A stretch of 64,000 bases of DNA from a virus: the IMG/VR virus record IMGVR_UViG_3300032240_003128. One strand, given 5' to 3'. How positions within the stretch are numbered: position 1 is the stretch's first letter; every line of letters begins with the position of its first letter. This document shows positions 1 to 64,000 of this stretch, piece after piece. Both the position numbers and the translations under genes were made by a program. The notes beneath the pieces were generated by a model, which saw nothing but the letters and a program-made list of their open reading frames with translations, was not told where the DNA came from and did no database searches.

Positions 1-439
1 TATCAGTTGTATTCTTGAAATGATTTTTTGATAAAATATTAAAACTTTTATAATAATCAAATATTTCAACAAATTTTTTATATATGTTTGTTGGATTTTC
101 TTCTTCATGAATATACCAAATCATATTGTTAAAATTGTATTCAAGAAAATTTGATTTTATTCCGCAAATCATTTGTTGGTATTCGATTTGTTCAAGATCG
201 TTTTTAGAAATTCCTAACTTATGAAACAAGTATAAACAAGGTTTAAATGTAAAAATTTTTATTTGTTTGAATTGTTTTATTTTCTTTGAACAGAAAACAC
301 AAGCATCTTCGTTGTCTTTAAATTCGTTTGCATAGCAGTATGTTTTGCAAATTGTACACAGACGAATATTTTCTGCTCCTGCATTTTCAGCAATTTCTTC
401 AAAAGATGTAGCAGTAAATTGCAATGATTTTTTAGACAT
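1..439 (-). CDS. Hypothetical protein with CxxC...CxxC (Zn-binding?) motif, truncated by the window edge
   Basis: Not in ORF track. Manual translation from ATG 439: MSKKSLQFTATSFEEIAENAGAENIRLCTICKTYCYANEFKDNEDACVFCSK..., open to position 1. Confidence 0.7.
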   Translation of the reverse strand, partial: MSKKSLQFTATSFEEIAENAGAENIRLCTICKTYCYANEFKDNEDACVFCSKKIKQFKQIKIFTFKPCLYLFHKLGISKNDLEQIEYQQMICGIKSNFLEYNFNNMIWYIHEEENPTNIYKKFVEIFDYYKSFNILSKNHFKNTTD

Positions 440-505
440 AATTTACATAAAAATGAAACGATCTATCTAAATAAGAATAAGGAAAATTTTTTTAAGAGGT
501 AATAC

Positions 506-724
506 ATGAAAACATTTACCGATTGGGCATCTGATAACAAATTAAGGATTCCGACTGTTAACGAAAATGCCAAACGTGGTGGTATCGCTCCATACGCTTA
601 TCCAGATGCTTACGCAAGAGGACAGTATCCTTCTAACTATTTTACTCCAATTGCCGCTGATGCTCCATTTAAGCTCCAAGCTAGCAAAATTGCAAGGGGT
701 GGTCCTAGAGAATTGAACGCTTAA
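506..724 (+). CDS. Small putative internal head protein (CTS-like N-terminus), paralog of the next gene
   Basis: MKTFTDW...TVNE| then GIAPYAYPDAY core; SD AGAGGT; TAAATA at 468-473. Confidence 0.75.
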   Translation: MKTFTDWASDNKLRIPTVNENAKRGGIAPYAYPDAYARGQYPSNYFTPIAADAPFKLQASKIARGGPRELNA

Positions 725-952
725 TGAATTTTGTTGAATATTTGGAAAAAAAATCCAAATATTTTAGAATCAATTAGAAGATCTGGTATAGCGCATTGGG
801 CTTATCCCGATGCCTATATTCGTTCTCATTACACAGCTGGATATTTCATGCCAACAGCCGCTGATGCCTTGTTTAAGATGGGTCCGAAAGTAGATGAGAA
901 AAAAGTAGATCATGGACAATTCCGCTACACACATCATGATCGCATAAATTAA
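724..952 (+). CDS. Paralog of 506..724; its N-terminus (ATG 724) is out of frame across an A8 tract
   Basis: GIAHWAYPDAYIRSHYTAGYFMPTAADALFKM aligns with the upstream gene; ATG 724 encodes MNFVEYLEK in a different frame. Confidence 0.7.
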
Positions 953-1293
953 GGTGAAGGATTTGTTTTTTTATTTAAAAGTTTCTTTCTTTCCTCGATA
1001 ATAACTGAATCTTTTTCTGCTGGTATTGAATCAAGATTGTTGTGATAATAACCCCAAAATTCAGTATTTGATATATTTTGGATGATCAATCCAATTTTAG
1101 TATATTTGAAAATAATTTCTTCTACTCTTTCTTGAGAAATATTTGTTTCTTTTGATATTGCCGAAACGCTACGCCAATTCTTATATTTTTTATTTCTTGC
1201 TAAACTAATGAAAAATTTCTTCTCTTCTTCGCCTTCTGGAGTACCTTGGGGATAAATTTCGTACCATTCTGGAATTTTATTTTTATTATTCAT
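949..1293 (-). CDS. Hypothetical protein, possible winged-helix domain
   Basis: WRSVSAISKETNISQERVEEII looks HTH-like; start reassigned to MNNKNK. Confidence 0.55.
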   Translation of the reverse strand: MNNKNKIPEWYEIYPQGTPEGEEEKKFFISLARNKKYKNWRSVSAISKETNISQERVEEIIFKYTKIGLIIQNISNTEFWGYYHNNLDSIPAEKDSVIIEERKKLLNKKTNPSP

Positions 1294-1308
1294 GACTATT
1301 ATATAGTT

Positions 1309-1665
1309 ATGAATAATACAGAACTGCATATGTACGAAAATCATCACACCTATGATTTAATGTTGCCTAAACCGGCATACAAAAATCTTACAATCATCAA
1401 GCCGAAAAGTAAATTTTTTGCTGATAAAAGTTTTCTAGAATATGTAAAAGTTGGAATGATTCGATATATCGGACCACACAAACCGGAGGTAATCGTGGAA
1501 CACAAGCTCATTCTTGACCAACCGCCTATTGTTACCAACGAAGGTAAGGTTGAACATGTTGCAGCAGGTAAGAAGAAGATTTTGAAGGAAGGCGAAGGCG
1601 AAAAGCTTGACGAAGTCCTTCTTGTCGAAAGTCCTTCTGCCGGAATTAAAATTATTACTGATTGA
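1309..1665 (+). CDS. Hypothetical protein
   Basis: ORF track; start moved to avoid overlap with the divergent gene. Confidence 0.6.
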   Translation: MNNTELHMYENHHTYDLMLPKPAYKNLTIIKPKSKFFADKSFLEYVKVGMIRYIGPHKPEVIVEHKLILDQPPIVTNEGKVEHVAAGKKKILKEGEGEKLDEVLLVESPSAGIKIITD

Positions 1666-2104
1666 ACTTAAGTTTTCTAAAATTAAGTACAAAACGATCT
1701 TTTTTTCCTTCTAAGCTTTTCATCATGTCCCTCAATTTGAGGGACAAAATTTTTGCATTTATCGGATTTTCAAGACATTCGGTATTTTCTACAGAAACAG
1801 TTTTGTGCAATCTATTGTAAAATCCCTTTGACATTGTAAAATGATCTTTTTCATGATTGTAAGCAATCATTCCTACCCATTCACCATCATCCCAATTTCT
1901 GGAAGCAACAATTAGTCTTAAAGGTTTTTCAGAAAACACAAGCTTTACATGATAATTCATTTTTTTCATTGCTGCGCTTATGTAGCCAAGCATTATTTTT
2001 GCATAAGATAAAAGGCAATCATCTTTTGTAGTATCAAAATTTACCTCAACAGAATATCTTGTATTCTGCGATCCTTCATTAAATCTTTGATTTTTATTAT
2101 CCAT
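1655..2104 (-). CDS. Hypothetical protein
   Basis: 149-aa ORF directly after the gp13-like gene. Confidence 0.7.
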   Translation of the reverse strand: MDNKNQRFNEGSQNTRYSVEVNFDTTKDDCLLSYAKIMLGYISAAMKKMNYHVKLVFSEKPLRLIVASRNWDDGEWVGMIAYNHEKDHFTMSKGFYNRLHKTVSVENTECLENPINAKILSLKLRDMMKSLEGKKDRFVLNFRKLKFNQ

Positions 2105-2107
2105 TTT

Positions 2108-2995
2108 TTATCCCATAGAAATATAAGGAATATCACCATATCTGGTAATCAATCTTTCTTCCCAATCTTTCTTTTCCTGTAACCCTTCTGTAATCAAATC
2201 TTTACCATCTAACTGAATACCGCCTTGCGCTCCCGGCAATGTAGTATATTTGCCTCTAATGCGACCAAGCATAATCTTTGCATGTGAAAGAGCACCTTCC
2301 TGCATCGCTTGATTGACTCTTTGCCAATCTTTATTCTTTTGTAAATAATGAACTATAACTGCATTTGAGCTTCTTGGAATTGGATAAAGCTTAATGTTTT
2401 GATAATCCCCAAGCCATTCCCAACCACCTAGATTACTAGCACTACGAGCATAAGTTCTTTCGTATTCTTTGTACAAACTCCATTCACCTACACGACCCCA
2501 GATAGGAGTTACGGAGTCAATCATACCACCTGTGATCGATGCATATGCACCACCGGGATAAAAGTATTCAATAGGAATTGCTCCACCTAAATCAGATGAA
2601 GAAAAACTAAATGTTGCCATTTGTTTGTAGAAAACATTTCTTACAAATCCAACATCAGGAGGCATTGTGTAAATGCTTTTACCGGGAATTGTATTGAAAA
2701 CATGATACTGAAAGAACTCTCTTGGAGCATAATCTTCATAAATTTGAAGTGCTAAATCTACGGCAGCATCTAGTTGTTGATCGTCTAATTCAATCGTAAC
2801 TACTGGTGCGCCAAGCATTAAGAGAATATAATCTCTTATTTGCGATTTGACTTTTGTTCTGTTGGGTCTTGGTGATAGCTGTCCTATGTCTAAAGGATCA
2901 GAAACACCAAGATTATAGTCATTGCTACTACAATTCATCGCCTCTGCTGTTGGGCGTTTGAAATACATCGTATTGTTTGAACAAGAATATGCCAT
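2108..2995 (-). CDS. gp13: Neck/head-completion protein, T4 gp13-like
   Basis: IRDYILLMLGAPVVTIELDDQQL and LPGAQGGIQLDGKDLITEGLQEK resemble gp13 N- and C-terminal motifs; start set at MAYSCS. Confidence 0.85.
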   Translation of the reverse strand: MAYSCSNNTMYFKRPTAEAMNCSSNDYNLGVSDPLDIGQLSPRPNRTKVKSQIRDYILLMLGAPVVTIELDDQQLDAAVDLALQIYEDYAPREFFQYHVFNTIPGKSIYTMPPDVGFVRNVFYKQMATFSFSSSDLGGAIPIEYFYPGGAYASITGGMIDSVTPIWGRVGEWSLYKEYERTYARSASNLGGWEWLGDYQNIKLYPIPRSSNAVIVHYLQKNKDWQRVNQAMQEGALSHAKIMLGRIRGKYTTLPGAQGGIQLDGKDLITEGLQEKKDWEERLITRYGDIPYISMG

Positions 2996-3034
2996 AATAG
3001 TATATATAATCATGATGTCAAATTGAGGAATAAC

Positions 3035-5170
3035 ATGAAACTTTTTAGTGAATATTACGCTGGTCACATTAATCATAGTTTTTTTCTATTTGGTGATGAT
3101 GATATAAAATTTCTTGAACAATTCCCAACTGACTTGTGGAACAGAGCTATTAAAAGACGTTATTTTTACGATTTGCCTAACGCACTTTTGAAAAGAGAAG
3201 AAGCTAGAGAAAATCAAACATTATCAAATTTGACAGATTTGCAAGGCGAAGCTACTACTGCCAAGTATTACGAATTAATAAACATTGAAGCGCAAAGAAT
3301 AGAACAAAATTTAAGACGAGTTTACAATGCAACAAATGCAAGATCTCGTCACAGAATAAGCCAAATGGCTTATAATAGTGCCAAAAATCAAATAGATTCC
3401 ATGCTTGATCAAAGACAAGATAGAGGTGGGGTATGGATGAGGATAAGACCAGTAACAAGAAATTACGTTTTCGTTATAAAAGGTAGACACGGAGCAAAAG
3501 AAACAACTATCAGGAAAGTAAAATGTTATATTCCAGAACTTGTCAAGAGAATTGAAGGACCAAAGGGATCAAGCACAAAGGGTTATGATCTAAGCAAAAT
3601 ACAAAATTTTGAACCTTCTACTCCAGAAGAAGATCAAAATGGAGGATGGAGAACTTTAGGATTTTATTGCCCTCAAAAAGATGTGATAGTTGATAACTTG
3701 CAGTCATGGCTTGGCTATGGTTCTCAAGGATTGCTTGATGCGCCCGGAAGCATTGAAGATCAAGAAACTCATAGACGTAGATCTAGAGAAGAATATGTGT
3801 CAAACAAACAAGCTAGAGAAGAAATACTTGACGATACGATTTATAAGAATCCATTAAGAAATTATTATTCAAATTACATTAACAGGCTTAAAAGAATTCT
3901 TAGAGCAGAAGAAGACATTGATGATAATGAATTGGAAATTTTGTATAATAGATTTTCCAGAATGAACCCAGACGACGAAACCAGACATGCTTATAGAAGA
4001 GCTTTGCGTGGAAACTTTCCAGATCGATTAGAAGAAATCGTAGGCACTACTGAAGCACATGAATTGGATCACGATCAAATTATAGAAATGATTCAAGCAT
4101 GTGTTGGGGTAAACATGCCTTTTGAAAGAAATCTAGTTAATGCTTTAGCAGATATCGATTTGATAACACATAAAACACCGCATTATTTTGATGAAACAGA
4201 AGTTGACACGGAAGGAAAGCCAAGGAAATTTTATGTTGATCCTGAAACAAGTTCACAATACAGGGTGTCTACAAGACCAAGAACGCCAGAAGAAATTGGA
4301 TTGGGTAGAGCTGGAAATGTGCCTGAATTAAAACCGGGGAAAATTTTGTTTCACGTTGAAACAGTAAGAAGAAAATTACAAGCAAAACTGGCTGACGCTC
4401 AAACAAGACTAGAAGAGTTGCGAGCAAATAGAGAAAGAATGACTTCAGAAAGAAATTTAGCCAGAAATGAAATTGCGATGGAAAGAGTTCAGAGTGAAAT
4501 CGACCAAATCGATGATTTAATTGCTGCTGACAGTCCTAACAACATATTTAATCTTCGTGGTGTTGGTTATCATTACAACATGGGCGATGTGCTAGAAAAT
4601 CCAAATATTTCTCCCGCAGGAAGATCAAGGCAAAAAATATTTTTGCAGTTTGATAATGAAGCACAAATTCCAAGCATATTAGACAAAAGAGACAGAGTGC
4701 TGGGTGGAGGTATATATCCACAAAAAAATACACCTCAAGCAAAAGGACCAGCATCAAGCAATGTTGTAAACGCTACGACTATTTTAAACCATTATATCAA
4801 TGATGACAACAATTTAATTCCTATTATAGCAGATTTTATTAGTAAAAATTATGATGCAGATCTTAACATTCTGTTCAAAGTTTTTGCGAACAGCCAAGGC
4901 AATCCAACAGATAACCGTACTTACAGATCGTTTGTCGATCTTATTAAAGATCAATGTTTAAGAAATATTGGAATTTTTGACATCGATAATCCAAGTGATA
5001 TAGTCATGCAAAGATTGATAAAAAAGGTTATTTTGCACACTTGCAATCGTCTTGTAGAAAAAGAATTAGGCGATGCTGGGACTATTAGACAAAGACAAGG
5101 CGAAGATGCGAATGCTGGTGAAGTTAGAAGAAGAATAACAGATATGTTTAGAAAAACTGAACATCACTAA
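3035..5170 (+). CDS. Large hypothetical protein with CTS-like N-terminus and coiled coil
   Basis: MKLFSEYY start with GAGGA SD; Arg/Glu-rich; no family recognised. Confidence 0.75.
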   Translation: MKLFSEYYAGHINHSFFLFGDDDIKFLEQFPTDLWNRAIKRRYFYDLPNALLKREEARENQTLSNLTDLQGEATTAKYYELINIEAQRIEQNLRRVYNATNARSRHRISQMAYNSAKNQIDSMLDQRQDRGGVWMRIRPVTRNYVFVIKGRHGAKETTIRKVKCYIPELVKRIEGPKGSSTKGYDLSKIQNFEPSTPEEDQNGGWRTLGFYCPQKDVIVDNLQSWLGYGSQGLLDAPGSIEDQETHRRRSREEYVSNKQAREEILDDTIYKNPLRNYYSNYINRLKRILRAEEDIDDNELEILYNRFSRMNPDDETRHAYRRALRGNFPDRLEEIVGTTEAHELDHDQIIEMIQACVGVNMPFERNLVNALADIDLITHKTPHYFDETEVDTEGKPRKFYVDPETSSQYRVSTRPRTPEEIGLGRAGNVPELKPGKILFHVETVRRKLQAKLADAQTRLEELRANRERMTSERNLARNEIAMERVQSEIDQIDDLIAADSPNNIFNLRGVGYHYNMGDVLENPNISPAGRSRQKIFLQFDNEAQIPSILDKRDRVLGGGIYPQKNTPQAKGPASSNVVNATTILNHYINDDNNLIPIIADFISKNYDADLNILFKVFANSQGNPTDNRTYRSFVDLIKDQCLRNIGIFDIDNPSDIVMQRLIKKVILHTCNRLVEKELGDAGTIRQRQGEDANAGEVRRRITDMFRKTEHH

Positions 5171-5766
5171 AAAGCAGGAGTGGTCTTGGTGGTTACACAA
5201 ACAACTTTGTAACCACCGGGAACATTCTCTATTTCTATTATTTCCCACCAGCGTTTTGAATTATTTTGTGGATATAAAACAGATCCTACAGTTAATTTTT
5301 CTAATTTTGTCCAAAATATTAATGTAAAATCATTAGCTGATAAAACTATAGATTCGAATGTAAATGTTTCCACATATCTAATTCTTACGGTAACTTCATC
5401 GTACAAATTGTCTTTCTTTTCTTCTTTCTTCGCCAAAGCGCAATATATGATTGTTTTATCAAATTCTTCAAATTCATTTTTTATTTGCGGCTGCGGCTTT
5501 GGAATCTCTTTAATTACAGGTGTTTCTTCAACAATAGGCTTAATTTCTTCTATAATTTCCTTTTTATGAATTATTATTTCTTCCTTTTTAGGTTCTGGTT
5601 CTTTTTTCAAACCAATAACCACATGAGGAATATTTGATTCCATTTTAAAATTTGCTAAATTTTTTAAATTATGGGTAGCAAATGTATCCCATTTTTCTTG
5701 TGAGATCATTAAACGATTAGGTCCATTTAATTTATAGACGCTTCCATCTTTTTTGTAAAGTGCCAT
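5167..5766 (-). CDS. Putative virion protein, possible head-closure (gp14-like) paralog
   Basis: N-terminus MALYKKDGSVY resembles MTVYRPDGKPY of 6219; beta-rich C-terminus (VGSVLYP...WWEIIEIE). Confidence 0.5.
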   Translation of the reverse strand: MALYKKDGSVYKLNGPNRLMISQEKWDTFATHNLKNLANFKMESNIPHVVIGLKKEPEPKKEEIIIHKKEIIEEIKPIVEETPVIKEIPKPQPQIKNEFEEFDKTIIYCALAKKEEKKDNLYDEVTVRIRYVETFTFESIVLSANDFTLIFWTKLEKLTVGSVLYPQNNSKRWWEIIEIENVPGGYKVVCVTTKTTPAF

Positions 5767-5801
5767 GACTATATATCTATTAGAGAAAAGAAGGAGAATT
5801 T

Positions 5802-6209
5802 ATGGCTCTTGTAATTCCTAACGCTAGCGAAGTAAAATTGTTGAATAATTTACTTAACATTTCGGCTCCTACAAACACAATTTTGCATCTTTATTCAAAC
5901 AATTTAACTCCAAGTTCAACAACGGTCATTGGAGATGTAACTGAAACTGCCTCTGGCGGTTATGCAGCAATTACTTTAACTTCCTCTAGTTGGACAGTAG
6001 CAACTTCTGGTGGAGGAATAACAACTGCAAGTTATGCAGAACAAACATTCAATATCACTACAAGTGCAACAATTTACGGCTATTATATCACTAATTTGGC
6101 TGGTGATTTACTGTGGTTGGAACGATTTACTGCTGCTCCTTTCCAGTTACCGGGAAGTGGTGGTCAAGTTCTTATTACAAGCCAATTGTCTCTTAACAGC
6201 TGCGCATAA
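5802..6209 (+). CDS. Small beta-rich virion structural protein
   Basis: Ser/Thr/Gly-rich with LHLY...E.ASGGYA...W pattern typical of small tail/decoration proteins; AAGGAG SD. Confidence 0.6.
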   Translation: MALVIPNASEVKLLNNLLNISAPTNTILHLYSNNLTPSSTTVIGDVTETASGGYAAITLTSSSWTVATSGGGITTASYAEQTFNITTSATIYGYYITNLAGDLLWLERFTAAPFQLPGSGGQVLITSQLSLNSCA

Positions 6210-6218
6210 AGGATTATT

Positions 6219-6755
6219 ATGACAGTATACAGACCAGATGGAAAGCCATATTGCCCAACAGGCAGTTTGCAACAATTTGATGATCAAAATCCAGCAAGAG
6301 ATTTATTTAACATTTATGATGAAGAAACTATTCGTTTAGGCGGATCTCCTTTATTTTATTATGAACTTTTTATTGACATAAATAATGTTGATCCTCTTTA
6401 TGTTGAGTCAAGAGCAAAAATATTCAGTCAAAATCCAATTCAATTGTGGTGTGTATACGAACCTGTTCCTTCGCAGAACATGCAAACAGCATTTGGCATA
6501 GATTCCCCTGATGAAATGACATTTGAATTAAATTATCGGGCAGTATTAAAAGCTGTCGGTCATCCTCCCAAAATAGGTAGCAGAATAAAAACTCCTTTTC
6601 TTAATGAAGACTGGGTAATTATAGAAAGAAAATTGGGAGAATTTAAACTATATAATGCATTGAGATTGCAACTTATCTGCCAGAGATTCCAAGAAGATAC
6701 GGTTAGTGGAACCTCTGTTGGCAAAACTGAAGATGCTGATTACAAAATCGTTTAG
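6219..6755 (+). CDS. gp14: Neck protein, T4 gp14-like
   Basis: ETIRLGG.PLFYY, DPLYVES, AFGIDSPDEMTF, PPKIGSRI follow the gp14 pattern. Confidence 0.75.
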   Translation: MTVYRPDGKPYCPTGSLQQFDDQNPARDLFNIYDEETIRLGGSPLFYYELFIDINNVDPLYVESRAKIFSQNPIQLWCVYEPVPSQNMQTAFGIDSPDEMTFELNYRAVLKAVGHPPKIGSRIKTPFLNEDWVIIERKLGEFKLYNALRLQLICQRFQEDTVSGTSVGKTEDADYKIV

Positions 6756-6763
6756 GAGTGAAA

Positions 6764-7528
6764 ATGAAGACTTTTTTTGAAATGTATAGCTTGATTCAAA
6801 ACAAGAAGCTAAGAGAGCAAGATGCAAGCATGGGTGGTCCTCCTCCCATGGGTGGTCCCGGTGGCGGTATGGGTGGTCCTCCTCCCATGGGTGGTCCCGG
6901 TGGTGGCATGGGTGGTCCTATGGGTGGCATGGGTGGTCCCGGTGGTGGCATGGGTGGACCTCCTCCCATGGGTGGACCCGGTGGTGGCATGGGTGGACCC
7001 GGTGGCGGACAACCTCAACAAAACAAAAACCAAAATGATAAACAATCTCCTGAAGATGAAGATGATGATTCAAATGTAGCTCCAAGCGAAGGTGGAGAAG
7101 ATGAAGAAACAATAGAATCTTCTATCGAAAAACTAAAAGATCAAGTTAAAAATATGAAATCAAAGGATGAAGATAAAGGTCAACAATATGAAGATCTTAT
7201 CAAGCAAATTGAAGATCTAGTTAGCAGTATTAATGGTGATGACGAAGACGAAGAAGAAGGGGAAGAAGGAGAAGATGAAGAAGGAGACGAAGAAGGAAAT
7301 AAAGGCAAAGAAAAGTCATCAAATGTAGGCGAAATGGGTGGTCCACCTATGGGCGGCATGGAAAACATGGGTGGTGATCAAGGCGGCGGTGGCGGTCAAA
7401 GCGGTGGAGACATGGGTGGAGGCTTTGGCGGCGGTATGGGTGGTGGCGGAATGGGCGGCGGCATGGGAGGCAGCGGCATGGGTGGCGGTGGCGGCACTGG
7501 TATGGGCGGCGGCTACGGCGGCGTTTAA
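6764..7528 (+). CDS. Gly/Met/Pro low-complexity protein with acidic helical middle and CTS-like N-terminus
   Basis: MKTFFEMY...KLRE| followed by GGPPPMGGPGGGM repeats. Confidence 0.8.
   Translation: MKTFFEMYSLIQNKKLREQDASMGGPPPMGGPGGGMGGPPPMGGPGGGMGGPMGGMGGPGGGMGGPPPMGGPGGGMGGPGGGQPQQNKNQNDKQSPEDEDDDSNVAPSEGGEDEETIESSIEKLKDQVKNMKSKDEDKGQQYEDLIKQIEDLVSSINGDDEDEEEGEEGEDEEGDEEGNKGKEKSSNVGEMGGPPMGGMENMGGDQGGGGGQSGGDMGGGFGGGMGGGGMGGGMGGSGMGGGGGTGMGGGYGGV
6830..7008 (+). repeat. Coding tandem repeat (ATGGGTGGT.. units encoding MGGPPPMGGPGGG)
   Basis: Directly visible GC-rich repeat. Confidence 0.9.
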
Positions 7529-8190
7529 AGGTTTAATTCCATCCAGTTTTTAGGATGCCAGTTGGATTTATTTTTGTATAAATCCAACTGGTGATAATAC
7601 TCAACAACTCTTTTTGTAGGTTCTTGATACCAATTTTGTTCAGTTATTTTTCTAAATGAATTGTCTGGATGAAATAAAATAGTATTTTCTGGCTCATGCT
7701 TCCATAACAAGTAATCTTCTGCTCCAATCCCCCATTGCTTCCATCTTTGCAATCCTTCTAAAGTATAATCTTTATTTTTTATTTCAATAAGCTTTGCCTT
7801 ATATTTTAATATGTATTCATACTTATACAATCCAATAGACATTGCTGGAGATGTTTTTAAAGCAGCTTTTACAGGATTTTTTGATAAAACAGCATATAAA
7901 AGATTTTTAAAATTTTCGCCAACTTTGCAGGTATCATGAATAAGAAACCAATAATCTGATTGCAATTCATTTTCAGCAATATCAATTAAAGGTGTGTATT
8001 CAAAAGAATTGTGATCAAGTAGAATAGTTTCAATTCCATTTTCTGACTTTTTCTCTCTCTGATTAAATCCACCATTAAACACTAATATGTCGTTCTGATC
8101 AATTCCAGACGCTAATAAAGTTTCAACAATAACAGGTATAGTTTTGTTGCAAAAGTTAATATTTGTGGCAATAGCAATTTTAATTTTCAT
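7525..8190 (-). CDS. Glycosyltransferase-like protein (GT-A)
   Basis: IAIATN N-terminal strand and DYWFLIHDT motif; adjacent to a GT2 gene. Confidence 0.55.
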   Translation of the reverse strand: MKIKIAIATNINFCNKTIPVIVETLLASGIDQNDILVFNGGFNQREKKSENGIETILLDHNSFEYTPLIDIAENELQSDYWFLIHDTCKVGENFKNLLYAVLSKNPVKAALKTSPAMSIGLYKYEYILKYKAKLIEIKNKDYTLEGLQRWKQWGIGAEDYLLWKHEPENTILFHPDNSFRKITEQNWYQEPTKRVVEYYHQLDLYKNKSNWHPKNWMELNL

Positions 8191-8194
8191 AAAT

Positions 8195-8863
8195 TCACCA
8201 AGGTTTGCTAATTTTTTTCATTAATTCTATTTCTCTGCTTTTATGAACAGAAGTACTTTCCATATGATATACAATGTTATTTGTTATTATGCAAGCTCCT
8301 TCATATTTCTTTTGATTTTCTATGTAAATAAAATCATCACCATACATGATATTGCCATGTAATTCTGGAATTTCTTTCCAATCTTTTGTTCTTCCTAACA
8401 TAAACCAACCTTGTTTTATTTCTTCAGGATATTTTTTAATTTCATAAGAAATGTTGGCTTTAAATTTATTGTTTTGCATTTCTTTTATTATTTCATTATG
8501 ATTATACGAAATCTTTGTTTTCACTGTTGATAAATTAATATTTTCATTTTTTTCTAGTAAATTTATTATACTTCCAATAAGATCTGTGTGAAAAAATATA
8601 TCATCGTTTATCAAAGCGTAATATTTAGATTTTACTAATTTCATGCCGTAATTCCAAGCAGGATTTACAAACAAATTTGGTTGGTCATGAATAATATGAA
8701 TTTTTTTTAAATTTTTGTATTTAGGGGAAAACTTATCTTCTAGGGCATTGTTTATTATGATTACTTTTTCTATGCTTTTTGATTTTTCATATCGAGGGAT
8801 CATAAAATTGATTGCAGCTTCAGCAAGTTGCAAAGTGGGAATAATAATTGTGCAACTGCTCAT
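8195..8863 (-). CDS. GT2-family glycosyltransferase
   Basis: TIIIPT, NPAWNYG, YYALINDDI. Confidence 0.85.
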   Translation of the reverse strand: MSSCTIIIPTLQLAEAAINFMIPRYEKSKSIEKVIIINNALEDKFSPKYKNLKKIHIIHDQPNLFVNPAWNYGMKLVKSKYYALINDDIFFHTDLIGSIINLLEKNENINLSTVKTKISYNHNEIIKEMQNNKFKANISYEIKKYPEEIKQGWFMLGRTKDWKEIPELHGNIMYGDDFIYIENQKKYEGACIITNNIVYHMESTSVHKSREIELMKKISKPW

Positions 8864-9705
8864 TTTACGCCTTTTTTTGTTTTATTAAGTTTTTTGTAAT
8901 TTACTAATTTGTAGCGTAGTTTACCCTTTATAACAGGGCAAGCTACAATTTTATCCAAAAACTCATCAACGCCTTCAATGCCTTTCTTTTCAAATATCAT
9001 TTTAAGTTGTTTGTATTTATCATCAAATTCTTGATTCAAATTATCTTTCCAAACATTTTTAGCAATTTTTCTTCTATTGTTGAAAACGATATCATTTCTT
9101 TTTTCTCTTTTGCTTTTTATAGCAGCTGGCATTTCTTCAATGTCATATGCAACTTTTTTTGGTAGAATGAAAATTTGTGCATAAGGTCTTCCTTTTTGGA
9201 ATATTTGCTGCTGTCCTTCTAATGGGGATTTAAAAACAACGAAGAAAATACTGCTCCAGAATTCTCCTTGAATGTGACCGGGAACTGCACAAGGTGTACT
9301 CCAAGTTGTGTCTGTGTAGAAGCTTGGATGTGGTTCTACACGAATGATATGATCTGGTGGAGGCTGAATGTCTAAACTTGACGTGAATCCATAGTGACCA
9401 TCTGCAAATAATCCAAACGGTGGAATATTAGAATATTTAGCTGTTAACTTTTCTTTAGACCAATCACCTTCAAAAACAATTTTTCCTTTAATGTTTTTGA
9501 CGATAGTGGTTGTTTCAAAATGATATATCAATTCTAAGCCATATGTGCTTCCATCAACAAATGGCAAGCAATGAAAAGGCTGCGCCTTACTTCCGTTTCC
9601 ATGATCATTTGACTCTCCCGCAAAACCGGGAATTTCAATCTTGATTTTACGGGGACCAATGCTGCCACCGTAAGTTCTATACAAAACTTTAGTTTTATTT
9701 TCCAT
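8860..9705 (-). CDS. DUF6065-like protein
   Basis: HCLPF...YGLEL, PGHIQGEFW, FQKGRPYAQI. Confidence 0.55.
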   Translation of the reverse strand: MENKTKVLYRTYGGSIGPRKIKIEIPGFAGESNDHGNGSKAQPFHCLPFVDGSTYGLELIYHFETTTIVKNIKGKIVFEGDWSKEKLTAKYSNIPPFGLFADGHYGFTSSLDIQPPPDHIIRVEPHPSFYTDTTWSTPCAVPGHIQGEFWSSIFFVVFKSPLEGQQQIFQKGRPYAQIFILPKKVAYDIEEMPAAIKSKREKRNDIVFNNRRKIAKNVWKDNLNQEFDDKYKQLKMIFEKKGIEGVDEFLDKIVACPVIKGKLRYKLVNYKKLNKTKKGVK

Positions 9706-9750
9706 ATGCTAATTGAGTAAAAATACAATCAAACAAGACTAAATAATTTT

Positions 9751-10749
9751 ATGCTACCTATAGGTCCGAATCCAAACCAATATGAAAAACAAATAAATCC
9801 TTGCCCAGATGCAAGTTTACTAGGAAGATCTAATAATCAAGATCCACCTCCCGGCATGGATTGTCATATTCAACCAGATAATCAAAACAATGTTGGAGAC
9901 AACGGTGCTGCTGATTGGCTTAGAGATAATTTTGTCAACAACTTAGGAAATGGCGCAGCTAATAATTGCGATCCAATGCAAGCTGGCAAAATTATCAATG
10001 ATATAACAAGCGATACCAATCAAAATACAATCTATAGATATTCAAAAGCCCTCAGAGGAACTGATGAAGGCATAATGGATCTTTTCAGAAACATAGTTGT
10101 TATTGATGAAGACGGTAAGGCACATCCAGTTCCAATCATATGGGCAACTCAAGAAAGAGCAGTAGCAGCAATTTTACAACAAAATGTTCGCAAAGATGAA
10201 ACATTAGTTGTTGATAGAATAAGACTACCAATGCTCGCAGTAAGTGCTACAGGATATGAATTTGATGTAAAAAGATATACTTATCATCAAGCATTAAACT
10301 ATGTTGAAGCGTATACAGGAAATTCTCCACAAAAAGTTCCGAAATATGGTAATAGAGAGACATTGTTTGGGGTTGCTAGAGGTATACCAATAAATATTGC
10401 TTATACTCTTTACGCATGGACGATGCAATTAGAAGATATGAACCAAATATTCGAGCAAATAGTTACAAAATTTAGTTTGGTTGCATACCTAAAAGTAAGG
10501 GGAATTTTACAAGAAGTGATTGTAAGGCTTGATTCAATTGCTAGTAATCTTGAAACAGAGCCGGGAGATGCCAAACTTAGAATTGTTAAATTTCAATTTA
10601 ATTTAACAGCGGAAACTTTTGTGCCGATGCCTGCAAAACTTTACGATTCTTTGATCAAAGTAGTAAAAGCAGATCTTGTAAATTCCGTAGATGAATCGAA
10701 AATTACCGAAGTGTTAGCCAAAATTGAGGAGATAGCACCACAACCATGA
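9751..10749 (+). CDS. gp15: Tail terminator/sheath stabiliser, T4 gp15-like, with N-terminal extension
   Basis: LFRNIVV..VPIIWA, RLPMLA, PINIAYTL...EDMNQIFEQI. Confidence 0.8.
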   Translation: MLPIGPNPNQYEKQINPCPDASLLGRSNNQDPPPGMDCHIQPDNQNNVGDNGAADWLRDNFVNNLGNGAANNCDPMQAGKIINDITSDTNQNTIYRYSKALRGTDEGIMDLFRNIVVIDEDGKAHPVPIIWATQERAVAAILQQNVRKDETLVVDRIRLPMLAVSATGYEFDVKRYTYHQALNYVEAYTGNSPQKVPKYGNRETLFGVARGIPINIAYTLYAWTMQLEDMNQIFEQIVTKFSLVAYLKVRGILQEVIVRLDSIASNLETEPGDAKLRIVKFQFNLTAETFVPMPAKLYDSLIKVVKADLVNSVDESKITEVLAKIEEIAPQP

Positions 10750-10973
10750 TAGAAATAACAAATGTTTGCAAGCATCCTGTTCAACTAGTAATAAAGAGTA
10801 AAAAAAAGGTAAATTCTTTTACAACTTTAAATATACCCGGCTTAGGTTCTAAAAAAAATATTTATAATTTAGAAGATGAAAGGTCTACTGCATATATAGA
10901 AAGAGTAGAAAAAATGGGTCTTATCAAAACTAGATATGTACCAAATAATATTTTGACTGAGGGAGAAAAGTAA
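10746..10973 (+). CDS. Small hypothetical protein between gp15-like and sheath genes
   Basis: Translationally coupled ORF. Confidence 0.7.
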   Translation: MIEITNVCKHPVQLVIKSKKKVNSFTTLNIPGLGSKKNIYNLEDERSTAYIERVEKMGLIKTRYVPNNILTEGEK

Positions 10974-10974
10974 A

Positions 10975-13308
10975 ATGGCAACTTTACGAGGCTTTCCTGC
11001 AAGCAACACAATCAGCCCTTCTGTGAGAATCACAGAAAATGATTTGACTTTTATTAGTCCAACTACAAGCTTCCATAAGGTTGCTTTGGTTGGTTTTGCT
11101 AGCAAAGGACCAATCAACACACCAACTAGTGTTACAACTTTGACTGATCTTGTTACAAAGTTTGGCAATCCACACCCTGATACAAGTGATCCTTATTTGA
11201 TCTATGCGGCACAACAAGTTCTCAGGGTTTCAAGCGAAATAATAATTACAAGAGTAGCAGATGTTGATCCAACTAGTAACACAAGTGCTACTTCTGCATC
11301 AGTGGATGTTCCATCTGCTGGCGGCATTGTTGACATCATCGGAAGCATTGTTGGTCCTTATATTTTCGCAGATGACTATTACTTCAGTTGGAAACTTAAC
11401 GGCATTCTTGCCAGCAAAATTCTTACAGTTCCTGCTGATAGCTACACATTAACTGAACTCGTCGATCTTTTGAATCTTCAGTTGAATCCTTCAATTGATG
11501 GTATTGAATTCTACGAAACAGGAAGCAGCACTTTAGGGCTTCGTTCTGTTTGGGCTTATGGCACTGCCGCTTCAATTGAATTGGTATCACACCAAGACTC
11601 AATTTACGGTGGAGTAAGCAGCATCGTAGGTCTTGGTACAGCTATGACCCAAGCAATCTTGACTGGCACTGAAGATCATTATCCTCTCGATGCTTATACT
11701 TCAGCTGGTACTTGGAACTTTGCAGGAATCGGTTCAGACGTTCTTGCCACTGCTATTCAGGTAGTTGTTAGCGGCACAGGAAACGTAAATATCGATGACG
11801 TAGTCCAAGTAATCGACTTGTCAGCACTTGCTGGTGCATCTTGGACGACTGCTCAAGTTGTAACCGAAATTCAAACTCAACTAGCTTCTCTTCCCGGTGG
11901 CTTTTATGTTGATGATGATGGCGCAGATCATTTAGTTTTCAACACCTTAACTTATGGCGTAGGAAGCAAATTGCTTGTGAAGTCAGAAAGTACAATGGAT
12001 GTTGTTTTCGGTTTAAGCAATCTAACCGCATCAGGCTTGTCACCTATCAGAATTTCAGGTGGTGGTCTAACTGAAGAAGGTGGTAAAGTAACTGGTAGTT
12101 CTAATGGTGCTAGCAATATTAGCTTTACTATATTTGCAGATAGCCCCGGCATTGAAGGCAATGCAACAAGAGTTGTAATTGTAACAAGCCCTTATGACGG
12201 AACTTTCCAGATTCAAGTTTACAACAATGGGCAGCAAGTTGAAGCTTGGGGTAATCTTACCAAGAATCAATTTTCCTCTTTCTATGTTGAGTCTTACATC
12301 AACACTGTCAGCAATTACATCAAGGTTACTGACAATACAGCAATTCCCGCTCCTCCTGCCAACACTGGAACAACTGGATTGTTATTGACAGGCGGAACTG
12401 ACGGCATTCCTGTTGATCCTGATGCTCAAGATGACTTGATTATTGGAAATCCAACTGCTGGTACAGGTCTTTATACCTTCTCAGAACCAGAACAGGTTGA
12501 TGTTGATTTAGTGGCAACACCCGGCAGAAGCTCAACAGCTGTTGTAAGAGCTTTGATTGACGTTTGTGAAACTTATCGTCAAGACGCATTGGCAATTATT
12601 GATCCTCCATTCGGTTTGACTGTCAATGAAATCATTGATTGGCAGAATGGTGTTCATCCTCTCAACAACACTAGACTTGATACAGACTTTGCTGCTCTGT
12701 ATTACCCTTGGGTTGAAATGACTGATGTGTTCAATAACATAGCAGTTTGGGTTCCTCCTTCCGGTTCAGTTCTTGGTGCTATTTGCCAAAGTGATGCAGT
12801 GTCTGGTCCTTGGTACGCTCCAGCTGGCTTAACCAGAGGTCTTGTTCCAAATGTTAACAATGTGTTCAGCAGACCAACTTTGATTGAACGTGATTTAATG
12901 TATGGTAATAACAATGCTATCAATCCAATTATCACTTATCCAGATATTTCTGGATTCGTAATTTGGGGTCAGAAAACTCTTCAAAGAACTCCAACTGCAC
13001 TTGATAGAGTCAATGTTCGTAGAATGTTGTTCTATGTCGAGAAGTCAATCAAGAGCATTGCAAAACAATATTTGTTTGAACCAAACAACGCTGCAACAAG
13101 ATCTTCTTTTGTTACAGCTTGCTCTCAGGTTCTCACAAGACTTGTTGCTAACAATGGCGCACAGGATTTCGTTATCAAGTGCGACGAAGAATTAAATACA
13201 TCAGACGTAATATCAAGAAATGAACTAAGAGCAAGAATTGGCATTGTGCCTGTTTACGCCATCGAATTTATATTTATTGAATTCAACTTGGTGAGAACCT
13301 TAGCATAA
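10975..13308 (+). CDS. gp18: Contractile tail sheath protein
   Basis: SPSVRITEND, GFASKGP, PWYAPAGLTRG, WGQKTLQ, LDRVNVRR, FEPNN. Confidence 0.97.
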   Translation: MATLRGFPASNTISPSVRITENDLTFISPTTSFHKVALVGFASKGPINTPTSVTTLTDLVTKFGNPHPDTSDPYLIYAAQQVLRVSSEIIITRVADVDPTSNTSATSASVDVPSAGGIVDIIGSIVGPYIFADDYYFSWKLNGILASKILTVPADSYTLTELVDLLNLQLNPSIDGIEFYETGSSTLGLRSVWAYGTAASIELVSHQDSIYGGVSSIVGLGTAMTQAILTGTEDHYPLDAYTSAGTWNFAGIGSDVLATAIQVVVSGTGNVNIDDVVQVIDLSALAGASWTTAQVVTEIQTQLASLPGGFYVDDDGADHLVFNTLTYGVGSKLLVKSESTMDVVFGLSNLTASGLSPIRISGGGLTEEGGKVTGSSNGASNISFTIFADSPGIEGNATRVVIVTSPYDGTFQIQVYNNGQQVEAWGNLTKNQFSSFYVESYINTVSNYIKVTDNTAIPAPPANTGTTGLLLTGGTDGIPVDPDAQDDLIIGNPTAGTGLYTFSEPEQVDVDLVATPGRSSTAVVRALIDVCETYRQDALAIIDPPFGLTVNEIIDWQNGVHPLNNTRLDTDFAALYYPWVEMTDVFNNIAVWVPPSGSVLGAICQSDAVSGPWYAPAGLTRGLVPNVNNVFSRPTLIERDLMYGNNNAINPIITYPDISGFVIWGQKTLQRTPTALDRVNVRRMLFYVEKSIKSIAKQYLFEPNNAATRSSFVTACSQVLTRLVANNGAQDFVIKCDEELNTSDVISRNELRARIGIVPVYAIEFIFIEFNLVRTLA

Positions 13309-13338
13309 TAATAAAAATATTAATACAAGGGAGGATTG

Positions 13339-13998
13339 ATGGCTAGTACAGTTAATAATATGGGGATTGGACCACTGGGCAATGTAGCCTTTAAGCGTAA
13401 ATATCGCTGGTTGTTTTCTGTAGAAAACATTGGCGGCGGTGGTTCAAACAGCTTTGGTGTTTCTGGTAAGTATGTAAAAGCAGGTAACAGACCAAATCTT
13501 GAAATTGATGATGGCACAGAAATCAATTTCTTGAATGGAAAGACTTGGTTGCCCGGTAAAGCCACTTTCCAAAGCATAGAATTTACATATTATGATGTGG
13601 CAGTTCCCGGAGATGTAACAGTCACTAATCTTCTAAGATGGGTTAACAGAGTTTATAACTTTGCTTCACCAGCTAGCGGTGTAGCTAATTCAACTGAAAT
13701 TGCAGCAACTCAAAGAAGTTACGCAGTAGATCCAACTGGTGCTGGTAATGGCTACGCAGGAACTGGAAAACTACTTCTTCTCGACGGTTGCGGTTATGTT
13801 CTTGAAACGTGGACTTTAGTTAACTGCTGGCCCCAAAGTATAAACTTCGGGGACTTGAGCTACTCTGAGTCTGCCGAATGTGATATTGCAGTAACTCTTA
13901 GATATTCTTATGCTAAATACGAAAGCAATTGCGCACCACTTGCTGGAGAAATTTGCAGCATACCTGTTTGCGGCTCTGCTGTAGGAGCAAACTTCTAA
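13339..13998 (+). CDS. gp19: Tail tube protein (gp19-like), copy 1
   Basis: Follows sheath; FKRKYRW, RPNLE, PGKATF, WTLVNCWP.SINFGDLSY, VTLRY. Confidence 0.85.
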   Translation: MASTVNNMGIGPLGNVAFKRKYRWLFSVENIGGGGSNSFGVSGKYVKAGNRPNLEIDDGTEINFLNGKTWLPGKATFQSIEFTYYDVAVPGDVTVTNLLRWVNRVYNFASPASGVANSTEIAATQRSYAVDPTGAGNGYAGTGKLLLLDGCGYVLETWTLVNCWPQSINFGDLSYSESAECDIAVTLRYSYAKYESNCAPLAGEICSIPVCGSAVGANF

Positions 13999-14009
13999 GG
14001 ATAATAATT

Positions 14010-14591
14010 ATGCCTAATATGGGTATTGGTTTTGCCTCTTCTGTAGTATTCAAGAGGCAAAACCGGTTTATCATGCACATACCAGACGTTACGCATGTTG
14101 GTAATAGTTCTGTTAGAATTTATAACAAAGTATTACTAGAAGAAAAATCTGCTAGACCAAAGCTTTCTTATAAAGAAATTGAAGTAAATCATGTTATAGA
14201 GACTATAAGATTTGCTGGTAGACCTGAGTGGGACAATTTACAAGTTAGCTTATATGATGTTGCGCAATCAAATCCTGCTTGGGGATGGATTACATCTAAT
14301 TATTATTTAAGAAAAATGGGAAATAGTAATCAGGTTGGTATTGGTTATTTGGGTGGTGCTAGCGGTAATTTCAAAAGAAATGTTCAAATATTTATGCTAG
14401 ATGGTTGTGGATATGCAATAGAAGCTTGGAATTACGTTAATGCTTATCCTGTTGCTGTTGACTGGGGTGAAGTTAGCATGGGCTCAAGCGATGCTATGAG
14501 GATTAACATGACTTTAAGATATGATAGAGCTTATTGGGAAGCATGTAGCAGAAATATAATTTCTATTGCATCCCAATATATGATTCCTTAA
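14010..14591 (+). CDS. Tail tube-like protein, copy 2
   Basis: Paralogous motifs FKRQNRF, ARPKL, AGRPEW, LDGCGY, AYP..VDWG, MTLRYD. Confidence 0.8.
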   Translation: MPNMGIGFASSVVFKRQNRFIMHIPDVTHVGNSSVRIYNKVLLEEKSARPKLSYKEIEVNHVIETIRFAGRPEWDNLQVSLYDVAQSNPAWGWITSNYYLRKMGNSNQVGIGYLGGASGNFKRNVQIFMLDGCGYAIEAWNYVNAYPVAVDWGEVSMGSSDAMRINMTLRYDRAYWEACSRNIISIASQYMIP

Positions 14592-14857
14592 TCACTTTCC
14601 TTTAAAGCCTGATATTCATCTTTGTCTAAAAATTGATCAACTTCAAGAACTTTTCTGCATTCTTCAAGGAATGTTTCTAGTTCTTTGTTTTTCATATCTA
14701 GAATGCGACAAGCACCAGACTTATTCAATCTGCCTTTTTTTGTATAAACAAGGTTTTCGTTTGAAAGTAAGAGATTGATTTTTTCTTTGAGGTAACTGTT
14801 TTCGAGAATATTTAAAAGTTCATTACTTTCAATGCCTTCGAGAAATCTATTCTTCAT
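14588..14857 (-). CDS. Small Fis-type HTH DNA-binding protein
   Basis: GRLNKSGACRILDM; GAGGAG SD. Confidence 0.55.
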   Translation of the reverse strand: MKNRFLEGIESNELLNILENSYLKEKINLLLSNENLVYTKKGRLNKSGACRILDMKNKELETFLEECRKVLEVDQFLDKDEYQALKESD

Positions 14858-15010
14858 ACTAAGCTCCTCGGAACAAAAACATCAAAACAATAAAATTGCC
14901 AATAGCCAATCGATAAAATTGATTATTGGGCATTCACACTAACATAGCGTGAATGCTTAAAAAATATTATTATAACTTCACTGTAATGATAACGTAAATG
15001 AAAATTTAAA

Positions 15011-15499
15011 TCAAATTCTTTTTATAGGCATTTCTTTGCTTATCTTTGTGTAACAAAAATCTTGATATCTCTTCTTCAATTCTTCGAAGTTTTTGTTTGT
15101 TCTGTATATTTGTCTTAAATGATGAATGAGGCAAGTGGTTAAAAAATTAAATGCTTTGCTGCCTCTACTTGGATCAAAACGCTCTATCTTCGCAAAACAA
15201 ATAAATACACCTTCTTGGACGGCATCATCATAATCTATTTTTTGGAAATTTCTAAATCTTACAATATTCTCAGCCAATGTGAAAAATTCTTTTGCCAGAT
15301 TGTCTTGACTTTGTTTTAAGATTTTTTCGTTTTCAATATTTTTTTCTTCACTGATTTTTAGCGTAGGGGTTTCCACATTTTGCTTATGAGCTTCGTAATC
15401 TTGCTTAAGCAGTTCATATTTTTTTTTAAACTTTTTAGCTTGCTGAAAGTCGATAATATTTTTTTCTAAATATTTATTATCAAGATAATGATTACTCAT
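15011..15499 (-). CDS. gp55: Late-transcription sigma factor, T4 gp55-like
   Basis: HYLDNK, LAENIV..RNF, DDAVQEG, RFDPSRGSKAFNFLT; region 2 only, no region 4. Confidence 0.85.
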   Translation of the reverse strand: MSNHYLDNKYLEKNIIDFQQAKKFKKKYELLKQDYEAHKQNVETPTLKISEEKNIENEKILKQSQDNLAKEFFTLAENIVRFRNFQKIDYDDAVQEGVFICFAKIERFDPSRGSKAFNFLTTCLIHHLRQIYRTNKNFEELKKRYQDFCYTKISKEMPIKRI

Positions 15500-15513
15500 A
15501 TTATCAATATAGT

Positions 15514-16287
15514 ATGAGTGTTATCAAAATAAATTGCGCAATAATTGTCGATTCTTTGAAAGAACAAGAACAATGTTTAGTTAAATTCAATGATATTGAA
15601 AATAAAAATTTTTTTACATTTGATAAAAACATTAAAAATTTAAATTTGTTAAAAAGCAAAAAGAATTTTTTTGCAGAATTAGAATTATTTTACAATAAAA
15701 GTTATTTTTTTGTTCTTCATCCAGATGAAGAAATTGCGTTGTGGGATGAGGAAGAATCGTTTAAATCTCATTACAATCTAATTGTAGACAAATGGATCAT
15801 CAAATCGAAAAGAAGTAATTCTAAGTCAAATGAAATATCCAAGATATTTGTTAAAAGTTCATTTAAAAATATAAAAAAATTCAATGATGATTGGTGTCAT
15901 GTATATTCTGATAAAGGTTTGTTTTTACCGAAATTGGAGGAATACATTTTTGTTAATGATCCAGCTCCGAATGAATTGTTTTTAGTATATCAGTATGTGT
16001 ATGAAAAATTAAAAAATAATAATCACACATCAGATTTAAATGAATTTATTCAGTCGATGGTAAAGAAGTATCCAACATTTGTTGAACTGACAAATCTGTG
16101 GGGTGATTATTTGTATGAATTGAATTTGTTTTCAAGTGCTAAAAACTGTTATGAAAATGCAATAAAAATGGCTGAGAGTAGAAAAATATACGATTTTCTA
16201 CCGATGATTCCTAGTATGCATAAAAATCATCCTGAAAAAATGTTAGCCAATATAAACAATATATTGGCTAAATATGATGTTAATTAA
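15514..16287 (+). CDS. TPR-containing protein, possibly a degenerate GT2+TPR
   Basis: FFVLHPDEE; LWGDYLYELNLFSSAKNCYENAI is TPR-like. Confidence 0.5.
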   Translation: MSVIKINCAIIVDSLKEQEQCLVKFNDIENKNFFTFDKNIKNLNLLKSKKNFFAELELFYNKSYFFVLHPDEEIALWDEEESFKSHYNLIVDKWIIKSKRSNSKSNEISKIFVKSSFKNIKKFNDDWCHVYSDKGLFLPKLEEYIFVNDPAPNELFLVYQYVYEKLKNNNHTSDLNEFIQSMVKKYPTFVELTNLWGDYLYELNLFSSAKNCYENAIKMAESRKIYDFLPMIPSMHKNHPEKMLANINNILAKYDVN

Positions 16288-16688
16288 AACAAATTGTCAA
16301 GTTCATTTACGATCACAGTAACTTGGTCTTCGTACCTTGACATTGTAACTTGCTTTCTTCCTGCTGGTAATTTTTTCATTTCTTTTTCAAGATCGCCAAT
16401 TGAACAGTTAATGACATACCAATTATTTTTAGCTAATCTTTCAATTTCTTCTTCTTGAGACATGACTTCTTTATTTGGAAAATAAGTAAGTACTTGCTCT
16501 TTAGCTTCTTTCATGATTTTTTTGTACAGAGGAACATTGCAAGAACAGCTTGGATTATTGATGAATTTTTGAACATCAGGCGTGAGTGATTCTGGCAAAG
16601 TAGAACGAAATTTTTCGTCCTTCATTGCTGTTTTGATATCCATCAAAGAAACATAATTCTTAATTTTTTGTTTGTTCTGGTCGCTCAT
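16284..16688 (-). CDS. Hypothetical protein
   Basis: 134-aa ORF with NPSCSCN. Confidence 0.7.
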   Translation of the reverse strand: MSDQNKQKIKNYVSLMDIKTAMKDEKFRSTLPESLTPDVQKFINNPSCSCNVPLYKKIMKEAKEQVLTYFPNKEVMSQEEEIERLAKNNWYVINCSIGDLEKEMKKLPAGRKQVTMSRYEDQVTVIVNELDNLF

Positions 16689-16923
16689 ATTTCCTTACCC
16701 TCAAAGCATGCCCACAAGATCTACATCTATAAAGAGTCAACTGCTTTTTAATTTTTTCTTTTTCGTCATCTTTTTTGATAGCATTCTGGATGTCAGACCT
16801 TTTTATCTGAAATAAATTCTCTAAATCTTTTTCAAGATATTTCTTGCCACAATTATCACAAATTATTTGTGTTTCAGTCTGATATGACACTGTTAGCTTC
16901 CAAGTAGGTTTGAAAGAACGCAA
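16660..16923 (-). CDS. Zinc-ribbon protein (start uncertain)
   Basis: CDNC...CRSC. Confidence 0.65.
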   Translation of the reverse strand: MRSFKPTWKLTVSYQTETQIICDNCGKKYLEKDLENLFQIKRSDIQNAIKKDDEKEKIKKQLTLYRCRSCGHALRVRKYERPEQTKN

Positions 16924-17188
16924 AGAATGTTGCTAAAAAGCTAGTTGCGCATCCGCCTAAAAATATGTAATGCAGTTTGTTAAATCCCCATTCATTAAAA
17001 ATTAACAAAAGTGTTGTTGTGAATGCTCCAGCCCAAAAACCTGTGCATTGGTAGCAATTGAGTCCTTTCATGATGAACTCAGGCAAGTATGGTTTTATTT
17101 TATCTTTTACGACTTTAGCGATATCGGATTCGACAATAATGTTTGTCATGCCGATAGATCCAAGTGTCCAAACAATAATCTCAAACAT
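16874..17188 (-). CDS. Small membrane protein, DUF1360-like
   Basis: Hydrophobic segments and LNCYQCTGFW; GAGGTG SD. Confidence 0.65.
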   Translation of the reverse strand: MFEIIVWTLGSIGMTNIIVESDIAKVVKDKIKPYLPEFIMKGLNCYQCTGFWAGAFTTTLLLIFNEWGFNKLHYIFLGGCATSFLATFFAFFQTYLEANSVISD

Positions 17189-17190
17189 AA

Positions 17191-17559
17191 TCACCTCGTT
17201 GAAAGTAATACAGAAACTTTGTTGCCTTTTCTGTAAACGCACAAATCAGCCACATTAATATTAAGAGGTAATTGTAATTCAAAATCATCAATTGTCCCAA
17301 CAATATTTTTAAAAGAATTTAATTCTATTTTCATCATGTCAATTGGAGACTTAAATATTTCCGATATTTTTTCAACTTCTTTGTCTGTTATGTTGTTGAG
17401 AAAATCTACAACTGATCGTATTCCCAAGCTTCTCATTTGAGGTATTTTTTGTGATAATGCCCAAGAATCAAAAAGATGTTTATGTCTTGGTAAAGACTCT
17501 CTAATCAGTTGATTCTGAAATAATAGTTCTGCTGCATTGTGAAATCCAATTTGTATCAT
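17191..17559 (-). CDS. Hypothetical protein
   Basis: 122-aa ORF with GGAG SD. Confidence 0.7.
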   Translation of the reverse strand: MIQIGFHNAAELLFQNQLIRESLPRHKHLFDSWALSQKIPQMRSLGIRSVVDFLNNITDKEVEKISEIFKSPIDMMKIELNSFKNIVGTIDDFELQLPLNINVADLCVYRKGNKVSVLLSTR

Positions 17560-17637
17560 AAAAAATCTCCTATTATAATATAGTTTTTAATAAATATCAC
17601 TAAATTAAAAATAAGATTAATGAATAAGGGGAAAATA

Positions 17638-18738
17638 ATGGCTGATGAAATTTATAGACCACAAAGACCAAACACACCTAACGGATTTGGCGGCAACAAT
17701 CCTGTTAATTTGCCAAAAGAACAACAGATGGATTTACCGGAAAATCATCCTTTAAGACAGCAAATGCCGCCACAAGGGCAACCCCAAGGACTACCACCAG
17801 AGTTTAATAATTTTCCCGCTGGAGCAATCACAGGTAATATTCCTCCTCAATTCAGATCTCAACTTAGTGGTGATACTTCTGGTTTTGCGCCAATGCCTAA
17901 GTCGCAAATGGACGTTTCGACTGCAATGGTGATGATGAATGCAAATCCTGAGCTTAATGCTATCTTGAATGCGTTAAAGCAAAATAGCATTAACTACGAA
18001 GAAGTAATGCTTCCTAGTAGGGGAAAGTTTTATGATGGGACAGATGGACCAACGAATGGAATAATTCACATTAGACCGATGACTGGTGAAGAAGAGCAAA
18101 TTCTTGCAACACCTAGATTTGTGAAAAAGAACACTGCTATTAATATGATTTTTAGCAAGTGTATCAGAGAAGATATTAAACCAGAAAATCTTCTTTCACA
18201 GGATAGAACATTTCTTTTGATTTATCTTCGTGGTATTAGCTATGGAACTGATTATGACATTCAAATTAAATGTCCAGAAACAGAAAGGCAATTTGCAACA
18301 ACTGTTGATTTAGACACTTTGGAAATCATTAGATGTCCTGATAATTTTGGACCAAACAATTTGAATGGTGTTTTGCCAAAAAGTAAATATAAATTTAGTT
18401 ATAGGTTTGGAAGAGGCAAAGATGAAACTGATTTGCAACAATACAGAGAATCAAAAATAAAAGCATTTAGTGAAACGGCGCTAGATGACACAATGACATT
18501 TAGACTTGCGCTTTTGCTAAATAGTGTTGAAACAATAACAGATAAAGAAGAATTGAAAGTATTAATCAGAAATTTGTCTATTCAAGATGTAAATTACATG
18601 AGAAATGTTATCAATGATCCTCCATTTGGAATGGAAACAAATATTACGGTGCTATCTCCTTATTCAAACGAGGACTTTGAAATAGAATTGCCACTTGATT
18701 CAGGTTTTTTCTTCCCAAAGAGCAAGAAGGCGAATTAA
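17638..18738 (+). CDS. Baseplate hub assembly/tail chaperone, T4 gp26-like, with Pro/Gln-rich N-terminus
   Basis: LPSRG, IRPMTGEEEQIL, DRTFLLIYLRGISYG, IKCP. Confidence 0.75.
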   Translation: MADEIYRPQRPNTPNGFGGNNPVNLPKEQQMDLPENHPLRQQMPPQGQPQGLPPEFNNFPAGAITGNIPPQFRSQLSGDTSGFAPMPKSQMDVSTAMVMMNANPELNAILNALKQNSINYEEVMLPSRGKFYDGTDGPTNGIIHIRPMTGEEEQILATPRFVKKNTAINMIFSKCIREDIKPENLLSQDRTFLLIYLRGISYGTDYDIQIKCPETERQFATTVDLDTLEIIRCPDNFGPNNLNGVLPKSKYKFSYRFGRGKDETDLQQYRESKIKAFSETALDDTMTFRLALLLNSVETITDKEELKVLIRNLSIQDVNYMRNVINDPPFGMETNITVLSPYSNEDFEIELPLDSGFFFPKSKKAN

Positions 18739-18929
18739 GTCCGAGCCTGAAGTTATGGCAAGCGTTGATGGATGAAATGTTTTTCTTTCTCTATCATCTG
18801 CGTGTTCAAAAACAAGACTTTATGCAATTTACAATTGCTGAAAGAAAATATTTGATTGATAAGTTTGTGGAGCAGAAGACAAAAGAAAAAGAGGAATACG
18901 ATAAAGCTTTCAAAGGTGGTAGGAAATAA
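18705..18929 (+). CDS. Unannotated -1-frame ORF (gp51-like small hub protein or frameshift extension of the gp26-like gene)
   Basis: Frame open from 18699 to TAA 18927-18929: ...LWQALMDEMFFFLYHLRVQKQDFMQFTIAERKYLIDKFVEQK; fills the gap to the next ATG at 18932. Confidence 0.75.
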   Translation, partial: FFLPKEQEGELSPSLKLWQALMDEMFFFLYHLRVQKQDFMQFTIAERKYLIDKFVEQKTKEKEEYDKAFKGGRK

Positions 18930-18931
18930 AA

Positions 18932-19669
18932 ATGGCAACAAAAGAAAGATATCAGAATCCAGTTCCAAACGACACAGTTGTGTTGCGATTGTTTGTTTAC
19001 AACCAGAACTCTTTTTCTAATGTGCAATCAATAGAAAAAGTAGAAATTTATAAAATGCCTGATGATGCATCAATTAACGATGTATCTAAAGGAACGCTTT
19101 TTCGAACAATAAGTCCTCCTGATATTAAGCAAGATGATACTGGAAAGTATTATGTTGATTTAGTTGCAGACTATCCTTTATTCACTGTTGGCAAGTATGT
19201 AGATATTTGGCATGTTGTGTTTGCTTCAGAAGAAGGCACAAACCAAATCATCAATACTTTTAATCTTTATGCAGATCTTTGGTATACAACGCCAATACCA
19301 GTTGTTTATGATTTTAGTTTCGTGTTTCGTCCCAATAGATTCAGAAAAGGATCAAAGCAATATATTATTTGCCAGATAACGCCTAATGTTCCAAGGGGAA
19401 CAGATCTTGGTCGATATTATGAAAACCTAATTATCAATTCGAATGTCATGATAAGCATGGAATTGACTTGTGGTGATTGTGTGCCAGCAGAACAAGATCT
19501 TAGGCTTGTTTTAGACCAAGCTCCAACTGACTATAGAGAAAAGAACTACGCATATTATTTGCTTGATACGACTGAATTGGAAGTTGGTATTTACAATGTT
19601 TGGTTCACCATGGAGATGGGTGAAAACACATTCATTTCTGATCGAATGAATCTACAAATCTTTAATTGA
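18932..19669 (+). CDS. Putative virion protein with two Ig-like beta domains
   Basis: DTGKYYVD..GKYVDIW and DTTELEVGIYNVW beta-sandwich patterns. Confidence 0.55.
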   Translation: MATKERYQNPVPNDTVVLRLFVYNQNSFSNVQSIEKVEIYKMPDDASINDVSKGTLFRTISPPDIKQDDTGKYYVDLVADYPLFTVGKYVDIWHVVFASEEGTNQIINTFNLYADLWYTTPIPVVYDFSFVFRPNRFRKGSKQYIICQITPNVPRGTDLGRYYENLIINSNVMISMELTCGDCVPAEQDLRLVLDQAPTDYREKNYAYYLLDTTELEVGIYNVWFTMEMGENTFISDRMNLQIFN

Positions 19670-19694
19670 CAACCTTTTTCAACATCATTATGAT
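19666..19694 (+). promoter_or_regulatory. Sigma70-type promoter for the MoxR/vWA genes
   Basis: TTGACA-17-TATGAT, then AAGGAGGT SD. Confidence 0.75.
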
Positions 19695-19720
19695 GATGAC
19701 ATCCAATCAAGGAGGTTGTC

Positions 19721-21121
19721 ATGAATCTTGTAGAAAGACTCAAAAAACATTTCGATGTCGAAAGTAATGTCTTGATAACTGGCGCACATGGCGTTGGTAA
19801 AACATCTATTATCAAACAGGTATTTGAAGACAATGGCTTGGTTCTTAATGAATCATGGCTTTATTTCTCAGGATCTACTCTTGATCCTTGGGTTGACTTT
19901 ATCGGTATTCCAAAAGAAATAGAATACAACGGCAAGAAATGCATTGAAATAATACCACCAAAAGCATTTATAGACGAAGGTAAGATTCAAGCTATTTTCA
20001 TCGATGAGTTCAATCGTTCACCTAGCAAGATCAGGAATGCTCTTTTAGAACTTTGCCAATTCAAATCCATCAATGGTCGAAAATTTCCTAACTTGAAAGT
20101 TGTTTGGGCTGCGATCAATCCAGAAGATGAAGAAAATACTTATGATGTAGAAAGGCTCGATCCTGCTCAAAAAGATCGATTTCCCGGTAATCAAATATTT
20201 GTTCCATATGCTTGTGATACAGATTATTTTATCAAAAAATACGGTAACGACATAGCAACAACTAGTATTAATTGGTGGAACGATTTACCCGAAAACATCA
20301 AAAAACAAGTTTCACCTAGAAGACTTGATTATGCCCTCGAATATATGGCTAAAGGTATACCTTTAGAAGACATTCTGCCAAAAGATAGCAATCCGTCTAA
20401 ATTAAGACAAGATCTTAGTAATGGTCCCATTGATAAGAAACTGTCCAAATTGTATGAAACAAAAAATGTAAAAGAAGCAAAATTATTTTTAAATGTAGAA
20501 AACAACTATGTATCTGCCATAAAGATAATCAACATCAACGAAGGTTATAAAGAGTTTTTCGTTCCTTTGTTGAAGAAAGAAAAATTATGTTTATTGATTG
20601 CTGATGAAAAGATGTCTATTTCAGATTATATCTTAGCAAACAAGAACAAACATACTGAATTTAAATCAGCAGTAGAAGACATATTGACTGCTAGTACAAA
20701 TCCAAAAGCATTGATGAAAATAAGATCCTATTATGCTTCTAATGGCATAGAAGAATCAAGTAAAACCAAAGATATAAACAATGGCGTTGTCGAATCGTTG
20801 TCAAATAATGATTACATAGATCAATTTGACAAATGTAGCAAGAAAGATAAAATTAAAATTGTTATGCAAAATTTTCCAGATGATCCAAATGTTGATGTTT
20901 GCGAAAAAACAATGATATTTATTGTAGATTTTGTGGCTGAGAAATGGGAGACAACTATAAAACAATATGATTTAGATCTGTTGGTAGATATATGGAATAG
21001 ATCTTATGTAAAAGTAGACAAAATGTTTGCTGTTAAAATTAGTCAGACCCTAAATTTTAAGAAGAAATGCGAAAATTTAGGAATCATTAACATGATGAAA
21101 GGAATTCAAAATGGATATTAA
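19721..21121 (+). CDS. MoxR-like AAA+ ATPase
   Basis: GAHGVGKT, IFIDEFNR, AAINP, LDPAQKDRF, SPRR. Confidence 0.9.
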   Translation: MNLVERLKKHFDVESNVLITGAHGVGKTSIIKQVFEDNGLVLNESWLYFSGSTLDPWVDFIGIPKEIEYNGKKCIEIIPPKAFIDEGKIQAIFIDEFNRSPSKIRNALLELCQFKSINGRKFPNLKVVWAAINPEDEENTYDVERLDPAQKDRFPGNQIFVPYACDTDYFIKKYGNDIATTSINWWNDLPENIKKQVSPRRLDYALEYMAKGIPLEDILPKDSNPSKLRQDLSNGPIDKKLSKLYETKNVKEAKLFLNVENNYVSAIKIININEGYKEFFVPLLKKEKLCLLIADEKMSISDYILANKNKHTEFKSAVEDILTASTNPKALMKIRSYYASNGIEESSKTKDINNGVVESLSNNDYIDQFDKCSKKDKIKIVMQNFPDDPNVDVCEKTMIFIVDFVAEKWETTIKQYDLDLLVDIWNRSYVKVDKMFAVKISQTLNFKKKCENLGIINMMKGIQNGY

Positions 21122-22364
21122 TTCAGATTGGGAAAGACTTAAAAACAAGCTTGCTTGCCATCATAGTCTTTTCTACAAGATTGTCGAAATGGGTAAACCC
21201 TTTTTCACTGATAGGATTCCTACAGCAGCGGTTCAGTTTGACAAAGAAGGAAAATTTATTAGTTTTCTTTTTAATGAAAAGTTTTGGCAAGAGTGCGACG
21301 ATTACAAGAAAATGTTTGTAATTTGTCATGAATCTTTACATATAGTTTTACAACATGGAACAAGATTCTTAGAAAGTTTTAAGAATAAAATAGCAAATAT
21401 TGCTATGGATATAGTTGTCAATCATGCTCTTGTTAGAGATTTCGGTTTTATTAGGTCAGAACTTGATCCAAATTCAGATTATTGTTGGGTTGATACTGTT
21501 TTTAAAGACAAAAAATACTTAGGATTTCCTTATCCTGACGATGAATCAACAGAATTTTACTACAATGAAATTGAAAAAACCATGGAAGAAAACTCCGATG
21601 GTGATTGGCAGATGAGCTTAAACGGTGGTGGTAACCTTGTAGATGATCATAGTGGTATGTCGAGTGAAGAATTGGAAGAAATTATTAAGAAATCAGTTGA
21701 TACTTTAGATGAAAAAGAAAAGAGCCAATTAAACGATGCTTTAAACAATATTAAAAAAGCTGGTAATCAAGCTGGTAACTGGATGAGTATTGGAAAAATC
21801 CAAGAAGTAAAAAAACGTAAATGGGAAACAATTATCAAAAAATGGCAAATAAAATCTTTAAAACTAGAAGAAGCTGAAAAGGAACAATGGATTAGAAAAT
21901 CAAGAAGAATGAATTCTTTTCATAATGGTTTGATATTGCCTTCTAATGCTGAAATTGAACATTTCCACATGACGAAGAATAAAGTAAATGTTTATTTCTT
22001 TTTAGATACATCTGGAAGCTGTATAAATCTAGCAAAAAGATTTTTTCTTGCTGCCAATAGCTTACCAAAGGAAAAATTTAATATAAGATTGTTTTGTTTT
22101 GACACAAGAGTAGAAGAAACAGATTTAAAATCTGGTAAAGTATATGGCGGTGGTGGGACTTACTTTGATATTATCGAAGAAAGAATCCAGCAAGAAAAGA
22201 AAGAAAATAAAAAATATCCAGCCGCAGTTTTTATCATTACTGATGGTGCTGGAAATAATGTTACACCTGAATTCCCTAATAGATGGCATTGGTTTTTATC
22301 TGAAGATAACAAAAGATATATTCCTAAACAATCTTTTGTTTATGATTTATCAGATTTTGAGTGA
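21111..22364 (+). CDS. Metallopeptidase-like (HExxH) + vWA protein, DUF2201-like
   Basis: CHESLHIV, NIAMDIVVN, MIDAS DTSGS, GGGGT.F, ITDG. Confidence 0.85.
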   Translation: MDINSDWERLKNKLACHHSLFYKIVEMGKPFFTDRIPTAAVQFDKEGKFISFLFNEKFWQECDDYKKMFVICHESLHIVLQHGTRFLESFKNKIANIAMDIVVNHALVRDFGFIRSELDPNSDYCWVDTVFKDKKYLGFPYPDDESTEFYYNEIEKTMEENSDGDWQMSLNGGGNLVDDHSGMSSEELEEIIKKSVDTLDEKEKSQLNDALNNIKKAGNQAGNWMSIGKIQEVKKRKWETIIKKWQIKSLKLEEAEKEQWIRKSRRMNSFHNGLILPSNAEIEHFHMTKNKVNVYFFLDTSGSCINLAKRFFLAANSLPKEKFNIRLFCFDTRVEETDLKSGKVYGGGGTYFDIIEERIQQEKKENKKYPAAVFIITDGAGNNVTPEFPNRWHWFLSEDNKRYIPKQSFVYDLSDFE

Positions 22365-22372
22365 TTGGCAGT

Positions 22373-22909
22373 CTAAGATTGGTAGAAGAACTCATCGTTT
22401 AGCTTTAGGATGTGATCTAAAGCCACTCCTGTCCATTCTTTGTACTTCATTGTATATTCGAACTCGTGACCAACAAGATCTCTTGTAAGCACAAAAACGA
22501 GCCAAGGTTTGCGTGTCTTTTTCCAGCAAACCATAGGGCTTCTGCCACATCGTTTGCTGTCATCGGTTACTTGTTCCATAAAGCTGTCTAATTCGCTATT
22601 ACCTTTGATAAAGATGGAACTCATGTCAATGCTGTCATAGCCGCCCTTGCTTTCAATGACAAACTTAAAGCCTTTGGGTACGACAAGATCACCGCTAAAC
22701 ACTTGTGTGGCTTCTTCTGTCATTTTATCGACTTGAGCCCATCGATTGCCGCTCCCGACAGAACGTGTGAAGGGCATATTGAATCTATTAGATAAAATCT
22801 TAGTTAATTCTAGTTCTGTACGATTTCCCTTTTTCTTGCCGTTTACCTTTTTAGGTTTTTTTGGAAGTATTTCGTCTATATCAAGACCAGAAAAATCATT
22901 AGTACTCAA
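22373..22909 (-). CDS. Holliday junction resolvase-like PD-(D/E)XK nuclease
   Basis: KKKGNRTELE, RSVGSG, GDLV, IESK. Confidence 0.8.
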   Translation of the reverse strand: MSTNDFSGLDIDEILPKKPKKVNGKKKGNRTELELTKILSNRFNMPFTRSVGSGNRWAQVDKMTEEATQVFSGDLVVPKGFKFVIESKGGYDSIDMSSIFIKGNSELDSFMEQVTDDSKRCGRSPMVCWKKTRKPWLVFVLTRDLVGHEFEYTMKYKEWTGVALDHILKLNDEFFYQS

Positions 22910-23690
22910 GCAGCACCTCTTTATGTAATTTAATTGAGTAAAATTTTCTGGTTATAGAAACATCATCATAAGTGAATTCACATAGTTTATAAGGACTAAC
23001 TTTATAGAAATTACATTCTTTCATTATATTTTCTGCTTTATTGTAGTAAGACAAGGCATGTAGAAATATTTCAACTGTAGAACAGAAGAAAATTTGTCCT
23101 GTTATGTGAGTCATATCGAAGAAATAAAGCGGTCTTGCATGATTTCTGTAAAGATATAATTTTATTTTATTTTCTTTGTGTTCGCATAAAGATATTGCAA
23201 ATTGACTTTTAGGTATCAAACCTGTCAATTTAGAAAAAGCTTTATTGGTAGGACTTGTATCATTTTCAAAGAATCTGAGTAAAATTTCTGAATCGCAAGT
23301 TGATTCTGTTCGAAAATGTTCTTTTAACGAATCGTATTCTGTTCTTTCAACAATGCCATTATGTATAAGGATTTTTTTATTATCTTTACTAACAAAAGGA
23401 TGATTATTTATATTGTTTTCTGGTTCTCCACAATTTGCTGTAGCATGTCTGGTATGCATCAAACATAACTTCATGTTAGTATGTTTAAGATTTTTAAAAA
23501 AAACTGTTTTTACAAACTCGGAAGAAGGAATAGGTTCTTTTTTAAAATAACAATTATTTTCTACATCAACAGCATAAAAACCGGATGCATGAATTCCACG
23601 ATATTCTAAAAGCTTAAATATTCTTTTTGAAAAATTATAAGTAAACTTTGGACTGTTGGAAATTCCTATAAAGCCAGCTATGCCGCAAAT
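22899..23690 (-). CDS. Class II (Ntn) glutamine amidotransferase, apparently starting at ATT
   Basis: 72-codon in-frame extension of the track ORF gives (I)CGIAG...LEYRGIHASG; later HTRHAT, NNHPF, HNG, CDSE. Confidence 0.8.
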   Translation of the reverse strand: MCGIAGFIGISNSPKFTYNFSKRIFKLLEYRGIHASGFYAVDVENNCYFKKEPIPSSEFVKTVFFKNLKHTNMKLCLMHTRHATANCGEPENNINNHPFVSKDNKKILIHNGIVERTEYDSLKEHFRTESTCDSEILLRFFENDTSPTNKAFSKLTGLIPKSQFAISLCEHKENKIKLYLYRNHARPLYFFDMTHITGQIFFCSTVEIFLHALSYYNKAENIMKECNFYKVSPYKLCEFTYDDVSITRKFYSIKLHKEVLLEY

Positions 23691-23704
23691 AATACACCTT
23701 ACCT

Positions 23705-24334
23705 TTATAACATTTTATAACGATTGTTTTGAGTTTTGATGTTTGGTTTTTTTCTTTCTTCAATCAATTTAGTTTTAATTGATTTGGTAGACGAAACATC
23801 CGATAAATTGTAGTTAAATTGTTTTGCATTAAGAAATATATTGATCTCGTTGAAAATTTCTATTGGATTGGCTATTAGTTTTTCATTTTCAATAGTCATG
23901 AAATTTTTAACTTTATCTTTAAGCTTCATGGCATTGGAATAGCATGTATCGTATGAATTTGATTTTTCATCATGCGATGATTTTCTAAATTTAGGATTTA
24001 CATATGAATTATGTGCTGACCAACTTTTTATAATGCTGTTTTTGTCTTTCAAGCAATAAAGATAATAAGAATTTGGCATATTTTCAATCAGCCAATCTGT
24101 ATGATTGTTTTCGATCCAAGGTCTTTTTAGGATAACTCTATTTTCTTTTTGAGTTAAAGATTCTATTTTTTGAGCATTTGCGTTTAATAAAAAGTCATTT
24201 TCTAAAATGAATGCCATTGATCCGTTATTGAATAAAACAAAATCAGGATGTTGGCGTATTACATGGGCTACAATTGTGGTCCCTGAATGAGCCATACCGC
24301 AAATAATTATTAATTTTTCATTACCTTTTATCAT
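23705..24334 (-). CDS. Sulfotransferase-family protein
   Basis: IICGMAHSGTT PAPS-binding loop, LKRP. Confidence 0.75.
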   Translation of the reverse strand: MIKGNEKLIIICGMAHSGTTIVAHVIRQHPDFVLFNNGSMAFILENDFLLNANAQKIESLTQKENRVILKRPWIENNHTDWLIENMPNSYYLYCLKDKNSIIKSWSAHNSYVNPKFRKSSHDEKSNSYDTCYSNAMKLKDKVKNFMTIENEKLIANPIEIFNEINIFLNAKQFNYNLSDVSSTKSIKTKLIEERKKPNIKTQNNRYKML

Positions 24335-24813
24335 TTTTGCGGCATTTGACTAGTAGGTGCTGCTTGAGACATGTCAAAACCGCTTGCAGGAGGCATTTCA
24401 GGTGCAATGTCCTGCGTTGCCACATCCTTGGGTTTTTCCATTTCAGCGGGCTTTTTGGTGATTTGAAAGGCATTAACAGGAACGCCCATCTTATTAACCA
24501 CTTGTTGCAATACAGCAATTGTGCTTTTAAGAACATTTTCTATGTTATCGTTCTCATCTATAGACTTTGCCAAAGCAATAGCACATTTTTGTAAAGACTT
24601 AAGAAATTTACGATTTTCATTTCCCCAGTGACCTTGCAAAATGCCTCTGCATTTATTAACAATTATTTGACTGTAGCGAACTAAATTTCTTGTACCTATT
24701 TTATTGACTTCGTCTGCTAGTTCTTGAGAAGAATTGAGAACATCGCCAATTTCTTTAGCTAAATAAACTTTGTTTTCGTTCAAAACATATGTTCTAAAAT
24801 TAAAATTTGTCAT
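24331..24813 (-). CDS. Hypothetical protein with CTS-like N-terminus
   Basis: MTNFNFRTYVLNE|; TAAATA 5 nt upstream of ATG. Confidence 0.7.
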   Translation of the reverse strand: MTNFNFRTYVLNENKVYLAKEIGDVLNSSQELADEVNKIGTRNLVRYSQIIVNKCRGILQGHWGNENRKFLKSLQKCAIALAKSIDENDNIENVLKSTIAVLQQVVNKMGVPVNAFQITKKPAEMEKPKDVATQDIAPEMPPASGFDMSQAAPTSQMPQK

Positions 24814-24850
24814 ATTTCTATTTATTAATAAAGTATCAAATGTTTTTTTA

Positions 24851-25711
24851 TCACATCATTTTTATTGGTAAATTTACATCACAATGCTTCACACCCGGTA
24901 TTATTTTGCTCATAAAATAATTGTTTAACAAGATATGATTAAAGTGTTTTGAATGATAAACATTTTCTGGTATAGCTTGTGGGGGCGCAGTCATTAAATG
25001 TAAATTGTTAAATCTTGCTGACAAATTATCCTGTCCGAGAAACGATAAACCACCAGTGCCATTGTTGCGAATTGTAATATTATAAAACATTTCCATAAAT
25101 TTATCTTTATCTCTTTTTCTCAGATTTCTTAACATTGTTTCTTCTTGAATGCTACATTTTTCATTACAATGCGGATAAACATTTTTGATATAATTGATTT
25201 TATTGTGTTTGCCATTCATGATATCATTGTATTCTTGATCGATAAATTCTGCATATTTTTTAATCGAATCTTTTGTGGAATCGAAATAAATTATACCACC
25301 ATTAACAGCCAAATTGTCAGCATTCAAAATACCAACTTTATCCCAATGAAAATTAGAAAATTGATTAAGTAAAAAAACATCTACGTCAATATAAATTGCT
25401 TTAGATTTTTCAAGTTTGGCATGATTATAGCAATTGATATGTCTTGAAAACATTTTCCAATTCATATTAGGCTGATTGCATTTTGCGTAAACTGGTTCTT
25501 GTTCAACCAAATCAAATTTTATCTTTTTTGATGCTTCTAAAATAAGATCTGGAGGTTTGTCGTTTTCGTAAGTTATTACAACAATTTTATTATTAGGATA
25601 ATAATGTCTCAATGTTAAAACTGAGACTAAAAAACAACCCCAGAACTTATGAAAACCAATTGAATTGCTATTGGTGTAAACTACATAATAAAATACTATT
25701 TCTTCTTGCAT
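24851..25711 (-). CDS. GT-A glycosyltransferase (GT8-like)
   Basis: IYIDVDVF DxD motif, VNGGIIYF. Confidence 0.7.
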   Translation of the reverse strand: MQEEIVFYYVVYTNSNSIGFHKFWGCFLVSVLTLRHYYPNNKIVVITYENDKPPDLILEASKKIKFDLVEQEPVYAKCNQPNMNWKMFSRHINCYNHAKLEKSKAIYIDVDVFLLNQFSNFHWDKVGILNADNLAVNGGIIYFDSTKDSIKKYAEFIDQEYNDIMNGKHNKINYIKNVYPHCNEKCSIQEETMLRNLRKRDKDKFMEMFYNITIRNNGTGGLSFLGQDNLSARFNNLHLMTAPPQAIPENVYHSKHFNHILLNNYFMSKIIPGVKHCDVNLPIKMM

Positions 25712-25738
25712 ATCATCTATGTATTACGATGTAATTAA

Positions 25739-25785
25739 CAACTCCATGTTTCCAACTCAATAATAGAGTTAAAAACATGGAGTTG
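25739..25785. terminator. Hairpin downstream of nrdJ
   Basis: CAACTCCATGTTT / AAACATGGAGTTG 13-bp inverted repeat with inner AACTC/GAGTT; weak U-tract. Confidence 0.5.
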
Positions 25786-25811
25786 CTTTGTAGAATTGTT
25801 AAATACAATTC

Positions 25812-28265
25812 TTAACCACACTTAGACCATCCGCATGATTTGCAAATAACGCAACCATCATTTCTTTCAATTTGACTGCTTGCGCATGATGGGCATTCTT
25901 CACCATGAACCTTAGTGCCATCCTTGATGTACTTCTTAAGAGTTCTTGCAAGCACCTTACTAAGGCTGACAAGATCTCCCTTAGTCTTTTCAAGCTGATG
26001 AACGACGAAGCTAATATCAGCACCGTGACGAAGTGATGTGCTAACCATGCGGCACAACGCATCTCCATTCTCATGATTGCTAATATTAATCAAATTAAAT
26101 GATTCGTTGCCAGCTTGGAACACATACTTGCCTCTATTGAGCTTCTTGAGCAATCCCTTGGTTTCCTTACACTTAATCAATAGTTTGCCGTCTTCGGTGT
26201 TTAAGCCAGCAAATACTTCGTATGGCTCACCGTTAAAAAGACCTACAACAACATAATAAGGTTCACCTTTAACCATTGGAAGATACAATTCTGCTTCAAT
26301 ATCAGCAGGACGTTTTGGAGCATCGTTCTTTATGATCTTTTCTTCTACTTCTTCTTCTTTCTTAGCAGGTTTTTCAACCAAAACTCCTGTTCGGCAATTC
26401 TTGCGATAAACAGTCATACCCTTGCACTTATACTTCCATGCAGCTTCATAAATCTTAGCAACTTGTTCTTCTGTAACTTCTTCTGGCAAGTTAACAGTCT
26501 TGGAAATTGCATGATCTACATACTTTTGCGCTTCAGCTTGTAATTCTACAGCCGCAACCCAATCAATATCTTCCGCACAGCAACCAAACCAAGGAGACTT
26601 CTTAAGATCCGTTTCCCCTGTAATATCCATCCACATTTTGACTTTAGGATGATACACTTCAAATTCTTGCCAGTGATCCCCATTTGGATCAACAAAATCT
26701 GTTCTTGCATTCTTATCGTTTGGATTGATCTTTTTTCGTCTGGTATATGGGAAAAGCATGAACAAAGGTTCAACACCAGATGTTGTCTGTGTCATGATAG
26801 ACACAGATCCTGTTGGAGCAATTGTTAAATTAGCAATATTCCTTCTACCATGCTTTTGCATATTTTCGTAAAGAGTTGCATCAAGATCTTTCAGCATCAA
26901 AAGAAATTCAGAATCCTTTTCTTTGTTCCAATCCCAAACAGGGAATGCACCTGTCTTTTTAGCCATATCAACACTAGACCGGAACGATGACAAGCACAAA
27001 GTCTTGCAAATTTTGCCAGTCATTTCAATACTTTGTCTGCTACCATAAGCAATACTCAAAGCTGCCATCGTATCACCCAAAGCAGTCAATCCAGTACCAG
27101 TTCTTCTACCATTTTCACACTTTTTATAAATATCTTGCCAAAGTTCAATCTCATTAGCTTTAATAGTGCTAGATTCTGGGTCTTTCTTAATTTTCTTGAT
27201 AATTTCGCTTACTTTTTCAAGTTCAAGATCAATCATATCATCCATCAATCGCTGACAGATTATTGCGTGTTCTTCAAACAATGCAAAATCAAAATAAGCA
27301 TCTTTAGTGAAAGGATTGACAACATAAGAGAACAAATTGAGAACCATTAAGCGGCAAGAGTCAAAAGCACAAATTGGTAATTCGGCACAGGGGTTTGTTG
27401 ATATAGTTTTATATCCATCTTCTGCATAGCAGTCAACGGCGTTGTACTTAGTGATCTGATCCCAGAAAAGAAGACCGGGTTCAGCTCTTAGCCATGCATT
27501 GTGGATGATCTTTTTCCACAATTCCTTAGCATCGACATAGATGTCACTGTCGCTAGGAGGTGCATCTACGGGGAATCGTAAGCGGAACTTTTCGCCCTTT
27601 TCAACAGCTTCCAAGAATTCATTACTAAGCAAAACAGAGATATTTGCCCCTGTAACCTTTGAACTGTCGTTCTTAATGGTGATAAACGATTCAATGTCCT
27701 TATGAGCAACATGGATACTAAGCATTAGAGCGCCTCTGCGCCCCGCCTGACCGACTTCTCTGATTGTGTTGCTATATCGCTCCATCCAAGAACCAATGCC
27801 TGTGCTGGTCCTAGCAGCGTTCTTAACAGGCGATCCGGAGGGACGTAGGGTAGATATGTCTACACCAACGCCACCTCTTCGTTTAGAAATTTGAGCTAAA
27901 TGTTCATCAACCTTAAGAATGCCACCATAACTGTCTTTTGGACTTTCAACTACATAGCAATTTGAAAGCGAAATGATTTGATGATCGTTCCCAATACCAA
28001 ACATTGGACTGCCTTGTGGCACAATATATTTAAATTTGTCAAATAAAGAAAAAATTTGTTCTTCAGAAAGTGGTTCTGTATACTTTTCGTCTTCAATTCT
28101 TGCAAACTCCTTGGCAAGACGACGATGCATATCAGCCGGTGTTTGTTCAAGCAAATTAGAGTTATTGTCTTTAAGAGCATATTTATCTAAAAATACTTTT
28201 GCAGCTAATTCGTCTCCTTCGAAATATTCCACACATTTGTCGAACGAATCGTTGTACTGATACAT
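25812..28265 (-). CDS. nrdJ: Class II (B12-dependent) ribonucleotide reductase
   Basis: SNC, RRGA, TNPCAE, IAPTG, ISKTVNLP, C-terminal Zn ribbon; no nrdB nearby. Confidence 0.92.
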   Translation of the reverse strand: MYQYNDSFDKCVEYFEGDELAAKVFLDKYALKDNNSNLLEQTPADMHRRLAKEFARIEDEKYTEPLSEEQIFSLFDKFKYIVPQGSPMFGIGNDHQIISLSNCYVVESPKDSYGGILKVDEHLAQISKRRGGVGVDISTLRPSGSPVKNAARTSTGIGSWMERYSNTIREVGQAGRRGALMLSIHVAHKDIESFITIKNDSSKVTGANISVLLSNEFLEAVEKGEKFRLRFPVDAPPSDSDIYVDAKELWKKIIHNAWLRAEPGLLFWDQITKYNAVDCYAEDGYKTISTNPCAELPICAFDSCRLMVLNLFSYVVNPFTKDAYFDFALFEEHAIICQRLMDDMIDLELEKVSEIIKKIKKDPESSTIKANEIELWQDIYKKCENGRRTGTGLTALGDTMAALSIAYGSRQSIEMTGKICKTLCLSSFRSSVDMAKKTGAFPVWDWNKEKDSEFLLMLKDLDATLYENMQKHGRRNIANLTIAPTGSVSIMTQTTSGVEPLFMLFPYTRRKKINPNDKNARTDFVDPNGDHWQEFEVYHPKVKMWMDITGETDLKKSPWFGCCAEDIDWVAAVELQAEAQKYVDHAISKTVNLPEEVTEEQVAKIYEAAWKYKCKGMTVYRKNCRTGVLVEKPAKKEEEVEEKIIKNDAPKRPADIEAELYLPMVKGEPYYVVVGLFNGEPYEVFAGLNTEDGKLLIKCKETKGLLKKLNRGKYVFQAGNESFNLINISNHENGDALCRMVSTSLRHGADISFVVHQLEKTKGDLVSLSKVLARTLKKYIKDGTKVHGEECPSCASSQIERNDGCVICKSCGWSKCG

Positions 28266-28362
28266 AAAAACCCCATAAATTAAAAGAACCTGATAAGATT
28301 AATAATACTAATGTTAAATTACAAAGCAATAAAAAATCAAAGCTTATTCCTAATTTGAAATT

Positions 28363-30366
28363 TTACTCATTATCTATACAAGAAACTCCATTTTCTAATT
28401 TCAATTTCAATCGACTTGAATCGGACAATAATTCCAAAAGTTCTTGATCATGTGTGGTAACAAATACTTGTTTATTTTTAGCTATGTTTTTAATAAGTTT
28501 GTATATTGCATTGTTACCTTGAGAATCCATATTAATAGAGATTTCGTCTAAAAAAATAATACTAGGAGTTGAGCCGCTGTTTAATTCACGAACATGAGCA
28601 AATGCTTGTGAAACTGCTAAATTAATTCTTCTTTTTTGACCATTTGATAACAAATCATATATGATAGATGTAGAATCTGTTATTTTTTGAATTTCTTCAT
28701 TAAATTCGTTATCAAATTTTAAAGATAAGTTACCATCAACCAGTATTGAAAGCATGCTCTGTATTGAATTATTAAGTAGAGGTAAAATCTGATCTATGAC
28801 AAATTTACGAACACCTTTATCGCCAAAAGCATCGATCCAAAAATTAAGATATGGTATTTTAGATACTAGGCTATTAAGTTTAACTTGTGTTTCCTTCTTG
28901 CTTTCTTTTGCTGCCTCAATTTTTGTTTGAGCAGTTTGGATAATGTCGCAAAATGGGGACTTACCAGTGATTGAATTTTCTTTTTCCATAATAGTCACAG
29001 AATTGACTGCTATTTTGTTTTCCAGCTTATCAATCAAATTTAATGTTTCAGGCTTTTGAATTTTGTTAAGATTTTTGTTTTCTTCTTGAAGATTATAAAT
29101 TTTGTTTTTACTATCTGTCAAAGATGAAGCAATTTTATTTTTTAAATCAACCACTTTTGCCAAATCAGATTTGATGCTGTTTATCTTCTCGATCAATTCT
29201 TTTTGCTTGTTTTCTTGTTCAGTTTTGTTGGTTTTTAATAATTCTTGTTTGCTATTGCATTCGCCTTCGATATGAAAGTAACTGTTTTTATCTACAACTG
29301 ATAAGCAATGATCGCACTCAACTCCGTCCTCAAGCTTTGAAATTTTATCAATTTTTTTCTTATTTTCGTTTAGCTTTCCATCAATTGATAATATTTCGTT
29401 TTTAATTTCGTTAAGATTTCCAACATATTCAATTAATACGGTTTTACCTTCTTCAATTTTGGCTTCAATCTGATCTTTAGATGCATCAAGCTTATTTATT
29501 TTGCTGTTTAATTGTTCTATTTGAGAATTGTTTTCTTCTATTTTGATTTGAGCGTTATTATATTTTTCAACTTGTGGATCAAATGCTTTTAGATCTTCAA
29601 TTTGTTTTTTTAATATTTTTTGATCATTTTCCAGATTTTGAACTTCTTGTTCTAAAGTATTTTTCCAAATACTTTTCTTTTCAATAATCTGATTAAATTG
29701 AAATGTTAAATTGTCAATAGTATTTTGGTTGTGGTTGTCGTCTTTTTCTGTAAGAGATATTTCTGTTTTAGTTTCTTTTAATATTTCTTTTGTTTTTTCG
29801 TTATAGATTCTATATTTTTCTAACCCAAGAAGATTTTCAACAATCATTCTTCTTTCGGAAGCGTTAGCTTCCAGATAACTGTCGGTATTTGAATCTGTGA
29901 ATACACAAATTGATTTAAATGTTTCGTAATTGAAACCAAGTATAGTTTCAATCATGTCTTGTGTTTGTTTTATCTCTCCTCTGGTTAATTCAGTTGTTTC
30001 GTCGAATACACTTTCTTTTGAGCGCCAGAGCTTTAGTCCATCTGGCTTTCTAGAACGCAATATTTTTACATCATCGAAACATATTTCAATTGCCATTTTT
30101 TTGTTTGTTTTGTTGTTAATTACATCTTTTGCACCAATTTTTTTAGGATTTTTCAATGTTTTGCCGAACAATCCATAAAGAAGAGCATCCATAATGCTGC
30201 TCTTGCCGCTACCATTACTTGAATTCAAGTCTCCATCTTTAACGTCTAAATTTTTACCTGTAAGAACAACAATTGAATCGTAATTGATAAAATCAATTTC
30301 AATTCCTTGTTCGCCAAAGCACAAAAAGTTTTGTGCTTTTAATTTTTTAAACTCAATTTTACGCAT
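28363..30366 (-). CDS. gp46: Rad50/SbcC (gp46-like) recombination ATPase
   Basis: NGSGKSS, coiled coil with CDHC hook, LSNGQ, FLDE, TTH. Confidence 0.92.
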   Translation of the reverse strand: MRKIEFKKLKAQNFLCFGEQGIEIDFINYDSIVVLTGKNLDVKDGDLNSSNGSGKSSIMDALLYGLFGKTLKNPKKIGAKDVINNKTNKKMAIEICFDDVKILRSRKPDGLKLWRSKESVFDETTELTRGEIKQTQDMIETILGFNYETFKSICVFTDSNTDSYLEANASERRMIVENLLGLEKYRIYNEKTKEILKETKTEISLTEKDDNHNQNTIDNLTFQFNQIIEKKSIWKNTLEQEVQNLENDQKILKKQIEDLKAFDPQVEKYNNAQIKIEENNSQIEQLNSKINKLDASKDQIEAKIEEGKTVLIEYVGNLNEIKNEILSIDGKLNENKKKIDKISKLEDGVECDHCLSVVDKNSYFHIEGECNSKQELLKTNKTEQENKQKELIEKINSIKSDLAKVVDLKNKIASSLTDSKNKIYNLQEENKNLNKIQKPETLNLIDKLENKIAVNSVTIMEKENSITGKSPFCDIIQTAQTKIEAAKESKKETQVKLNSLVSKIPYLNFWIDAFGDKGVRKFVIDQILPLLNNSIQSMLSILVDGNLSLKFDNEFNEEIQKITDSTSIIYDLLSNGQKRRINLAVSQAFAHVRELNSGSTPSIIFLDEISINMDSQGNNAIYKLIKNIAKNKQVFVTTHDQELLELLSDSSRLKLKLENGVSCIDNE

Positions 30367-30370
30367 AAAT

Positions 30371-31450
30371 TCATTCCTGAGATTTGTTGATAATATCAAA
30401 ACCACACTCAACAAGCAAATTTTTATCCAGATCTGTTGTTGATATTTCAACAAATTTTCTAACCATTGTGTCAGCTTGGCTAAGGATTTCTTTGGCAATT
30501 TTTACTTGTTCTAATTCGTTTGATTGTGTTTTTTCTGAAATGTTTTTCTTGATTTTTATTGATTTTATACCTTTTTCTTCTAGTATTTTTATATTTTTGG
30601 CAATTACTTCTTTTTCTTCTTCGTCTATAAGCATTGAAACAAAAGATTTTTTAAGGACTTCTGGATCTAAACTCATCAAATTATCAATAGTGCCTTCAAA
30701 ATGCTGAGGGCTAAAATTATTTGTCACATAATTTATGATGTAATCATTATCAGTAATTTCTAAAATTATGATATTCTTTGTATCTTCAAGTTCTCCAAAA
30801 GATAATTGCAAAGGACTGCCTATGTACTCAACATTATTTGCTATCATTTGTGCGTTGTGATAATGACCCAAAAATACATGTTTGTAATTTTTGAATACAT
30901 TTGAACTAACTTTTATCATTTCTCCATCATGTTCAATTTCAACATCAGCTGTCGATCCTTTAGAGTTAAGTTTAGCGCCATCAACTGCTAAGTGACCTAG
31001 TAAAAAAGAATCTTGAGGATTTTCTTTTTCTAAATTTTGAATATTTTCTATTGGATTGTGTGTGAACGGAACAAAATGCCAGCTAACATTATCTATAAAA
31101 ATACGATCTGGTTTATCAATTATGTAAACATTAGGGAATGCAGATAGAGTACTAGCAGAGCTGATAGATGTTTTTTCGTAATACCATAGATCGTGGTTTC
31201 CTAATAATACATAGAAATTAATAGATCCATCAAGATATCTTTTTAATACAGCAAATGTTTCATGTAATACAATTGATTCTATTTTGGTACGGTCATGGAA
31301 AAAATCACCGCCAAATAATATATTTTTTATTTTATTTTTCTTAGCTGTTTCAAAGACCCAGACTAAGCAATCTAAACAATTGCGTAATCTTTCTTCGCTT
31401 TTTTTGTGCGGATGAAGATGTATGTCAGTGAAAAGCAAAAATTTTGCCAT
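30371..31450 (-). CDS. gp47: Mre11/SbcD (gp47-like) nuclease
   Basis: DIH, GDFF, GNHD, GHYH. Confidence 0.92.
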   Translation of the reverse strand: MAKFLLFTDIHLHPHKKSEERLRNCLDCLVWVFETAKKNKIKNILFGGDFFHDRTKIESIVLHETFAVLKRYLDGSINFYVLLGNHDLWYYEKTSISSASTLSAFPNVYIIDKPDRIFIDNVSWHFVPFTHNPIENIQNLEKENPQDSFLLGHLAVDGAKLNSKGSTADVEIEHDGEMIKVSSNVFKNYKHVFLGHYHNAQMIANNVEYIGSPLQLSFGELEDTKNIIILEITDNDYIINYVTNNFSPQHFEGTIDNLMSLDPEVLKKSFVSMLIDEEEKEVIAKNIKILEEKGIKSIKIKKNISEKTQSNELEQVKIAKEILSQADTMVRKFVEISTTDLDKNLLVECGFDIINKSQE

Positions 31451-31506
31451 GCTGTACTCATGAGAATGCGTCAGCTTAAGACATCATAATTATTATTATA
31501 ACCAAA

Positions 31507-31857
31507 TCAAAGATAAGCTTCAAGAGGATCTTTTTGTTTAATCTTGTCTTTGAAATATTTTTCTAACAAATCCCAAGCATTTAACTTTTTAATATCGGTT
31601 ATTGTTGTTTGAGTTGCTCCACCTGCGCCGCCGCCAAGACTACCACCTAAGCCGCCTAAATCACCACCGGGAGGAGGGGGCATTCCGCCACCGCCTAAGC
31701 CGCCTAAATCACCACCGGGAGGAGGTGGTGTTGCGCCGCCACCTAAATCGCCACCGGGAGGGGCACCGGGAGGGGCACCGGGAGGAGCGCCACCAGCTGG
31801 TGGTGCATCAGCTTCAGTAAAAAAATATTTTTTTCTAAATTGATGAATTGTAATCAT
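31507..31857 (-). CDS. Small Gly/Pro low-complexity protein with CTS-like N-terminus
   Basis: MITIHQF...FFTE|; PPPGGDLGG repeats. Confidence 0.75.
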   Translation of the reverse strand: MITIHQFRKKYFFTEADAPPAGGAPPGAPPGAPPGGDLGGGATPPPPGGDLGGLGGGGMPPPPGGDLGGLGGSLGGGAGGATQTTITDIKKLNAWDLLEKYFKDKIKQKDPLEAYL

Positions 31858-31875
31858 ATAAAATATATATGTTTA
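31858..31875. promoter_or_regulatory. Putative bidirectional late promoter
   Basis: 18-bp gap between divergent ATGs with TATATA (31864-31869) exactly central; no SD. Confidence 0.6.
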
Positions 31876-32307
31876 ATGAAAACATTTTGGGAATATTTAC
31901 ATAATGAAGAAATTGCTCCTATTGAAGCAAATCCTTCTCCTTCTGAACCGCCACCTGCTGTTTCCACACCGCAGCCTGCAACTCAAAGCTTTAGACCAAA
32001 GTCAAAACCTTGGAAAGCTAAGAAAAATGAAATTATGACATTTTGGAGATCTCTTGCTCCGAATTTACCTTTGCAATTAAAAGCAATAGATAATATTCAT
32101 AAGGGAAGTACATTACAGCAGGATACTTTGAGAATAACCGGAACAAAGGAATTTATTACGACTGTTTTATCAAGATTGAAAGATTTTATAATTTACGAAA
32201 ATCCAAACACGAAACTTGTCTTAGATTACAGACAGAATGCTAAAAGTTTGAAGCCCGGCGAGAAAAACAGTTATTTATTTTACCTTAACGTCAAGAACAG
32301 GAAGTAA
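31876..32307 (+). CDS. Hypothetical protein with CTS-like N-terminus
   Basis: MKTFWEYLHNE| then Pro-rich linker. Confidence 0.75.
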   Translation: MKTFWEYLHNEEIAPIEANPSPSEPPPAVSTPQPATQSFRPKSKPWKAKKNEIMTFWRSLAPNLPLQLKAIDNIHKGSTLQQDTLRITGTKEFITTVLSRLKDFIIYENPNTKLVLDYRQNAKSLKPGEKNSYLFYLNVKNRK

Positions 32308-32448
32308 TTTTTTTCTCAATCGTGTTTTAGCATGTTCTAAATTTTCTATTTTTTCATCTAGTTTCTTTTGTTTTTCTGCAATTTTTTGTATATTTTCATC
32401 CAATTGTTTTACAACAAATATAGTTTCATCTATCAATCTATCAATCAT
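32275..32448 (-). CDS. Small coiled-coil protein
   Basis: MIDRL start with GGAG SD. Confidence 0.5.
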   Translation of the reverse strand: MIDRLIDETIFVVKQLDENIQKIAEKQKKLDEKIENLEHAKTRLRKKLLPVLDVKVK

Positions 32449-32553
32449 TGTAAAATCTCCAATAAGAGAGACAATATTTATTAACGATGTTGACAAATTA
32501 TTGAAAAAATGATAATTTAATAAAGGCATATTAAATGCCACGGAGCATTAAAA

Positions 32554-33972
32554 ATGGCTACAAGCATAACAGTTAATAATGATTTTTGCCAATTACAAAC
32601 GGACAACAAACAATTATCTGATTATTTAATTGCGAACTTAAAATTCAGGCAAAAAGGATATCAGTTTTCACCACTTTACAAGTCAAAAAAGTGGGATGGG
32701 TTTGTCAATTTTTTCTCAGCTAAAACTGGAAAATTTCTTTCTGGAATTCTTCCAGAAATTTGCATGATTGTTAAAAAGTTTAATGAAGTTTACGAATTAA
32801 ATGATTTGAGAACACCAATCAAATTTAAATTCGATAAAATCGATGAGAATTTTCTGCAATATTACAATGAAGACATGAACACCAAGATTGAACTGACTGA
32901 TTATCAGGTAGATCTAGTTAATCAAGCTATTAAGCATAAGCGTGGGATTATTGTTGCTCCGACAGCATCTGGTAAAACATTTCTTATGTCTGCGTTGCTA
33001 AAAGCTTTAGGAGAGCATGAGCCAACTTTAGTTTTGCAAAATAGAAAATCCTTGGCTTCTCAAAATTATGATGAAATTTCTAGATGGGGATTTAAGAAAA
33101 TAGGATCTTGCTGGGGTGGAAACAATAATCCAAACACAATTACTGTAGCAACAGCACAGTCGATTCATCATTTAGAAAACAGATTGGATAAGATACGAGT
33201 TGTTATAGTCGATGAAGTTCATGATATGGTGTCTGAAACGGCAAAAGACATTTACAAAAAGCTAAAAAACGCTGTAATTCGAATTGGTCTTTCTGCAACA
33301 CCGTTTAAGCATGGAGAATCTGACAAAGTTCACAAGTATATGGTTAAAGGATTTTTTGGTCCAATTATTAAAACAAACACAACTTCAACAGGAAGAGTAA
33401 CAACGGCAGATTTGCAGCAAAAAGGAAGATTGTCACAATCAAGGTGTATTTTTTATAAAATCGACAAGCCAGATTTGGAATTATCAATCTACAGCGAAGC
33501 CGTTGATTTAGGAATTGTAAACAATATGCATTTGCACAACAAAGTTGTCGATATAACCAATGCTCTTTCTGGAAGAACTTTAATCTTAGTCGATAGAATT
33601 GCGCATGGTGATCAATTGAAAAAGTTAATTCCAACAGCTTGTTGGATAACAGGTAAAGATGATAATGATTCAAGAAAAGAAGTCATCACAATGCTTCAAA
33701 ATTCTAAAACAAGTTGTATAGCGATAGCCACACAGCAAATATTTAATACTGGAATTAATGTTAAGATACACAATTTAATCAATGCTGCTGGTGGGCAGGC
33801 TGATCACTTGATCATTCAGCGAATGGGTCGTGGTTTAAGAACAGCTGACGATAAAAAAGAAGTTTTGTATATTGACTTTATGTTTGAAAATAACACATAT
33901 CTTAAAAAACACTCAGCAAAAAGAGTTAAGATTCTGGAGAAGGAGGGACACTCTCTTCAGTTTCTCGATTAA
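32554..33972 (+). CDS. uvsW: SF2 DNA helicase, UvsW-like
   Basis: KWDG, PTASGKT, DEVH, SAT, QRMGRGLR. Confidence 0.9.
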   Translation: MATSITVNNDFCQLQTDNKQLSDYLIANLKFRQKGYQFSPLYKSKKWDGFVNFFSAKTGKFLSGILPEICMIVKKFNEVYELNDLRTPIKFKFDKIDENFLQYYNEDMNTKIELTDYQVDLVNQAIKHKRGIIVAPTASGKTFLMSALLKALGEHEPTLVLQNRKSLASQNYDEISRWGFKKIGSCWGGNNNPNTITVATAQSIHHLENRLDKIRVVIVDEVHDMVSETAKDIYKKLKNAVIRIGLSATPFKHGESDKVHKYMVKGFFGPIIKTNTTSTGRVTTADLQQKGRLSQSRCIFYKIDKPDLELSIYSEAVDLGIVNNMHLHNKVVDITNALSGRTLILVDRIAHGDQLKKLIPTACWITGKDDNDSRKEVITMLQNSKTSCIAIATQQIFNTGINVKIHNLINAAGGQADHLIIQRMGRGLRTADDKKEVLYIDFMFENNTYLKKHSAKRVKILEKEGHSLQFLD

Positions 33973-34237
33973 TTTCTTTAAAAAACAAATTAAATAAATC
34001 AATAAGCTTAGAAGATCTGCTTTTTACAATTCTTTTCACTTCGGTTTTTTCCGCATCGTTCATTTTGGTGTACTTGTTCCAAGTTTTTAATCTTTGTATT
34101 ATTTTTTTAGGATCAAAAACATTGATATTGGCATACCAACCTTTTTTGTCATCTATGTTTAATTGAAAATGATTTATAAAAGCATCTTTCTTTGTTTCGT
34201 CTTCTACGCTTTCTAAGAATTGTATGAAAGTAATCAT
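33926..34237 (-). CDS. Hypothetical protein with CTS-like N-terminus
   Basis: MITFIQFLE|; TATATA 5 nt upstream. Confidence 0.7.
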   Translation of the reverse strand: MITFIQFLESVEDETKKDAFINHFQLNIDDKKGWYANINVFDPKKIIQRLKTWNKYTKMNDAEKTEVKRIVKSRSSKLIDLFNLFFKEINRETEESVPPSPES

Positions 34238-34267
34238 ATGACTATATATTGGTAGGGAGAATTTTCT

Positions 34268-35077
34268 ATGCATTTTATTGAATGGGCTGGCAAATCACCT
34301 GACGTGATTTTTGGATTTGATAAAGGAATTCCATTAAAAAGACAAAATGTTTATAATGAAGAACCAATAGAACCTTTAAAAATTGAAAGCGTAATTGAAG
34401 AAATTGTTAATTTAGGCAAAATAGGGATGAAAGACCCTGTAAAAGATTTTGGTGCTATTGTAAATTATGGTAATCCTAGTCAAGTAGGATCTTTGCAGAT
34501 AAAATTTAGTCCACTTGGATCTTGTCGTGTTACGATTATGCGAAGAATTAGTGATTTGGAAGGTGATTTGACTTGGATTACTCGTTATGCTGTTCCTGTT
34601 ATTAATGATTATGAACATTTGACAGCCGAGGATATATCTACTGAAAAAATGATTGCTGTCAGGGTTCATGAATTGGCAGACTATATTGATAAAACACCAT
34701 TAGAAACACCTAAAAACAAGTATGAAAAGCTAGAAGAATTAGTTGTCATGATTGCTTCTAACATGAAACTTAAGCATCCTTCTGTGATGAATTTTCAAGG
34801 GGTCATGAGGCAAAATGACAACACTTATATAATTTATTTTTCATATAATGGATATGGAATTGAAGCACCGGGTCAAAGAAAAGTAAATCAATTTAATGTT
34901 TATATTGAATTTATCAAAGATAAAGGATTGATAAGATCATGGGGTGCAGAACACTCTGCACCCCACTTGTTATATAACTATGAACCACAACCGCCTGAAT
35001 GGGATGAATATTTTTCTTGTGATCAAAATAAAAATGAAATTGTTACAATTCTTGAGAACATTTTCAAGACTTATTGA
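34268..35077 (+). CDS. Hypothetical protein
   Basis: 269 aa; GGGAG SD; MHFIEW start. Confidence 0.75.
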   Translation: MHFIEWAGKSPDVIFGFDKGIPLKRQNVYNEEPIEPLKIESVIEEIVNLGKIGMKDPVKDFGAIVNYGNPSQVGSLQIKFSPLGSCRVTIMRRISDLEGDLTWITRYAVPVINDYEHLTAEDISTEKMIAVRVHELADYIDKTPLETPKNKYEKLEELVVMIASNMKLKHPSVMNFQGVMRQNDNTYIIYFSYNGYGIEAPGQRKVNQFNVYIEFIKDKGLIRSWGAEHSAPHLLYNYEPQPPEWDEYFSCDQNKNEIVTILENIFKTY

Positions 35078-35400
35078 TCTAGTTCTTGCAATTTGATATA
35101 ACATTCACCAAACACTTCGATGACACCTATGAGAGCTTGAAATTCTTTTTGGGTGTCGTTAATAAAATCTAATTCACGAATAACACGTTTAGTTTCACTT
35201 TTTGAAAATTTGATAGCAGCCTTTAATCCATCATTTTTAAGGATTTGTGTAACTTCACGATATGGCTTATCTTTAGCTTGAAAGTGATAATATGAAAGAA
35301 TGGCATCGCCGCCTTTTGCCTTTGCATCAGCAGCATTGTTTTGTGCGCCTTTGCGCCTATTCTTTAGAAATTCCAAAGGATCATCAGATTGTGATTTCAT
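35071..35400 (-). CDS. Hypothetical protein
   Basis: 109-aa ORF. Confidence 0.65.
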   Translation of the reverse strand: MKSQSDDPLEFLKNRRKGAQNNAADAKAKGGDAILSYYHFQAKDKPYREVTQILKNDGLKAAIKFSKSETKRVIRELDFINDTQKEFQALIGVIEVFGECYIKLQELDQ

Positions 35401-35429
35401 AAATTTACTTGTTGCTCCATAATATAAAA

Positions 35430-36155
35430 CTATTGATAGATAGCCACAAGAGGTATAAACTTCTCATTATATATTTTTTTAATATCATCCACATTGTAAT
35501 CTTTATATTTTTCGTGTTCTGTCAAACTAGCAATTTCTTTTTGTATCTCTTCCGGCAATCTCTGCACCCATTCGCTACAAAAACACCACAAAGGATCAAT
35601 TTGTTTTGCTCTTATCTGAAGCAAAATTCTTTTTATATTTTTATAAAAATTTTCATATGTGAAATTTTCATTTAATGTATCTTTTAAAGAAATAATTGTT
35701 TTTTCTAAAGCAGATATTATCATTTTATCATCGAGTTTTCTTGTGATTGTTTTGGTAATCATTTTAGTTTCTTCCATCTTTTTACGCCAAACATGATATC
35801 TTTTTTCTGCTTTTTCTCCTATTAGCAAACTTGGACTTATAATTGGATCTCTAGTCTCAAGCAATTTTATTATTTCTAATTGTGCTTTGATAAATATGAA
35901 AAATTCTGCTGGTTTTGTAAATACGCTTCTCTTGTCTCTGACATATTTTAAAACATATTTATAAGCAGATTGATTTATTGCTGGTTTTAAATCATTAAAT
36001 CTAGTGTGATTATAAACTGGAAAATAATGATATTCACAATTCAAATAATATATCAAAAGGTAATAGGCAAATATCATGTTTTCATCGCCTAAAAATCTTT
36101 CAAGCTGATCGGTTGAAACTTTGTAAACTTCACGCATAAATTCCGCCTTGGACAA
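35430..36155 (-). CDS. Hypothetical helical protein, weak resemblance to the gp59 helicase loader
   Basis: LLIGEKAEKRYHVWRKK pattern, size and location next to the replication genes; ORF itself is solid, function is a guess. Confidence 0.4.
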   Translation of the reverse strand: MSKAEFMREVYKVSTDQLERFLGDENMIFAYYLLIYYLNCEYHYFPVYNHTRFNDLKPAINQSAYKYVLKYVRDKRSVFTKPAEFFIFIKAQLEIIKLLETRDPIISPSLLIGEKAEKRYHVWRKKMEETKMITKTITRKLDDKMIISALEKTIISLKDTLNENFTYENFYKNIKRILLQIRAKQIDPLWCFCSEWVQRLPEEIQKEIASLTEHEKYKDYNVDDIKKIYNEKFIPLVAIYQ

Positions 36156-36197
36156 AATGCCAGTTTGTATTCATTACCCTGAAAAACCAAACCATGC

Positions 36198-36452
36198 AAG
36201 TCAAAATTTTTATTTTTTTTGGCATGATTTTTGCGAATTAATAAATACTAAGTATTTATGTTTATTTGTATTTAAGAAAAACATATTTTTGTTAAGTGGT
36301 ACTAAGTTACTCTGAGCGAAGCGAAGAGTAAGTTAGTACCACTTAAACTAAAGCATCCCTAAGTACGAAGTACTTAGGGATGTATTAATACTAAATACAT
36401 AAATACTTAATTCGCAAAAATCGTGCCAAAAATCGGCAAAATTTTTTTGACT
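36198..36452. repeat. Nested inverted repeat (candidate replication origin or cruciform)
   Basis: Arms 36216-36240/36408-36432 (24 of 25 match) and 36249-36261/36397-36409; inner hairpins 36292-36346 and 36354-36382. Confidence 0.9.
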
Positions 36453-36481
36453 TTGAAAAGAAATATGCATACATTTTTAGC

Positions 36482-37792
36482 GTGAGCATAAACGAAACTA
36501 TTTTCGAGCAAATCCACGACACATTTCGTGTCGAAAGTGTTATTTATCTAGAAATATTAAGCAATCCAGACCTTTCAGACAAAAAAAATCTTTTATTACA
36601 CATAAGACTTTTAGGACCAAAAGGTTCTAAATTTGAAATTAAATTACATCAAAACAACACATGTTCGTTTGTACACCATATAAGAAATTGTTTATTGCAA
36701 TTTAATCGACCAATAATTTGCTTGAATTCTAAGCTTTTTCAATCTTTCTGTTTAAAACAAGGCTGTAGAAATTTAATTGATTTTAAATTTATTTTTGATT
36801 TAAATTGGTTTGTTGATTATACAGACACCAGTTGTTCTTTTGATAGATTAAGCGATATATTTTCAACTTTTGTTAAATTTATTAAATCAGAAAATTATGA
36901 AATTTATACTAAAGTTTTTCAAAAATTAATTTGTTGTACTGTTCCATATATGGAAAATCAAGGAATCATTCTTGATGATGAAGCTACATTTGTATATCCT
37001 TATTATTCATCCAGTTTTCAAGAAAATGGTAGACTTAATTCAAAGTTAATTTCAAATAGAAACTTTAATCCACATACTTTGTCACATGAATCAAAATTAA
37101 ATTTTACACTACCAGATGATGAGATTTTTGTATCTTTTGACTTCAAAGCATTAGAGTTATATGTTCTTGCATATCTTAGCAATGATCCAAATTTAAATAC
37201 GATGTTATATAACACATGTCATCCGTATGAACAAATAGCGCAATATACTGTAAATTTAGATAGCTTTAAAGATCAAAATTACAAAGATTTGGGTAAGAAG
37301 TTATTTTTGCCAGCAATTTATGGAATATCCGCAAACAAACTAGCAGAATCATTAGGTTGTTCATTTTTGGAAGCTCAGAATGCATTAAGTAAAACAAAAG
37401 CTTTATTTTCAAAAGCTTTTGATTATGTTGTAGGTCAGATGGCTCAAGCAGAAAACTTTGGTTATTGTTTTGATTACTTTAAAAGAAAAAAGAGTTTTTC
37501 TGCAAATGATTCATATAAAGCAATGAATTTCTCTGTACATTCACCAGCTGCTGTCTTTTGTTTTATTAAGATGAATGAAATTCATTCATTTATTAATCAA
37601 AATTTCCGCCTATTGTTTTCAGTCCATGACTGTTTTGTTTTTGCTGTTAAAAAGGCTGAATTAAATTCAACAATAAAAAATATAAAAAATATTTTACAAT
37701 CAGAATTTGAAGATTACAAACCGCTCAAATTTATTGTTGATATTAAATTTGGTGAAAATTTAGGATTTTTGAAAAATTATTCTGAAATTTGA
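36482..37792 (+). CDS. Divergent, short family-A DNA polymerase
   Basis: GRLNS, motif A SFDFKALELYVLAYLSND, motif B KDLGKKLFLPAIYG, motif C VHDC. Confidence 0.85.
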   Translation: MSINETIFEQIHDTFRVESVIYLEILSNPDLSDKKNLLLHIRLLGPKGSKFEIKLHQNNTCSFVHHIRNCLLQFNRPIICLNSKLFQSFCLKQGCRNLIDFKFIFDLNWFVDYTDTSCSFDRLSDIFSTFVKFIKSENYEIYTKVFQKLICCTVPYMENQGIILDDEATFVYPYYSSSFQENGRLNSKLISNRNFNPHTLSHESKLNFTLPDDEIFVSFDFKALELYVLAYLSNDPNLNTMLYNTCHPYEQIAQYTVNLDSFKDQNYKDLGKKLFLPAIYGISANKLAESLGCSFLEAQNALSKTKALFSKAFDYVVGQMAQAENFGYCFDYFKRKKSFSANDSYKAMNFSVHSPAAVFCFIKMNEIHSFINQNFRLLFSVHDCFVFAVKKAELNSTIKNIKNILQSEFEDYKPLKFIVDIKFGENLGFLKNYSEI

Positions 37793-37847
37793 CTATTTTA
37801 GACTTAAGGCTCATATTAGGTCTATTGTTTTCAAGGAGGTTGGTGAA

Positions 37848-38402
37848 ATGAAAATATTTCAGTTGTTTAAGATTAACGCAGATGAATTTAGAGAACTTGA
37901 AGATAAATTTGGAAAACTTTGTTTGTATGCCAGTTGGCAGTTGATATCTAATAATTCTCGTAACAACCACCAGTTAGATGTTGATGATATTAAGCAAGAA
38001 CTTCTTATGTCTGTTATTAGAGCTGGAAGTTATTATAAAAGACAAACTTACATTGAATCATCGTTTGAAATTTTAGAGAAGTATGTATTAGATGATGGAA
38101 TATTTAAGAAAATTTTTGATTCTTTGAAGGATTTGTGGAAAAACAAAACACATCACGGTGCATATCGACGTAAATTTGGAGATCCTCAAGAAGAAATCTT
38201 AGAGAAATTAATTAAGAAATTTGTTCCGCTTCAACAACGTCCTGACATAAATTTACGACTTGATATTAATGCAAAATTTGTTATTTACACGAAGCAGATA
38301 ATATGGAATGCTGCTCGTCATGTCGGGAAAAAAATTACTAAAGAGAAACATCTTCGAGTGGGACAGGTATCATTAAGTGAACACGAACATTTGTACATTT
38401 GA
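37848..38402 (+). CDS. Putative sigma-factor-like protein (region 2 with an insertion)
   Basis: DVDDIKQELLMSVIRA..YY ... KFVIYTKQIIWNAAR; AAGGAGGT SD. Confidence 0.45.
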   Translation: MKIFQLFKINADEFRELEDKFGKLCLYASWQLISNNSRNNHQLDVDDIKQELLMSVIRAGSYYKRQTYIESSFEILEKYVLDDGIFKKIFDSLKDLWKNKTHHGAYRRKFGDPQEEILEKLIKKFVPLQQRPDINLRLDINAKFVIYTKQIIWNAARHVGKKITKEKHLRVGQVSLSEHEHLYI

Positions 38403-38410
38403 GGTTTAGG

Positions 38411-39940
38411 ATGACCCAACTCACGGAAGATCAACAAAAGCTGCTGGAAAATATGCTTCAGCAGCAGAACACACAAACCAAATTCCGTTGGGATGAAAAT
38501 TTCCAACGTAGAATGCTTGGTATTTTTTTAACTGATAGAAATTTCTTGCTTCAAGGAAAGTCTTTAATTTCGCCAGAATATTTCACTAATGAAGTGCATG
38601 TTGCGGCATGTAAAATTTTATTTAAACTTTTTGAAGAACATCCTTATGGTCTTCCAGATAAGATGATCATAGAAAATGATTTACTCGAAAAAGTAAAAGA
38701 CAAATCTGATTCTGTAAGAATGTATTACAAATCAGAACTGGAATGTCTGTATGAGTTCTTTATTCCAAACCAAGCTTCTAGAGATATACTTTACAACAAA
38801 CTGGTAAACTTTTCTAAGATTCAAAGTCTTAGGATAGCAATGGAAGAATCTCAAAGAGATTTAAAGAAAAACCCTGATTCTGAAGAAATGTGGTCTAAAG
38901 TTTACGAAAGATTTCGTAATTGTATGCTTGTTTCTAAGAATTTTGATGCAGGATTTCAGTATTTCACCCAAATAGATCAGTTTTTTAGTGAATTAGTCAA
39001 AGACGAAGAAAGAGTTGATAAATTTACATCAGGATTTTTGTCTATTGATTTTGAAATATCAGGTGGTGGACCAAGACGTGGTGAAATTTATGCTTTTATT
39101 GCTCTTCCCGGTGTTGGTAAATCTCTTGCTTTGGTCAAAGCCGCTGTTGAAAATGTAAACAGAGGATTCAAAGTTGCCTTCGTATCTGTCGAAATGGATT
39201 GGGTTTCCATTTCAAAAAGGTTTACTTCAGCTTATGCTGGAATGCCTTTTAATAAACTTATCAATCAAAAAGAAGAAATTAAAAGTATACTTGAATACAA
39301 AAGCATGGAATACGAAGACAAAAACAGATTGATTGTAAAACAATTTCCTGCCGGAAGTATTGATGTTAACGATATACGGGCTTATCTGAATCAATTAGAA
39401 TTGTATGGATTTTCTCCAGATGTTTTGATTGTTGATTATCCCGGTGAAATGAAAGATACTCCCGGAGTTCCTGTTTGGGAATCTAAGTATAGAATTATTA
39501 GAGACTTAAGAGGTTTGGCTTGCGAAAAGAAAATGCTTGTTTTTACAGCAATGCAGCCAAATAAATCTGCTTCTGATCTTTCAGCTTCTGAATTTATTGA
39601 GGAGGGTAACATTGGTGCATCATTTGATATGTTTAAGCCTCTTGACGGTTTGTGGTCTATTAACAGAACTACCGATGAGGCTAACGCTCAAGTTGGTAGA
39701 ATTTTCGTTATCAAAAGTAGAAATGGTAAATCAAGATACCATTTCCCTGTAGAATACAATCAAGATATGCTTACTATTTCAGAAATTGATTTTGATAAGT
39801 ATAAAACAAAAATGCACAATAAAGCTCAACAAGACGCAAATACTTATAGCATAACAACTGATACGACTAATATTTCTCATATTGATCCACCTAAAAAGGG
39901 CAAGAAGAAACAACAAAATCCTTCAAATCCTATTGACTAG
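38411..39940 (+). CDS. gp41: Replicative DnaB/gp41-like helicase
   Basis: ALPGVGKS, SVEM, VKQFP, IVDY, TAMQ, KSRNG. Confidence 0.9.
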   Translation: MTQLTEDQQKLLENMLQQQNTQTKFRWDENFQRRMLGIFLTDRNFLLQGKSLISPEYFTNEVHVAACKILFKLFEEHPYGLPDKMIIENDLLEKVKDKSDSVRMYYKSELECLYEFFIPNQASRDILYNKLVNFSKIQSLRIAMEESQRDLKKNPDSEEMWSKVYERFRNCMLVSKNFDAGFQYFTQIDQFFSELVKDEERVDKFTSGFLSIDFEISGGGPRRGEIYAFIALPGVGKSLALVKAAVENVNRGFKVAFVSVEMDWVSISKRFTSAYAGMPFNKLINQKEEIKSILEYKSMEYEDKNRLIVKQFPAGSIDVNDIRAYLNQLELYGFSPDVLIVDYPGEMKDTPGVPVWESKYRIIRDLRGLACEKKMLVFTAMQPNKSASDLSASEFIEEGNIGASFDMFKPLDGLWSINRTTDEANAQVGRIFVIKSRNGKSRYHFPVEYNQDMLTISEIDFDKYKTKMHNKAQQDANTYSITTDTTNISHIDPPKKGKKKQQNPSNPID

Positions 39941-39981
39941 GTTTTGATTTATGTTTATGGTTTAAACTAAGGGGGTGCGGC

Positions 39982-40407
39982 ATGGTTGAAAAAATTGGTT
40001 TGGGTGACAAGGAATGGACAATTGATTCTCGTGATCTTAATTTTACTGATGCAACACTTAATGCATTTTTTGAAAAAGTTGGCGCAATTATTGACTATGT
40101 AGGTGCTGGTCACGCCTTGGCAATGAAATTACATTCAATTGCTGAACTTGAATATAAGAAGAAATATATTGATAAGTTCAAAGATTTGAAAGATCAAGGA
40201 AAATCTGACAAAACAGCAGAGCTTTCTGCCGAAGGCGATCCAGAATCAATTGATTTGAAAAGACAAATAATTGAAGCAAAATATAACAAAGATAGACTTT
40301 ATGCTCATTTGTCTGCTTTGAATGCAGCTAGAGAAGACGGTCACAATAGAGGGCATTTTTTACGCAAGGAAATGGATAAGCTCAACATGGACATTGCTGA
40401 GAGATAA
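39982..40407 (+). CDS. Helical protein, possibly a UvsY-like recombination mediator
   Basis: 141-aa coiled protein with KSDKTAELSAEGD; replication context. Confidence 0.45.
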   Translation: MVEKIGLGDKEWTIDSRDLNFTDATLNAFFEKVGAIIDYVGAGHALAMKLHSIAELEYKKKYIDKFKDLKDQGKSDKTAELSAEGDPESIDLKRQIIEAKYNKDRLYAHLSALNAAREDGHNRGHFLRKEMDKLNMDIAER

Positions 40408-40408
40408 A

Positions 40409-40993
40409 ATGTTTAACATTGAGTTTGTTCGTAAGTATATGATTACTGCCAAATTGTTTGGCGAGCTTAAAAATCCATGCTACTCCAGAAAAATTGGAGT
40501 AGTTATTGTTAATGATCGTTTGACAAAAGTCATTAGCATGGGATATAACGGTCCTCCAAGAAATGCGCCTCATTGCGATAGTCCAGAACATCTTAAAACA
40601 ATTTTTCTTCCTCAGCTTACAGAAGAAGATAAATACAAAATAGACCCTAATTTCGATGAAGAAGAATTTATTAAAAATCATGCTTATGAAAAGCAATGTC
40701 CAAGAAAAATTCTTGGATGTAAATCTAGCGAAAGGCTTGAACTATGTTCTTGTGCTCACGCTGAAGCAAATGCTATAGTCAATGCATCTGCTGATTTAAA
40801 TGGATCGCATATGTTTGCATGGTGTACTTTGCCATGTATTGAGTGTACAAAATTAATTATAAATTCTGGAATTAGAAAATTGTTTTGCTTATCTAATAAA
40901 GATAAAGACTATTCTATTGGCAGCAGGTTTCTTTTTGAAAAATGCAGCGTCGATATAGTCGAGCTTGATGAAAAAACCATTTTAGAACACTAG
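40409..40993 (+). CDS. dCMP deaminase
   Basis: GYNG.P, HAEANA, PCIEC. Confidence 0.92.
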   Translation: MFNIEFVRKYMITAKLFGELKNPCYSRKIGVVIVNDRLTKVISMGYNGPPRNAPHCDSPEHLKTIFLPQLTEEDKYKIDPNFDEEEFIKNHAYEKQCPRKILGCKSSERLELCSCAHAEANAIVNASADLNGSHMFAWCTLPCIECTKLIINSGIRKLFCLSNKDKDYSIGSRFLFEKCSVDIVELDEKTILEH

Positions 40994-41001
40994 GTTAATA
41001 T

Positions 41002-41715
41002 ATGTTTGAAGTAGAATTTAAATATTATAAGCAAAAAGAAGATCTAGATTACAACAAAGAGGAGCCGTTTGTTTTCAAAAACAAATTTGGCAAAATCGAT
41101 GAAGATTATCCAAAAGAAAAATTAGCTAAATATATCCTTACGCAATTAGCTCGTCGTGATATTTTCATATACGATCTAGAAATTTATGAATTCACAAAAA
41201 AGAAAGTAAATTTTAAACTTGGTAAAAATGGTTTTTTGATTGCTGGAATCAAGTTTAATAATTCCGATTTAGCTGAAGATTGTAATCTTGAAAATGATGT
41301 TCCAACAGAACCTCAAGCTATTCCAAAAATACAACAACCTGCACCACAGCCACAAAACAAATTTATTAACTTAGCCAATAAGTTTGGTGATTTGAAAAAT
41401 AGAAAAATAATGCGAAAAGTAGCATTTGTTCCGCCATTAAGGATGGATAAATCAAAATTCCCTTATAAGTTCACATTAAACAAAATATATCCTGTTTATT
41501 CTGAAAGATATAATAATAATGGTATTGGTATGTTTATTACTACAACAGATGATAACAATGATGTTTTAGAAGTTATTGATGAATATTTTGTTCCAGCGAA
41601 TACATCGCTTGAGTATGAGAATGAAATGGATGCAGGTAAGCGTGGTAATAATGATTTGTTGAATTGGCAAGGAGACAGATCAACAGGACCGATGATTAAT
41701 TTGAGAGGAAAGTAA
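41002..41715 (+). CDS. Hypothetical protein
   Basis: 237-aa ORF. Confidence 0.75.
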   Translation: MFEVEFKYYKQKEDLDYNKEEPFVFKNKFGKIDEDYPKEKLAKYILTQLARRDIFIYDLEIYEFTKKKVNFKLGKNGFLIAGIKFNNSDLAEDCNLENDVPTEPQAIPKIQQPAPQPQNKFINLANKFGDLKNRKIMRKVAFVPPLRMDKSKFPYKFTLNKIYPVYSERYNNNGIGMFITTTDDNNDVLEVIDEYFVPANTSLEYENEMDAGKRGNNDLLNWQGDRSTGPMINLRGK

Positions 41716-42002
41716 TGAATCAGCGGGAAAAAGATCAAAAAAAGAAAGCTAGAGCGATTGCATCAAGAAAGAAAGTGCTTGCTCGTAGATTGGAAATTAG
41801 AAAAACAAGAAAAGAAGAAATTACATTAGAAAAAGAATTTGAATCTAGGGAATCTAAATATTTAAGCAGAGAAGAGATTACGCAACAATTGGAGCATAAT
41901 CTCAAAATTCTTGAGCAGTATGAAAAATTATTAGCAGAGCAAGACAAGTCGCTTGACAATAGTTCTTTGCCTGATAATAATAGCAGTACACCTATGGTGT
42001 GA
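41715..42002 (+). CDS. Basic coiled-coil hypothetical protein
   Basis: Translationally coupled ORF. Confidence 0.65.
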   Translation: MNQREKDQKKKARAIASRKKVLARRLEIRKTRKEEITLEKEFESRESKYLSREEITQQLEHNLKILEQYEKLLAEQDKSLDNSSLPDNNSSTPMV

Positions 42003-42028
42003 ACCTTTGGGGACAGGTAAAGTCCTTA
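42003..42028 (+). promoter_or_regulatory. H-type RNA pseudoknot in the SSB leader (T4 gene 32-like operator)
   Basis: S1 ACCT/AGGT, L1 1 nt, S2 TGGGGAC/GTCCTTA, L2 AAA; about 40 nt before the ATG. Confidence 0.55.
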
Positions 42029-42067
42029 GCAGTGTGGTGTGTAATACACCCAGAAAGGCAGTTGGTT

Positions 42068-43009
42068 ATGGCAGATTACGAGTTAGACACCCTTGATATT
42101 AACGAAATTGGCAGAGAAGCTAATCGTCTTAACAAGGAACAGACAGCAACAAACGACAATTATGTCAGGATGCCGGAAAAAGATGGATTTGTTTTGATCC
42201 GCATTCTTCCAAAGCTTAAAGGCAAACCATTTTTTCATGCGGTAAGAATTCATCGGCTTGGTGAATATCCAAACGCTAAAACAATTTTTTGCACAAGAGA
42301 ATTGATCAAAACTCCCAAAGGCGAGTTTTGGAAAGCATCTAGCCCAGATCGTGAATGCCCAATTTGCAGAGAATATAATGCAATGTGGGAGAAGTCTAAA
42401 AAGATGCCTCCTTCACAAGCAAAAGTTATTCAGGAACAAGCTCGATCAATTAAGCCTGTTGAACGGTATTACTACAATGCCATTGTTCGATCTCAGCTTA
42501 ATGGCAAAACCAATCAAATTGAAAACAATGTTGGACCCAAGATTTTCTCTTGTGGTAAGACTTTGCACAATATCATTTGTGTTTCAATTTATGGCAATGA
42601 AACTACCGGCAAACGCAAATTAGGTGACGTTGCTAGTCCTGTTAACGGCAGAGATTTTAAGGTTGTTAAGGTGGTTCGTGGTGCCAATGGTTATCCAAAC
42701 TACGATCAATCTTTCTTCGAAGATCCTTCACCTCTTGGAACGAAGGAACAAATCAACAATTGGCTTTCATCTTATCAAGATCTGGAATCGATCCCAGTTT
42801 ATCTGACGATTCAACAGATCGAGGAGGCGATTCATTCGTTTCTTTCGGGAGATGAGCCCGTTGCACAAGTTGCAGCAGAGGCACCAAAGAAAGCAGTATC
42901 GAAAAATGCTGCGCCAAAGGTTGAAGAAGGCTTGCTAGATGACGTTGAAGGTTTGATTGACTCTGATATCGAAGCACAGCTTGGTAATATTGGGTTTGGA
43001 AAGAGGTAA
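42068..43009 (+). CDS. gp32: Single-stranded DNA-binding protein, gp32-like
   Basis: IRILP, CPIC, RYYYN, GRDFK, YPNYDQS.F, acidic C-terminal tail. Confidence 0.85.
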   Translation: MADYELDTLDINEIGREANRLNKEQTATNDNYVRMPEKDGFVLIRILPKLKGKPFFHAVRIHRLGEYPNAKTIFCTRELIKTPKGEFWKASSPDRECPICREYNAMWEKSKKMPPSQAKVIQEQARSIKPVERYYYNAIVRSQLNGKTNQIENNVGPKIFSCGKTLHNIICVSIYGNETTGKRKLGDVASPVNGRDFKVVKVVRGANGYPNYDQSFFEDPSPLGTKEQINNWLSSYQDLESIPVYLTIQQIEEAIHSFLSGDEPVAQVAAEAPKKAVSKNAAPKVEEGLLDDVEGLIDSDIEAQLGNIGFGKR

Positions 43010-43031
43010 ATTTTAATAAATTTTTCAATCT

Positions 43032-43064
43032 AACAGGGAGCCTAAAAAGGCTCCCTGTTTTTTT
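43032..43064 (+). terminator. Rho-independent terminator
   Basis: AACAGGGAGCCT-AAAA-AGGCTCCCTGTT plus T run. Confidence 0.9.
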
Positions 43065-43115
43065 ATTTATTACACTCTATTAGTTTGAGTCAAATTGTTC
43101 TGCATGGAGTTTAGC

Positions 43116-44321
43116 ATGGCTCGTCAAAAGAAAGATTCAGCTTCCCTTGATAATTTATTCACCGATATCGCAAGCGCAACTGGCGCAGAGCTAGTATCCG
43201 AACTTGATCAAGCTCGATATTTTATAGATACAGGCAATTTTGCCATCAATTATTGCTGCTCTGGCAAGTTTTATGGTGGTGGCATCCCCGGTGGCAGATT
43301 GTCTGAAATTTATGGTCCATCAGCATCAAGCAAAAGCCTTATTGGTGCAAACATTCTTGCTGGTATGCAAAGAATGGGTGGCATTGGAGTTATTCTTGAC
43401 ACTGAAAACGCTATCAATGGCGAATTCATTCAGAATGCAACTAAGTGTGATATAAGCAAGTTGCTAAGATACACTCCTGAAACATTAGAAGATTGTTTTA
43501 GCACGATGTATCGTGTCATTAATTATATTCGCAAAGTGAAGAAAATAGAAGTTCCAGTTTGCATTGTTTATGATTCTATTTCTGTTTCACCAAGTGCTAG
43601 AGAATTCAGGGAAACAAAATTGCCTGAAGGATATAGCAAGGCTGATTTTAAACGTATTGTTGGCGGGAACGAACAGCCCGGAGAACGTGCAAAGATTTGT
43701 TCTAAAGAATTAAGAAAACTTAACACTGAAATGGAGCAGAATGATGTTACAGTGGTGGTCCTCAATCAGATTCGTGATAAAATTGGTGTTCTTTACGGTA
43801 ATCCCGAAACTACTGCTGGAGGGGGACAAGGATTGCCATTTTACGCTTCGTTAAGAATGCGTAGTCAAACTCAGAAGAAGATTGAACAAAGCGTTGCCGG
43901 ATCAGCTAAGAAAAAGATTCTTGGCATTAACATTAAGATTCAGAACAAGAAAAACAGATCTTATCGTCCTTTTGTTGAAGTTGATAATATTCCTCTTTAT
44001 TTCGACAGAGGAATGAATCCATTGGGTGGTGCTTTGGGCGCATTGCTGGATTCTGGAAGAATTATTTCGAATGGATCAGGTAATTTCTCAGTAAATCCAG
44101 AATTTACTGATGGCAAAGAAGTTAAATTTAAATCTTCAATGGAAAGAAATGACATCCCAGTGGAGATTGCTCAAGAATATTCTCGAATTCTTGATGCCAC
44201 AGAAGAGCAAATGAAGGAATATTTGCAGTTATATGCAGATGTGATAAATTATAAAGTATCTGGCGAAGTCATCGATGCAGATGATGAATCTGATCTTGAA
44301 GTGGACGATCTTTTAGGATAA
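43116..44321 (+). CDS. uvsX: RecA/UvsX recombinase
   Basis: GGIPGGRLSEIYGPSASSKS, DTE, YDS, NQIR, GG.GLPFYASLR. Confidence 0.92.
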   Translation: MARQKKDSASLDNLFTDIASATGAELVSELDQARYFIDTGNFAINYCCSGKFYGGGIPGGRLSEIYGPSASSKSLIGANILAGMQRMGGIGVILDTENAINGEFIQNATKCDISKLLRYTPETLEDCFSTMYRVINYIRKVKKIEVPVCIVYDSISVSPSAREFRETKLPEGYSKADFKRIVGGNEQPGERAKICSKELRKLNTEMEQNDVTVVVLNQIRDKIGVLYGNPETTAGGGQGLPFYASLRMRSQTQKKIEQSVAGSAKKKILGINIKIQNKKNRSYRPFVEVDNIPLYFDRGMNPLGGALGALLDSGRIISNGSGNFSVNPEFTDGKEVKFKSSMERNDIPVEIAQEYSRILDATEEQMKEYLQLYADVINYKVSGEVIDADDESDLEVDDLLG

Positions 44322-44335
44322 TCGAGGTAAAGATC

Positions 44336-44809
44336 ATGACACCGTCTTATGTCATGCTTAAATGTCCTGATGGCAAAAGCATCGTGACAAGTTATAACAA
44401 CTTGTTGTCTTTGTCAGAATTTATCGATTGTTTCAACATTAAAGTTGAAAGTTGCAAAATAGATGATATGGAAAACGCTGTTAGTTTAGAGGAAATTGCA
44501 AATATATTTTGCGATTCCAATTATGTTAAAAATTCTACTATTGCTGTAGAAACATCAGAAACGCCTGATAATAATATGACGAAAGACAAATCTTCTCGTT
44601 ATATCAGAAACAAAATCAAAGAAACAATACTTGAGAAGAAAGAAATATCTTTCTCTCAAATTTGTAAAATGTTTTCTAACTTTAACTATTCTGTTCCCGG
44701 TTTAAATAATAATTTTAAAATTGCTCGTCAAGAACTAGAATCTGATGGATACAATTGCGTTCGGTTAAAACGAGGTGTTTATCGTTTAGAAGGACGAAAT
44801 AATGAATGA
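44336..44809 (+). CDS. Hypothetical protein, possible C-terminal winged helix
   Basis: 157-aa ORF ending ...RLKRGVYRL. Confidence 0.65.
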   Translation: MTPSYVMLKCPDGKSIVTSYNNLLSLSEFIDCFNIKVESCKIDDMENAVSLEEIANIFCDSNYVKNSTIAVETSETPDNNMTKDKSSRYIRNKIKETILEKKEISFSQICKMFSNFNYSVPGLNNNFKIARQELESDGYNCVRLKRGVYRLEGRNNE

Positions 44810-45290
44810 ACAAGTGTTTGTTAATCGATTAGAAGGATTAAAAGAAGCAGTAAAATATGGCAGACTAATGGGTCATGTCCTTCAAGAGTATTCATCTTTA
44901 AAAGGTAATCCAGATCTTGAAATATCTACAAAAGAGTTTAAAACTTGGATATTTAACATTGATGGTTATGATGTCCAATTTTATTTTAATCGGGTAGAAA
45001 CAGATTACTTTGAAACAGAAAGAAATATAATTGAAACTTTGCAAATTTGGTCTGATGATTTATATTTTTTGCCATTTGTTGTATCTTTCAAGATAGCAAT
45101 GGCTTTTTTTGGTGATGGAGGAATGATATTAACGCAAATTTTAACGCCTAACAGATTTATTTATTGTTGGACTAAAATGTATGATGAAGAAAATAATACC
45201 TTGTCTCCAGTCAAAGGATCATGCTTAAATAAAAGTTTTTTAGGACACAAATACTATCTTATTAAAGACGTGCCTACATTTGTTGAATAA
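44802..45290 (+). CDS. Hypothetical protein
   Basis: Coupled 162-aa ORF. Confidence 0.7.
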   Translation: MNEQVFVNRLEGLKEAVKYGRLMGHVLQEYSSLKGNPDLEISTKEFKTWIFNIDGYDVQFYFNRVETDYFETERNIIETLQIWSDDLYFLPFVVSFKIAMAFFGDGGMILTQILTPNRFIYCWTKMYDEENNTLSPVKGSCLNKSFLGHKYYLIKDVPTFVE

Positions 45291-45354
45291 TATCTGACGT
45301 TAGAGTTATAAATATATTAACTCCTCCGGAGCAGCAATAAAATGCTGATTAAAA

Positions 45355-45672
45355 ATGACAAATAAAAAGCCTTCCACCAATAGGATTCAATCATCTTTAA
45401 TAAAACATTTAGAAAAATATGGAATAATTCAATTACAATTACCTGATAATTTTGTTTTAGAGGTAGGGATTAATAACGACGACGATGATTCTGGCAATGC
45501 CAAAAAAACAGAAAATTATTGTTATGTGATTGTTAAAAATGACATTAGAGCAACAGTTATCGACAAATATAATATTGGTATTCGTTGTGAGGATAGTGAA
45601 AAGTCTGTTATTCTGGAAGATAAATTTGTTGATAATGATGGTAATAAAGTTCGATCTATAAATGTTGTTTAA
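45355..45672 (+). CDS. Hypothetical protein
   Basis: 105-aa ORF; TATAAATA (T4 late consensus) upstream near 45307. Confidence 0.7.
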   Translation: MTNKKPSTNRIQSSLIKHLEKYGIIQLQLPDNFVLEVGINNDDDDSGNAKKTENYCYVIVKNDIRATVIDKYNIGIRCEDSEKSVILEDKFVDNDGNKVRSINVV

Positions 45673-45696
45673 TAACTAATTTAGATTGGGTTTCCA

Positions 45697-45978
45697 ATGT
45701 TGTTCGAGGACTTTACTGTGAAAAAAAATCCATCTTTTTTTGTTAAGATGAGCGATTACGATTTGATATACATCTATACGAGGCTTTTGCATCGTTATCA
45801 AGATGATTTGTCTCAAGCTTTTGATTTAATATGTAAGAAATTTTTAGATATAAATGAATACTTGACAAATGTTGATTGTTCATCTGATTTTCATGCTAAT
45901 TTAGAATTTTTAACTGATTTTGTTTTTATTGAAGTCAAACGTCGAAAAATTGCAGACCCAGTTCTAAACCCGCTCTAA
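45697..45978 (+). CDS. Hypothetical protein
   Basis: 93-aa ORF followed by a terminator. Confidence 0.65.
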   Translation: MLFEDFTVKKNPSFFVKMSDYDLIYIYTRLLHRYQDDLSQAFDLICKKFLDINEYLTNVDCSSDFHANLEFLTDFVFIEVKRRKIADPVLNPL

Positions 45979-46003
45979 GGGGGTGATTTCTAGGGTTGGA
46001 ACT

Positions 46004-46033
46004 ATAGCCCACCGGAAACGGTGGGCTATTTTT
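46004..46033 (+). terminator. Rho-independent terminator
   Basis: ATAGCCCACCG-GAAA-CGGTGGGCTAT plus TTTT. Confidence 0.9.
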
Positions 46034-46037
46034 AAAT

Positions 46038-46065
46038 TTGACACAGCATCCGGTGTAGATATAAT
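46038..46065 (+). promoter_or_regulatory. Consensus sigma70 promoter
   Basis: TTGACA-16-TATAAT; predicted start site falls near ATG 46073. Confidence 0.75.
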
Positions 46066-46072
46066 AATGGAC

Positions 46073-47854
46073 ATGATTATCACAATCGAAGAGACTGAAG
46101 AAAAAAATTCTTCCTTGTTTTTGCATTACAAATACCCATTTGAAAAATTTAATGTTGTTCAAAGCACAGTCTTCGAACATTATCAATCTTCAAATAATTT
46201 TATTATCGCTTCTGCTACAAACAGCGGAAAAACTGTTATGGCAGAATTTTTTCTATTTGATGCTTTAATTGAAAAAAAGAAAAAAGCTATTTACCTGTGT
46301 CCTCTTAAATCTCTTGCCTCTGAAAAGTATACTGCTTGGTCTGATGAGTCTCATCCTTTCCATAAGAGCAAAATTAGACTTATGTCTGGGGATGAGGAAA
46401 AAACACATAGCGGCAATCTTATCGTAGCCACCATTGAAAGCTTTTGCCATAAGGTCAGGACTGAGCCAAGTTGTTTTGATGATGTAGAAGTCATTGTTGT
46501 AGATGAAGCGCATATGCTTGGAACTGATGATCGTGGAGCTACTCTTGAGTTCGCTTTGACAGAGTTTTCAAGAAAAAACAGTTCTAAGATAGTTTTTTTA
46601 AGCGGAACGCTGCCTAATGCCAATCAAATAGCAGAATGGTTGTCCATATTAAATAAAAGAAAAACAATGGTTCTTAACTCAAAGTATAGAGCCGTTCCAC
46701 TTGATGTTCATTATAGAAAATATGACACTTCTCTAAATCAAGGACCAAATCCTGTTGATATGTTTGACTCAATAGTCAAAATTTGTGAAAAGAATATTTC
46801 TGACAAAATACTTATATTCGTACATTCTAAAAACTTAGGCAAAAGATTAGTCAAGTATGTTGTAGAAAGAGGATTAGAAGCTAAATTTCATTCTGCTGAT
46901 CTTGCTGCGGGTAAAAGAAAATCATTAGAAAAAGAATTCAAAGATGGCTCTTTAAGATTACTTGTTGCAACAAGCACACTTGCTGCTGGTGTCAATTTAC
47001 CAGCTAGAAGAGTAATCATTGCTGGAGTTGTCAGAGGAAACCAATTAGTAGAAAAGTCTGAAATATTTCAAATGATTGGTCGTAGTGGCAGGAAAGGAAT
47101 CGATGATCAGGGTGATGCTTATATATTTTTCCCTGACAATAAGATTAGCTTGGCTAATGAGTACAAAAAAGTCGATAACATTTCTTCAAAATTGTTTTTG
47201 ATAAACGATGATCTTGAGTACCACAAACTTGCTGGTCATATTCTCGCTTTAATTCACTTAGAGAAAAAACTTAGTTTTGACAAAATATGGAGTGTGCTTT
47301 GCAACACACTAGGTGCTTGTTCAGGCAAAATTAAATCTGATTATTTGAAAAATACACTAGATCGTTTAGTTAACATGAAATTTATTGAGCTTGTTGATGG
47401 TGACTACAAAATAAAAAAACTTGGAATTCCAAGCGTATTGTTTTTTATTGATCCTTACGATTTAAACGTCTGGGTTAAAAACTTCTCTCGTTATTTTGCG
47501 GGATCTTCAAGAAAAGATTCTTTGGTAACTTATTATCTTTCTTTAATCCCATCTAATATGAAGTCGTTCATCACAGAAGAAGAAAAATTATTTTGCATGC
47601 AATACGCTGACAGACTTAGAGAATTGCTTGGTCCTAATTTTATCGAGACAACAGCTATTAAGAATGGATATCTTTATTATTGCATGCTGAATAATAGATC
47701 AACAGGTATATTATCACCTATGATTCCTGCTATTGTTAAGGATTTTGGCAGGATATGTGCTTGTTTGAATATGGTGTCAAAAATTTGCCAATGGAAATGC
47801 GAACATAATTTCTTCATTGGTTTGAAAGAAAGATTTCATCGTAAAAAAGTTTAA
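46073..47854 (+). CDS. Ski2/Hel308-like SF2 helicase
   Basis: FNVVQ, ATNSGKT, DEAH, LSGT, TSTLAAGVNLPARRV, QMIGRSGR; start moved past the terminator and promoter. Confidence 0.88.
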   Translation: MIITIEETEEKNSSLFLHYKYPFEKFNVVQSTVFEHYQSSNNFIIASATNSGKTVMAEFFLFDALIEKKKKAIYLCPLKSLASEKYTAWSDESHPFHKSKIRLMSGDEEKTHSGNLIVATIESFCHKVRTEPSCFDDVEVIVVDEAHMLGTDDRGATLEFALTEFSRKNSSKIVFLSGTLPNANQIAEWLSILNKRKTMVLNSKYRAVPLDVHYRKYDTSLNQGPNPVDMFDSIVKICEKNISDKILIFVHSKNLGKRLVKYVVERGLEAKFHSADLAAGKRKSLEKEFKDGSLRLLVATSTLAAGVNLPARRVIIAGVVRGNQLVEKSEIFQMIGRSGRKGIDDQGDAYIFFPDNKISLANEYKKVDNISSKLFLINDDLEYHKLAGHILALIHLEKKLSFDKIWSVLCNTLGACSGKIKSDYLKNTLDRLVNMKFIELVDGDYKIKKLGIPSVLFFIDPYDLNVWVKNFSRYFAGSSRKDSLVTYYLSLIPSNMKSFITEEEKLFCMQYADRLRELLGPNFIETTAIKNGYLYYCMLNNRSTGILSPMIPAIVKDFGRICACLNMVSKICQWKCEHNFFIGLKERFHRKKV

Positions 47855-47890
47855 TCATGCTCTCTTAGTTAAAGGCTTTGAGGGAATATC

Positions 47891-48514
47891 ATGTTGATGG
47901 AAAAGTTTTACACAGGACGGCAAACAAAGCCTAAATTGATTAAATTTACCCATAACGATTTAGAAAAGATTGCTTATAAGGTTTGCATAGAACCTGATGA
48001 ATATAAAATATGTGTTGAAAGTGCAAGCAATATGTGGGCTAACAAAAAAAAGGGATCATATGGTAAAGGATTAGTTAATACTGAAGATGATCCTTATAAG
48101 ACTGAAAGAACTGGAAAATTGGGAGAAATGGCTTTTTCTAAACTCTTTCAATTTCCTGTTGATTTGACTTATCGGGAAGGTGGAGATGATCAAGATTTCA
48201 TTTGTAACGGAATGAAATTGAATATCAAAACCAGTACAAAAAAGCCTTGGTATATGGCTGGCTTGGTTACTGCTGGGCATTATCGAGGATCTAATTTCGT
48301 TCCTTTGGAGATCAAACACGATTATTATGTGTTTGGTTACATTGAAATGGAAGACAAAAAAGCCAATACTGCTTCAATAGTTTTTGTTGGCGGATGTGAC
48401 AAAAAAACATTGATTAACAGAGAAGTTAAAAGAGCAATCAAAGGTTCACATATGAATTATCAAATTCCTTATTCGGAATTGGTAGATATTGATAAAGTTA
48501 GTTTCAATCAGTAG
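47891..48514 (+). CDS. PD-(D/E)XK nuclease-like protein
   Basis: GKLGEMAF...DQDF...NIKT. Confidence 0.55.
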   Translation: MLMEKFYTGRQTKPKLIKFTHNDLEKIAYKVCIEPDEYKICVESASNMWANKKKGSYGKGLVNTEDDPYKTERTGKLGEMAFSKLFQFPVDLTYREGGDDQDFICNGMKLNIKTSTKKPWYMAGLVTAGHYRGSNFVPLEIKHDYYVFGYIEMEDKKANTASIVFVGGCDKKTLINREVKRAIKGSHMNYQIPYSELVDIDKVSFNQ

Positions 48515-48743
48515 GTTTGCCAAAGAAGTTTTCTGGATATTCCATCTTAACGATTTTTTCTCCTTTGACTTCTTCTTCCCAAAATCGTACCTGTTCCACA
48601 GATACACCTAATTCAATATAATGACATTTATCATTTGGATTTACAGGCATATTAACACTTTTTCCGTTATGTAATATGTTTACTTTGCAAATATTTTCTT
48701 TTTTATCAAAGCAAAAACAGTTCTTGCATTTCTTCTTGCTCAT
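48504..48743 (-). CDS. Small Cys-rich protein
   Basis: CKNC..C..C. Confidence 0.65.
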   Translation of the reverse strand: MSKKKCKNCFCFDKKENICKVNILHNGKSVNMPVNPNDKCHYIELGVSVEQVRFWEEEVKGEKIVKMEYPENFFGKPTD

Positions 48744-48757
48744 ACTATAATAGAGTC

Positions 48758-49390
48758 ATGAAAAACATCATTGTTGGATTATTTGGACAGGCAGCATCTG
48801 GCAAAGATACAGTCGCAGCAATGCTTGCTCCACGGTTGTGGGAATATATTGATTACGACAGACCTCTTGTTACAAAAATTGCTTTTGCATACAATGTGAA
48901 GAAAATATTTTGTGATTACTTTGACGTTGGTTTTGATTTTATTGAAGAATGGAAAAGAAATCCTGAACCTCCTCCCGGTTTTTCAATGAATGTCAGACAG
49001 GCTTTACAAATGATTGGTGATGGATTTAGAAAAGTTAAAAATTCTGTTTGGATCGACAAAGTTTTGAATAGAATGCAAAATGTAATCATCACAGATGGTC
49101 GTTATCTTAACGAAGCTAAAGCAATTAAGGAAAAAGATGGTATTGTGATTCTTATTGATCGTCCCAGTCATCGTAATGCTGATCAGAACGATAGTGAAAA
49201 GATTATGGGAGAAGTGTCAGATTATTTTGGAAATAAAGATGTGAATGGAATTGTTTCTGATAGTAATTATCCTATGTTTGATTATTACATAAAAAATGAT
49301 AGCAGCATTTCAAATCTAGAAGAGAAGATAATACAACAATTGATTCCTTTCATTGTTGAAAAGTTTGAATTAAAAGGATATGAATATTAA
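48758..49390 (+). CDS. Deoxynucleoside monophosphate kinase (T4 gp1-like)
   Basis: GQAASGKDT, RQALQ.IG, ITDGRY.NE. Confidence 0.85.
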   Translation: MKNIIVGLFGQAASGKDTVAAMLAPRLWEYIDYDRPLVTKIAFAYNVKKIFCDYFDVGFDFIEEWKRNPEPPPGFSMNVRQALQMIGDGFRKVKNSVWIDKVLNRMQNVIITDGRYLNEAKAIKEKDGIVILIDRPSHRNADQNDSEKIMGEVSDYFGNKDVNGIVSDSNYPMFDYYIKNDSSISNLEEKIIQQLIPFIVEKFELKGYEY

Positions 49391-49424
49391 TTCACAATCT
49401 ATTATTGTTGAAAAACAAATAAAT

Positions 49425-50396
49425 TTATCCGTAATTTGCTCGTGTATTTGGACTTCCTGTTTTTACAACTCGATCATAAGCATCCATTAATTCTTTATAA
49501 ATTTCAGATTTTTTAGATTCGGTATTTACACGGTAATAAAAATCTAACAGACTATCAATATCAGTATTTTTGCTTCTCAAATCACTTATAAGTACCTCAG
49601 AAGCAGCCAATAAAAGTTTAATTTGGTGAGAGCTAGAATTTTTTTCTTTTGCAAACGCATTGCACCATTCATCATTATTAAGAATATAATGAAAAATTCT
49701 TTTTTCATCTTCTGGCAAAAAAGCAACAAGTTGCTTTGCATATTCTTTCAAACGATCTACAGTTAAATCAGCTATTTTAAACAATGATTCTTTGCTCATA
49801 TAATTTTTTATTGCTGCAAGACGCACACCCATTTCTCTGGGATCGTTTAAATATTGAAACCAAGCACTCGAACCTTTTTTGGTATCATCTTGTTGTCCCG
49901 GAGGAAAAAAACGAACTGCACCTTGGCTTCTATTAAAGGGGGTTTCGCCTTGTTGAGTTGTATGTCGTAATTCGTGAGCTAATGTTTCTGCTCCATCTTT
50001 TGTTAATTTTCCATCTGATGTGGGAGTAGGAAGTTCAGCAAAAGCATTATTAGGCATAACCATAGTTTTTGAACTTCTGTTAAAATATGCTCTAGTACTT
50101 GCTCCCATAACTCTTGTCAATCCGCTTCTTGTCACAACAAGCATTCTTACTGGTTTGTCAAAAAATTCTTTAGATGTTGCAAATCCTATATCTCCCTGAC
50201 TAGGTTGTTGTAATTTATTAAAATCTGCATCCCATTTTTTAACGTCAAATTGCGCATTTCTTATCAGTTGTTTTGGTATTACATTTTTTTGAATTATTAT
50301 TTCATCAGGTCTATATTCTAGATTATTTTGTTCATCTTGTTGTTCTGTAAAATATCGTGGATAATTTGTTTTTAACCATTCAGCAAAATTTTTCAT
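49425..50396 (-). CDS. Zincin-like metallopeptidase with CTS-like N-terminus
   Basis: MKNFAEWL..YFTE|; LAHELRHTTQ and YLNDPRE. Confidence 0.7.
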   Translation of the reverse strand: MKNFAEWLKTNYPRYFTEQQDEQNNLEYRPDEIIIQKNVIPKQLIRNAQFDVKKWDADFNKLQQPSQGDIGFATSKEFFDKPVRMLVVTRSGLTRVMGASTRAYFNRSSKTMVMPNNAFAELPTPTSDGKLTKDGAETLAHELRHTTQQGETPFNRSQGAVRFFPPGQQDDTKKGSSAWFQYLNDPREMGVRLAAIKNYMSKESLFKIADLTVDRLKEYAKQLVAFLPEDEKRIFHYILNNDEWCNAFAKEKNSSSHQIKLLLAASEVLISDLRSKNTDIDSLLDFYYRVNTESKKSEIYKELMDAYDRVVKTGSPNTRANYG

Positions 50397-50420
50397 TTTA
50401 TCACCTATCATATTTATGAT

Positions 50421-51044
50421 TTATTTTAGGTTTTTCAAAGCATTTTCGGTCATTACAATGAATTCCCAGTTTCTTTTTTTGCAATAAACATTTGCTGCTT
50501 TCCATTTAGCAATGTTTTTGTTCCACTTTGTTTGTGATTTTGGTTTTATTTCCCACAATTCTATTTTTCCATCTGTGTATTCTACCAATATGTCGGGAAT
50601 GTAATTGTGTGTTCCTCCATTGAAGGAATATTCTATTTGCAAGCTTTCTGCTTTGTATTTTCTTACTTTAGGGTTTTTCTCTAAATGTTTGATAAATTTT
50701 AATTCTAAACCGCTTCGAAAAAATATATTACAATGATTTTTTTCTGAATAAAAATTGCCTTGCTTGAATTTAGTGCCCTTTTTGCCAGTCCTTTTTACTT
50801 TTTTTTTTACATCACGAATTATAAGTGCTCTTGTTTGAGTTCCCGGAGGAATCACTTCGCCAATATGCTTGGATCGATAATGAGCGATCAAATCTCTTGT
50901 AGGTATGCTGCAAGAGGGGCAAATGACGTAATCATCACCTTCTTTATGTTCTGTGACAATATGTGAACGAAAAACATCTAATTGATCATAACTTTGTTCG
51001 CAAATGAAACAACAATAGTTTCTACCTGTATTTTTTTTGTCCAT
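50421..51044 (-). CDS. TnsA/T4 gp4-like endonuclease with two N-terminal C2H2 zinc fingers
   Basis: CFIC..HIVTEH, CPSC..HYRSKH; FRSGLE, YIPDIL, EIKP, AKWKAA..YC. Confidence 0.8.
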   Translation of the reverse strand: MDKKNTGRNYCCFICEQSYDQLDVFRSHIVTEHKEGDDYVICPSCSIPTRDLIAHYRSKHIGEVIPPGTQTRALIIRDVKKKVKRTGKKGTKFKQGNFYSEKNHCNIFFRSGLELKFIKHLEKNPKVRKYKAESLQIEYSFNGGTHNYIPDILVEYTDGKIELWEIKPKSQTKWNKNIAKWKAANVYCKKRNWEFIVMTENALKNLK

Positions 51045-51062
51045 GTAATAATATATATTTAT

Positions 51063-51428
51063 GTGAAGACTTTTATCCAATATATAACTGAAGAAAGAAA
51101 AAATTCAGACTTCATGACAAGTCTGAAACTTTTTAATATTGACCCTAAAAATGCAGAACGAGCTATTGAAAAATCGCCATCTGTTTTTGCACAGGCTCTT
51201 TATGGCGATGACGAAGTAGGAGCATCTGCCTTTGATGTAAAAAAAATCGGCAAGAATTACATGATGAAAAACAGAAATGTTTTTGGTAATTTGACTTACA
51301 AAGATCACATCCCATCAAAACTACAAATGAAAACAATAGTAACGCCTACCTTCGTTGATTATCTTAAAACACAAGGTTTAGCAGGATCTGAAAAATACAA
51401 TGATTTTCTAAAAGGTAAAAAGGCATGA
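51063..51428 (+). CDS. Hypothetical protein with CTS-like N-terminus (GTG start)
   Basis: MKTFIQYITE|. Confidence 0.7.
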   Translation: MKTFIQYITEERKNSDFMTSLKLFNIDPKNAERAIEKSPSVFAQALYGDDEVGASAFDVKKIGKNYMMKNRNVFGNLTYKDHIPSKLQMKTIVTPTFVDYLKTQGLAGSEKYNDFLKGKKA

Positions 51429-51634
51429 AAGGCTTCAAGAAATGGCTCCAAATTGATGAAGTAGCTACTAGCACAGCAGATGTGGCTCATTTCTCATTGC
51501 CTATCGGTGCTGGTATGATTAGTAGAACATTTCCCCAGTTTTTTAGTGTCGGGCAGCATGGATTAGGTGGACCAGTTCAGCAATTAACTGATACAGATTA
51601 TGTTAAACCAAAAAGGAAAAAGAGGCGATCATGA
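51425..51634 (+). CDS. Small protein with CTS-like N-terminus and basic tail
   Basis: MKGFKKWLQIDE|...KPKRKKRRS. Confidence 0.7.
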   Translation: MKGFKKWLQIDEVATSTADVAHFSLPIGAGMISRTFPQFFSVGQHGLGGPVQQLTDTDYVKPKRKKRRS

Positions 51635-52098
51635 TAACATTTTATGATTTTTTAGCTGAACAAGATGCACCATTACCACCGCTAGGACAACCACAGCAGC
51701 AACAAGGACAGCAGCAAGGTCAACCACAGCAGCAACAAGGTCAGCAGCAAGGTCAGCAACAAGGTCAACCACAGCAGCAGCAAGGACAGCAGCAAGGTCA
51801 ACCGCAGCAAGATAATATTCTTGTCCACAGAGGTATTCAATATGACAAGGCACAAGTAAAAAAATATATATTCCAAGTTTATGATGACTTATATCAAAAA
51901 GAAAATAAGCTTCAATTTTTTGTAATGGATATGTTTGAAAATGATCCAAAACGTAATGAAATTCAACAAAAAGTAGCAGCCGAACACATGAAAATTCATG
52001 ATATTATTGAAGATATTAAAGCGTATTATCAAAGTGTATTACAGCCAAACACACCAAAAGAAACGAGAAAGTGGCGTTTCGGAGATACTAAAAAATAA
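51631..52098 (+). CDS. Gln-rich protein with CTS-like N-terminus
   Basis: MITFYDFLAE|; QQQQGQ(P) repeats at about 51685-51810. Confidence 0.75.
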   Translation: MITFYDFLAEQDAPLPPLGQPQQQQGQQQGQPQQQQGQQQGQQQGQPQQQQGQQQGQPQQDNILVHRGIQYDKAQVKKYIFQVYDDLYQKENKLQFFVMDMFENDPKRNEIQQKVAAEHMKIHDIIEDIKAYYQSVLQPNTPKETRKWRFGDTKK

Positions 52099-52115
52099 AA
52101 CAATTGGAGTTAATA

Positions 52116-52673
52116 ATGAGTACATTCACAGATTTTTTAAAAAATAAAAAAAAATTTGTTGTTCAAGAACAAGGCGTAATAGGAGGTCCATTAGTTGATG
52201 GAGCACTTGAAGGATTAGGCGTTAATGATAAAATGCGAGGTGTTGGTAAAGCTTTAGGACAAGGAGCCAAGGACACTATTGCAGGAGTTGGTAAAGCTTT
52301 AGGACAAGGAGCCAAGGACACTGCTGTAGGAGTTGGAAGAGCAGTGTTTGGTCAAAATCAAGATTTTACTCGTAATAATATGGCACAACTTGGTGTTGGC
52401 GAAGATACAAGAGAAGTTAGAAGGAAGTATTCAGAACTCCAGAATGCTCTTGCTAATTATTACAATGTTATTAAAAGCAGTCCTACTTTGAGAAAATCTA
52501 AACAAGGTCCAGCAATTGCCGAGCGTATTCAAAAAGTGTTGGAAGAAATTGAAGATGATTTAGAAACAACTTATAACATGTATCAACAATCAGAAAAAAG
52601 AATTCGACCACTTAATCCGATTAATGATCCAAATTTAGCAAATCCTCAAAGAGGATTTATTAGACCAGAGTGA
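52116..52673 (+). CDS. Protein with CTS-like N-terminus and Gly/Ala amphipathic repeat
   Basis: MSTFTDFL..VQE|; exact 36-nt repeat at 52242-52277 and 52287-52322. Confidence 0.75.
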   Translation: MSTFTDFLKNKKKFVVQEQGVIGGPLVDGALEGLGVNDKMRGVGKALGQGAKDTIAGVGKALGQGAKDTAVGVGRAVFGQNQDFTRNNMAQLGVGEDTREVRRKYSELQNALANYYNVIKSSPTLRKSKQGPAIAERIQKVLEEIEDDLETTYNMYQQSEKRIRPLNPINDPNLANPQRGFIRPE

Positions 52674-52784
52674 AAATAATATGTTGCTGCATACATACTT
52701 ATGGAGGTTTCGATCTCCTTAATGTTAAAAATATAATAGAAATTCTTAATAAATATAATAGTTAGTCATATGACAGGTTTCTTG

Positions 52785-52814
52785 GCAGGGGTTCCTAAAA
52801 ACCCCTGCTTTTTT
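52785..52814 (+). terminator. Rho-independent terminator
   Basis: GCAGGGGTT-CCTAAA-AACCCCTGC plus T6. Confidence 0.85.
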
Positions 52815-52868
52815 ATTTGTATTCATTCTTTTCTATGTTATAGTAATTAAATCTTAGAGGATGATACA

Positions 52869-53738
52869 GTGGACGCAATTGATTTAGTTTCAGTTAAAGA
52901 AATTCAATGTCTCGATAAAGGTTTTGTAAAATTGATTGACGTAATGCCAAGGATTGTTCCTGATGGGCAAACATGTGATTACGCAATAGCTCAAATGGCA
53001 AGGGTAAGTTATGGGCAAGGTACAAAATCTATTAACGAAGACAAGAGTCTTATTCGTTACCTTCTTCGTCACAGTCATACATCTCCATTTGAAGGAATCG
53101 ATTTCAAGCTACACCTGAAAATGCCTATTTTTATAGCTCGTCAAATTTTCAGACACAGGACTAGTAGCGTCAATGAGATTAGTGGTAGATATTCTGTTAT
53201 GAAAGACGAATTCTACATTCCTGATATTAACGATTTACGCAAACAATCAACAATTAATAAACAAGGTGGCGAGGAAATATTAGATAAAAATGTAGCACAA
53301 GAATTTGTTGATCAGATTGAATCGAATTGTAAAAATGCTTATTCTGCTTATTTACAAATGCTAGATGCAGGCATTGCTAGAGAACAAGCCAGAATGGTTT
53401 TGCCTCTTAATCTTTATACCGAATTTTACTGGAAACAGGACTTACATAATTTATTGCATCTTTTGTCACTTCGAGCAGATGCTCACGCTCAGAAGGAAAT
53501 TAGAGCGTATGCTGACGCTATTCTCAAGCTCCTTACACCTTTGGTTCCTTGGACGATAGAAGCTTGGAATGATTATCATCCAATGCGTGGAGCCATGAAA
53601 TTAACACGATTGGAAGTGAAATCTTTGTCTGAATCTTTAAAAGATAATATTGATAAATCTAAACTATCTGATATTGGTTCAGACAATAAACGTGAGCAAG
53701 CTGAATGGCAACATAAAATTGGTGACTTTTATGCATAA
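52869..53738 (+). CDS. thyX: Flavin-dependent thymidylate synthase
   Basis: ARVSY, HTSPFE, RHRTSSVNEISGRY, HAQKEIR. Confidence 0.96.
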   Translation: MDAIDLVSVKEIQCLDKGFVKLIDVMPRIVPDGQTCDYAIAQMARVSYGQGTKSINEDKSLIRYLLRHSHTSPFEGIDFKLHLKMPIFIARQIFRHRTSSVNEISGRYSVMKDEFYIPDINDLRKQSTINKQGGEEILDKNVAQEFVDQIESNCKNAYSAYLQMLDAGIAREQARMVLPLNLYTEFYWKQDLHNLLHLLSLRADAHAQKEIRAYADAILKLLTPLVPWTIEAWNDYHPMRGAMKLTRLEVKSLSESLKDNIDKSKLSDIGSDNKREQAEWQHKIGDFYA

Positions 53739-53754
53739 CTTCCACTAATTTAAA

Positions 53755-54195
53755 GTGGAGGTGTTTATGAATTGTCATAGTTTTTGGAGATATGTATTTC
53801 TTTGTTTTCACCTACTTACTATTTTCGGCATTATGCTTGTACTAAGTGCAATGTCACCAAGTAGTTCTGGCGCAAGAATTGGTGAAATTGAATTAAAAGA
53901 TCAATTAGCCACAAAGACTTTGTATTCTGATAACGTAAATTGGATTCTTTCAACCAACCCAGAAATTACTATTATTGATAATCAAATAATAAGTGGCTAT
54001 AATGTTGTGTTTTATGAAGTGAAAGATACTAAGAATATCAAGCTTTCTGAACCAAAATTTTCCGCAAAAGAAGATGATAGAAATGATAATGTTTTGGTTA
54101 AGATGAGAGCTTTTTGCAAATCGATGGCGGAAAAAGTAAAAGGAAGAATGATTGTCACTAAGACATCTGTTATTGATTTAAAAATTTCAGAATAA
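53755..54195 (+). CDS. Membrane-anchored hypothetical protein
   Basis: N-terminal hydrophobic helix. Confidence 0.65.
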   Translation: MEVFMNCHSFWRYVFLCFHLLTIFGIMLVLSAMSPSSSGARIGEIELKDQLATKTLYSDNVNWILSTNPEITIIDNQIISGYNVVFYEVKDTKNIKLSEPKFSAKEDDRNDNVLVKMRAFCKSMAEKVKGRMIVTKTSVIDLKISE

Positions 54196-54229
54196 TTACC
54201 TTCGACCGAAGGCTACTGTCTTACCTTGG

Positions 54230-54580
54230 TCAAGTAGGACAGTATGCTTTCGATCTAATTGATGATTTTTTATAATAAGTTGACTTTGCGGGATAGATAG
54301 GCTTATTAACTGTTGGTGTATTGTACAACTTGGGGGAAGATGGACTGGGAACGACTTGCTGAAGAGACTTTTCTTTTTCTGGTGGATTTTCTTTTAGTTC
54401 TTTTTTTTGTTGGTCTGCCTTTAATAACTCTTCTTTACTGTTTGCATCAAGTTCTTTAATCAATTCTCTGATTTTTGCTTTTTCAATTTCCTTTTTGTTT
54501 GGAAATTTTACAACTGGTAATTCTTCACCAAAGCAAATTTTGCTAAATACAAACAGTAAAGGAAGAATTAAATATCTCAC
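54230..54580 (-). CDS. Signal-peptide-bearing hypothetical protein
   Basis: MRYLILPLLFVFSKICFG. Confidence 0.65.
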   Translation of the reverse strand: MRYLILPLLFVFSKICFGEELPVVKFPNKKEIEKAKIRELIKELDANSKEELLKADQQKKELKENPPEKEKSLQQVVPSPSSPKLYNTPTVNKPIYPAKSTYYKKSSIRSKAYCPT

Positions 54581-55053
54581 AATTTGTCCTCGTCAACAGC
54601 TTTTGTAATTGCATCGATAATTGCTTCGATAATAAGAGGACCATATTTCTTGCCAATGTATGGAAGAATCTTTTCAATAAAAACCTTAATAAGATTAGAG
54701 CTCATTAGGTCAATGTTTTCATCTTTGACAAAATTATTGATATCTTCTCTGCTAAGAGCAGCCGCTCCTAGCGTTTCTTGATTTACGATTTCCATTAGAT
54801 TTGCTTGCATTTTGTTCTTAGACATCAAAGAAATAAAGAAGTCTAAAACAAATGGACCAAATAGTCTGAAACTTTCCAGAATGAATGCAAACGAAAATCC
54901 ATTCCTTAATCCTTCTGTGACAGTGCTAAGGACTTCAGGACCATACTTGTTTAAACAATCGGCAATGAACTCTGTAGAAGCGCCCATATTAAGGGCGCTT
55001 TCTTTCATTACCTCAACATCAGCCAACGAATATCTTGTTTCTGGTTCGCTCAT
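54577..55053 (-). CDS. Amphipathic-repeat protein
   Basis: Three (Y/F)GP helix repeats. Confidence 0.7.
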   Translation of the reverse strand: MSEPETRYSLADVEVMKESALNMGASTEFIADCLNKYGPEVLSTVTEGLRNGFSFAFILESFRLFGPFVLDFFISLMSKNKMQANLMEIVNQETLGAAALSREDINNFVKDENIDLMSSNLIKVFIEKILPYIGKKYGPLIIEAIIDAITKAVDEDKL

Positions 55054-55063
55054 TTCAAGCTCC

Positions 55064-55870
55064 TTATACTTTAACAATAGGTACATCGTCTGTCTTATCT
55101 TGATCTAGATGATCTTCTATAACACCTTGGAACGCAAAACAATCAAGCTTGCTTCGGCTTTCAAAATGTTCTTTTCTAACATAGCAATAGCCACCTAATC
55201 CAAAGCTGGAACCCCAACTATTTTGGAGCTTTACCAACCAGCCATATTTGCTGTGTTGCTTTATTCCGCAGGCAAGCATTGAGTGTCCACCACCACCGCC
55301 ATTTGGAAGTGGAGCAATGCCTTCTGAATCGACTTTGGTAAAGTTAGATCCAACAAGGATGCCGATGTTTACAACAAAACCAAGGCTGATTGCTTGGCAA
55401 ACTTCTTCAAATGTGTTACATTGATAAGCATATCCTAGCTTAAATCTAGCAGCATTATCATAAGCAGCTTTGGTTAAACTGCTCTTGTAATAAACACGGT
55501 CATGTGGAAATGCGCTTGTTTCACAGATTCCATACTTTCTAAGCATGTTAAGGCTATCTGAAATATAAGCCCCACCATCTTGTCCACCATTAATCAAAGC
55601 ATAGTGGAAGAATGGATTAAAGTCTTTTTGAACATTTTGACGTTGTTTTTGTAAAATTTCCATACCAGCAGCAGATGCATGAGCTACGCAACTGCTAGTT
55701 GATTTTTGGTTTAAGATTCTATGCCCTTGCCAAGACATATCAATTTCTTTTAGAACAGCAGCATCAAAGCTCCTGAATGAATCTCCAAATTTTGGAGTAT
55801 CGTTTTCTGGGCTTGGGGTATGGGAAAGGATACGGTAATAGCCGTCGAAATATATTGATGGAAAACTCAT
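55064..55870 (-). CDS. Papain-like (C1) cysteine peptidase
   Basis: NQKSTSSCVAHA, GHSM, QNSWG..FG.GGY. Confidence 0.9.
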   Translation of the reverse strand: MSFPSIYFDGYYRILSHTPSPENDTPKFGDSFRSFDAAVLKEIDMSWQGHRILNQKSTSSCVAHASAAGMEILQKQRQNVQKDFNPFFHYALINGGQDGGAYISDSLNMLRKYGICETSAFPHDRVYYKSSLTKAAYDNAARFKLGYAYQCNTFEEVCQAISLGFVVNIGILVGSNFTKVDSEGIAPLPNGGGGGHSMLACGIKQHSKYGWLVKLQNSWGSSFGLGGYCYVRKEHFESRSKLDCFAFQGVIEDHLDQDKTDDVPIVKV

Positions 55871-55871
55871 G

Positions 55872-56627
55872 TTATTCTCCCTTTGTAATTTTGTTTAAGA
55901 CTTTAACAACTTCTGCTTCTGTTTTTGGAATAGAACTGTAATAAAGAACAGTTCCATCAGTCTTTTGTACAACAAACAGGTTATTACTGTTTAACTTCTT
56001 AAGAAGTGTGTCCATCTTCTTTTGCTTAACTACTAAACTGTTAACATCATAAACCTTGTAAAAACTTTTTGTTTTCAGAATAATATCTCTAATGTCTTTG
56101 CTGTTTAAAACAGCTGCAATATCTGGTGTTGACTCGTTATAATCTGTCAAAAATGTAACATGCAAACCTTCTGGAACCTTTTCTATTACTACATCTGGAT
56201 CAACAGGATCGGTTGGGTCTGGTTTAACAGGATCTGGCTTTACACCTTTTACAGTAATGTCTGTTCTTGCAAAATCTGTTAGTTTTCCGTCCACAAGCGC
56301 AATAGCAAAAACATTAACACTTCCAGATTGAGGAACAGAAACTATAAGGCTATTTCCAGCATCATTGGAAACATATTTAACTTTGCTGTTGCCAACAACA
56401 AACCATTTAACTGTACCTTTAGACTTTGCTTGGACTACAAGAAACCCTTCACTGCTATCAACTGTGATTGGTTCAGGTAGCTCAAGTCCTTCTACTTTAT
56501 TTGTAATAGAATATACGGGCGATTGAGGAATTGGTGGTGGTTCAACTGCTACAAGTGAATTAGTTTCAGCAGAAAAACAAGTAAATGCTAAAGCAAATAG
56601 CAACAAAATGCTTGATAGAAGTTTCAT
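55872..56627 (-). CDS. Exported protein with Ig-like domain and PDP linker
   Basis: Signal peptide MKLLSSILLLFALAFTCFSA; KPDPVKPDPTDPVDP. Confidence 0.75.
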   Translation of the reverse strand: MKLLSSILLLFALAFTCFSAETNSLVAVEPPPIPQSPVYSITNKVEGLELPEPITVDSSEGFLVVQAKSKGTVKWFVVGNSKVKYVSNDAGNSLIVSVPQSGSVNVFAIALVDGKLTDFARTDITVKGVKPDPVKPDPTDPVDPDVVIEKVPEGLHVTFLTDYNESTPDIAAVLNSKDIRDIILKTKSFYKVYDVNSLVVKQKKMDTLLKKLNSNNLFVVQKTDGTVLYYSSIPKTEAEVVKVLNKITKGE

Positions 56628-56654
56628 TTTATCTCCGTAGAATCGTGTCTATTT

Positions 56655-57980
56655 TTAGAATAGTTTGTTTTCTGTAATTAATAACCACTCAGAAAAAGTA
56701 ATATTTTTATTTTCTTGAAGTTTTGACAAAAGTTTACCACTTCCTTTACCTTTTTTATCACATAATTCTGGATTATTACTGCAAAATTCGTCTACAGATT
56801 TATTTATTTGCGATAAAGATAAAGCGATAATTTTCCAATTTTCACTACTTGTTCTTAATCTCCTATCAAAAGCCGGATAGTGGTTTTCAATAGGGTTGTA
56901 AATATTTGCCACACGTCTAAAATCTTCAATCGCATCATTTGTAAACGCATCATCTGCAAAATCGCATTGTCTTGACATGAAAGCTTCAATAATTTTGGTT
57001 AACAAAAGATTCCAATTTTCATTTCCTAAATAATTAATATTTTTTCTGTGTTTTTTAAATATTTTTTTCTGACCATTTTCCACTTCTGCATGTCTATAAA
57101 GTCTTTGTATAAGCTTAAATGCGTTAAAAATTGGCTTATTTGGTACATCTTCTCCATTATCTCTAAAGTATTGTTCTATGTTTAATATAAGTTTATTTAA
57201 ATTTTGCATAAATTTAAAATTGGTTATTCCGCCTAGAATTGGAATACTAGGTTCAGGAGGTGTTGAAGGAGGAGTATTGCTTGCAGCGACTTCTTCATCT
57301 GGAGGTGGTTTTGTGACAGAAGAAGGTGAGCCAAATTCTTTATCTGAGGCTGGTGCTGCAATAGATGAAACTACGCCTAGTCCTTGGATTTGATCTGGAG
57401 TCACATTAAATTTTTCTGCATCTAATCCATTTATTCTATTTGGAGCGACATTGAATCTTTCTGCACCTAAAGAGATATTTTTTCTACGTTCTTCAACTTC
57501 TTTAGCATGTTCTTCAGCAGCTTGTTTTTTGGCAGCATTTTCTTTAGCTTCTTCTTCAGCACGTTTTGATTTTTCTTTAGCATCTTTTTCAGCAATACGT
57601 TCTTCTTCGGTTTGTATTAGTTTTTCAAGTTTTATTATGTTTAGATTTATAGTCGGCTCTTTTTTTTGTTTGTCTCCTTTTCCTTTGTAAGATTCACTTA
57701 GTATTATTTTAAAATTATATTTTAAATTTCTGTAGATGCTCTCTGCTCTTGCTTTGTCTATAGGCAATAGTTTTCCTAAAATTTTGCTTTGATACTTTTC
57801 GCCTATCAACTTGTTAGCATATCTTTTAAAAGCTTGGTCAACTTTGAAAACAAAATTTTGTTCTTCTTCTTGCAAATTAACACTGCCAAACATATTCCTT
57901 ATGAATTTGGTAAAGTCTTCATTTATGTTTTCCAGTTTATGTTCTTTTTCTTTTAAGAAATTGCTAAAATTTTTGCTCAT
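56655..57980 (-). CDS. Large protein with CTS-like motifs at both termini
   Basis: MSKNFSNFL..INE| and C-terminal ITFSEWLLITE. Confidence 0.75.
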   Translation of the reverse strand: MSKNFSNFLKEKEHKLENINEDFTKFIRNMFGSVNLQEEEQNFVFKVDQAFKRYANKLIGEKYQSKILGKLLPIDKARAESIYRNLKYNFKIILSESYKGKGDKQKKEPTINLNIIKLEKLIQTEEERIAEKDAKEKSKRAEEEAKENAAKKQAAEEHAKEVEERRKNISLGAERFNVAPNRINGLDAEKFNVTPDQIQGLGVVSSIAAPASDKEFGSPSSVTKPPPDEEVAASNTPPSTPPEPSIPILGGITNFKFMQNLNKLILNIEQYFRDNGEDVPNKPIFNAFKLIQRLYRHAEVENGQKKIFKKHRKNINYLGNENWNLLLTKIIEAFMSRQCDFADDAFTNDAIEDFRRVANIYNPIENHYPAFDRRLRTSSENWKIIALSLSQINKSVDEFCSNNPELCDKKGKGSGKLLSKLQENKNITFSEWLLITENKLF

Positions 57981-57997
57981 TTGTATCCTTAAATAAA

Positions 57998-58402
57998 TCA
58001 AGTTAAATCGACATGTCTAGAAGTTCCTTTCCCCAAAATATCATATGCTTTTTTCATTATTTTAAAGTTGAGAGAATTGTTTAGTAAATTGTGTATATTG
58101 CCTGATAAGAATTTTCTTATATCTTTTTGTTGAGGTGGTGTAGCTCCAGTAGGCTTAACTCTTACTAAATTTTTAACAAAATTGTCAATAGCAATATTTA
58201 AACGCTTTTCCAATGCATCTTCGGCTTCATGCATGTCGGCAGTTCCTGCGCTAGTGCCAAGACCTCTTTTGGCACCAGCAATAAAACCGCCAACTCCTCT
58301 TAGGATGTCTTCAAGGGTTTCGTTATAATTACAATCTTCTATTTTAAATCCTTTTTGTTCTAGAAATTTATTAAATTTTTTTCTTCTAAAATTGAAACTC
58401 AT
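57998..58402 (-). CDS. Small helical protein of the tandem paralog set
   Basis: KFNKFLE; Gly/Ala helix; shared helix motif. Confidence 0.7.
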   Translation of the reverse strand: MSFNFRRKKFNKFLEQKGFKIEDCNYNETLEDILRGVGGFIAGAKRGLGTSAGTADMHEAEDALEKRLNIAIDNFVKNLVRVKPTGATPPQQKDIRKFLSGNIHNLLNNSLNFKIMKKAYDILGKGTSRHVDLT

Positions 58403-58422
58403 GTTACACCTTTCATTTGATG

Positions 58423-58866
58423 TTATGCGATAAAATCAATTAACGCTGTATCTATTTTTTTCTTAAATTCTTCCATGTTTGTTTTTATTATTTTGTTTAA
58501 ATTTGTTGATAAATTAATAGAAAAGTTTTTAAAATGTGTTTCTAATTTATTTTTTAATAACTTTTCGGCTTCTTTAATTTTAGTGGTTAAAATTTCTTCA
58601 ACTTCACTTTCATCATCAGCATCAAGAAGAGATCTACTTAAAGCATCTACAGCAACATCTTTAGCTGCCGAAGCAGCAATACTAGCTCCAGTACCAATAC
58701 TTGGTAAATATTTACCAAGTGATTTAAAGGTATTTCCTGCCTTAAAGGTATTTCCTGCCATTGATGCGACTCTTGGAATTGCTCCTACTAATCCTGCATA
58801 TTCATTGATTTCAGAGTTTGCACTCTGAATTTTTCTATCTTTTATAAAATCGTAAAATGTTTTCAT
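58423..58866 (-). CDS. Small helical protein of the tandem paralog set, CTS-like
   Basis: MKTFYDFI..INE|; 18-nt tandem duplication at 58724-58759. Confidence 0.75.
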   Translation of the reverse strand: MKTFYDFIKDRKIQSANSEINEYAGLVGAIPRVASMAGNTFKAGNTFKSLGKYLPSIGTGASIAASAAKDVAVDALSRSLLDADDESEVEEILTTKIKEAEKLLKNKLETHFKNFSINLSTNLNKIIKTNMEEFKKKIDTALIDFIA

Positions 58867-58878
58867 TTTTTTCCTTCA

Positions 58879-59175
58879 TCATGGGAAATATTCACGCACA
58901 GCATAATCGATCAATTTTCTTATGTTGGCATCAAAAGCATCTTTCATGTCATTTATTTGCATTTTGCTATAGCCAGCTTTGTTTAAGCTTGCTTCAAAAC
59001 TTTTCCATGCAGTGTTTATTTCCGTTATCAGGGTGTCTTTTGCCGCATCTTTGTTATCTGTGCCTGTAGCAGAACTGTAACCAGCCATGCCACCACTAAT
59101 TGCTCCACTGATACTTCTGTAAGGGTTCATAATAAAATCGAACATACCTTCATTCAACTTTTGTTTTTTATTCAT
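58879..59175 (-). CDS. Small helical protein of the tandem paralog set
   Basis: KLNE|GMFDF; Gly/Ala helix. Confidence 0.7.
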   Translation of the reverse strand: MNKKQKLNEGMFDFIMNPYRSISGAISGGMAGYSSATGTDNKDAAKDTLITEINTAWKSFEASLNKAGYSKMQINDMKDAFDANIRKLIDYAVREYFP

Positions 59176-59207
59176 TTCGTACCCCTTTGCTTAACTATAT
59201 TTATTTC

Positions 59208-60578
59208 ATGGACACTTTTTTTTCTTGTTTTTTCGAAAAACTTTATAAATCAAATTTAAAAATCAACATTATTGGAGATGTGTTGATTGATGAATATTAT
59301 CAGGTAGATGTTGATAGAATTAGTCCAGAATTTCCCATTCCTGTTCATCGTTCTTTTGATGACAAGCCAAATAAAATTTTTTGCGGTGGTGCAGCAAATG
59401 TCGCAGCACAATTTAAAAATTTTAATGTAGATGTTAACCTTATATCTCTTATGAATCCGCAGGCAGAAAAAATTTGCAATTTAAATGGTATTAATACAAA
59501 TTATTCAATCATAGACTCTAAATTTGTCAATTCAAAGAAAAAAAGATTTTATAAGGATTCTCATCCATTGATCAGATGGGATGTAGAAAAACCACAATTA
59601 GGAATTTCTAATATTGATTATTATTTAAATGAAATAAAAATACCTGAAGCTGATATTAACATTTTTTCTGATTACGACAAAGGTTTGTTTTCAACAAATT
59701 GGCACAAGAAATATTTAAAACAAAGCAAATCACTTATTGATCCCAAGAAAAACCTTAATATTTGGGAAGGATGTTATTTGTTTAAACCTAATGCCGTTGA
59801 AGCAAAAAGATTTGTCAATAAGGAAAAAGTTGAAGATCAGTTGAGATGGCTTCAAGCTTTGCTAGGATGTAATAATGTTGTTATTACAAATGCAGGGGAA
59901 TGTGTAGATGCAATCGATGATAATGAAAAAATATATCATGTAACACCTAGCAAGAAAGTAATAAAGCCCGAAAGTGTGATTGGTGCTGGAGATGCATACA
60001 TGGCTTTCTTAGCCATGTCTTTAGGTGTAGGTGTTGATCTATTAGAATCTTTAAATATTTCATTTGAAGCTGGCATTAATTATGTTGCTAATCGTTATAA
60101 TAAACCTTTAAATCCATCAGATTTTTTCGTTGAAGACAAAGTGATTAACAATCCTGCTGTATTGAGAAATAGGGATTTTAGCCTAGTGTGGACTAATGGC
60201 TGCATGGATCTTACACATTACGGACACATATCATCTTTAAAACAAGCAAAATCTTTTGGTGACAAACTTTGTGTTGGTGTTAATTCAGATGAGAGTATAG
60301 CTAAATTGAAGGGTGAAAAAAGACCAATCATACCTTTGTCTCAAAGAATTGAAATGTTAAAAGCAATAAAATATGTAGATTTTATTTTTGTTTTAGAAGA
60401 AGATTTTCCTCAAAGTGTCATTGAATTAATTAAACCAAATGTTTTGGTTAAGGGTGAGGATTGGCGAGGTAAAAAAATTGCCGGTGCCGATGTTGTTGAT
60501 AGAATTGAATTCATTCCTTTAGTTGAAGGTCTATCAACAACTAGCATTATAAATAAAATTATTCATGCTTATGGATAA
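59208..60578 (+). CDS. hldE: Bifunctional heptose kinase/adenylyltransferase (HldE/RfaE-like)
   Basis: RISPE.P.PV, GGAANVA, SDYDKG, GAGD; TNGCMDLTHYGH, LKG..RP, VKGED. Confidence 0.9.
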   Translation: MDTFFSCFFEKLYKSNLKINIIGDVLIDEYYQVDVDRISPEFPIPVHRSFDDKPNKIFCGGAANVAAQFKNFNVDVNLISLMNPQAEKICNLNGINTNYSIIDSKFVNSKKKRFYKDSHPLIRWDVEKPQLGISNIDYYLNEIKIPEADINIFSDYDKGLFSTNWHKKYLKQSKSLIDPKKNLNIWEGCYLFKPNAVEAKRFVNKEKVEDQLRWLQALLGCNNVVITNAGECVDAIDDNEKIYHVTPSKKVIKPESVIGAGDAYMAFLAMSLGVGVDLLESLNISFEAGINYVANRYNKPLNPSDFFVEDKVINNPAVLRNRDFSLVWTNGCMDLTHYGHISSLKQAKSFGDKLCVGVNSDESIAKLKGEKRPIIPLSQRIEMLKAIKYVDFIFVLEEDFPQSVIELIKPNVLVKGEDWRGKKIAGADVVDRIEFIPLVEGLSTTSIINKIIHAYG

Positions 60579-60687
60579 GTTTTGATTTAACAAATGGACA
60601 GTAATGAAATTGTCCAATGATTGTTGAAGTAACACCAACCAAAAAACCCAAAATAAAAGCGACTGTCAACGTAATGAATGTTTTCAT
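60559..60687 (-). CDS. Unannotated 42-aa single-TM protein
   Basis: MKTFITLTVAFILGFLVGVTSTIIGQFHYCPFVKSKLIHKHE; AGGAGG SD. Confidence 0.6.
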   Translation of the reverse strand: MKTFITLTVAFILGFLVGVTSTIIGQFHYCPFVKSKLIHKHE

Positions 60688-60715
60688 TTTTGAGCCCTCC
60701 TAAATAAATAGAGAT

Positions 60716-61081
60716 ATGTTATCATTTAAACAATTTTTAAATAATTTAGAAGAACAAGCTGCCACTACTCCAGCTACTGGTGTTACTCCTGCTGCAAGTA
60801 CAACTCCAGCTACATCTAATCCAACTGCTGCAACTGCTGCCACTACTAATGCATCTGCTAAAACACAGCAAGTACCTCCAGCGACCAGAAGCAAGCTTGA
60901 TGCTGCTGCTCAGAAGAACGCAGCTGCTATGCGGCTTTATCAGACAGGTAAAACAAAAGAAGCGGTTGACACATTGAGAAAAGATCCTAATTTTCAATTA
61001 GCAATGCAAGATTTAACCAAAACAAGTTCTCCAGCTAATGCTTCTCAGTTGGTAAATTTTGCTTTGGGTGGCAATTCATGA
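60716..61081 (+). CDS. Ala/Thr/Pro-rich protein with CTS-like N-terminus
   Basis: MLSFKQFLNNLEE|; TAAATA 5 nt upstream. Confidence 0.75.
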   Translation: MLSFKQFLNNLEEQAATTPATGVTPAASTTPATSNPTAATAATTNASAKTQQVPPATRSKLDAAAQKNAAAMRLYQTGKTKEAVDTLRKDPNFQLAMQDLTKTSSPANASQLVNFALGGNS

Positions 61082-61224
61082 CATTTAAAGATTTTTTAAA
61101 AATTGATGAGGCAAATGGTCATGGCGGTAAACGTCATAACTCATTTACTGTTTTAAGGATGAATTATCGTAATCAACAACCAGTTTCTATTAAAAAACAA
61201 ACAAAAAAACTATTTAAGATTTAA
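61078..61224 (+). CDS. Unannotated 48-aa basic peptide with CTS-like N-terminus
   Basis: MTFKDFLKIDE|ANGHGGKRHNSF...; ATGA and TAATG overlaps at both ends. Confidence 0.75.
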   Translation: MTFKDFLKIDEANGHGGKRHNSFTVLRMNYRNQQPVSIKKQTKKLFKI

Positions 61225-61811
61225 TGCTACTTTTTCCAAAACAAAATTATCAAAAATTCAATTTGGGTATTATTGTTCCTCCTCGCAAGCCATATGATAT
61301 TCTTTCATTTGCTTGTTGGTTTTCTTTTTTTAAATTTTTACCAAAAGTAAAACCAATTATTATTGTGGCAGGAAACACTCCTATTGATTTTGCTATATGG
61401 GCAAGAAAACTTAATTTTCCTGTATTTTATGCTCATGAATGCTTCCATCCTAATCAACTTGTTGGTCTTGACTTATGGGATGAATCTTACGCAATTGTTA
61501 TTTCAAATATTTTTTGTATGAAAAAATTTGATTTTAATAAAAATTTTGATAGCGATTTTATGATAATGCGATCAAAATCTCCTGATAACAAAGAGTTTTT
61601 AATAGATGATATAATGGATAATAATTTTTGTCATGCTGCTTTCTGGAATATTGGAAATAATTTTGAAGAAGTTAGAGATAAGCTAATAAATAATATCGGT
61701 ATATTCTCTAGTGATAAAAGTTTAAATCAAATTAAATTTGAATCTATATGGGAAGATGCTAAACACATAAGAACTCTTTTAAATCAGGAGGTTCGCCATG
61801 AAGAGGTTTGA
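61224..61811 (+). CDS. Hypothetical protein
   Basis: 195-aa coupled ORF. Confidence 0.7.
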   Translation: MLLFPKQNYQKFNLGIIVPPRKPYDILSFACWFSFFKFLPKVKPIIIVAGNTPIDFAIWARKLNFPVFYAHECFHPNQLVGLDLWDESYAIVISNIFCMKKFDFNKNFDSDFMIMRSKSPDNKEFLIDDIMDNNFCHAAFWNIGNNFEEVRDKLINNIGIFSSDKSLNQIKFESIWEDAKHIRTLLNQEVRHEEV

Positions 61812-62073
61812 TTTTGCTTATGGCGATGATGGGTTCGATGATGACGATGAAGAAAATCAAGAGGATCAGGAGAATAACTTCATCGATTCGCAAATGCTAG
61901 CCATGCAGATGGAGCAGAACATTCTTATAGAACAAGAAATTCAAGCTAAACTTTTAGAAGAAGCTTATAAAATCTGCAAAGGTTCGTGGATGTGGTCATT
62001 TATGACGATACCACAAAGAATGAAAAAAGTTAAAATTGTTTACGATGAAATAAAAAAAATTATTGCTGAATGA
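61798..62073 (+). CDS. Small acidic protein
   Basis: GGAGG SD; Asp/Glu-rich N-terminus. Confidence 0.7.
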   Translation: MKRFDFAYGDDGFDDDDEENQEDQENNFIDSQMLAMQMEQNILIEQEIQAKLLEEAYKICKGSWMWSFMTIPQRMKKVKIVYDEIKKIIAE

Positions 62074-62118
62074 TTTTTGTAGACATACTAATTTAAGTTT
62101 GGTCTAAGGGTAACAGTC

Positions 62119-62445
62119 TTGCCTACTTATAATTTCGAATGCAAAAATTGCAATAAAATCTATGAAACACTAGCATCTTTTGACGCAACAGGCAAATATG
62201 CTGGTGTTTCGTGTCCTGATTGCAATTCCAAGAAAAAGAAAAAATTGCTTAATGATGCTAATGTTAAATTTGCTCAACCAAAAGATACGAGCAAATTTGA
62301 TAATTTCAACTATCGGGCAGGATACAACTTAGAACAAGCGCAGAACTTACGCAGAGATGCACAAACTGCATCACACATGGGAACTGATCCATACATGCCT
62401 ATAGATGACATAAACAACGGAAGGCACTTTGGAGAAGTGAAATAA
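62119..62445 (+). CDS. FmdB-family zinc-ribbon protein
   Basis: MPTYNFECKNC...CPDC. Confidence 0.8.
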   Translation: MPTYNFECKNCNKIYETLASFDATGKYAGVSCPDCNSKKKKKLLNDANVKFAQPKDTSKFDNFNYRAGYNLEQAQNLRRDAQTASHMGTDPYMPIDDINNGRHFGEVK

Positions 62446-62516
62446 TTGACATTGGTTAATGAAACACTATATTCATTTTATCATGTCGTAAACGGCACAC
62501 AGAGAGGCAAATTAAT

Positions 62517-64000
62517 ATGGTTACTTTGAGCCAGTTTGTAGACAAGAATAAGCTAGAGCAATTCAACAGATTAAATGAAGTTGTTAGTTTTGAGCAATAT
62601 CTCAATCGTTGTTACACCAATCCAAAACTTGTCAGAAATTCACATCAACGAATTTATGACATGATTGTGTCGCAGGGCACATCTGAAATTGAAAAGTACC
62701 GCAAAAAGGTAATTGTTTATAATTTCTTTGAAAAACACGAACAAATCAAGGTCTTTGGAATTGAAGAACAACTTGAATCACTAGTTGCACACTATAAAGG
62801 TGCTGCTGGTGGCTACGGACCAGAAAAGCGAATCCTTCTTCTTTGCGGTCCTGTAGGATCTGCAAAGTCTACAATTGTTCGTCTTATTAAGCGAAGCATG
62901 GAAGATTATTCTCAAAATGATGCTGGTGCTTGGTTTACATATCGTTGGATCAATTTGCCAACAGGTAGCGATGGTATCTACACTTCTGACACTTGTGAAT
63001 GTCCAATGAATGAAGAGCCGCTCAAGCTTCTTCCATTCGATGTTCGCAAAAAGATTCTTTATGAACTTAACGGCATACACAAAGAACAAGCTGATGTGTC
63101 GCAACACACAACTCTTTACACTCTTGACGTTAAGGGTGAAATTAATCCTAAATGCAAGTTCTTTTATGACAAGTTGCTTGAAAAGTATAATGGTGATTGG
63201 ACTCAAGTTCTTTCCAATCACGTTGAAGTTATTCGCAAGAATTACAATGAAGCCAAGCGTGTAGGTATTGCTTCATTCCAGCCAAAGGATGAAAAAAATC
63301 AAGATAGCACTGAGTTGACAGGAGACATCAACTTTGCTTTATTGCCAACATTTGGTAGTGATTCTGACCCTCGCTGCTTCAATTTTGATGGAGAATTTGA
63401 AGTTGCCAACAGAGGTATCATTGAATTTATTGAAATGTTAAAGCTTGAAGTTGCATTCCTTTATGACCTTTTGGGTGCATCTCAGGAACAATCTATCAAG
63501 CCAAAGAAGTATTCTCAGATTTCGATTGATGAATCAATTATTGGGCATACCAATATGCCAGAATATGAGAAGCTCAAGAACAATCAGTTCATGGAAGCTC
63601 TTAAGGATAGAACTGTCAGAATTGAGATTCCTTATTTGCTTGAATGGAGCAAGGAACTCAAGGTTCTTGAACAGGATTATAATTCAGATAAAATCAAGCA
63701 GCATATTGCTCCACACACTCTTGAAATTGCAGCTTTGTTTGCTGTTCTTACCAGATTGGAAGATGACAAAGATAATAAGATCACGATTACGGAAAAGGCT
63801 GATCTTTATGATGGTAAGATGTTACCCGGATGGACTGTTGATCGTGTGAAAGAACTTCGTGAAAAGAATCCCAATGAAGGGATGATGGGTCTTTCTGCTC
63901 GTTATGTTCAAGACAAAGTTTCTTCTACCTTGTCAAGCCGACACGATTATATCAATCCATTTATGGTTCTTAATGCGCTTAAGAGTGGTCTTGATAATCA
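62517..64000 (+). CDS. prkA: PrkA/YeaG-family AAA+ Ser kinase (runs off the window)
   Basis: Not in ORF track. Manual translation: SFEQYL..NSHQRIYDMI..RILLLCGPVGSAKST..QPKDEKNQDSTELTG..ANRGIIEFIE; preceded by TTGACA-16-TATATT. Confidence 0.92.
   Translation, partial: MVTLSQFVDKNKLEQFNRLNEVVSFEQYLNRCYTNPKLVRNSHQRIYDMIVSQGTSEIEKYRKKVIVYNFFEKHEQIKVFGIEEQLESLVAHYKGAAGGYGPEKRILLLCGPVGSAKSTIVRLIKRSMEDYSQNDAGAWFTYRWINLPTGSDGIYTSDTCECPMNEEPLKLLPFDVRKKILYELNGIHKEQADVSQHTTLYTLDVKGEINPKCKFFYDKLLEKYNGDWTQVLSNHVEVIRKNYNEAKRVGIASFQPKDEKNQDSTELTGDINFALLPTFGSDSDPRCFNFDGEFEVANRGIIEFIEMLKLEVAFLYDLLGASQEQSIKPKKYSQISIDESIIGHTNMPEYEKLKNNQFMEALKDRTVRIEIPYLLEWSKELKVLEQDYNSDKIKQHIAPHTLEIAALFAVLTRLEDDKDNKITITEKADLYDGKMLPGWTVDRVKELREKNPNEGMMGLSARYVQDKVSSTLSSRHDYINPFMVLNALKSGLDN

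Follow-up and report, generated by a model that had tools for sequence, protein, structure and literature searches.

A T4-type capsid-targeting motif at the N-terminus of about 17 predicted proteins of an uncultured giant phage

Genes carrying the leader

The window (the whole 64-kb stretch of DNA that was analysed) belongs to an uncultured giant T4-related phage in which about 17 otherwise unrelated orphan proteins share a short leader. The leader is amphipathic and follows the pattern M-(K/I)-T-F-x-(E/D/Q)-(F/W/Y)-(L/I), with a hydrophobic-x-E site within the next 9-21 residues and often a Q after it.

The gene at 506-724 (plus strand, 72 amino acids) encodes the leader MKTFTDW...TVNE followed by a basic mature peptide. 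It scores 16.7 bits (all such scores are leave-one-out), has a CTAAATA box upstream and keeps the tag and the V/I-x-E in its orthologs, including that of a relative with 58% GC. The next gene (724-952, plus strand) is a paralog of 506 with the leader MNFVEYLE..., a run of eight A at 746-753 and ...ILE in another frame; the reading frame of 17 codons resumes past the run as 731-952. Because the intact orthologs read straight through, with MKFIEYLEKRD..FE in one frame, the copy in the window is frameshifted. Gene 3035 (3035-5170, plus strand, 711 amino acids, without Pfam or PHROG match) starts with MKLFSEYY and scores 6.6 bits; its N-terminal conservation extends well past the tag, and in orthologs residue 28 (the E of FLE) is not conserved. 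Gene 6764 (6764-7528, plus strand, 254 amino acids) encodes an acidic, Gly/Pro/Met-rich, disordered protein with the leader MKTFFEMY...LRE and then QD. Seven relatives keep tag and x-x-E-Q-D and differ in the low-complexity tract behind them. These four genes lie inside the tail-gene region.

Gene 24813 (24331-24813, minus strand, 160 amino acids) has an offset tag, MTNFNFRTYVLNE, whose aromatic core sits a few residues deeper in the protein; it falls below the anchor window of the position matrix and is therefore a variant member. Its orthologs read MTDFNFRE[FY]VLNE, and 6 nt separate the gene from an upstream ATAAATA box. In the Pro/Gly-rich protein of 31507-31857 (minus strand, 116 amino acids; MITIHQF...FFTE, then ADAPP) the anchor Phe is replaced by Ile; the boundary [FL]-T-E-A-D-A-P is kept in the relatives G004 and G005, followed by a low-complexity tract. 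The basic protein of 31876-32307 (plus strand, 143 amino acids; MKTFWEYLHNE, 12.3 bits) has orthologs with MKTFWEY[LI] and then a variable Pro-rich linker. For 33926-34237 (minus strand, 103 amino acids; MITFIQFLE, 12.5 bits) the G005 ortholog reads MITFIQFME.

The globular protein of 34268-35077 (plus strand, 269 amino acids) has a tag-like start, MHFIEW, without a clear cleavage site: F3 and W6 are nearly invariant among 14 homologs, and no conserved hydrophobic-x-E follows. Its AF2 model (pLDDT 80) has a disordered N-terminus and no PDB fold match. The gene at 49425-50396 (minus strand, 323 amino acids) has its start at MKNF rather than at an ATG further upstream and encodes the leader MKNFAEWLKTNYPRYFTE, then QQ, a linker and a conserved domain with weak zincin hints. 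Its 38 homologs reach down to about 30% identity and for the most part retain M-x-x-F-x-E-W-L...[LF]-x-E-Q, which a hypervariable linker follows. The AF2 model (pLDDT 86.5) shows the tag as a helix at residues 4-11 and disorder at residues 16-23.

The remaining genes form three tandem clusters (51063-52673, 56655-59175 and 60716-61224). The first, on the plus strand, comprises 51063-51428 (121 amino acids, GTG start; (M)KTFIQYITE, 12.3 bits; MKTFIQYINE in G004), 51425-51634 (69 amino acids, a basic peptide with the leader MKGFKKWLQIDE, whose tag and [IL]-x-E-V boundary are kept in G004 and G005), 51631-52098 (155 amino acids; MITFYDFLAE and then a Q-rich repeat tract, 16.5 bits) and 52116-52673 (185 amino acids; MSTFTDFLK...VVQE and then QG, 14.9 bits; ...LVQE-QG kept in G004). 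The leader of 51631 is the one nearest to MKTYQEFIAE of T4 ipII/ipIII. The second cluster is an operon on the minus strand. Its first gene, 58879-59175 (98 amino acids), has an ATAAATA box 23 nt upstream and encodes MNKKQKLNE, with the L-N-E part and no aromatic core. It is followed by 58423-58866 (147 amino acids; MKTFYDFIKD...EINE, 16.5 bits), by 57998-58402 (134 amino acids), a variant paralog of 58879-59175 with its core, KKFNKFLE and then Q, set back to residues 8-16, and by 56655-57980 (441 amino acids; MSKNFSNFLKE...INE, 12.5 bits; without a family match), whose orthologs carry an F-V-x-F-L-V-E core 14-21 residues in. The third cluster, on the plus strand, consists of 60716-61081 (121 amino acids, Ala/Thr/Pro-rich; MLSFKQFLNNLEE and then Q; MLSFKK[FY]... 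in orthologs), with CTAAATAAATA immediately 5' of it, and 61078-61224 (48 amino acids, very basic; MTFKDFLKIDE, 16.3 bits), whose tag and mature peptide with an NGHGG-type start are kept in G004 and G005.

All 20 N-termini listed in the initial annotation were found at their positions and strands. That annotation gave about 20 members; the count here is about 17 tagged genes. Genes 3035 and 34268, in which the N-terminus is conserved and the cleavage site is not, are doubtful members, and 59175 is a weak one.

Excess of the motif and its match in T4

The motif is concentrated at gene starts. Among the genes of the window, taken without selection, F occupies residue 4 in 19 of 89 (background 4.9%, p=5e-8) and T residue 3 in 18 of 89 (p=2e-7). 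The expression ^M.{1,3}F..[FWY] matches 18 of 90 gene starts against 1.4 expected. Its matches elsewhere are 2 of 392 internal Met sites and, among the ATG reading frames that are not genes, about 15 of about 730; the internal-Met controls for the tag give 0.2-0.4%. Chance, or a translation-initiation bias towards AT-rich codons such as AAA ACN TTT after ATG, is contradicted by these controls and has next to no probability. K2 and similar residues are enriched N-terminally in all phages tested, as such a bias would have it, but the aromatic i/i+3 pair exceeds every control by more than 10-fold, the tag persists in a relative at 58% GC and its density is 5-10 times that in the AT-rich T4-like phages CP220 and HTVC008M.

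A position matrix trained on the tags of the window only gave at least 6 bits for 12 of 16 tags when each was left out in turn and 4.9-5.8 bits for the remainder, with the T4 95th percentile at 2.75. None of the recognisable tail, replication and nucleotide-metabolism proteins reaches the score of the tagged ones, which bears out their earlier description as untagged. Over 282 T4 N-termini the same matrix places ipI (14.6 bits), ipII and ipIII (8.7 bits) all in the top four, with the next at 5.3 and the median at -6.6. The tag is therefore the motif of the T4 capsid-targeting sequence (CTS), as had been suggested.

The best-scoring T4 N-terminus is that of gp61.1, which is no known virion protein, and the motif may thus not be fully specific. 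The amphipathic helix could then address a partner outside the capsid, such as the membrane, a phage chaperone or translocase, a site where tail or baseplate is assembled, or an adaptor for regulated degradation. The four genes among the tail genes and the 34268 family, which retains the motif without a cleavage site, would agree with such an address, as would the several AAA+ chaperones and translocases encoded by group 2.2 jumbo phages (PMC7824862). It is nevertheless unlikely: capsid targeting is the only experimentally defined function of the motif, three of the four top T4 matches are bona fide internal proteins, and the tagged proteins are without transmembrane or signal-peptide features. 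The boundary described below also stands against it.

Predicted cleavage site and conservation of the leader

The leader ends in hydrophobic-x-E, and [LIVFM]-x-E occurs within 24 residues in 15 of 15 matrix-positive proteins against 33 of 74 untagged genes, an excess that is partly inherent in the motif itself (F-x-E). The classical T4 site is (L/I)-x-E-A; the putative sites differ in that F and V are also accepted at P3, and Q takes P1' at 10 of 40 sites against a background of 3%. Several tagged proteins have a hypervariable low-complexity linker after the putative site. In the 49425 and 6764 families tag and x-x-E-Q boundary are kept to about 30% identity, and the next 10-60 residues are hypervariable and of low complexity. 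The Glu boundary is conserved and the linker behind it variable, which is consistent with removal of a propeptide.

Relatives spanning 33-58% GC retain the tag, which is therefore a protein-level signal; its persistence at 58% GC and the variation of synonymous codons within the window show that it is not a nucleotide signal. The T4-type CTS motif is thus conserved at the protein level, in a layout of tag, site, variable linker and domain. The leader could still be a historical remnant, with new genes arising when a conserved 5' cassette is duplicated or recombines, as in the T-even ip loci, and most copies of the leader no longer functional. Two paralog pairs, the three tandem clusters and five tandem tagged paralogs in the relative G003 are in keeping with such an origin. 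It is very improbable, however, given the conservation across this GC range with synonymous variation free, and given that a leader kept to about 30% identity beside a hypervariable linker points to purifying selection.

The mature parts are unrelated orphans except for the two paralog pairs, in agreement with the earlier claim. The proteins that carry the leader range from small basic peptides through long disordered low-complexity proteins to a few that are globular. The enzymes that had been expected among them are not supported: Pfam, PHROGs and fold searches with two AlphaFold models gave no significant enzyme match. A box of the form [ACT]TAAATA, similar to the late promoter of T4, is found upstream of 9 of 16 tagged and 31 of 204 untagged genes (p=4e-4, with orthologs counted as independent), and also upstream of the tail operon and the baseplate hub. 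A single-sequence search for a gp55 homolog gave no match.

Packaging of the tagged proteins

No head genes lie within the window. The gp21-like protease called for earlier was located, but in relatives only, at 68% sheath identity and more distant. Relatives on long contigs encode a terminase, a gp20 portal, Peptidase_S77 (E ~1e-26), a scaffold-like gene and a Gp23 major capsid protein (E 7.5e-84). In G002, G003, G006 and the 595-kb LR756511.1 the tags occur together with a T4-type head module that includes the gp21-type S77 prohead protease, and in three relatives a small tagged gene lies between the portal and protease genes.

There are about 17 tagged genes in the 64 kb of the window; LR756511.1 has at least 27-33 and T4 three, perhaps four, so that the predicted surplus is confirmed for the number of tagged genes. 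The tag is found on 8-17% of genes in the subclade and on 1-4% in six cultured T4-like phages. A share of 10-17% is unusually high for head cargo and counts against the CTS reading. The tagged genes are diverse, and relatives differ in which of them they have; of the 20 listed, w506 and w731 alone had matches in G002. Such turnover is typical of accessory genes.

Taken together, the shared N-terminus is probably a T4-type CTS that serves prohead loading, gp21-type cleavage, retention and ejection. The leader would dock the protein onto the scaffolding core during prohead assembly, the S77 protease would cut after the Glu and the leader peptide would leave. The mature protein would stay in the very large capsid and in most cases would probably be ejected into the host along with the DNA. 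In this lineage many proteins unrelated to one another, most of them orphans, would have acquired the leader.

Prohead targeting could also serve another end, most of the proteins, above all the long Gly/Pro/Gln-rich disordered ones, being scaffolding-core or inner-body material that is degraded or kept as packing, and not host-directed effectors. T4 gp22, gp67 and gp68 are likewise loaded and cleaved (PMC5694885), several tagged proteins are long, acidic and of low complexity, a tagged gene lies within the head module of three relatives and Pfam and PHROGs revealed no effector-like domain. The leader matches the internal-protein CTS, however, and not the leaders of gp67, gp68 or Alt, many of the tagged set resemble the T4 internal proteins in being small and basic, and the set turns over as accessory genes typically do, which makes this use of the leader improbable.

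Known systems resemble the proposed loading by a CTS to different degrees. T4 IPI, IPII and IPIII carry a CTS (Mullaney & Black 1996, as cited in PMC5694885), and Ip1-3 are GmrSD inhibitors (PMC12373910). They share with the window the leader motif (MKTFKEF... and MKTYQEFIAE in T4, MKTFYDFI... and MITFYDFLAE in the window), a leader length of 10-21 residues with hydrophobic-x-E at the end, otherwise unrelated mature parts and a T4-superfamily phage with a gp20/gp21/gp22/gp23-type head module. The genes here are scattered on both strands, whereas T4 has two loci; the P3 and P1' residues differ as described, many putative cargos are long disordered low-complexity proteins, and the uncultured lineage has a different replication polymerase set. 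T4 Alt, gp67, gp68 and gp24 enter the prohead core and lose their propeptides when gp21 cuts after (L/I)-x-E (PMC5694885), but their leaders differ in sequence and the matrix does not detect them. Phages phiKZ, SPN3US and 201phi2-1 have giant capsids with dozens of internal proteins and a gp21-related prohead protease that cuts after x-x-E (PMC5694885). Their propeptides mostly exceed 100 residues, their sites are S/A/G-x-E and they belong to a different lineage. No short portable tag common to their internal proteins is known. The P1 Dar and P22 ejection proteins, as described in PMC9024508 and PMC8402733, are head-packaged proteins whose delivery accompanies that of the DNA, and some have a role in anti-restriction; they are incorporated by specific protein-protein hierarchies, not by a T4-type N-terminal leader, and have no homology to the tagged proteins.

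The CTS mechanism is known from T4, and what appears to be new, judged from the genes, is the strong expansion of the tagged set in this lineage. If the tagged proteins are packaged, this suggests a protein cargo far larger than in any studied phage.

Occurrence and conservation of the N-terminal leader

The leader shared by the tagged proteins has the form M-(K/I)-T-F-x-(E/D/Q)-(F/W/Y)-(L/I) and is followed by hydrophobic-x-E. Every N-terminus quoted in the initial annotation was found at its coordinate and on its strand. The start codon of gene 51063 is GTG, and the 49425-50396 protein starts with MKNF, as do many of its homologs. Gene 724 is broken; a 17-codon reading frame stops past a run of eight A (746-753) and the remainder lies in the frame of 731-952. 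The 724-952 stretch is a paralog of gene 506, split by a +1 frameshift in this A8 homopolymer and with intact orthologs in seven relatives; sequencing error, decay to a pseudogene or slippage may account for the frameshift.

The pattern ^M.{1,3}F..[FWY] matches 18 of the 90 gene starts, against 1.4 expected, while only 2 of 392 internal methionine sites and about 2% of the ATG reading frames that are not genes match. Without any selection of genes, phenylalanine is found at position 4 in 19 of 89 genes (background 4.9%, p=5e-8) and threonine at position 3 in 18 of 89 (p=2e-7). The internal-methionine control, the non-gene control and the unselected per-position tests rule out chance, and the rival explanation that the leader reflects chance or translation bias is contradicted by them.

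A position matrix was built from 16 window tags and genes scoring 6 bits or more were regarded as tagged, which applies to 15 window genes. In leave-one-out scoring 12 of the 16 tags hold at 6 or more and four drop to 4.9-5.8. As first described, the motif is absent from all recognisable proteins of the tail, of replication and of metabolism. Four other candidates were rejected, as they have neither the full motif nor a score of 6 bits or more. The genes at 37848 (MKIFQLF), 59208 (MDTFFSCFF) and 30371 (Mre11-type, MAKFLLF) match the loose pattern only, and 60559-60687 has the MKTF start only, followed by a membrane helix.

The leaders are kept in orthologs from the related contigs G004, G005 and G006 and from other IMG/VR loci. 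A relative with 58% GC, G002, has the same kind of leader (MRDFNEFLIE, MRFRDFIEQ and MLTFKKFMMAE, among others), and its ortholog of gene 506 retains the leader. Within the window the leader codons show free variation at synonymous positions, and the tagged genes differ in their upstream regions. Nucleotide-level explanations, either an AT-rich start-codon context or a repeated 5' cassette, were rejected because the tags persist at 58% GC, synonymous sites vary and upstream regions differ. A further rival, that the leader is an inherited cassette with no present function, is contradicted by this conservation pattern.

An [LIVFM]-x-E site within the first 24 residues is found in 15 of 15 tagged and 33 of 74 untagged window genes, with the same pattern in the relatives; the excess is partly built into the motif (F-x-E), and most of the proteins have an additional site 9-21 residues in. 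The hydrophobic-x-E boundary is conserved in orthologs as a sequence pattern, and the glutamate is followed by glutamine (at P1') 10 times out of 40 (background 3%). Most of the 38 homologs in the 49425 family, whose identity goes as low as about 30%, keep the leader and an [LF]-x-E-Q boundary; then come 10-60 residues of hypervariable low complexity and a conserved domain. The 6764 family shows the same behaviour of leader, boundary and variable tract. For 49425, AlphaFold predicts a helix at the tag (residues 4-11) and disorder at the boundary (16-23). As judged from alignments and model, the order of leader, x-x-E, variable linker and domain is the one to be expected if the leader is a removable propeptide. 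Genes 3035 and 34268 have kept the motif and lack the conserved cleavage site, and are doubtful members of the tagged family.

Relatives of the window and upstream boxes

The window of 64 kb has 33% GC and about 90 genes, with no tRNA genes among them. It encodes a contractile tail with a sheath (10975-13308), two tube paralogs and a baseplate hub, and a replication and recombination block with PolA-like, DnaB-like, dCMP deaminase, gp32-type SSB, UvsX-type and UvsW-like proteins. Megablast against the phage collection gave no near match. In IMG/VR 46 related loci were found, with sheath identities from 99% down to 52%, and the IMG/VR relatives come from freshwater; relative contigs of 75-245 kb have a CheckV completeness of 15-48%. 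The GenBank entry LR756511.1 ('uncultured phage') is 595,163 bp long, and its region 349-487 kb is syntenic with the window, with matches to 48 of the 90 window proteins at a median identity of 41%. Its major capsid protein (MCP) is 76% identical to that of G006. The window is therefore a member of a clade of huge uncultured phages.

A T4-type head module is present in G002, G003, G006 and LR756511.1, comprising a gp17-type terminase, a gp20-type portal, a Peptidase_S77 protease (E about 1e-26), a coiled scaffold-like gene and a Gp23 MCP (E 7.5e-84). The gp21-like protease that the initial annotation proposed to locate was thus found in these four relatives, adjoining the portal and MCP genes; it is shown in relatives only. 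In G006 the protease is encoded at 70785-71456 and the scaffold protein at 71459-72349.

Several other features were observed in the relatives. A second, diverged Peptidase_S77 paralog lies distant from the head module of LR756511.1, at 242621-242989 (-) in a 304-aa frame (E 3.5e-9), and recalls the protease paralog reported for SPN3US. The gp20-type portal of G002, 118489-121065 (L075:3489-6065), contains an intein splicing domain (Pfam Intein_splicing, E 1.8e-10). In G003 there are five paralogs in tandem at 169016-177625 (-), with lengths of 565-583 aa; all of them open with a tag-like leader M-x-x-F-K-E/D-F, after which comes a conserved GLEHRAFNKF block. One locus was singled out in each of three relatives, G002 121097-121417(-), G003 63277-63630(-) and G006 68563-68910(-).

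Two classes of upstream words are enriched in the subclade, ACTATATA-type boxes and [AC]TAAATA boxes. The late promoter of T4 is TATAAATA, and the [AC]TAAATA class resembles it in sequence. This box is found upstream of the tail operon (9751), the baseplate hub (17638), genes 506, 24331 and 49425, the 58879 operon and gene 60716. When genes with an upstream spacer of 35 nt or more were compared in four genomes, an [ACT]TAAATA box was seen to precede 9 of 16 tagged and 31 of 204 untagged genes (p=4e-4, with orthologs counted separately and not independent). No gp55 homolog was found in five relatives by a single-sequence search with T4 gp55. Because of the separate counting of orthologs and the lack of a gp55 match, the indication that tagged genes are under late-type promoter boxes is suggestive only.

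The other class, the ACTATATA(A/T)TAG-type box, abuts the ATG without a Shine-Dalgarno sequence, often in divergent gene pairs. It is found upstream of 949(-), 5167(-)/5802(+), 15011(-)/15514(+), 33926(-)/34268(+) and 48504(-)/48758(+), among others, and the word CTATATA shows an 18-fold enrichment in upstream regions of the subclade's genes. These boxes are candidate promoters of leaderless mRNAs.

Comparison with T4 and frequency of the tag among genomes

The T4 internal proteins have only the N-terminal leader in common, which directs packaging and is removed by gp21; the injected Ip1-3 block different GmrSD enzymes, and at least 10 Ips are known among the T-evens (PMC3012670, PMC5694885, PMC12373910). 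The MKT(Y/F)-x-E-F-(I/L)-type leader of the T4 proteins with a capsid-targeting sequence (CTS) is found in window genes. When the window-trained matrix was applied to all 282 called T4 N-termini, only four exceeded 6 bits: gp61.1 (19.5), ipI (14.6), ipII (8.7) and ipIII (8.7), with gene identities from the T4 annotation. The next score was 5.3 and the median -6.6. All three experimentally defined CTS proteins were thus recovered within the top four by a matrix that never saw them. The T4 prohead-protease site is (L/I)-x-E, 10-20 residues from the N-terminus, whereas in the putative sites of the window P3 is broader (F, V) and P1' is often glutamine.

The best CTS-like N-terminus in T4, above ipI-III, is that of gp61.1 (NC_000866 18966-19130, 54 aa, MKTFKEFIKED...), and RB49 has a homolog at 11412-11588 (MIGFKQFVEE...). 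From its leader, gp61.1 may be an unrecognised internal protein. A literature search on gp61.1 and on LR756511 gave nothing informative.

At 6 bits or more the tag is found in 4/282 genes of T4 (1.4%), 5/276 of RB49 (1.8%), 5/234 of S-PM2 (2.1%), 9/211 of CP220 (4.3%), 2/204 of HTVC008M (1.0%) and 3/394 of KVP40 (0.8%). The window, which is also the training set, has 15/90 (17%), G004 14/116 (12%), G005 12/122 (10%), G006 about 8/94 (8%), G003 about 13/309 (about 4%) and LR756511.1 33/1174 (2.8%). The matrix is tuned to the window and tags are therefore under-counted in distant relatives. In LR756511.1, 27 genes reach 8 bits or more, against none of 3062 internal-methionine controls. The model-free combination of F4 and [FWY]7 left the ranking unchanged, with 14.6% in the window, about 9% in G004 and G005 and 1.5% in T4 and KVP40. 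From these counts, CTS-like leaders occur at a low level across the T4 superfamily and are strongly expanded in the huge-phage clade. The expansion is one of absolute number in the clade as a whole, and of density too in the AT-rich subclade, where 8-17% of the genes are tagged.

CP220 has the highest tag density among the cultured T4-like phages scanned. About 7-9 of its proteins, all annotated as 'hypothetical', have the same leader and x-x-E site (for example MKFSDFLEE-Q and MTFTEFINE-A), at 35925-37275, 59622-60116, 112245-112667 and 116257-117815.

Taken together, the shared leader is fairly probably a CTS of the T4 type. The amphipathic leader would dock onto the scaffolding core, the S77 protease would remove it after the glutamate, and the mature protein would remain in the head and probably be ejected. 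A less likely rival explanation is that the leader is an address label for a non-capsid partner.

The tagged proteins and their possible role

The mature parts are unrelated in all-against-all BLASTP, except for the pairs 506/731 and 57998/58879. All tagged proteins are hydrophilic and without transmembrane segments. Those at 61078, 51425 and 506 are small and basic, and those at 6764, 31507, 51631 and 60716 are dominated by tracts (Gly/Pro/Met, Pro/Gly, Gln or Ala/Thr/Pro). A rival to the effector reading, considered less probable, is that most tagged proteins are core or inner-body material. The 6764-7528 protein (254 aa) is highly repetitive, Gly/Pro/Met-rich and acidic (pI 4.1); its position beside the tail genes is conserved across the clade and its repeat length varies among relatives.

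A PHROGs search with 19 tagged proteins gave nothing at E < 0.001, a Pfam search with 10 gave nothing above the cut-offs, and no Pfam or PHROG family is common to the tagged proteins. Foldseek against PDB with the AlphaFold models of 34268, which is confident, and of 49425 gave no convincing match, nor did a wide VIA search with the 49425 model (Z < 6). The 49425-50396 protein has an HELRH motif; across 19 homologs, neither H nor E of this motif falls in an invariant or nearly invariant column. Further hints of a zincin in this protein are weak (Pfam eCIS_core E 0.0015, below cut-off; Foldseek zincin rows E > 0.2), and a protein-atlas look-up returned just viral clusters without a name and weak leads to LPD23 and SprT. 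Domain and fold searches thus gave no functional assignment for the tagged proteins. The initial annotation had included enzymes in the cargo, which is not supported, since there is no significant PHROG, Pfam or fold assignment, the zincin hints in 49425 are weak and 34268 has no match to a known fold.

The mechanism is already known from T4. What appears to be new is a CTS in a distant, uncultured phage lineage of about 0.5-0.6 Mb, a predicted set of tagged genes that is 5- to 10-fold larger and in which disordered cargo is prevalent, and a putative site preference that differs slightly (P3 F or V, P1' Gln). No published account of such a tag expansion was found in a search of the non-subscription literature, and Iyer et al. 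2021, on group 2.2 T4-like jumbo phages, do not mention capsid-targeting tags.

More tentatively, and with less confidence than in the CTS identity itself, the CTS might be a general address label in huge phages of the T4 superfamily. Dozens of unrelated proteins, many of them intrinsically disordered, could then be carried in the giant capsid as an injected 'starter proteome', an inner-body-like condensate or both. The 595-kb genome has at least 30 tagged genes. Were this general label real, injected proteomes would be readable from metagenomic sequence by a 10-residue tag alone.

If the CTS reading is true, capsid targeting of the T4 kind would be ancient and conserved throughout the T4 superfamily, with uncultured phages of about 500-600 kb among its members. 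The leader would be a sequence-only predictor of virion-packaged and probably injected proteins in metagenomes, and the proteins so predicted, otherwise invisible orphans, would be prime candidates for anti-defence and host takeover. Natural tag variants could extend the T4 protein-delivery toolkit, and the many long disordered proteins inside a giant capsid would inform directly on the packing and function of internal proteins.

What the first reader, a model, noticed from the sequence alone, without database searches (positions are those of the whole stretch)
36198..36452. A 255-bp nested palindrome with two C-GAA-G DNA mini-hairpins between divergent replication genes
Seen: in the largest non-coding gap, outer arms (25 bp with one mismatch, plus 13 bp) enclose hairpin 1 (22-bp stem with one G.G mismatch, capped by GA-GC-GAA-GC-GA) and hairpin 2 (perfect 13-bp stem, GAA loop). 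36241-36259 is itself a palindrome that competes with the 13-bp arm, so two alternative folds exist. The outermost repeat supplies outward-facing TTGACT -35 boxes. Established: d(GCGAAGC) and C-GNA-G triloops, and tandem sheared G.A pairs, are unusually stable in single-stranded DNA, and GNA-triloop hairpins form the N4 virion RNA polymerase promoters. Inference: a strand-specific branched ssDNA structure acting as replication origin, priming signal or loading site for the flanking gp59-like protein, the odd polymerase and the helicase.
Basis: partly seen in the sequence, partly recalled or inferred. Interest (0 to 1): 0.8.

Follow-up and report, generated by a model that had tools for sequence, protein, structure and literature searches.

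The report
Twin hairpins between facing sigma-54 boxes
A single-copy non-coding element, conserved in the replication-gene cluster of an uncultured freshwater jumbo phage, holds two hairpins kept by compensatory mutations and bracketed by two inward-pointing sigma-54-type promoter boxes; it is most likely a transcription-opened start site for DNA copying, or else a new promoter/antisense switch.

Summary
The palindrome is real: the DNA fold is -73 kcal/mol, z = -15 against shuffles. It recurs at the same locus in at least 10 distinct metagenomic relatives, so it is not an assembly artefact.

Comparison splits it into two kinds of parts.
- **Inner hairpins.** Both are selected for base pairing. 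Hairpin 2 has 13/13 pairs always paired, 8 of them with double compensatory changes. Hairpin 1 has 4 compensatory pairs plus a paired indel. The caps GAGCGAAGCGA and GAA are invariant, both on the + strand.
- **Outer arms.** These do not covary. Each keeps an invariant TTGGCAYG-N4-TTGC, the sigma-54 -24/-12 consensus, pointing inward, with a freely varying spacer. This motif occurs exactly twice, only here, in relative contigs of 52-111 kb.

A conserved sigma-70-type promoter (TTGACT-N17-TACATT) faces outward to the PolA-like/DnaB operon.

Not supported: N4-type hairpin promoters (single locus, long stems). The gp59-like label of the left gene is inconclusive.

Best reading (about 0.35): a T4 oriF/oriG-like, transcription-opened origin whose displaced + strand folds into SSB-resistant mini-hairpins. 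Close rival (about 0.30): sigma-54-driven overlapping leaders or antisense RNAs.

Function is untested. Earlier notes of this scan report comparable single-copy mini-hairpin elements in other jumbo and T4-like phages.

The parts
36198..36203 (-). Left TTGACT hexamer, with an A/T tract at 36204-36218 between it and the left box.
   Evidence: No good -10 follows it. It sits at this position only in the window and L127. In other relatives a TTGACTT lies 80-190 nt further left, inside an extra module.
36219..36234 (+). Left sigma-54-type box TTGGCATGATTTTTGC (-24 GG, -12 GC), pointing right. Predicted start about 36245-36247.
   Evidence: TTGGCA.G....TTGC is invariant in 11 of 11 aligned sequences. 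Only the last base of TGGCAC (C/T), the 'r' position (A/G) and the three N positions vary.
36235..36291 (.). AT-rich spacer, about 86% A+T by direct count, of variable length in relatives (about 45-90 nt). It includes the small palindrome 36241-36259 at the predicted start site.
   Evidence: The first ~25 nt and the last ~15 nt are conserved; the middle varies in length and stays AT-rich.
36292..36346 (+). Hairpin 1: 22-bp stem and cap GAGCGAAGCGA, which contains an exact GCGAAGC mini-hairpin at 36316-36322.
   Evidence: I2. 97% of cells are paired across relatives, and 4 pairs show double compensatory changes, plus a paired insertion in L131. The cap is invariant.
36347..36353 (.). Conserved linker ACTAAAG. 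Read on the - strand it is the U-rich tail after hairpin 2.
36354..36382 (+). Hairpin 2: 13-bp stem with a C-GAA-G triloop. On the - strand it scores as terminator-like.
   Evidence: All 13 pairs are paired in all 11 sequences, 8 of them with changes on both sides. Terminator-like call on the - strand with tail CTTTAGTTTA.
36383..36413 (.). AT-rich right spacer. In some relatives it carries a third + strand mini-hairpin, GCGAAGC or GCGTAGC, that overlaps the right -12 element.
36414..36429 (-). Right sigma-54-type box TTGGCACGATTTTTGC, read on the - strand and pointing left. Predicted start about 36402.
   Evidence: GCAAAAA..GTGCCAA is invariant in all relatives, and its two variable bases change independently of the left box.
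36447..36475 (+). Conserved sigma-70-type promoter TTGACT-N17-TACATT behind an A/T-rich UP-like tract (36430-36446). The -10 ends 6 nt before the GTG at 36482 of the PolA-like gene.
   Evidence: TTGACTT and TA..TTTTT are invariant across relatives.

Best explanation
The element is a composite cis-acting site. Its selected parts are:
1. Two hairpins whose very stable GAA-type caps lie on the + strand.
2. Two inward-facing sigma-54-type -24/-12 boxes.
3. An AT-rich, length-variable stretch just downstream of the left box.
4. An outward sigma-70-type promoter for the PolA-like/DnaB operon.

Proposed mechanism (inferred, not shown):
- It works like the promoter-plus-unwinding-element origins of T4 (oriF/oriG).
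- Host RNA polymerase with sigma-54 sits on the boxes.
- Once activated, transcription from the left box runs through the AT-rich stretch and leaves an RNA-DNA hybrid.
- The displaced non-template + strand folds into hairpins 1 and 2.
- Their GCGAAGC / C-GAA-G caps resist melting and SSB coating, which keeps the bubble open and marks the place where the phage helicase, its loader and primase assemble.
- The RNA 3' end primes rightward synthesis.

Shown: anatomy, conservation, covariation and motif identity. Inferred: sigma-54 use, R-loop formation and origin activity. The role of the second (right) box is not explained by this model.
For: **Structure**
- Fold z-scores are -15.4 and -13.5.
- Hairpin 2 is 100% paired, with 8 of 13 pairs compensatory. 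Hairpin 1 is 97% paired, with 4 compensatory pairs. All 500 column shuffles fall below the observed covariation score, and slid registers drop from 83% to 35-45% paired.
- RNAalifold recovers both hairpins independently.

**Strand bias**
- Both invariant caps are GAA-type on the + strand.
- L002, L003 and L005 add a third + strand GCGAAGC or GCGTAGC.
- Non-Watson-Crick cells in the hairpins include 11 G.T and 0 A.C on the + strand.
- d(GCGAAGC) has a Tm of 76.5 C, its relatives bind SSB poorly, and TTC-loop hairpins behave as ordinary ones (PMC13037366).

**Boxes**
- TGGCAY-N5-TTGC occurs twice in the window, against 0.46 expected per 64 kb.
- It occurs exactly once forward and once reverse in each of three relative contigs of 52-111 kb, with 0 hits for the reversed control.
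- The invariant columns are the consensus columns. The spacers vary independently in the two arms.
- Consensus TGGCAC-N5-TTGCT is taken from PMC12316311.

**Context**
- The box is followed by a stretch of about 86% A+T.
- The site lies at a transcription divergence.
- The window encodes gp32-like, UvsX-like, UvsW-type helicase, gp46/47-like and DnaB-like proteins.
- T4 oriF/oriG are a promoter plus an AT-rich DUE. The R-loop gives the primosome access to the non-template strand, and active T4 origins sit at transcription divergences (PMC3016281).

**Copy number and distribution**
- The element is single-copy and restricted to this clade.
Against: - No experiment or read data was available, and the host is unknown, so the presence of rpoN is unknown.
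- No enhancer-binding protein or sigma-54 gene was found in the window or on five relative contigs. The AAA protein at 19721-21121 lacks GAFTGA.
- The boxes face each other, which is not the usual layout, and no upstream activator site is evident.
- A single exact match to the box pattern in 64 kb is not rare by chance (0.46 expected). The argument therefore rests on the conservation pattern.
- The model leaves the right box without a role.
- Hairpin 2 on the - strand looks like a terminator, which suits an RNA reading.
- GC skew follows gene orientation and shows no usable inflection.
- There is no DnaA-box cluster or iteron array.
Confidence: 0.35

Rival explanations
1. Gene-expression control only. 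The two boxes are genuine sigma-54 promoters that fire toward each other. Each gives an alternative, activator-dependent transcript for the operon on the far side, and their structured 5' leaders overlap by about 156 nt. Alternatively the right box makes a short RNA of about 55-60 nt, ended by hairpin 2 on the - strand, that acts as an antisense regulator of the left-box transcript in the manner of ColE1 RNA I/RNA II. On this reading the hairpins act in RNA, as processing, stability or kissing elements.
For: - The box evidence is the same as for the best explanation.
- Hairpin 2 on the - strand, with its conserved CTTTAGTTTA tail, scores as an intrinsic terminator.
- Both predicted RNAs fold strongly, z = -10.0 and -8.6.
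- A covarying stem suits a terminator or a 22-bp RNase III-type substrate.
- The predicted left-box transcript meets no conserved terminator and so would run on into the PolA-like/DnaB operon.
Against: - No Rfam family matches.
- Triloops closed by C-G and a GCGAAGC cap are the hallmark of DNA mini-hairpins rather than of stable RNA loops (PMC13037366).
- Both caps, and a third in some relatives, lie on one strand, which a symmetric sense/antisense pair does not require.
- Hairpin 1 has no U-tail on either strand.
- The single-stranded 5' part of the putative short RNA is poorly conserved.
- No enhancer-binding protein was identified.
Confidence: 0.3
2. When the region is single-stranded (cruciform extrusion under supercoiling, or the lagging-strand template), the + strand folds into a three-way junction: outer arms paired, hairpins 1 and 2 as branches. 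A primase, helicase loader or initiator recognises this as a priming or loading signal, as at G4 oric or RSF1010 ssiA/ssiB. The boxes are conserved because a protein reads that stem.
For: - The outer boxes can pair in every relative: 9-17 of 17 box nucleotides pair in the DNA minimum-energy folds, and RNAalifold also pairs them.
- The one-sided changes in the boxes give G.T, not A.C, on the + strand.
- Mini-hairpins occur at G4 and RSF1010 priming sites (PMC13037366).
- The + strand bias of the caps fits.
Against: - The boxes show no compensatory change. Their variable positions differ freely between the two arms, and outer arm A is only 71% paired overall.
- Pairing beyond the box is lost in half of the relatives.
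- A stem read only as a helix would not need to match the sigma-54 consensus base for base.
- In RSF1010 the two signals lie on opposite strands; here all caps lie on one.
- No RepB'-like primase is known here.
Confidence: 0.15
3. Double-stranded operator sites. The palindromes and the inverted boxes are binding sites for dimeric phage or host proteins, such as a repressor or initiator, that control the divergent promoters. No unusual DNA or RNA structure is involved.
For: - The sequence of the hairpin 1 stem and of the boxes is nearly invariant.
- The element lies between divergent promoters.
- The adjacent 236-aa protein, of unknown function, is specific to this phage lineage and its wider family.
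Against: - The stem of hairpin 2 changes sequence at 8 of 13 positions while always keeping pairing. This is the signature of a folded strand, not of a sequence-specific duplex site.
- The arms, 22 bp and 13 bp, are long for operators.
- The invariant asymmetric caps and their common strand are left unexplained.
Confidence: 0.1
4. Fold-back assembly artefact or chance palindrome.
For: None found.
Against: - The same architecture appears in at least 10 distinct sequences from independent metagenomes and assemblies, with 66-81% protein identity in the neighbouring gene.
- Fold z-score of -15.
Confidence: 0.01

Closest known systems
T4 oriF (uvsY) and oriG (34): promoter plus AT-rich downstream unwinding element, R-loop primed (PMC3016281)
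   Same: - A promoter-type box is followed directly by an AT-rich stretch of variable sequence.
- The site lies where transcription diverges.
- The genome carries T4-type gp32, UvsX, UvsW-type helicase and gp46/47 homologues.
- In T4, the non-template strand is the proposed entry point for the primosome.
   Different: - The box is sigma-54-type, not a MotA/sigma-70 middle promoter.
- There are two boxes, and they face each other.
- Two conserved hairpins with mini-hairpin caps follow the AT-rich part, whereas T4 origins share no sequence motif.
- Origin activity is not tested here.
Bacterial sigma-54 (RpoN) -24/-12 promoters, consensus TGGCAC-N5-TTGCW (PMC12316311)
   Same: - GG and GC are exactly 10 nt apart.
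- The left box fits the extended form YTGGCACGr-N3-TTGC, which I recall from memory.
- Conservation is confined to the consensus positions.
   Different: - The two boxes are convergent.
- The transcribed region is non-coding for about 100-235 nt.
- No enhancer-binding protein gene or recognisable upstream activator site was found.
- The setting is a phage genome of unknown host.
- I know of no described sigma-54 promoter in a phage replication module. That is from my own knowledge; the one literature search I made listed none.
Single-strand initiation signals with mini-hairpins: G4 oric, RSF1010 ssiA/ssiB (PMC13037366)
   Same: A GNA-type mini-hairpin (here an exact GCGAAGC, plus a C-GAA-G) caps a longer hairpin in a replication-related non-coding site.
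   Different: - All caps lie on one strand, whereas ssiA and ssiB lie on opposite strands.
- The genome is a large dsDNA phage, not an ssDNA phage or an IncQ plasmid.
- No RepB'-type primase was identified.
N4 virion-RNA-polymerase hairpin promoters
   Same: A three-base G-purine-A loop closed by C-G on single-stranded DNA.
   Different: - N4 promoters have 5-bp stems (5-7 bp from my own knowledge) and occur at several early promoters. Here the stems are 13 and 22 bp, at one locus only.
- The window holds no giant RNA polymerase gene; its longest ORF is 817 aa.
Single-strand promoters of M13/f1 ori(-) and F plasmid Frpo; HSV-1 oriL palindrome between the divergent UL29 and UL30 genes; ColE1 RNA I/RNA II (all from my own knowledge, not checked here)
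   Same: - M13/f1 and Frpo: a folded single strand can rebuild a duplex promoter that makes a short primer.
- HSV-1 oriL: a long palindrome serves as origin between divergent replication genes.
- ColE1: convergent promoters give structured overlapping RNAs that control replication.
   Different: - M13/f1 and Frpo use sigma-70 elements.
- HSV-1 oriL is bound by UL9.
- ColE1 has no sigma-54 boxes.
- None of them combines mini-hairpin caps with -24/-12 boxes.

Membership tests
sigma-54 (-24/-12) promoter | GG and GC dinucleotides exactly 10 nt apart within TGGCAC-N5-TTGC | tested here: met
   36220-36234 (+) TGGCATGATTTTTGC and 36414-36428 (-) TGGCACGATTTTTGC. Every box of all 11 aligned sequences keeps this spacing.
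sigma-54 (-24/-12) promoter | Conservation falls on the consensus positions, while the spacer is free | tested here: met
   Left box: only the C/T of TGGCAC, the purine after G and the three N positions vary. Right box: only two spacer bases vary. The two arms vary independently.
sigma-54 (-24/-12) promoter | An enhancer-binding AAA+ activator (GAFTGA) and its binding sites | tested here: inconclusive
   PF00158 matches only the Walker A region of a MoxR-like AAA protein that has no GAFTGA. A host activator cannot be examined because the host is unknown. No convincing upstream activator site is visible.
sigma-54 (-24/-12) promoter | The host encodes RpoN, and transcripts start about 12 nt after the GC | not testable with these tools
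   The host is unknown and no transcript data exist. No Sigma54_DBD gene is present on five phage contig fragments.
d(GCGNAGC) mini-hairpin | Heptamer GCGNAGC (two G-C pairs, a sheared G.A, one-base turn) | tested here: met
   Exact GCGAAGC at 36316-36322, invariant in all relatives. Hairpin 2 has only the C-GAA-G core (TACGAAGTA). Whether the fold forms in vivo is not testable here.
N4 virion RNA polymerase hairpin promoter | Several copies with short (5-7 bp) stems ahead of early genes, plus a giant virion RNA polymerase gene | tested here: not met
   One locus only, with stems of 13 and 22 bp. The largest ORF in the window is 817 aa. The rest of the genome was not available.
RSF1010-type ssiA/ssiB pair | Two priming hairpins on opposite strands, read by a RepB'-type primase | tested here: not met
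   All GNA caps lie on the + strand. A RepB'-type primase was not searched for specifically.
T4 oriF/oriG-type origin | A promoter followed by an AT-rich unwinding element; persistent R-loop; autonomous replication | tested here: inconclusive
   The anatomy fits: a box followed by about 57 nt of about 86% A+T, at a transcription divergence. R-loop formation and replication activity are not testable with these tools.
Rho-independent terminator | A GC-containing stem followed by a U-run | tested here: met
   Hairpin 2 on the - strand: 13 pairs (6 G-C), tail CTTTAGTTTA. The tail is conserved. Hairpin 1 has no U-run on either strand.
T4 gp59 helicase loader (left flanking gene, 35430-36140, - strand) | Sequence or fold similarity to gp59 | tested here: inconclusive
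   - No Pfam hit for the protein or for 50 family members, and no PDB sequence hit.
- The AlphaFold model has pLDDT 92.6.
- Foldseek against the PDB finds nothing at E <= 0.001. VIA-align gives at best Z = 5.3 (AAA lid-like helical domain), with the SPP1 G39P loader at Z = 4.2.
- BFVD gives weak hits named 'DNA helicase loader': E = 0.03, probability 0.98, TM 0.32-0.35.

The most novel reading that the evidence does not exclude
The two boxes are the two halves of one single-strand promoter.

- When the + strand is exposed, as a displaced or lagging-strand template, left and right boxes pair and rebuild a single duplex sigma-54 -24/-12 site.
- In half of the relatives the pairing stops exactly at the -12 GC. 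To my knowledge this gives the fork-junction shape that sigma-54 binds best.
- RNA polymerase could then start without an enhancer protein at about 36402, copy about 20 nt of the + strand, and stall at the very stable hairpin 2. The product would be a replication primer.

This would be a sigma-54 counterpart of the M13 ori(-) and F Frpo single-strand promoters, built into a jumbo dsDNA phage.
Probability: 0.12. Interest if true: 0.9.

Novelty: new variant of a known kind. Interest (0 to 1): 0.6.

Why it matters
Replication origins of jumbo and T4-like phages are largely unmapped and share no known motif. Here a conserved, compact (about 210-240 nt), single-copy element has sharply defined parts, which gives a directly testable candidate.

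If the boxes bind sigma-54 polymerase, this would be the first case I know of in which a phage places the enhancer-dependent, tightly shut-off sigma-54 system inside its replication module. That would link the start of phage DNA synthesis, or replication-gene expression, to a host signalling state.

The element also gives a natural setting in which to test whether the extraordinarily stable d(GCGAAGC) fold has a biological role in a double-stranded genome.

The covariation data already separate what is selected as structure (the inner hairpins) from what is selected as sequence (the boxes). That tells an experimenter which mutations to make.

Tried and rejected
- **Relatives by DNA similarity.** blastn of the locus against GenBank phages gave no match. 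Protein searches found only a 595-kb uncultured phage at 27-33% identity. It has the two flanking gene families but no intergenic element.
- **15-mer scan.** A scan with the hairpin 1 tip was too short and returned mostly chance or unrelated hits. A two-cap pattern then recovered only this phage group among viral contigs, and an unrelated bacterial repeat among genomes.
- **More distant loci.** Alignments A4 and A5 were too divergent for the search for related loci, and protein P0018 found nothing.
- **Rfam.** No family matched the locus or the bacterial repeat.
- **Origin marks.** There is no DnaA-box excess and no iteron array; only short AT-rich words recur. GC skew tracks gene orientation and gives no clear inflection.
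- **T4-late-promoter reading of the ATAAATAC words.** Rejected, because they are not conserved in relatives.
- **Phage-encoded sigma-54 or activator.** Not found.
Not supported: Shine-Dalgarno sites and TTGACA/TATAAT promoters are common in the window.
- **Structure model of the left protein.** A 50-sequence alignment fixed this.
- **ESM Atlas.** Nothing above chance.
- **Whole genome.** None is held for this window.
Full report
**What is there**

- Hairpin 1 has 22-nt arms (36292-36313 / 36325-36346) with one G.G mismatch. Its 11-nt cap GAGCGAAGCGA contains an exact GCGAAGC.
- Hairpin 2 has a perfect 13-bp stem (36354-36366 / 36370-36382) and a GAA loop.
- Both are enclosed by outer inverted repeats: 39 nt at 85% complementarity, including a 25-nt block with one difference, plus a perfect 13-nt pair.

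As single-stranded DNA the region folds at -73.2 kcal/mol on the + strand and -67.8 on the - strand. Shuffles give about -21 +/- 3.4, so z = -15.4 and -13.5. No other hairpin with a stem of at least 9 bp in the 64-kb window has a GAA loop. The other strong hairpins look like ordinary terminators.

**Setting**

The window is part of a large myovirus-type phage. It encodes:
- a tail sheath, ribonucleotide reductase, gp46/47-like SbcCD, a UvsX-like recombinase and a UvsW-type helicase;
- a gp32-like protein and dCMP deaminase;
- to the right of the element, an operon with a 436-aa family-A polymerase core, a 184-aa protein of unknown function and a DnaB-like helicase.

To the left lies a 236-aa protein on the opposite strand, whose true start is the ATG at 36138-36140. 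CheckV rates related contigs of 91-111 kb as only 16-23% complete, which suggests a jumbo genome. Shine-Dalgarno sites and TTGACA/TATAAT promoters are common, so the unknown host has a conventional sigma-70 and ribosome-binding system. No whole genome is held, and GenBank holds no close cultured relative.

**Relatives and artefact test**

Searching with the left protein and its alignment found the same intergenic element, at the same place, in IMG/VR and JGI/NCBI metagenome contigs. A scan for the two caps found one more such contig and nothing else among viral contigs. Eleven sequences, all distinct, were aligned as A3. The neighbouring protein is 66-81% identical in these relatives (100% in L127, which is near-identical to the window). 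A fold-back assembly artefact or a chance palindrome is therefore excluded.

**The inner hairpins are selected as structure**

I counted pairs on A3 for the structure read from the window.
- In hairpin 2, all 13 core pairs are paired in all 11 sequences, and 8 of the 13 have changes on both sides.
- Hairpin 1 is 97% paired, with 4 pairs changed on both sides. L131 additionally carries an inserted base pair.
- Overall 83% of cells are paired, against 35-45% when the partner is slid by 1-3 columns. None of 500 column shuffles reaches the observed covariation score.
- RNAalifold, run without my structure, recovers both hairpins.

The caps GAGCGAAGCGA and GAA, the linker ACTAAAG and the run AAAACATATTTTT before hairpin 1 are essentially invariant.

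**The outer arms are selected as sequence**

Outer arm A is only 71% paired across relatives.
- Invariant on the + strand at the left: TTGGCA-Y-G-NNNN-TTGC.
- Invariant on the - strand at the right: the same word.
- In the left box, the only variable columns are the C/T ending TGGCAC, the next-but-one base (always A or G) and the three following bases.
- In the right box, only two spacer bases vary.
- The two arms vary independently, so L135 has four mismatches and L005 five or six, with no compensation.

This word is the sigma-54 -24/-12 promoter consensus TGGCAC-N5-TTGCW (PMC12316311). The left box also fits the extended form YTGGCACGr-N3-TTGC, which I know from memory. Both copies point inward. 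Predicted starts are near 36246 (+) and 36402 (-), so the two transcripts would overlap by about 156 nt across both hairpins.

The exact pattern TGGCAY-N5-TTGC occurs twice in the window, against 0.46 expected per 64 kb. In each of three relative contigs of 52, 91 and 111 kb it occurs exactly once forward and once reverse, always in this element, and the reversed control pattern gives 0. One match in 64 kb would not be remarkable by itself. The case rests on its position in this element and on conservation that follows the consensus base for base.

I found no enhancer-binding protein and no sigma-54 gene on the phage DNA at hand. The only PF00158 signal is the Walker A region of a MoxR-like AAA protein that lacks GAFTGA. 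If the boxes are used, they depend on host factors.

**Outward promoters**

To the right, an A/T-rich tract, TTGACT, 17 nt and TACATT are conserved; relatives have TTGACTT and TAGATT. The -10 ends 6 nt before the conserved GTG start of the polymerase gene, which suggests a leaderless message.

The left TTGACT abuts the arm only in the window and L127, and has no convincing -10. The other relatives carry an extra 65-140 nt there. This extra module has its own TTGACTT promoter-like site and a further covarying hairpin (GCCGTTTA...TAAACGGC). In some relatives a second TTGACTT-N17-TAGRRT lies 6 nt before the ATG of the left gene. So the mirror-image -35 boxes are a feature of this genome, not of the family.

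**Strand and molecule**

Both invariant caps are GAA-type on the + strand. L002, L003 and L005 add a third + strand GCGAAGC or GCGTAGC that overlaps the right -12 element. In the hairpins, non-Watson-Crick cells include 11 G.T and no A.C on the + strand. These reflect only two or three independent events.

d(GCGAAGC) melts at 76.5 C and resists nucleases. Related mini-hairpins bind SSB poorly. Hairpins with TTC loops, which is what the - strand would form, behave like ordinary ones. Such motifs sit at the G4 primase site, in RSF1010 ssiA and in N4 promoters (PMC13037366). This favours a role for the + strand as single-stranded DNA.

The same strand as RNA cannot be excluded. Both predicted transcripts fold well, z = -10.0 and -8.6. 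Hairpin 2 on the - strand, with its conserved CTTTAGTTTA tail, scores as an intrinsic terminator. No Rfam family matches.

**Mechanism**

The best fit to all parts is a transcription-opened origin of the T4 oriF/oriG kind. Those origins consist of a promoter and an AT-rich downstream unwinding element. The transcript stays annealed as an R-loop, primes leading-strand synthesis, and leaves the non-template strand free for the primosome. The active T4 origins sit where transcription diverges (PMC3016281).

Here the left box is followed by about 57 nt of about 86% A+T, of variable length in relatives, and then by the two hairpins. The strand displaced by left-box transcription is the + strand, the one carrying all the stable caps. 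Folded caps would hinder re-annealing and SSB coating, and could mark the loading site for the DnaB-like helicase.

I give this 0.35. It does not explain the right box, and every functional step is inferred.

Rivals:
- **Purely regulatory (0.30):** sigma-54 alternative promoters with overlapping structured leaders, or a short terminated antisense RNA from the right box.
weakened by the lack of covariation in the arms.
- **Duplex operators (0.10):** contradicted by the covariation in hairpin 2.

A more novel possibility (0.12) is that the folded + strand pairs the two boxes into one duplex sigma-54 site. In half of the relatives this pairing ends exactly at the -12 GC, so it would act as a single-strand promoter making a roughly 20-nt primer that stops at hairpin 2.

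**The neighbouring 'gp59-like' gene**

- The 236-aa protein has no Pfam, PHROG or PDB sequence match.
- A profile search found a wider family of 115 cluster representatives, mostly 210-250 aa, none with a meaningful Pfam domain.
- With a 50-sequence alignment the AlphaFold model reaches pLDDT 92.6 and is all-helical.
- Foldseek finds nothing in the PDB, and VIA-align gives only Z of about 5 or less.
- The viral predicted-structure library gives weak hits to proteins named DNA helicase loader (E = 0.03-1.6, TM about 0.3).

The label is a lead, not a finding.

**Comparison and novelty**

The parts are individually known: sigma-54 boxes, GNA mini-hairpins and promoter-plus-DUE origins. I found no description of this combination: two facing -24/-12 boxes around covarying mini-hairpin-capped stems, in a phage replication module. 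I therefore rate it a new variant of a known kind.

Earlier notes of this scan are AI notes and not independent evidence. They report other single-copy mini-hairpin clusters at strand-switch points of jumbo and T4-like phages, also read as candidate origins. This element may belong to a wider, undescribed class.

Noticed in passing
Loci L010-L160, e.g. L056:7898 and 8384 (- strand), L156, L159, L153: A widespread repeat, GTCAYTCTGAGCGAAGCGAAGARTCTC, is often half of a larger inverted pair. It occurs in many unrelated viral contigs and in genomes of Chloroflexi, Syntrophaceae, Caldisericaceae, Opitutus and others. It shares 17-21 nt with the tip of hairpin 1, has no Rfam family, and I found no paper naming it.
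   Followed up: partly
L128, L129, L134, L135, L002, L005, L131, L139: the 65-140 nt extra between the left box and the left gene: These relatives carry an extra module that the window and L127 lack. It holds a TTGACTT promoter-like site and a covarying hairpin (GCCGTTTA..TAAACGGC, changed to CCATTTA..TAAATGG in L131), followed by CATGTG. It could be a small RNA or a leader element.
   Followed up: partly
window 36515-36531: The palindrome CGACAC-N5-GTGTCG lies inside codons 12-17 of the polymerase gene, about 100 bp upstream of the right box. In L005 both halves change together (CAACAC..GTGTTG): one change is non-synonymous and the other synonymous.
   Followed up: partly
window 36470-36484; L002 3980-4021: The -10 hexamers end 6 nt before the start codons: GTG of the polymerase gene in all relatives, and ATG of the left gene in L002, L005 and L131. 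No Shine-Dalgarno site is present there. This suggests leaderless mRNAs, one of them starting with GUG.
   Followed up: no
window, upstream of 15499 (-), 15514 (+) and 48758 (+): The motif ACTCATACTATAWT recurs just upstream of several start codons. It may be a phage-specific promoter class.
   Followed up: no
window 35430-36140 (-): The 236-aa protein belongs to a family of at least 115 cluster representatives. It gives a confident all-helical AlphaFold model (pLDDT 92.6), but no clear match in the PDB and no Pfam domain.
   Followed up: yes
window 19721-22364: A MoxR-like AAA ATPase (466 aa) is followed by a 417-aa protein that PHROGs labels an HNH endonuclease. The pair is conserved on relative contigs.
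   Followed up: no
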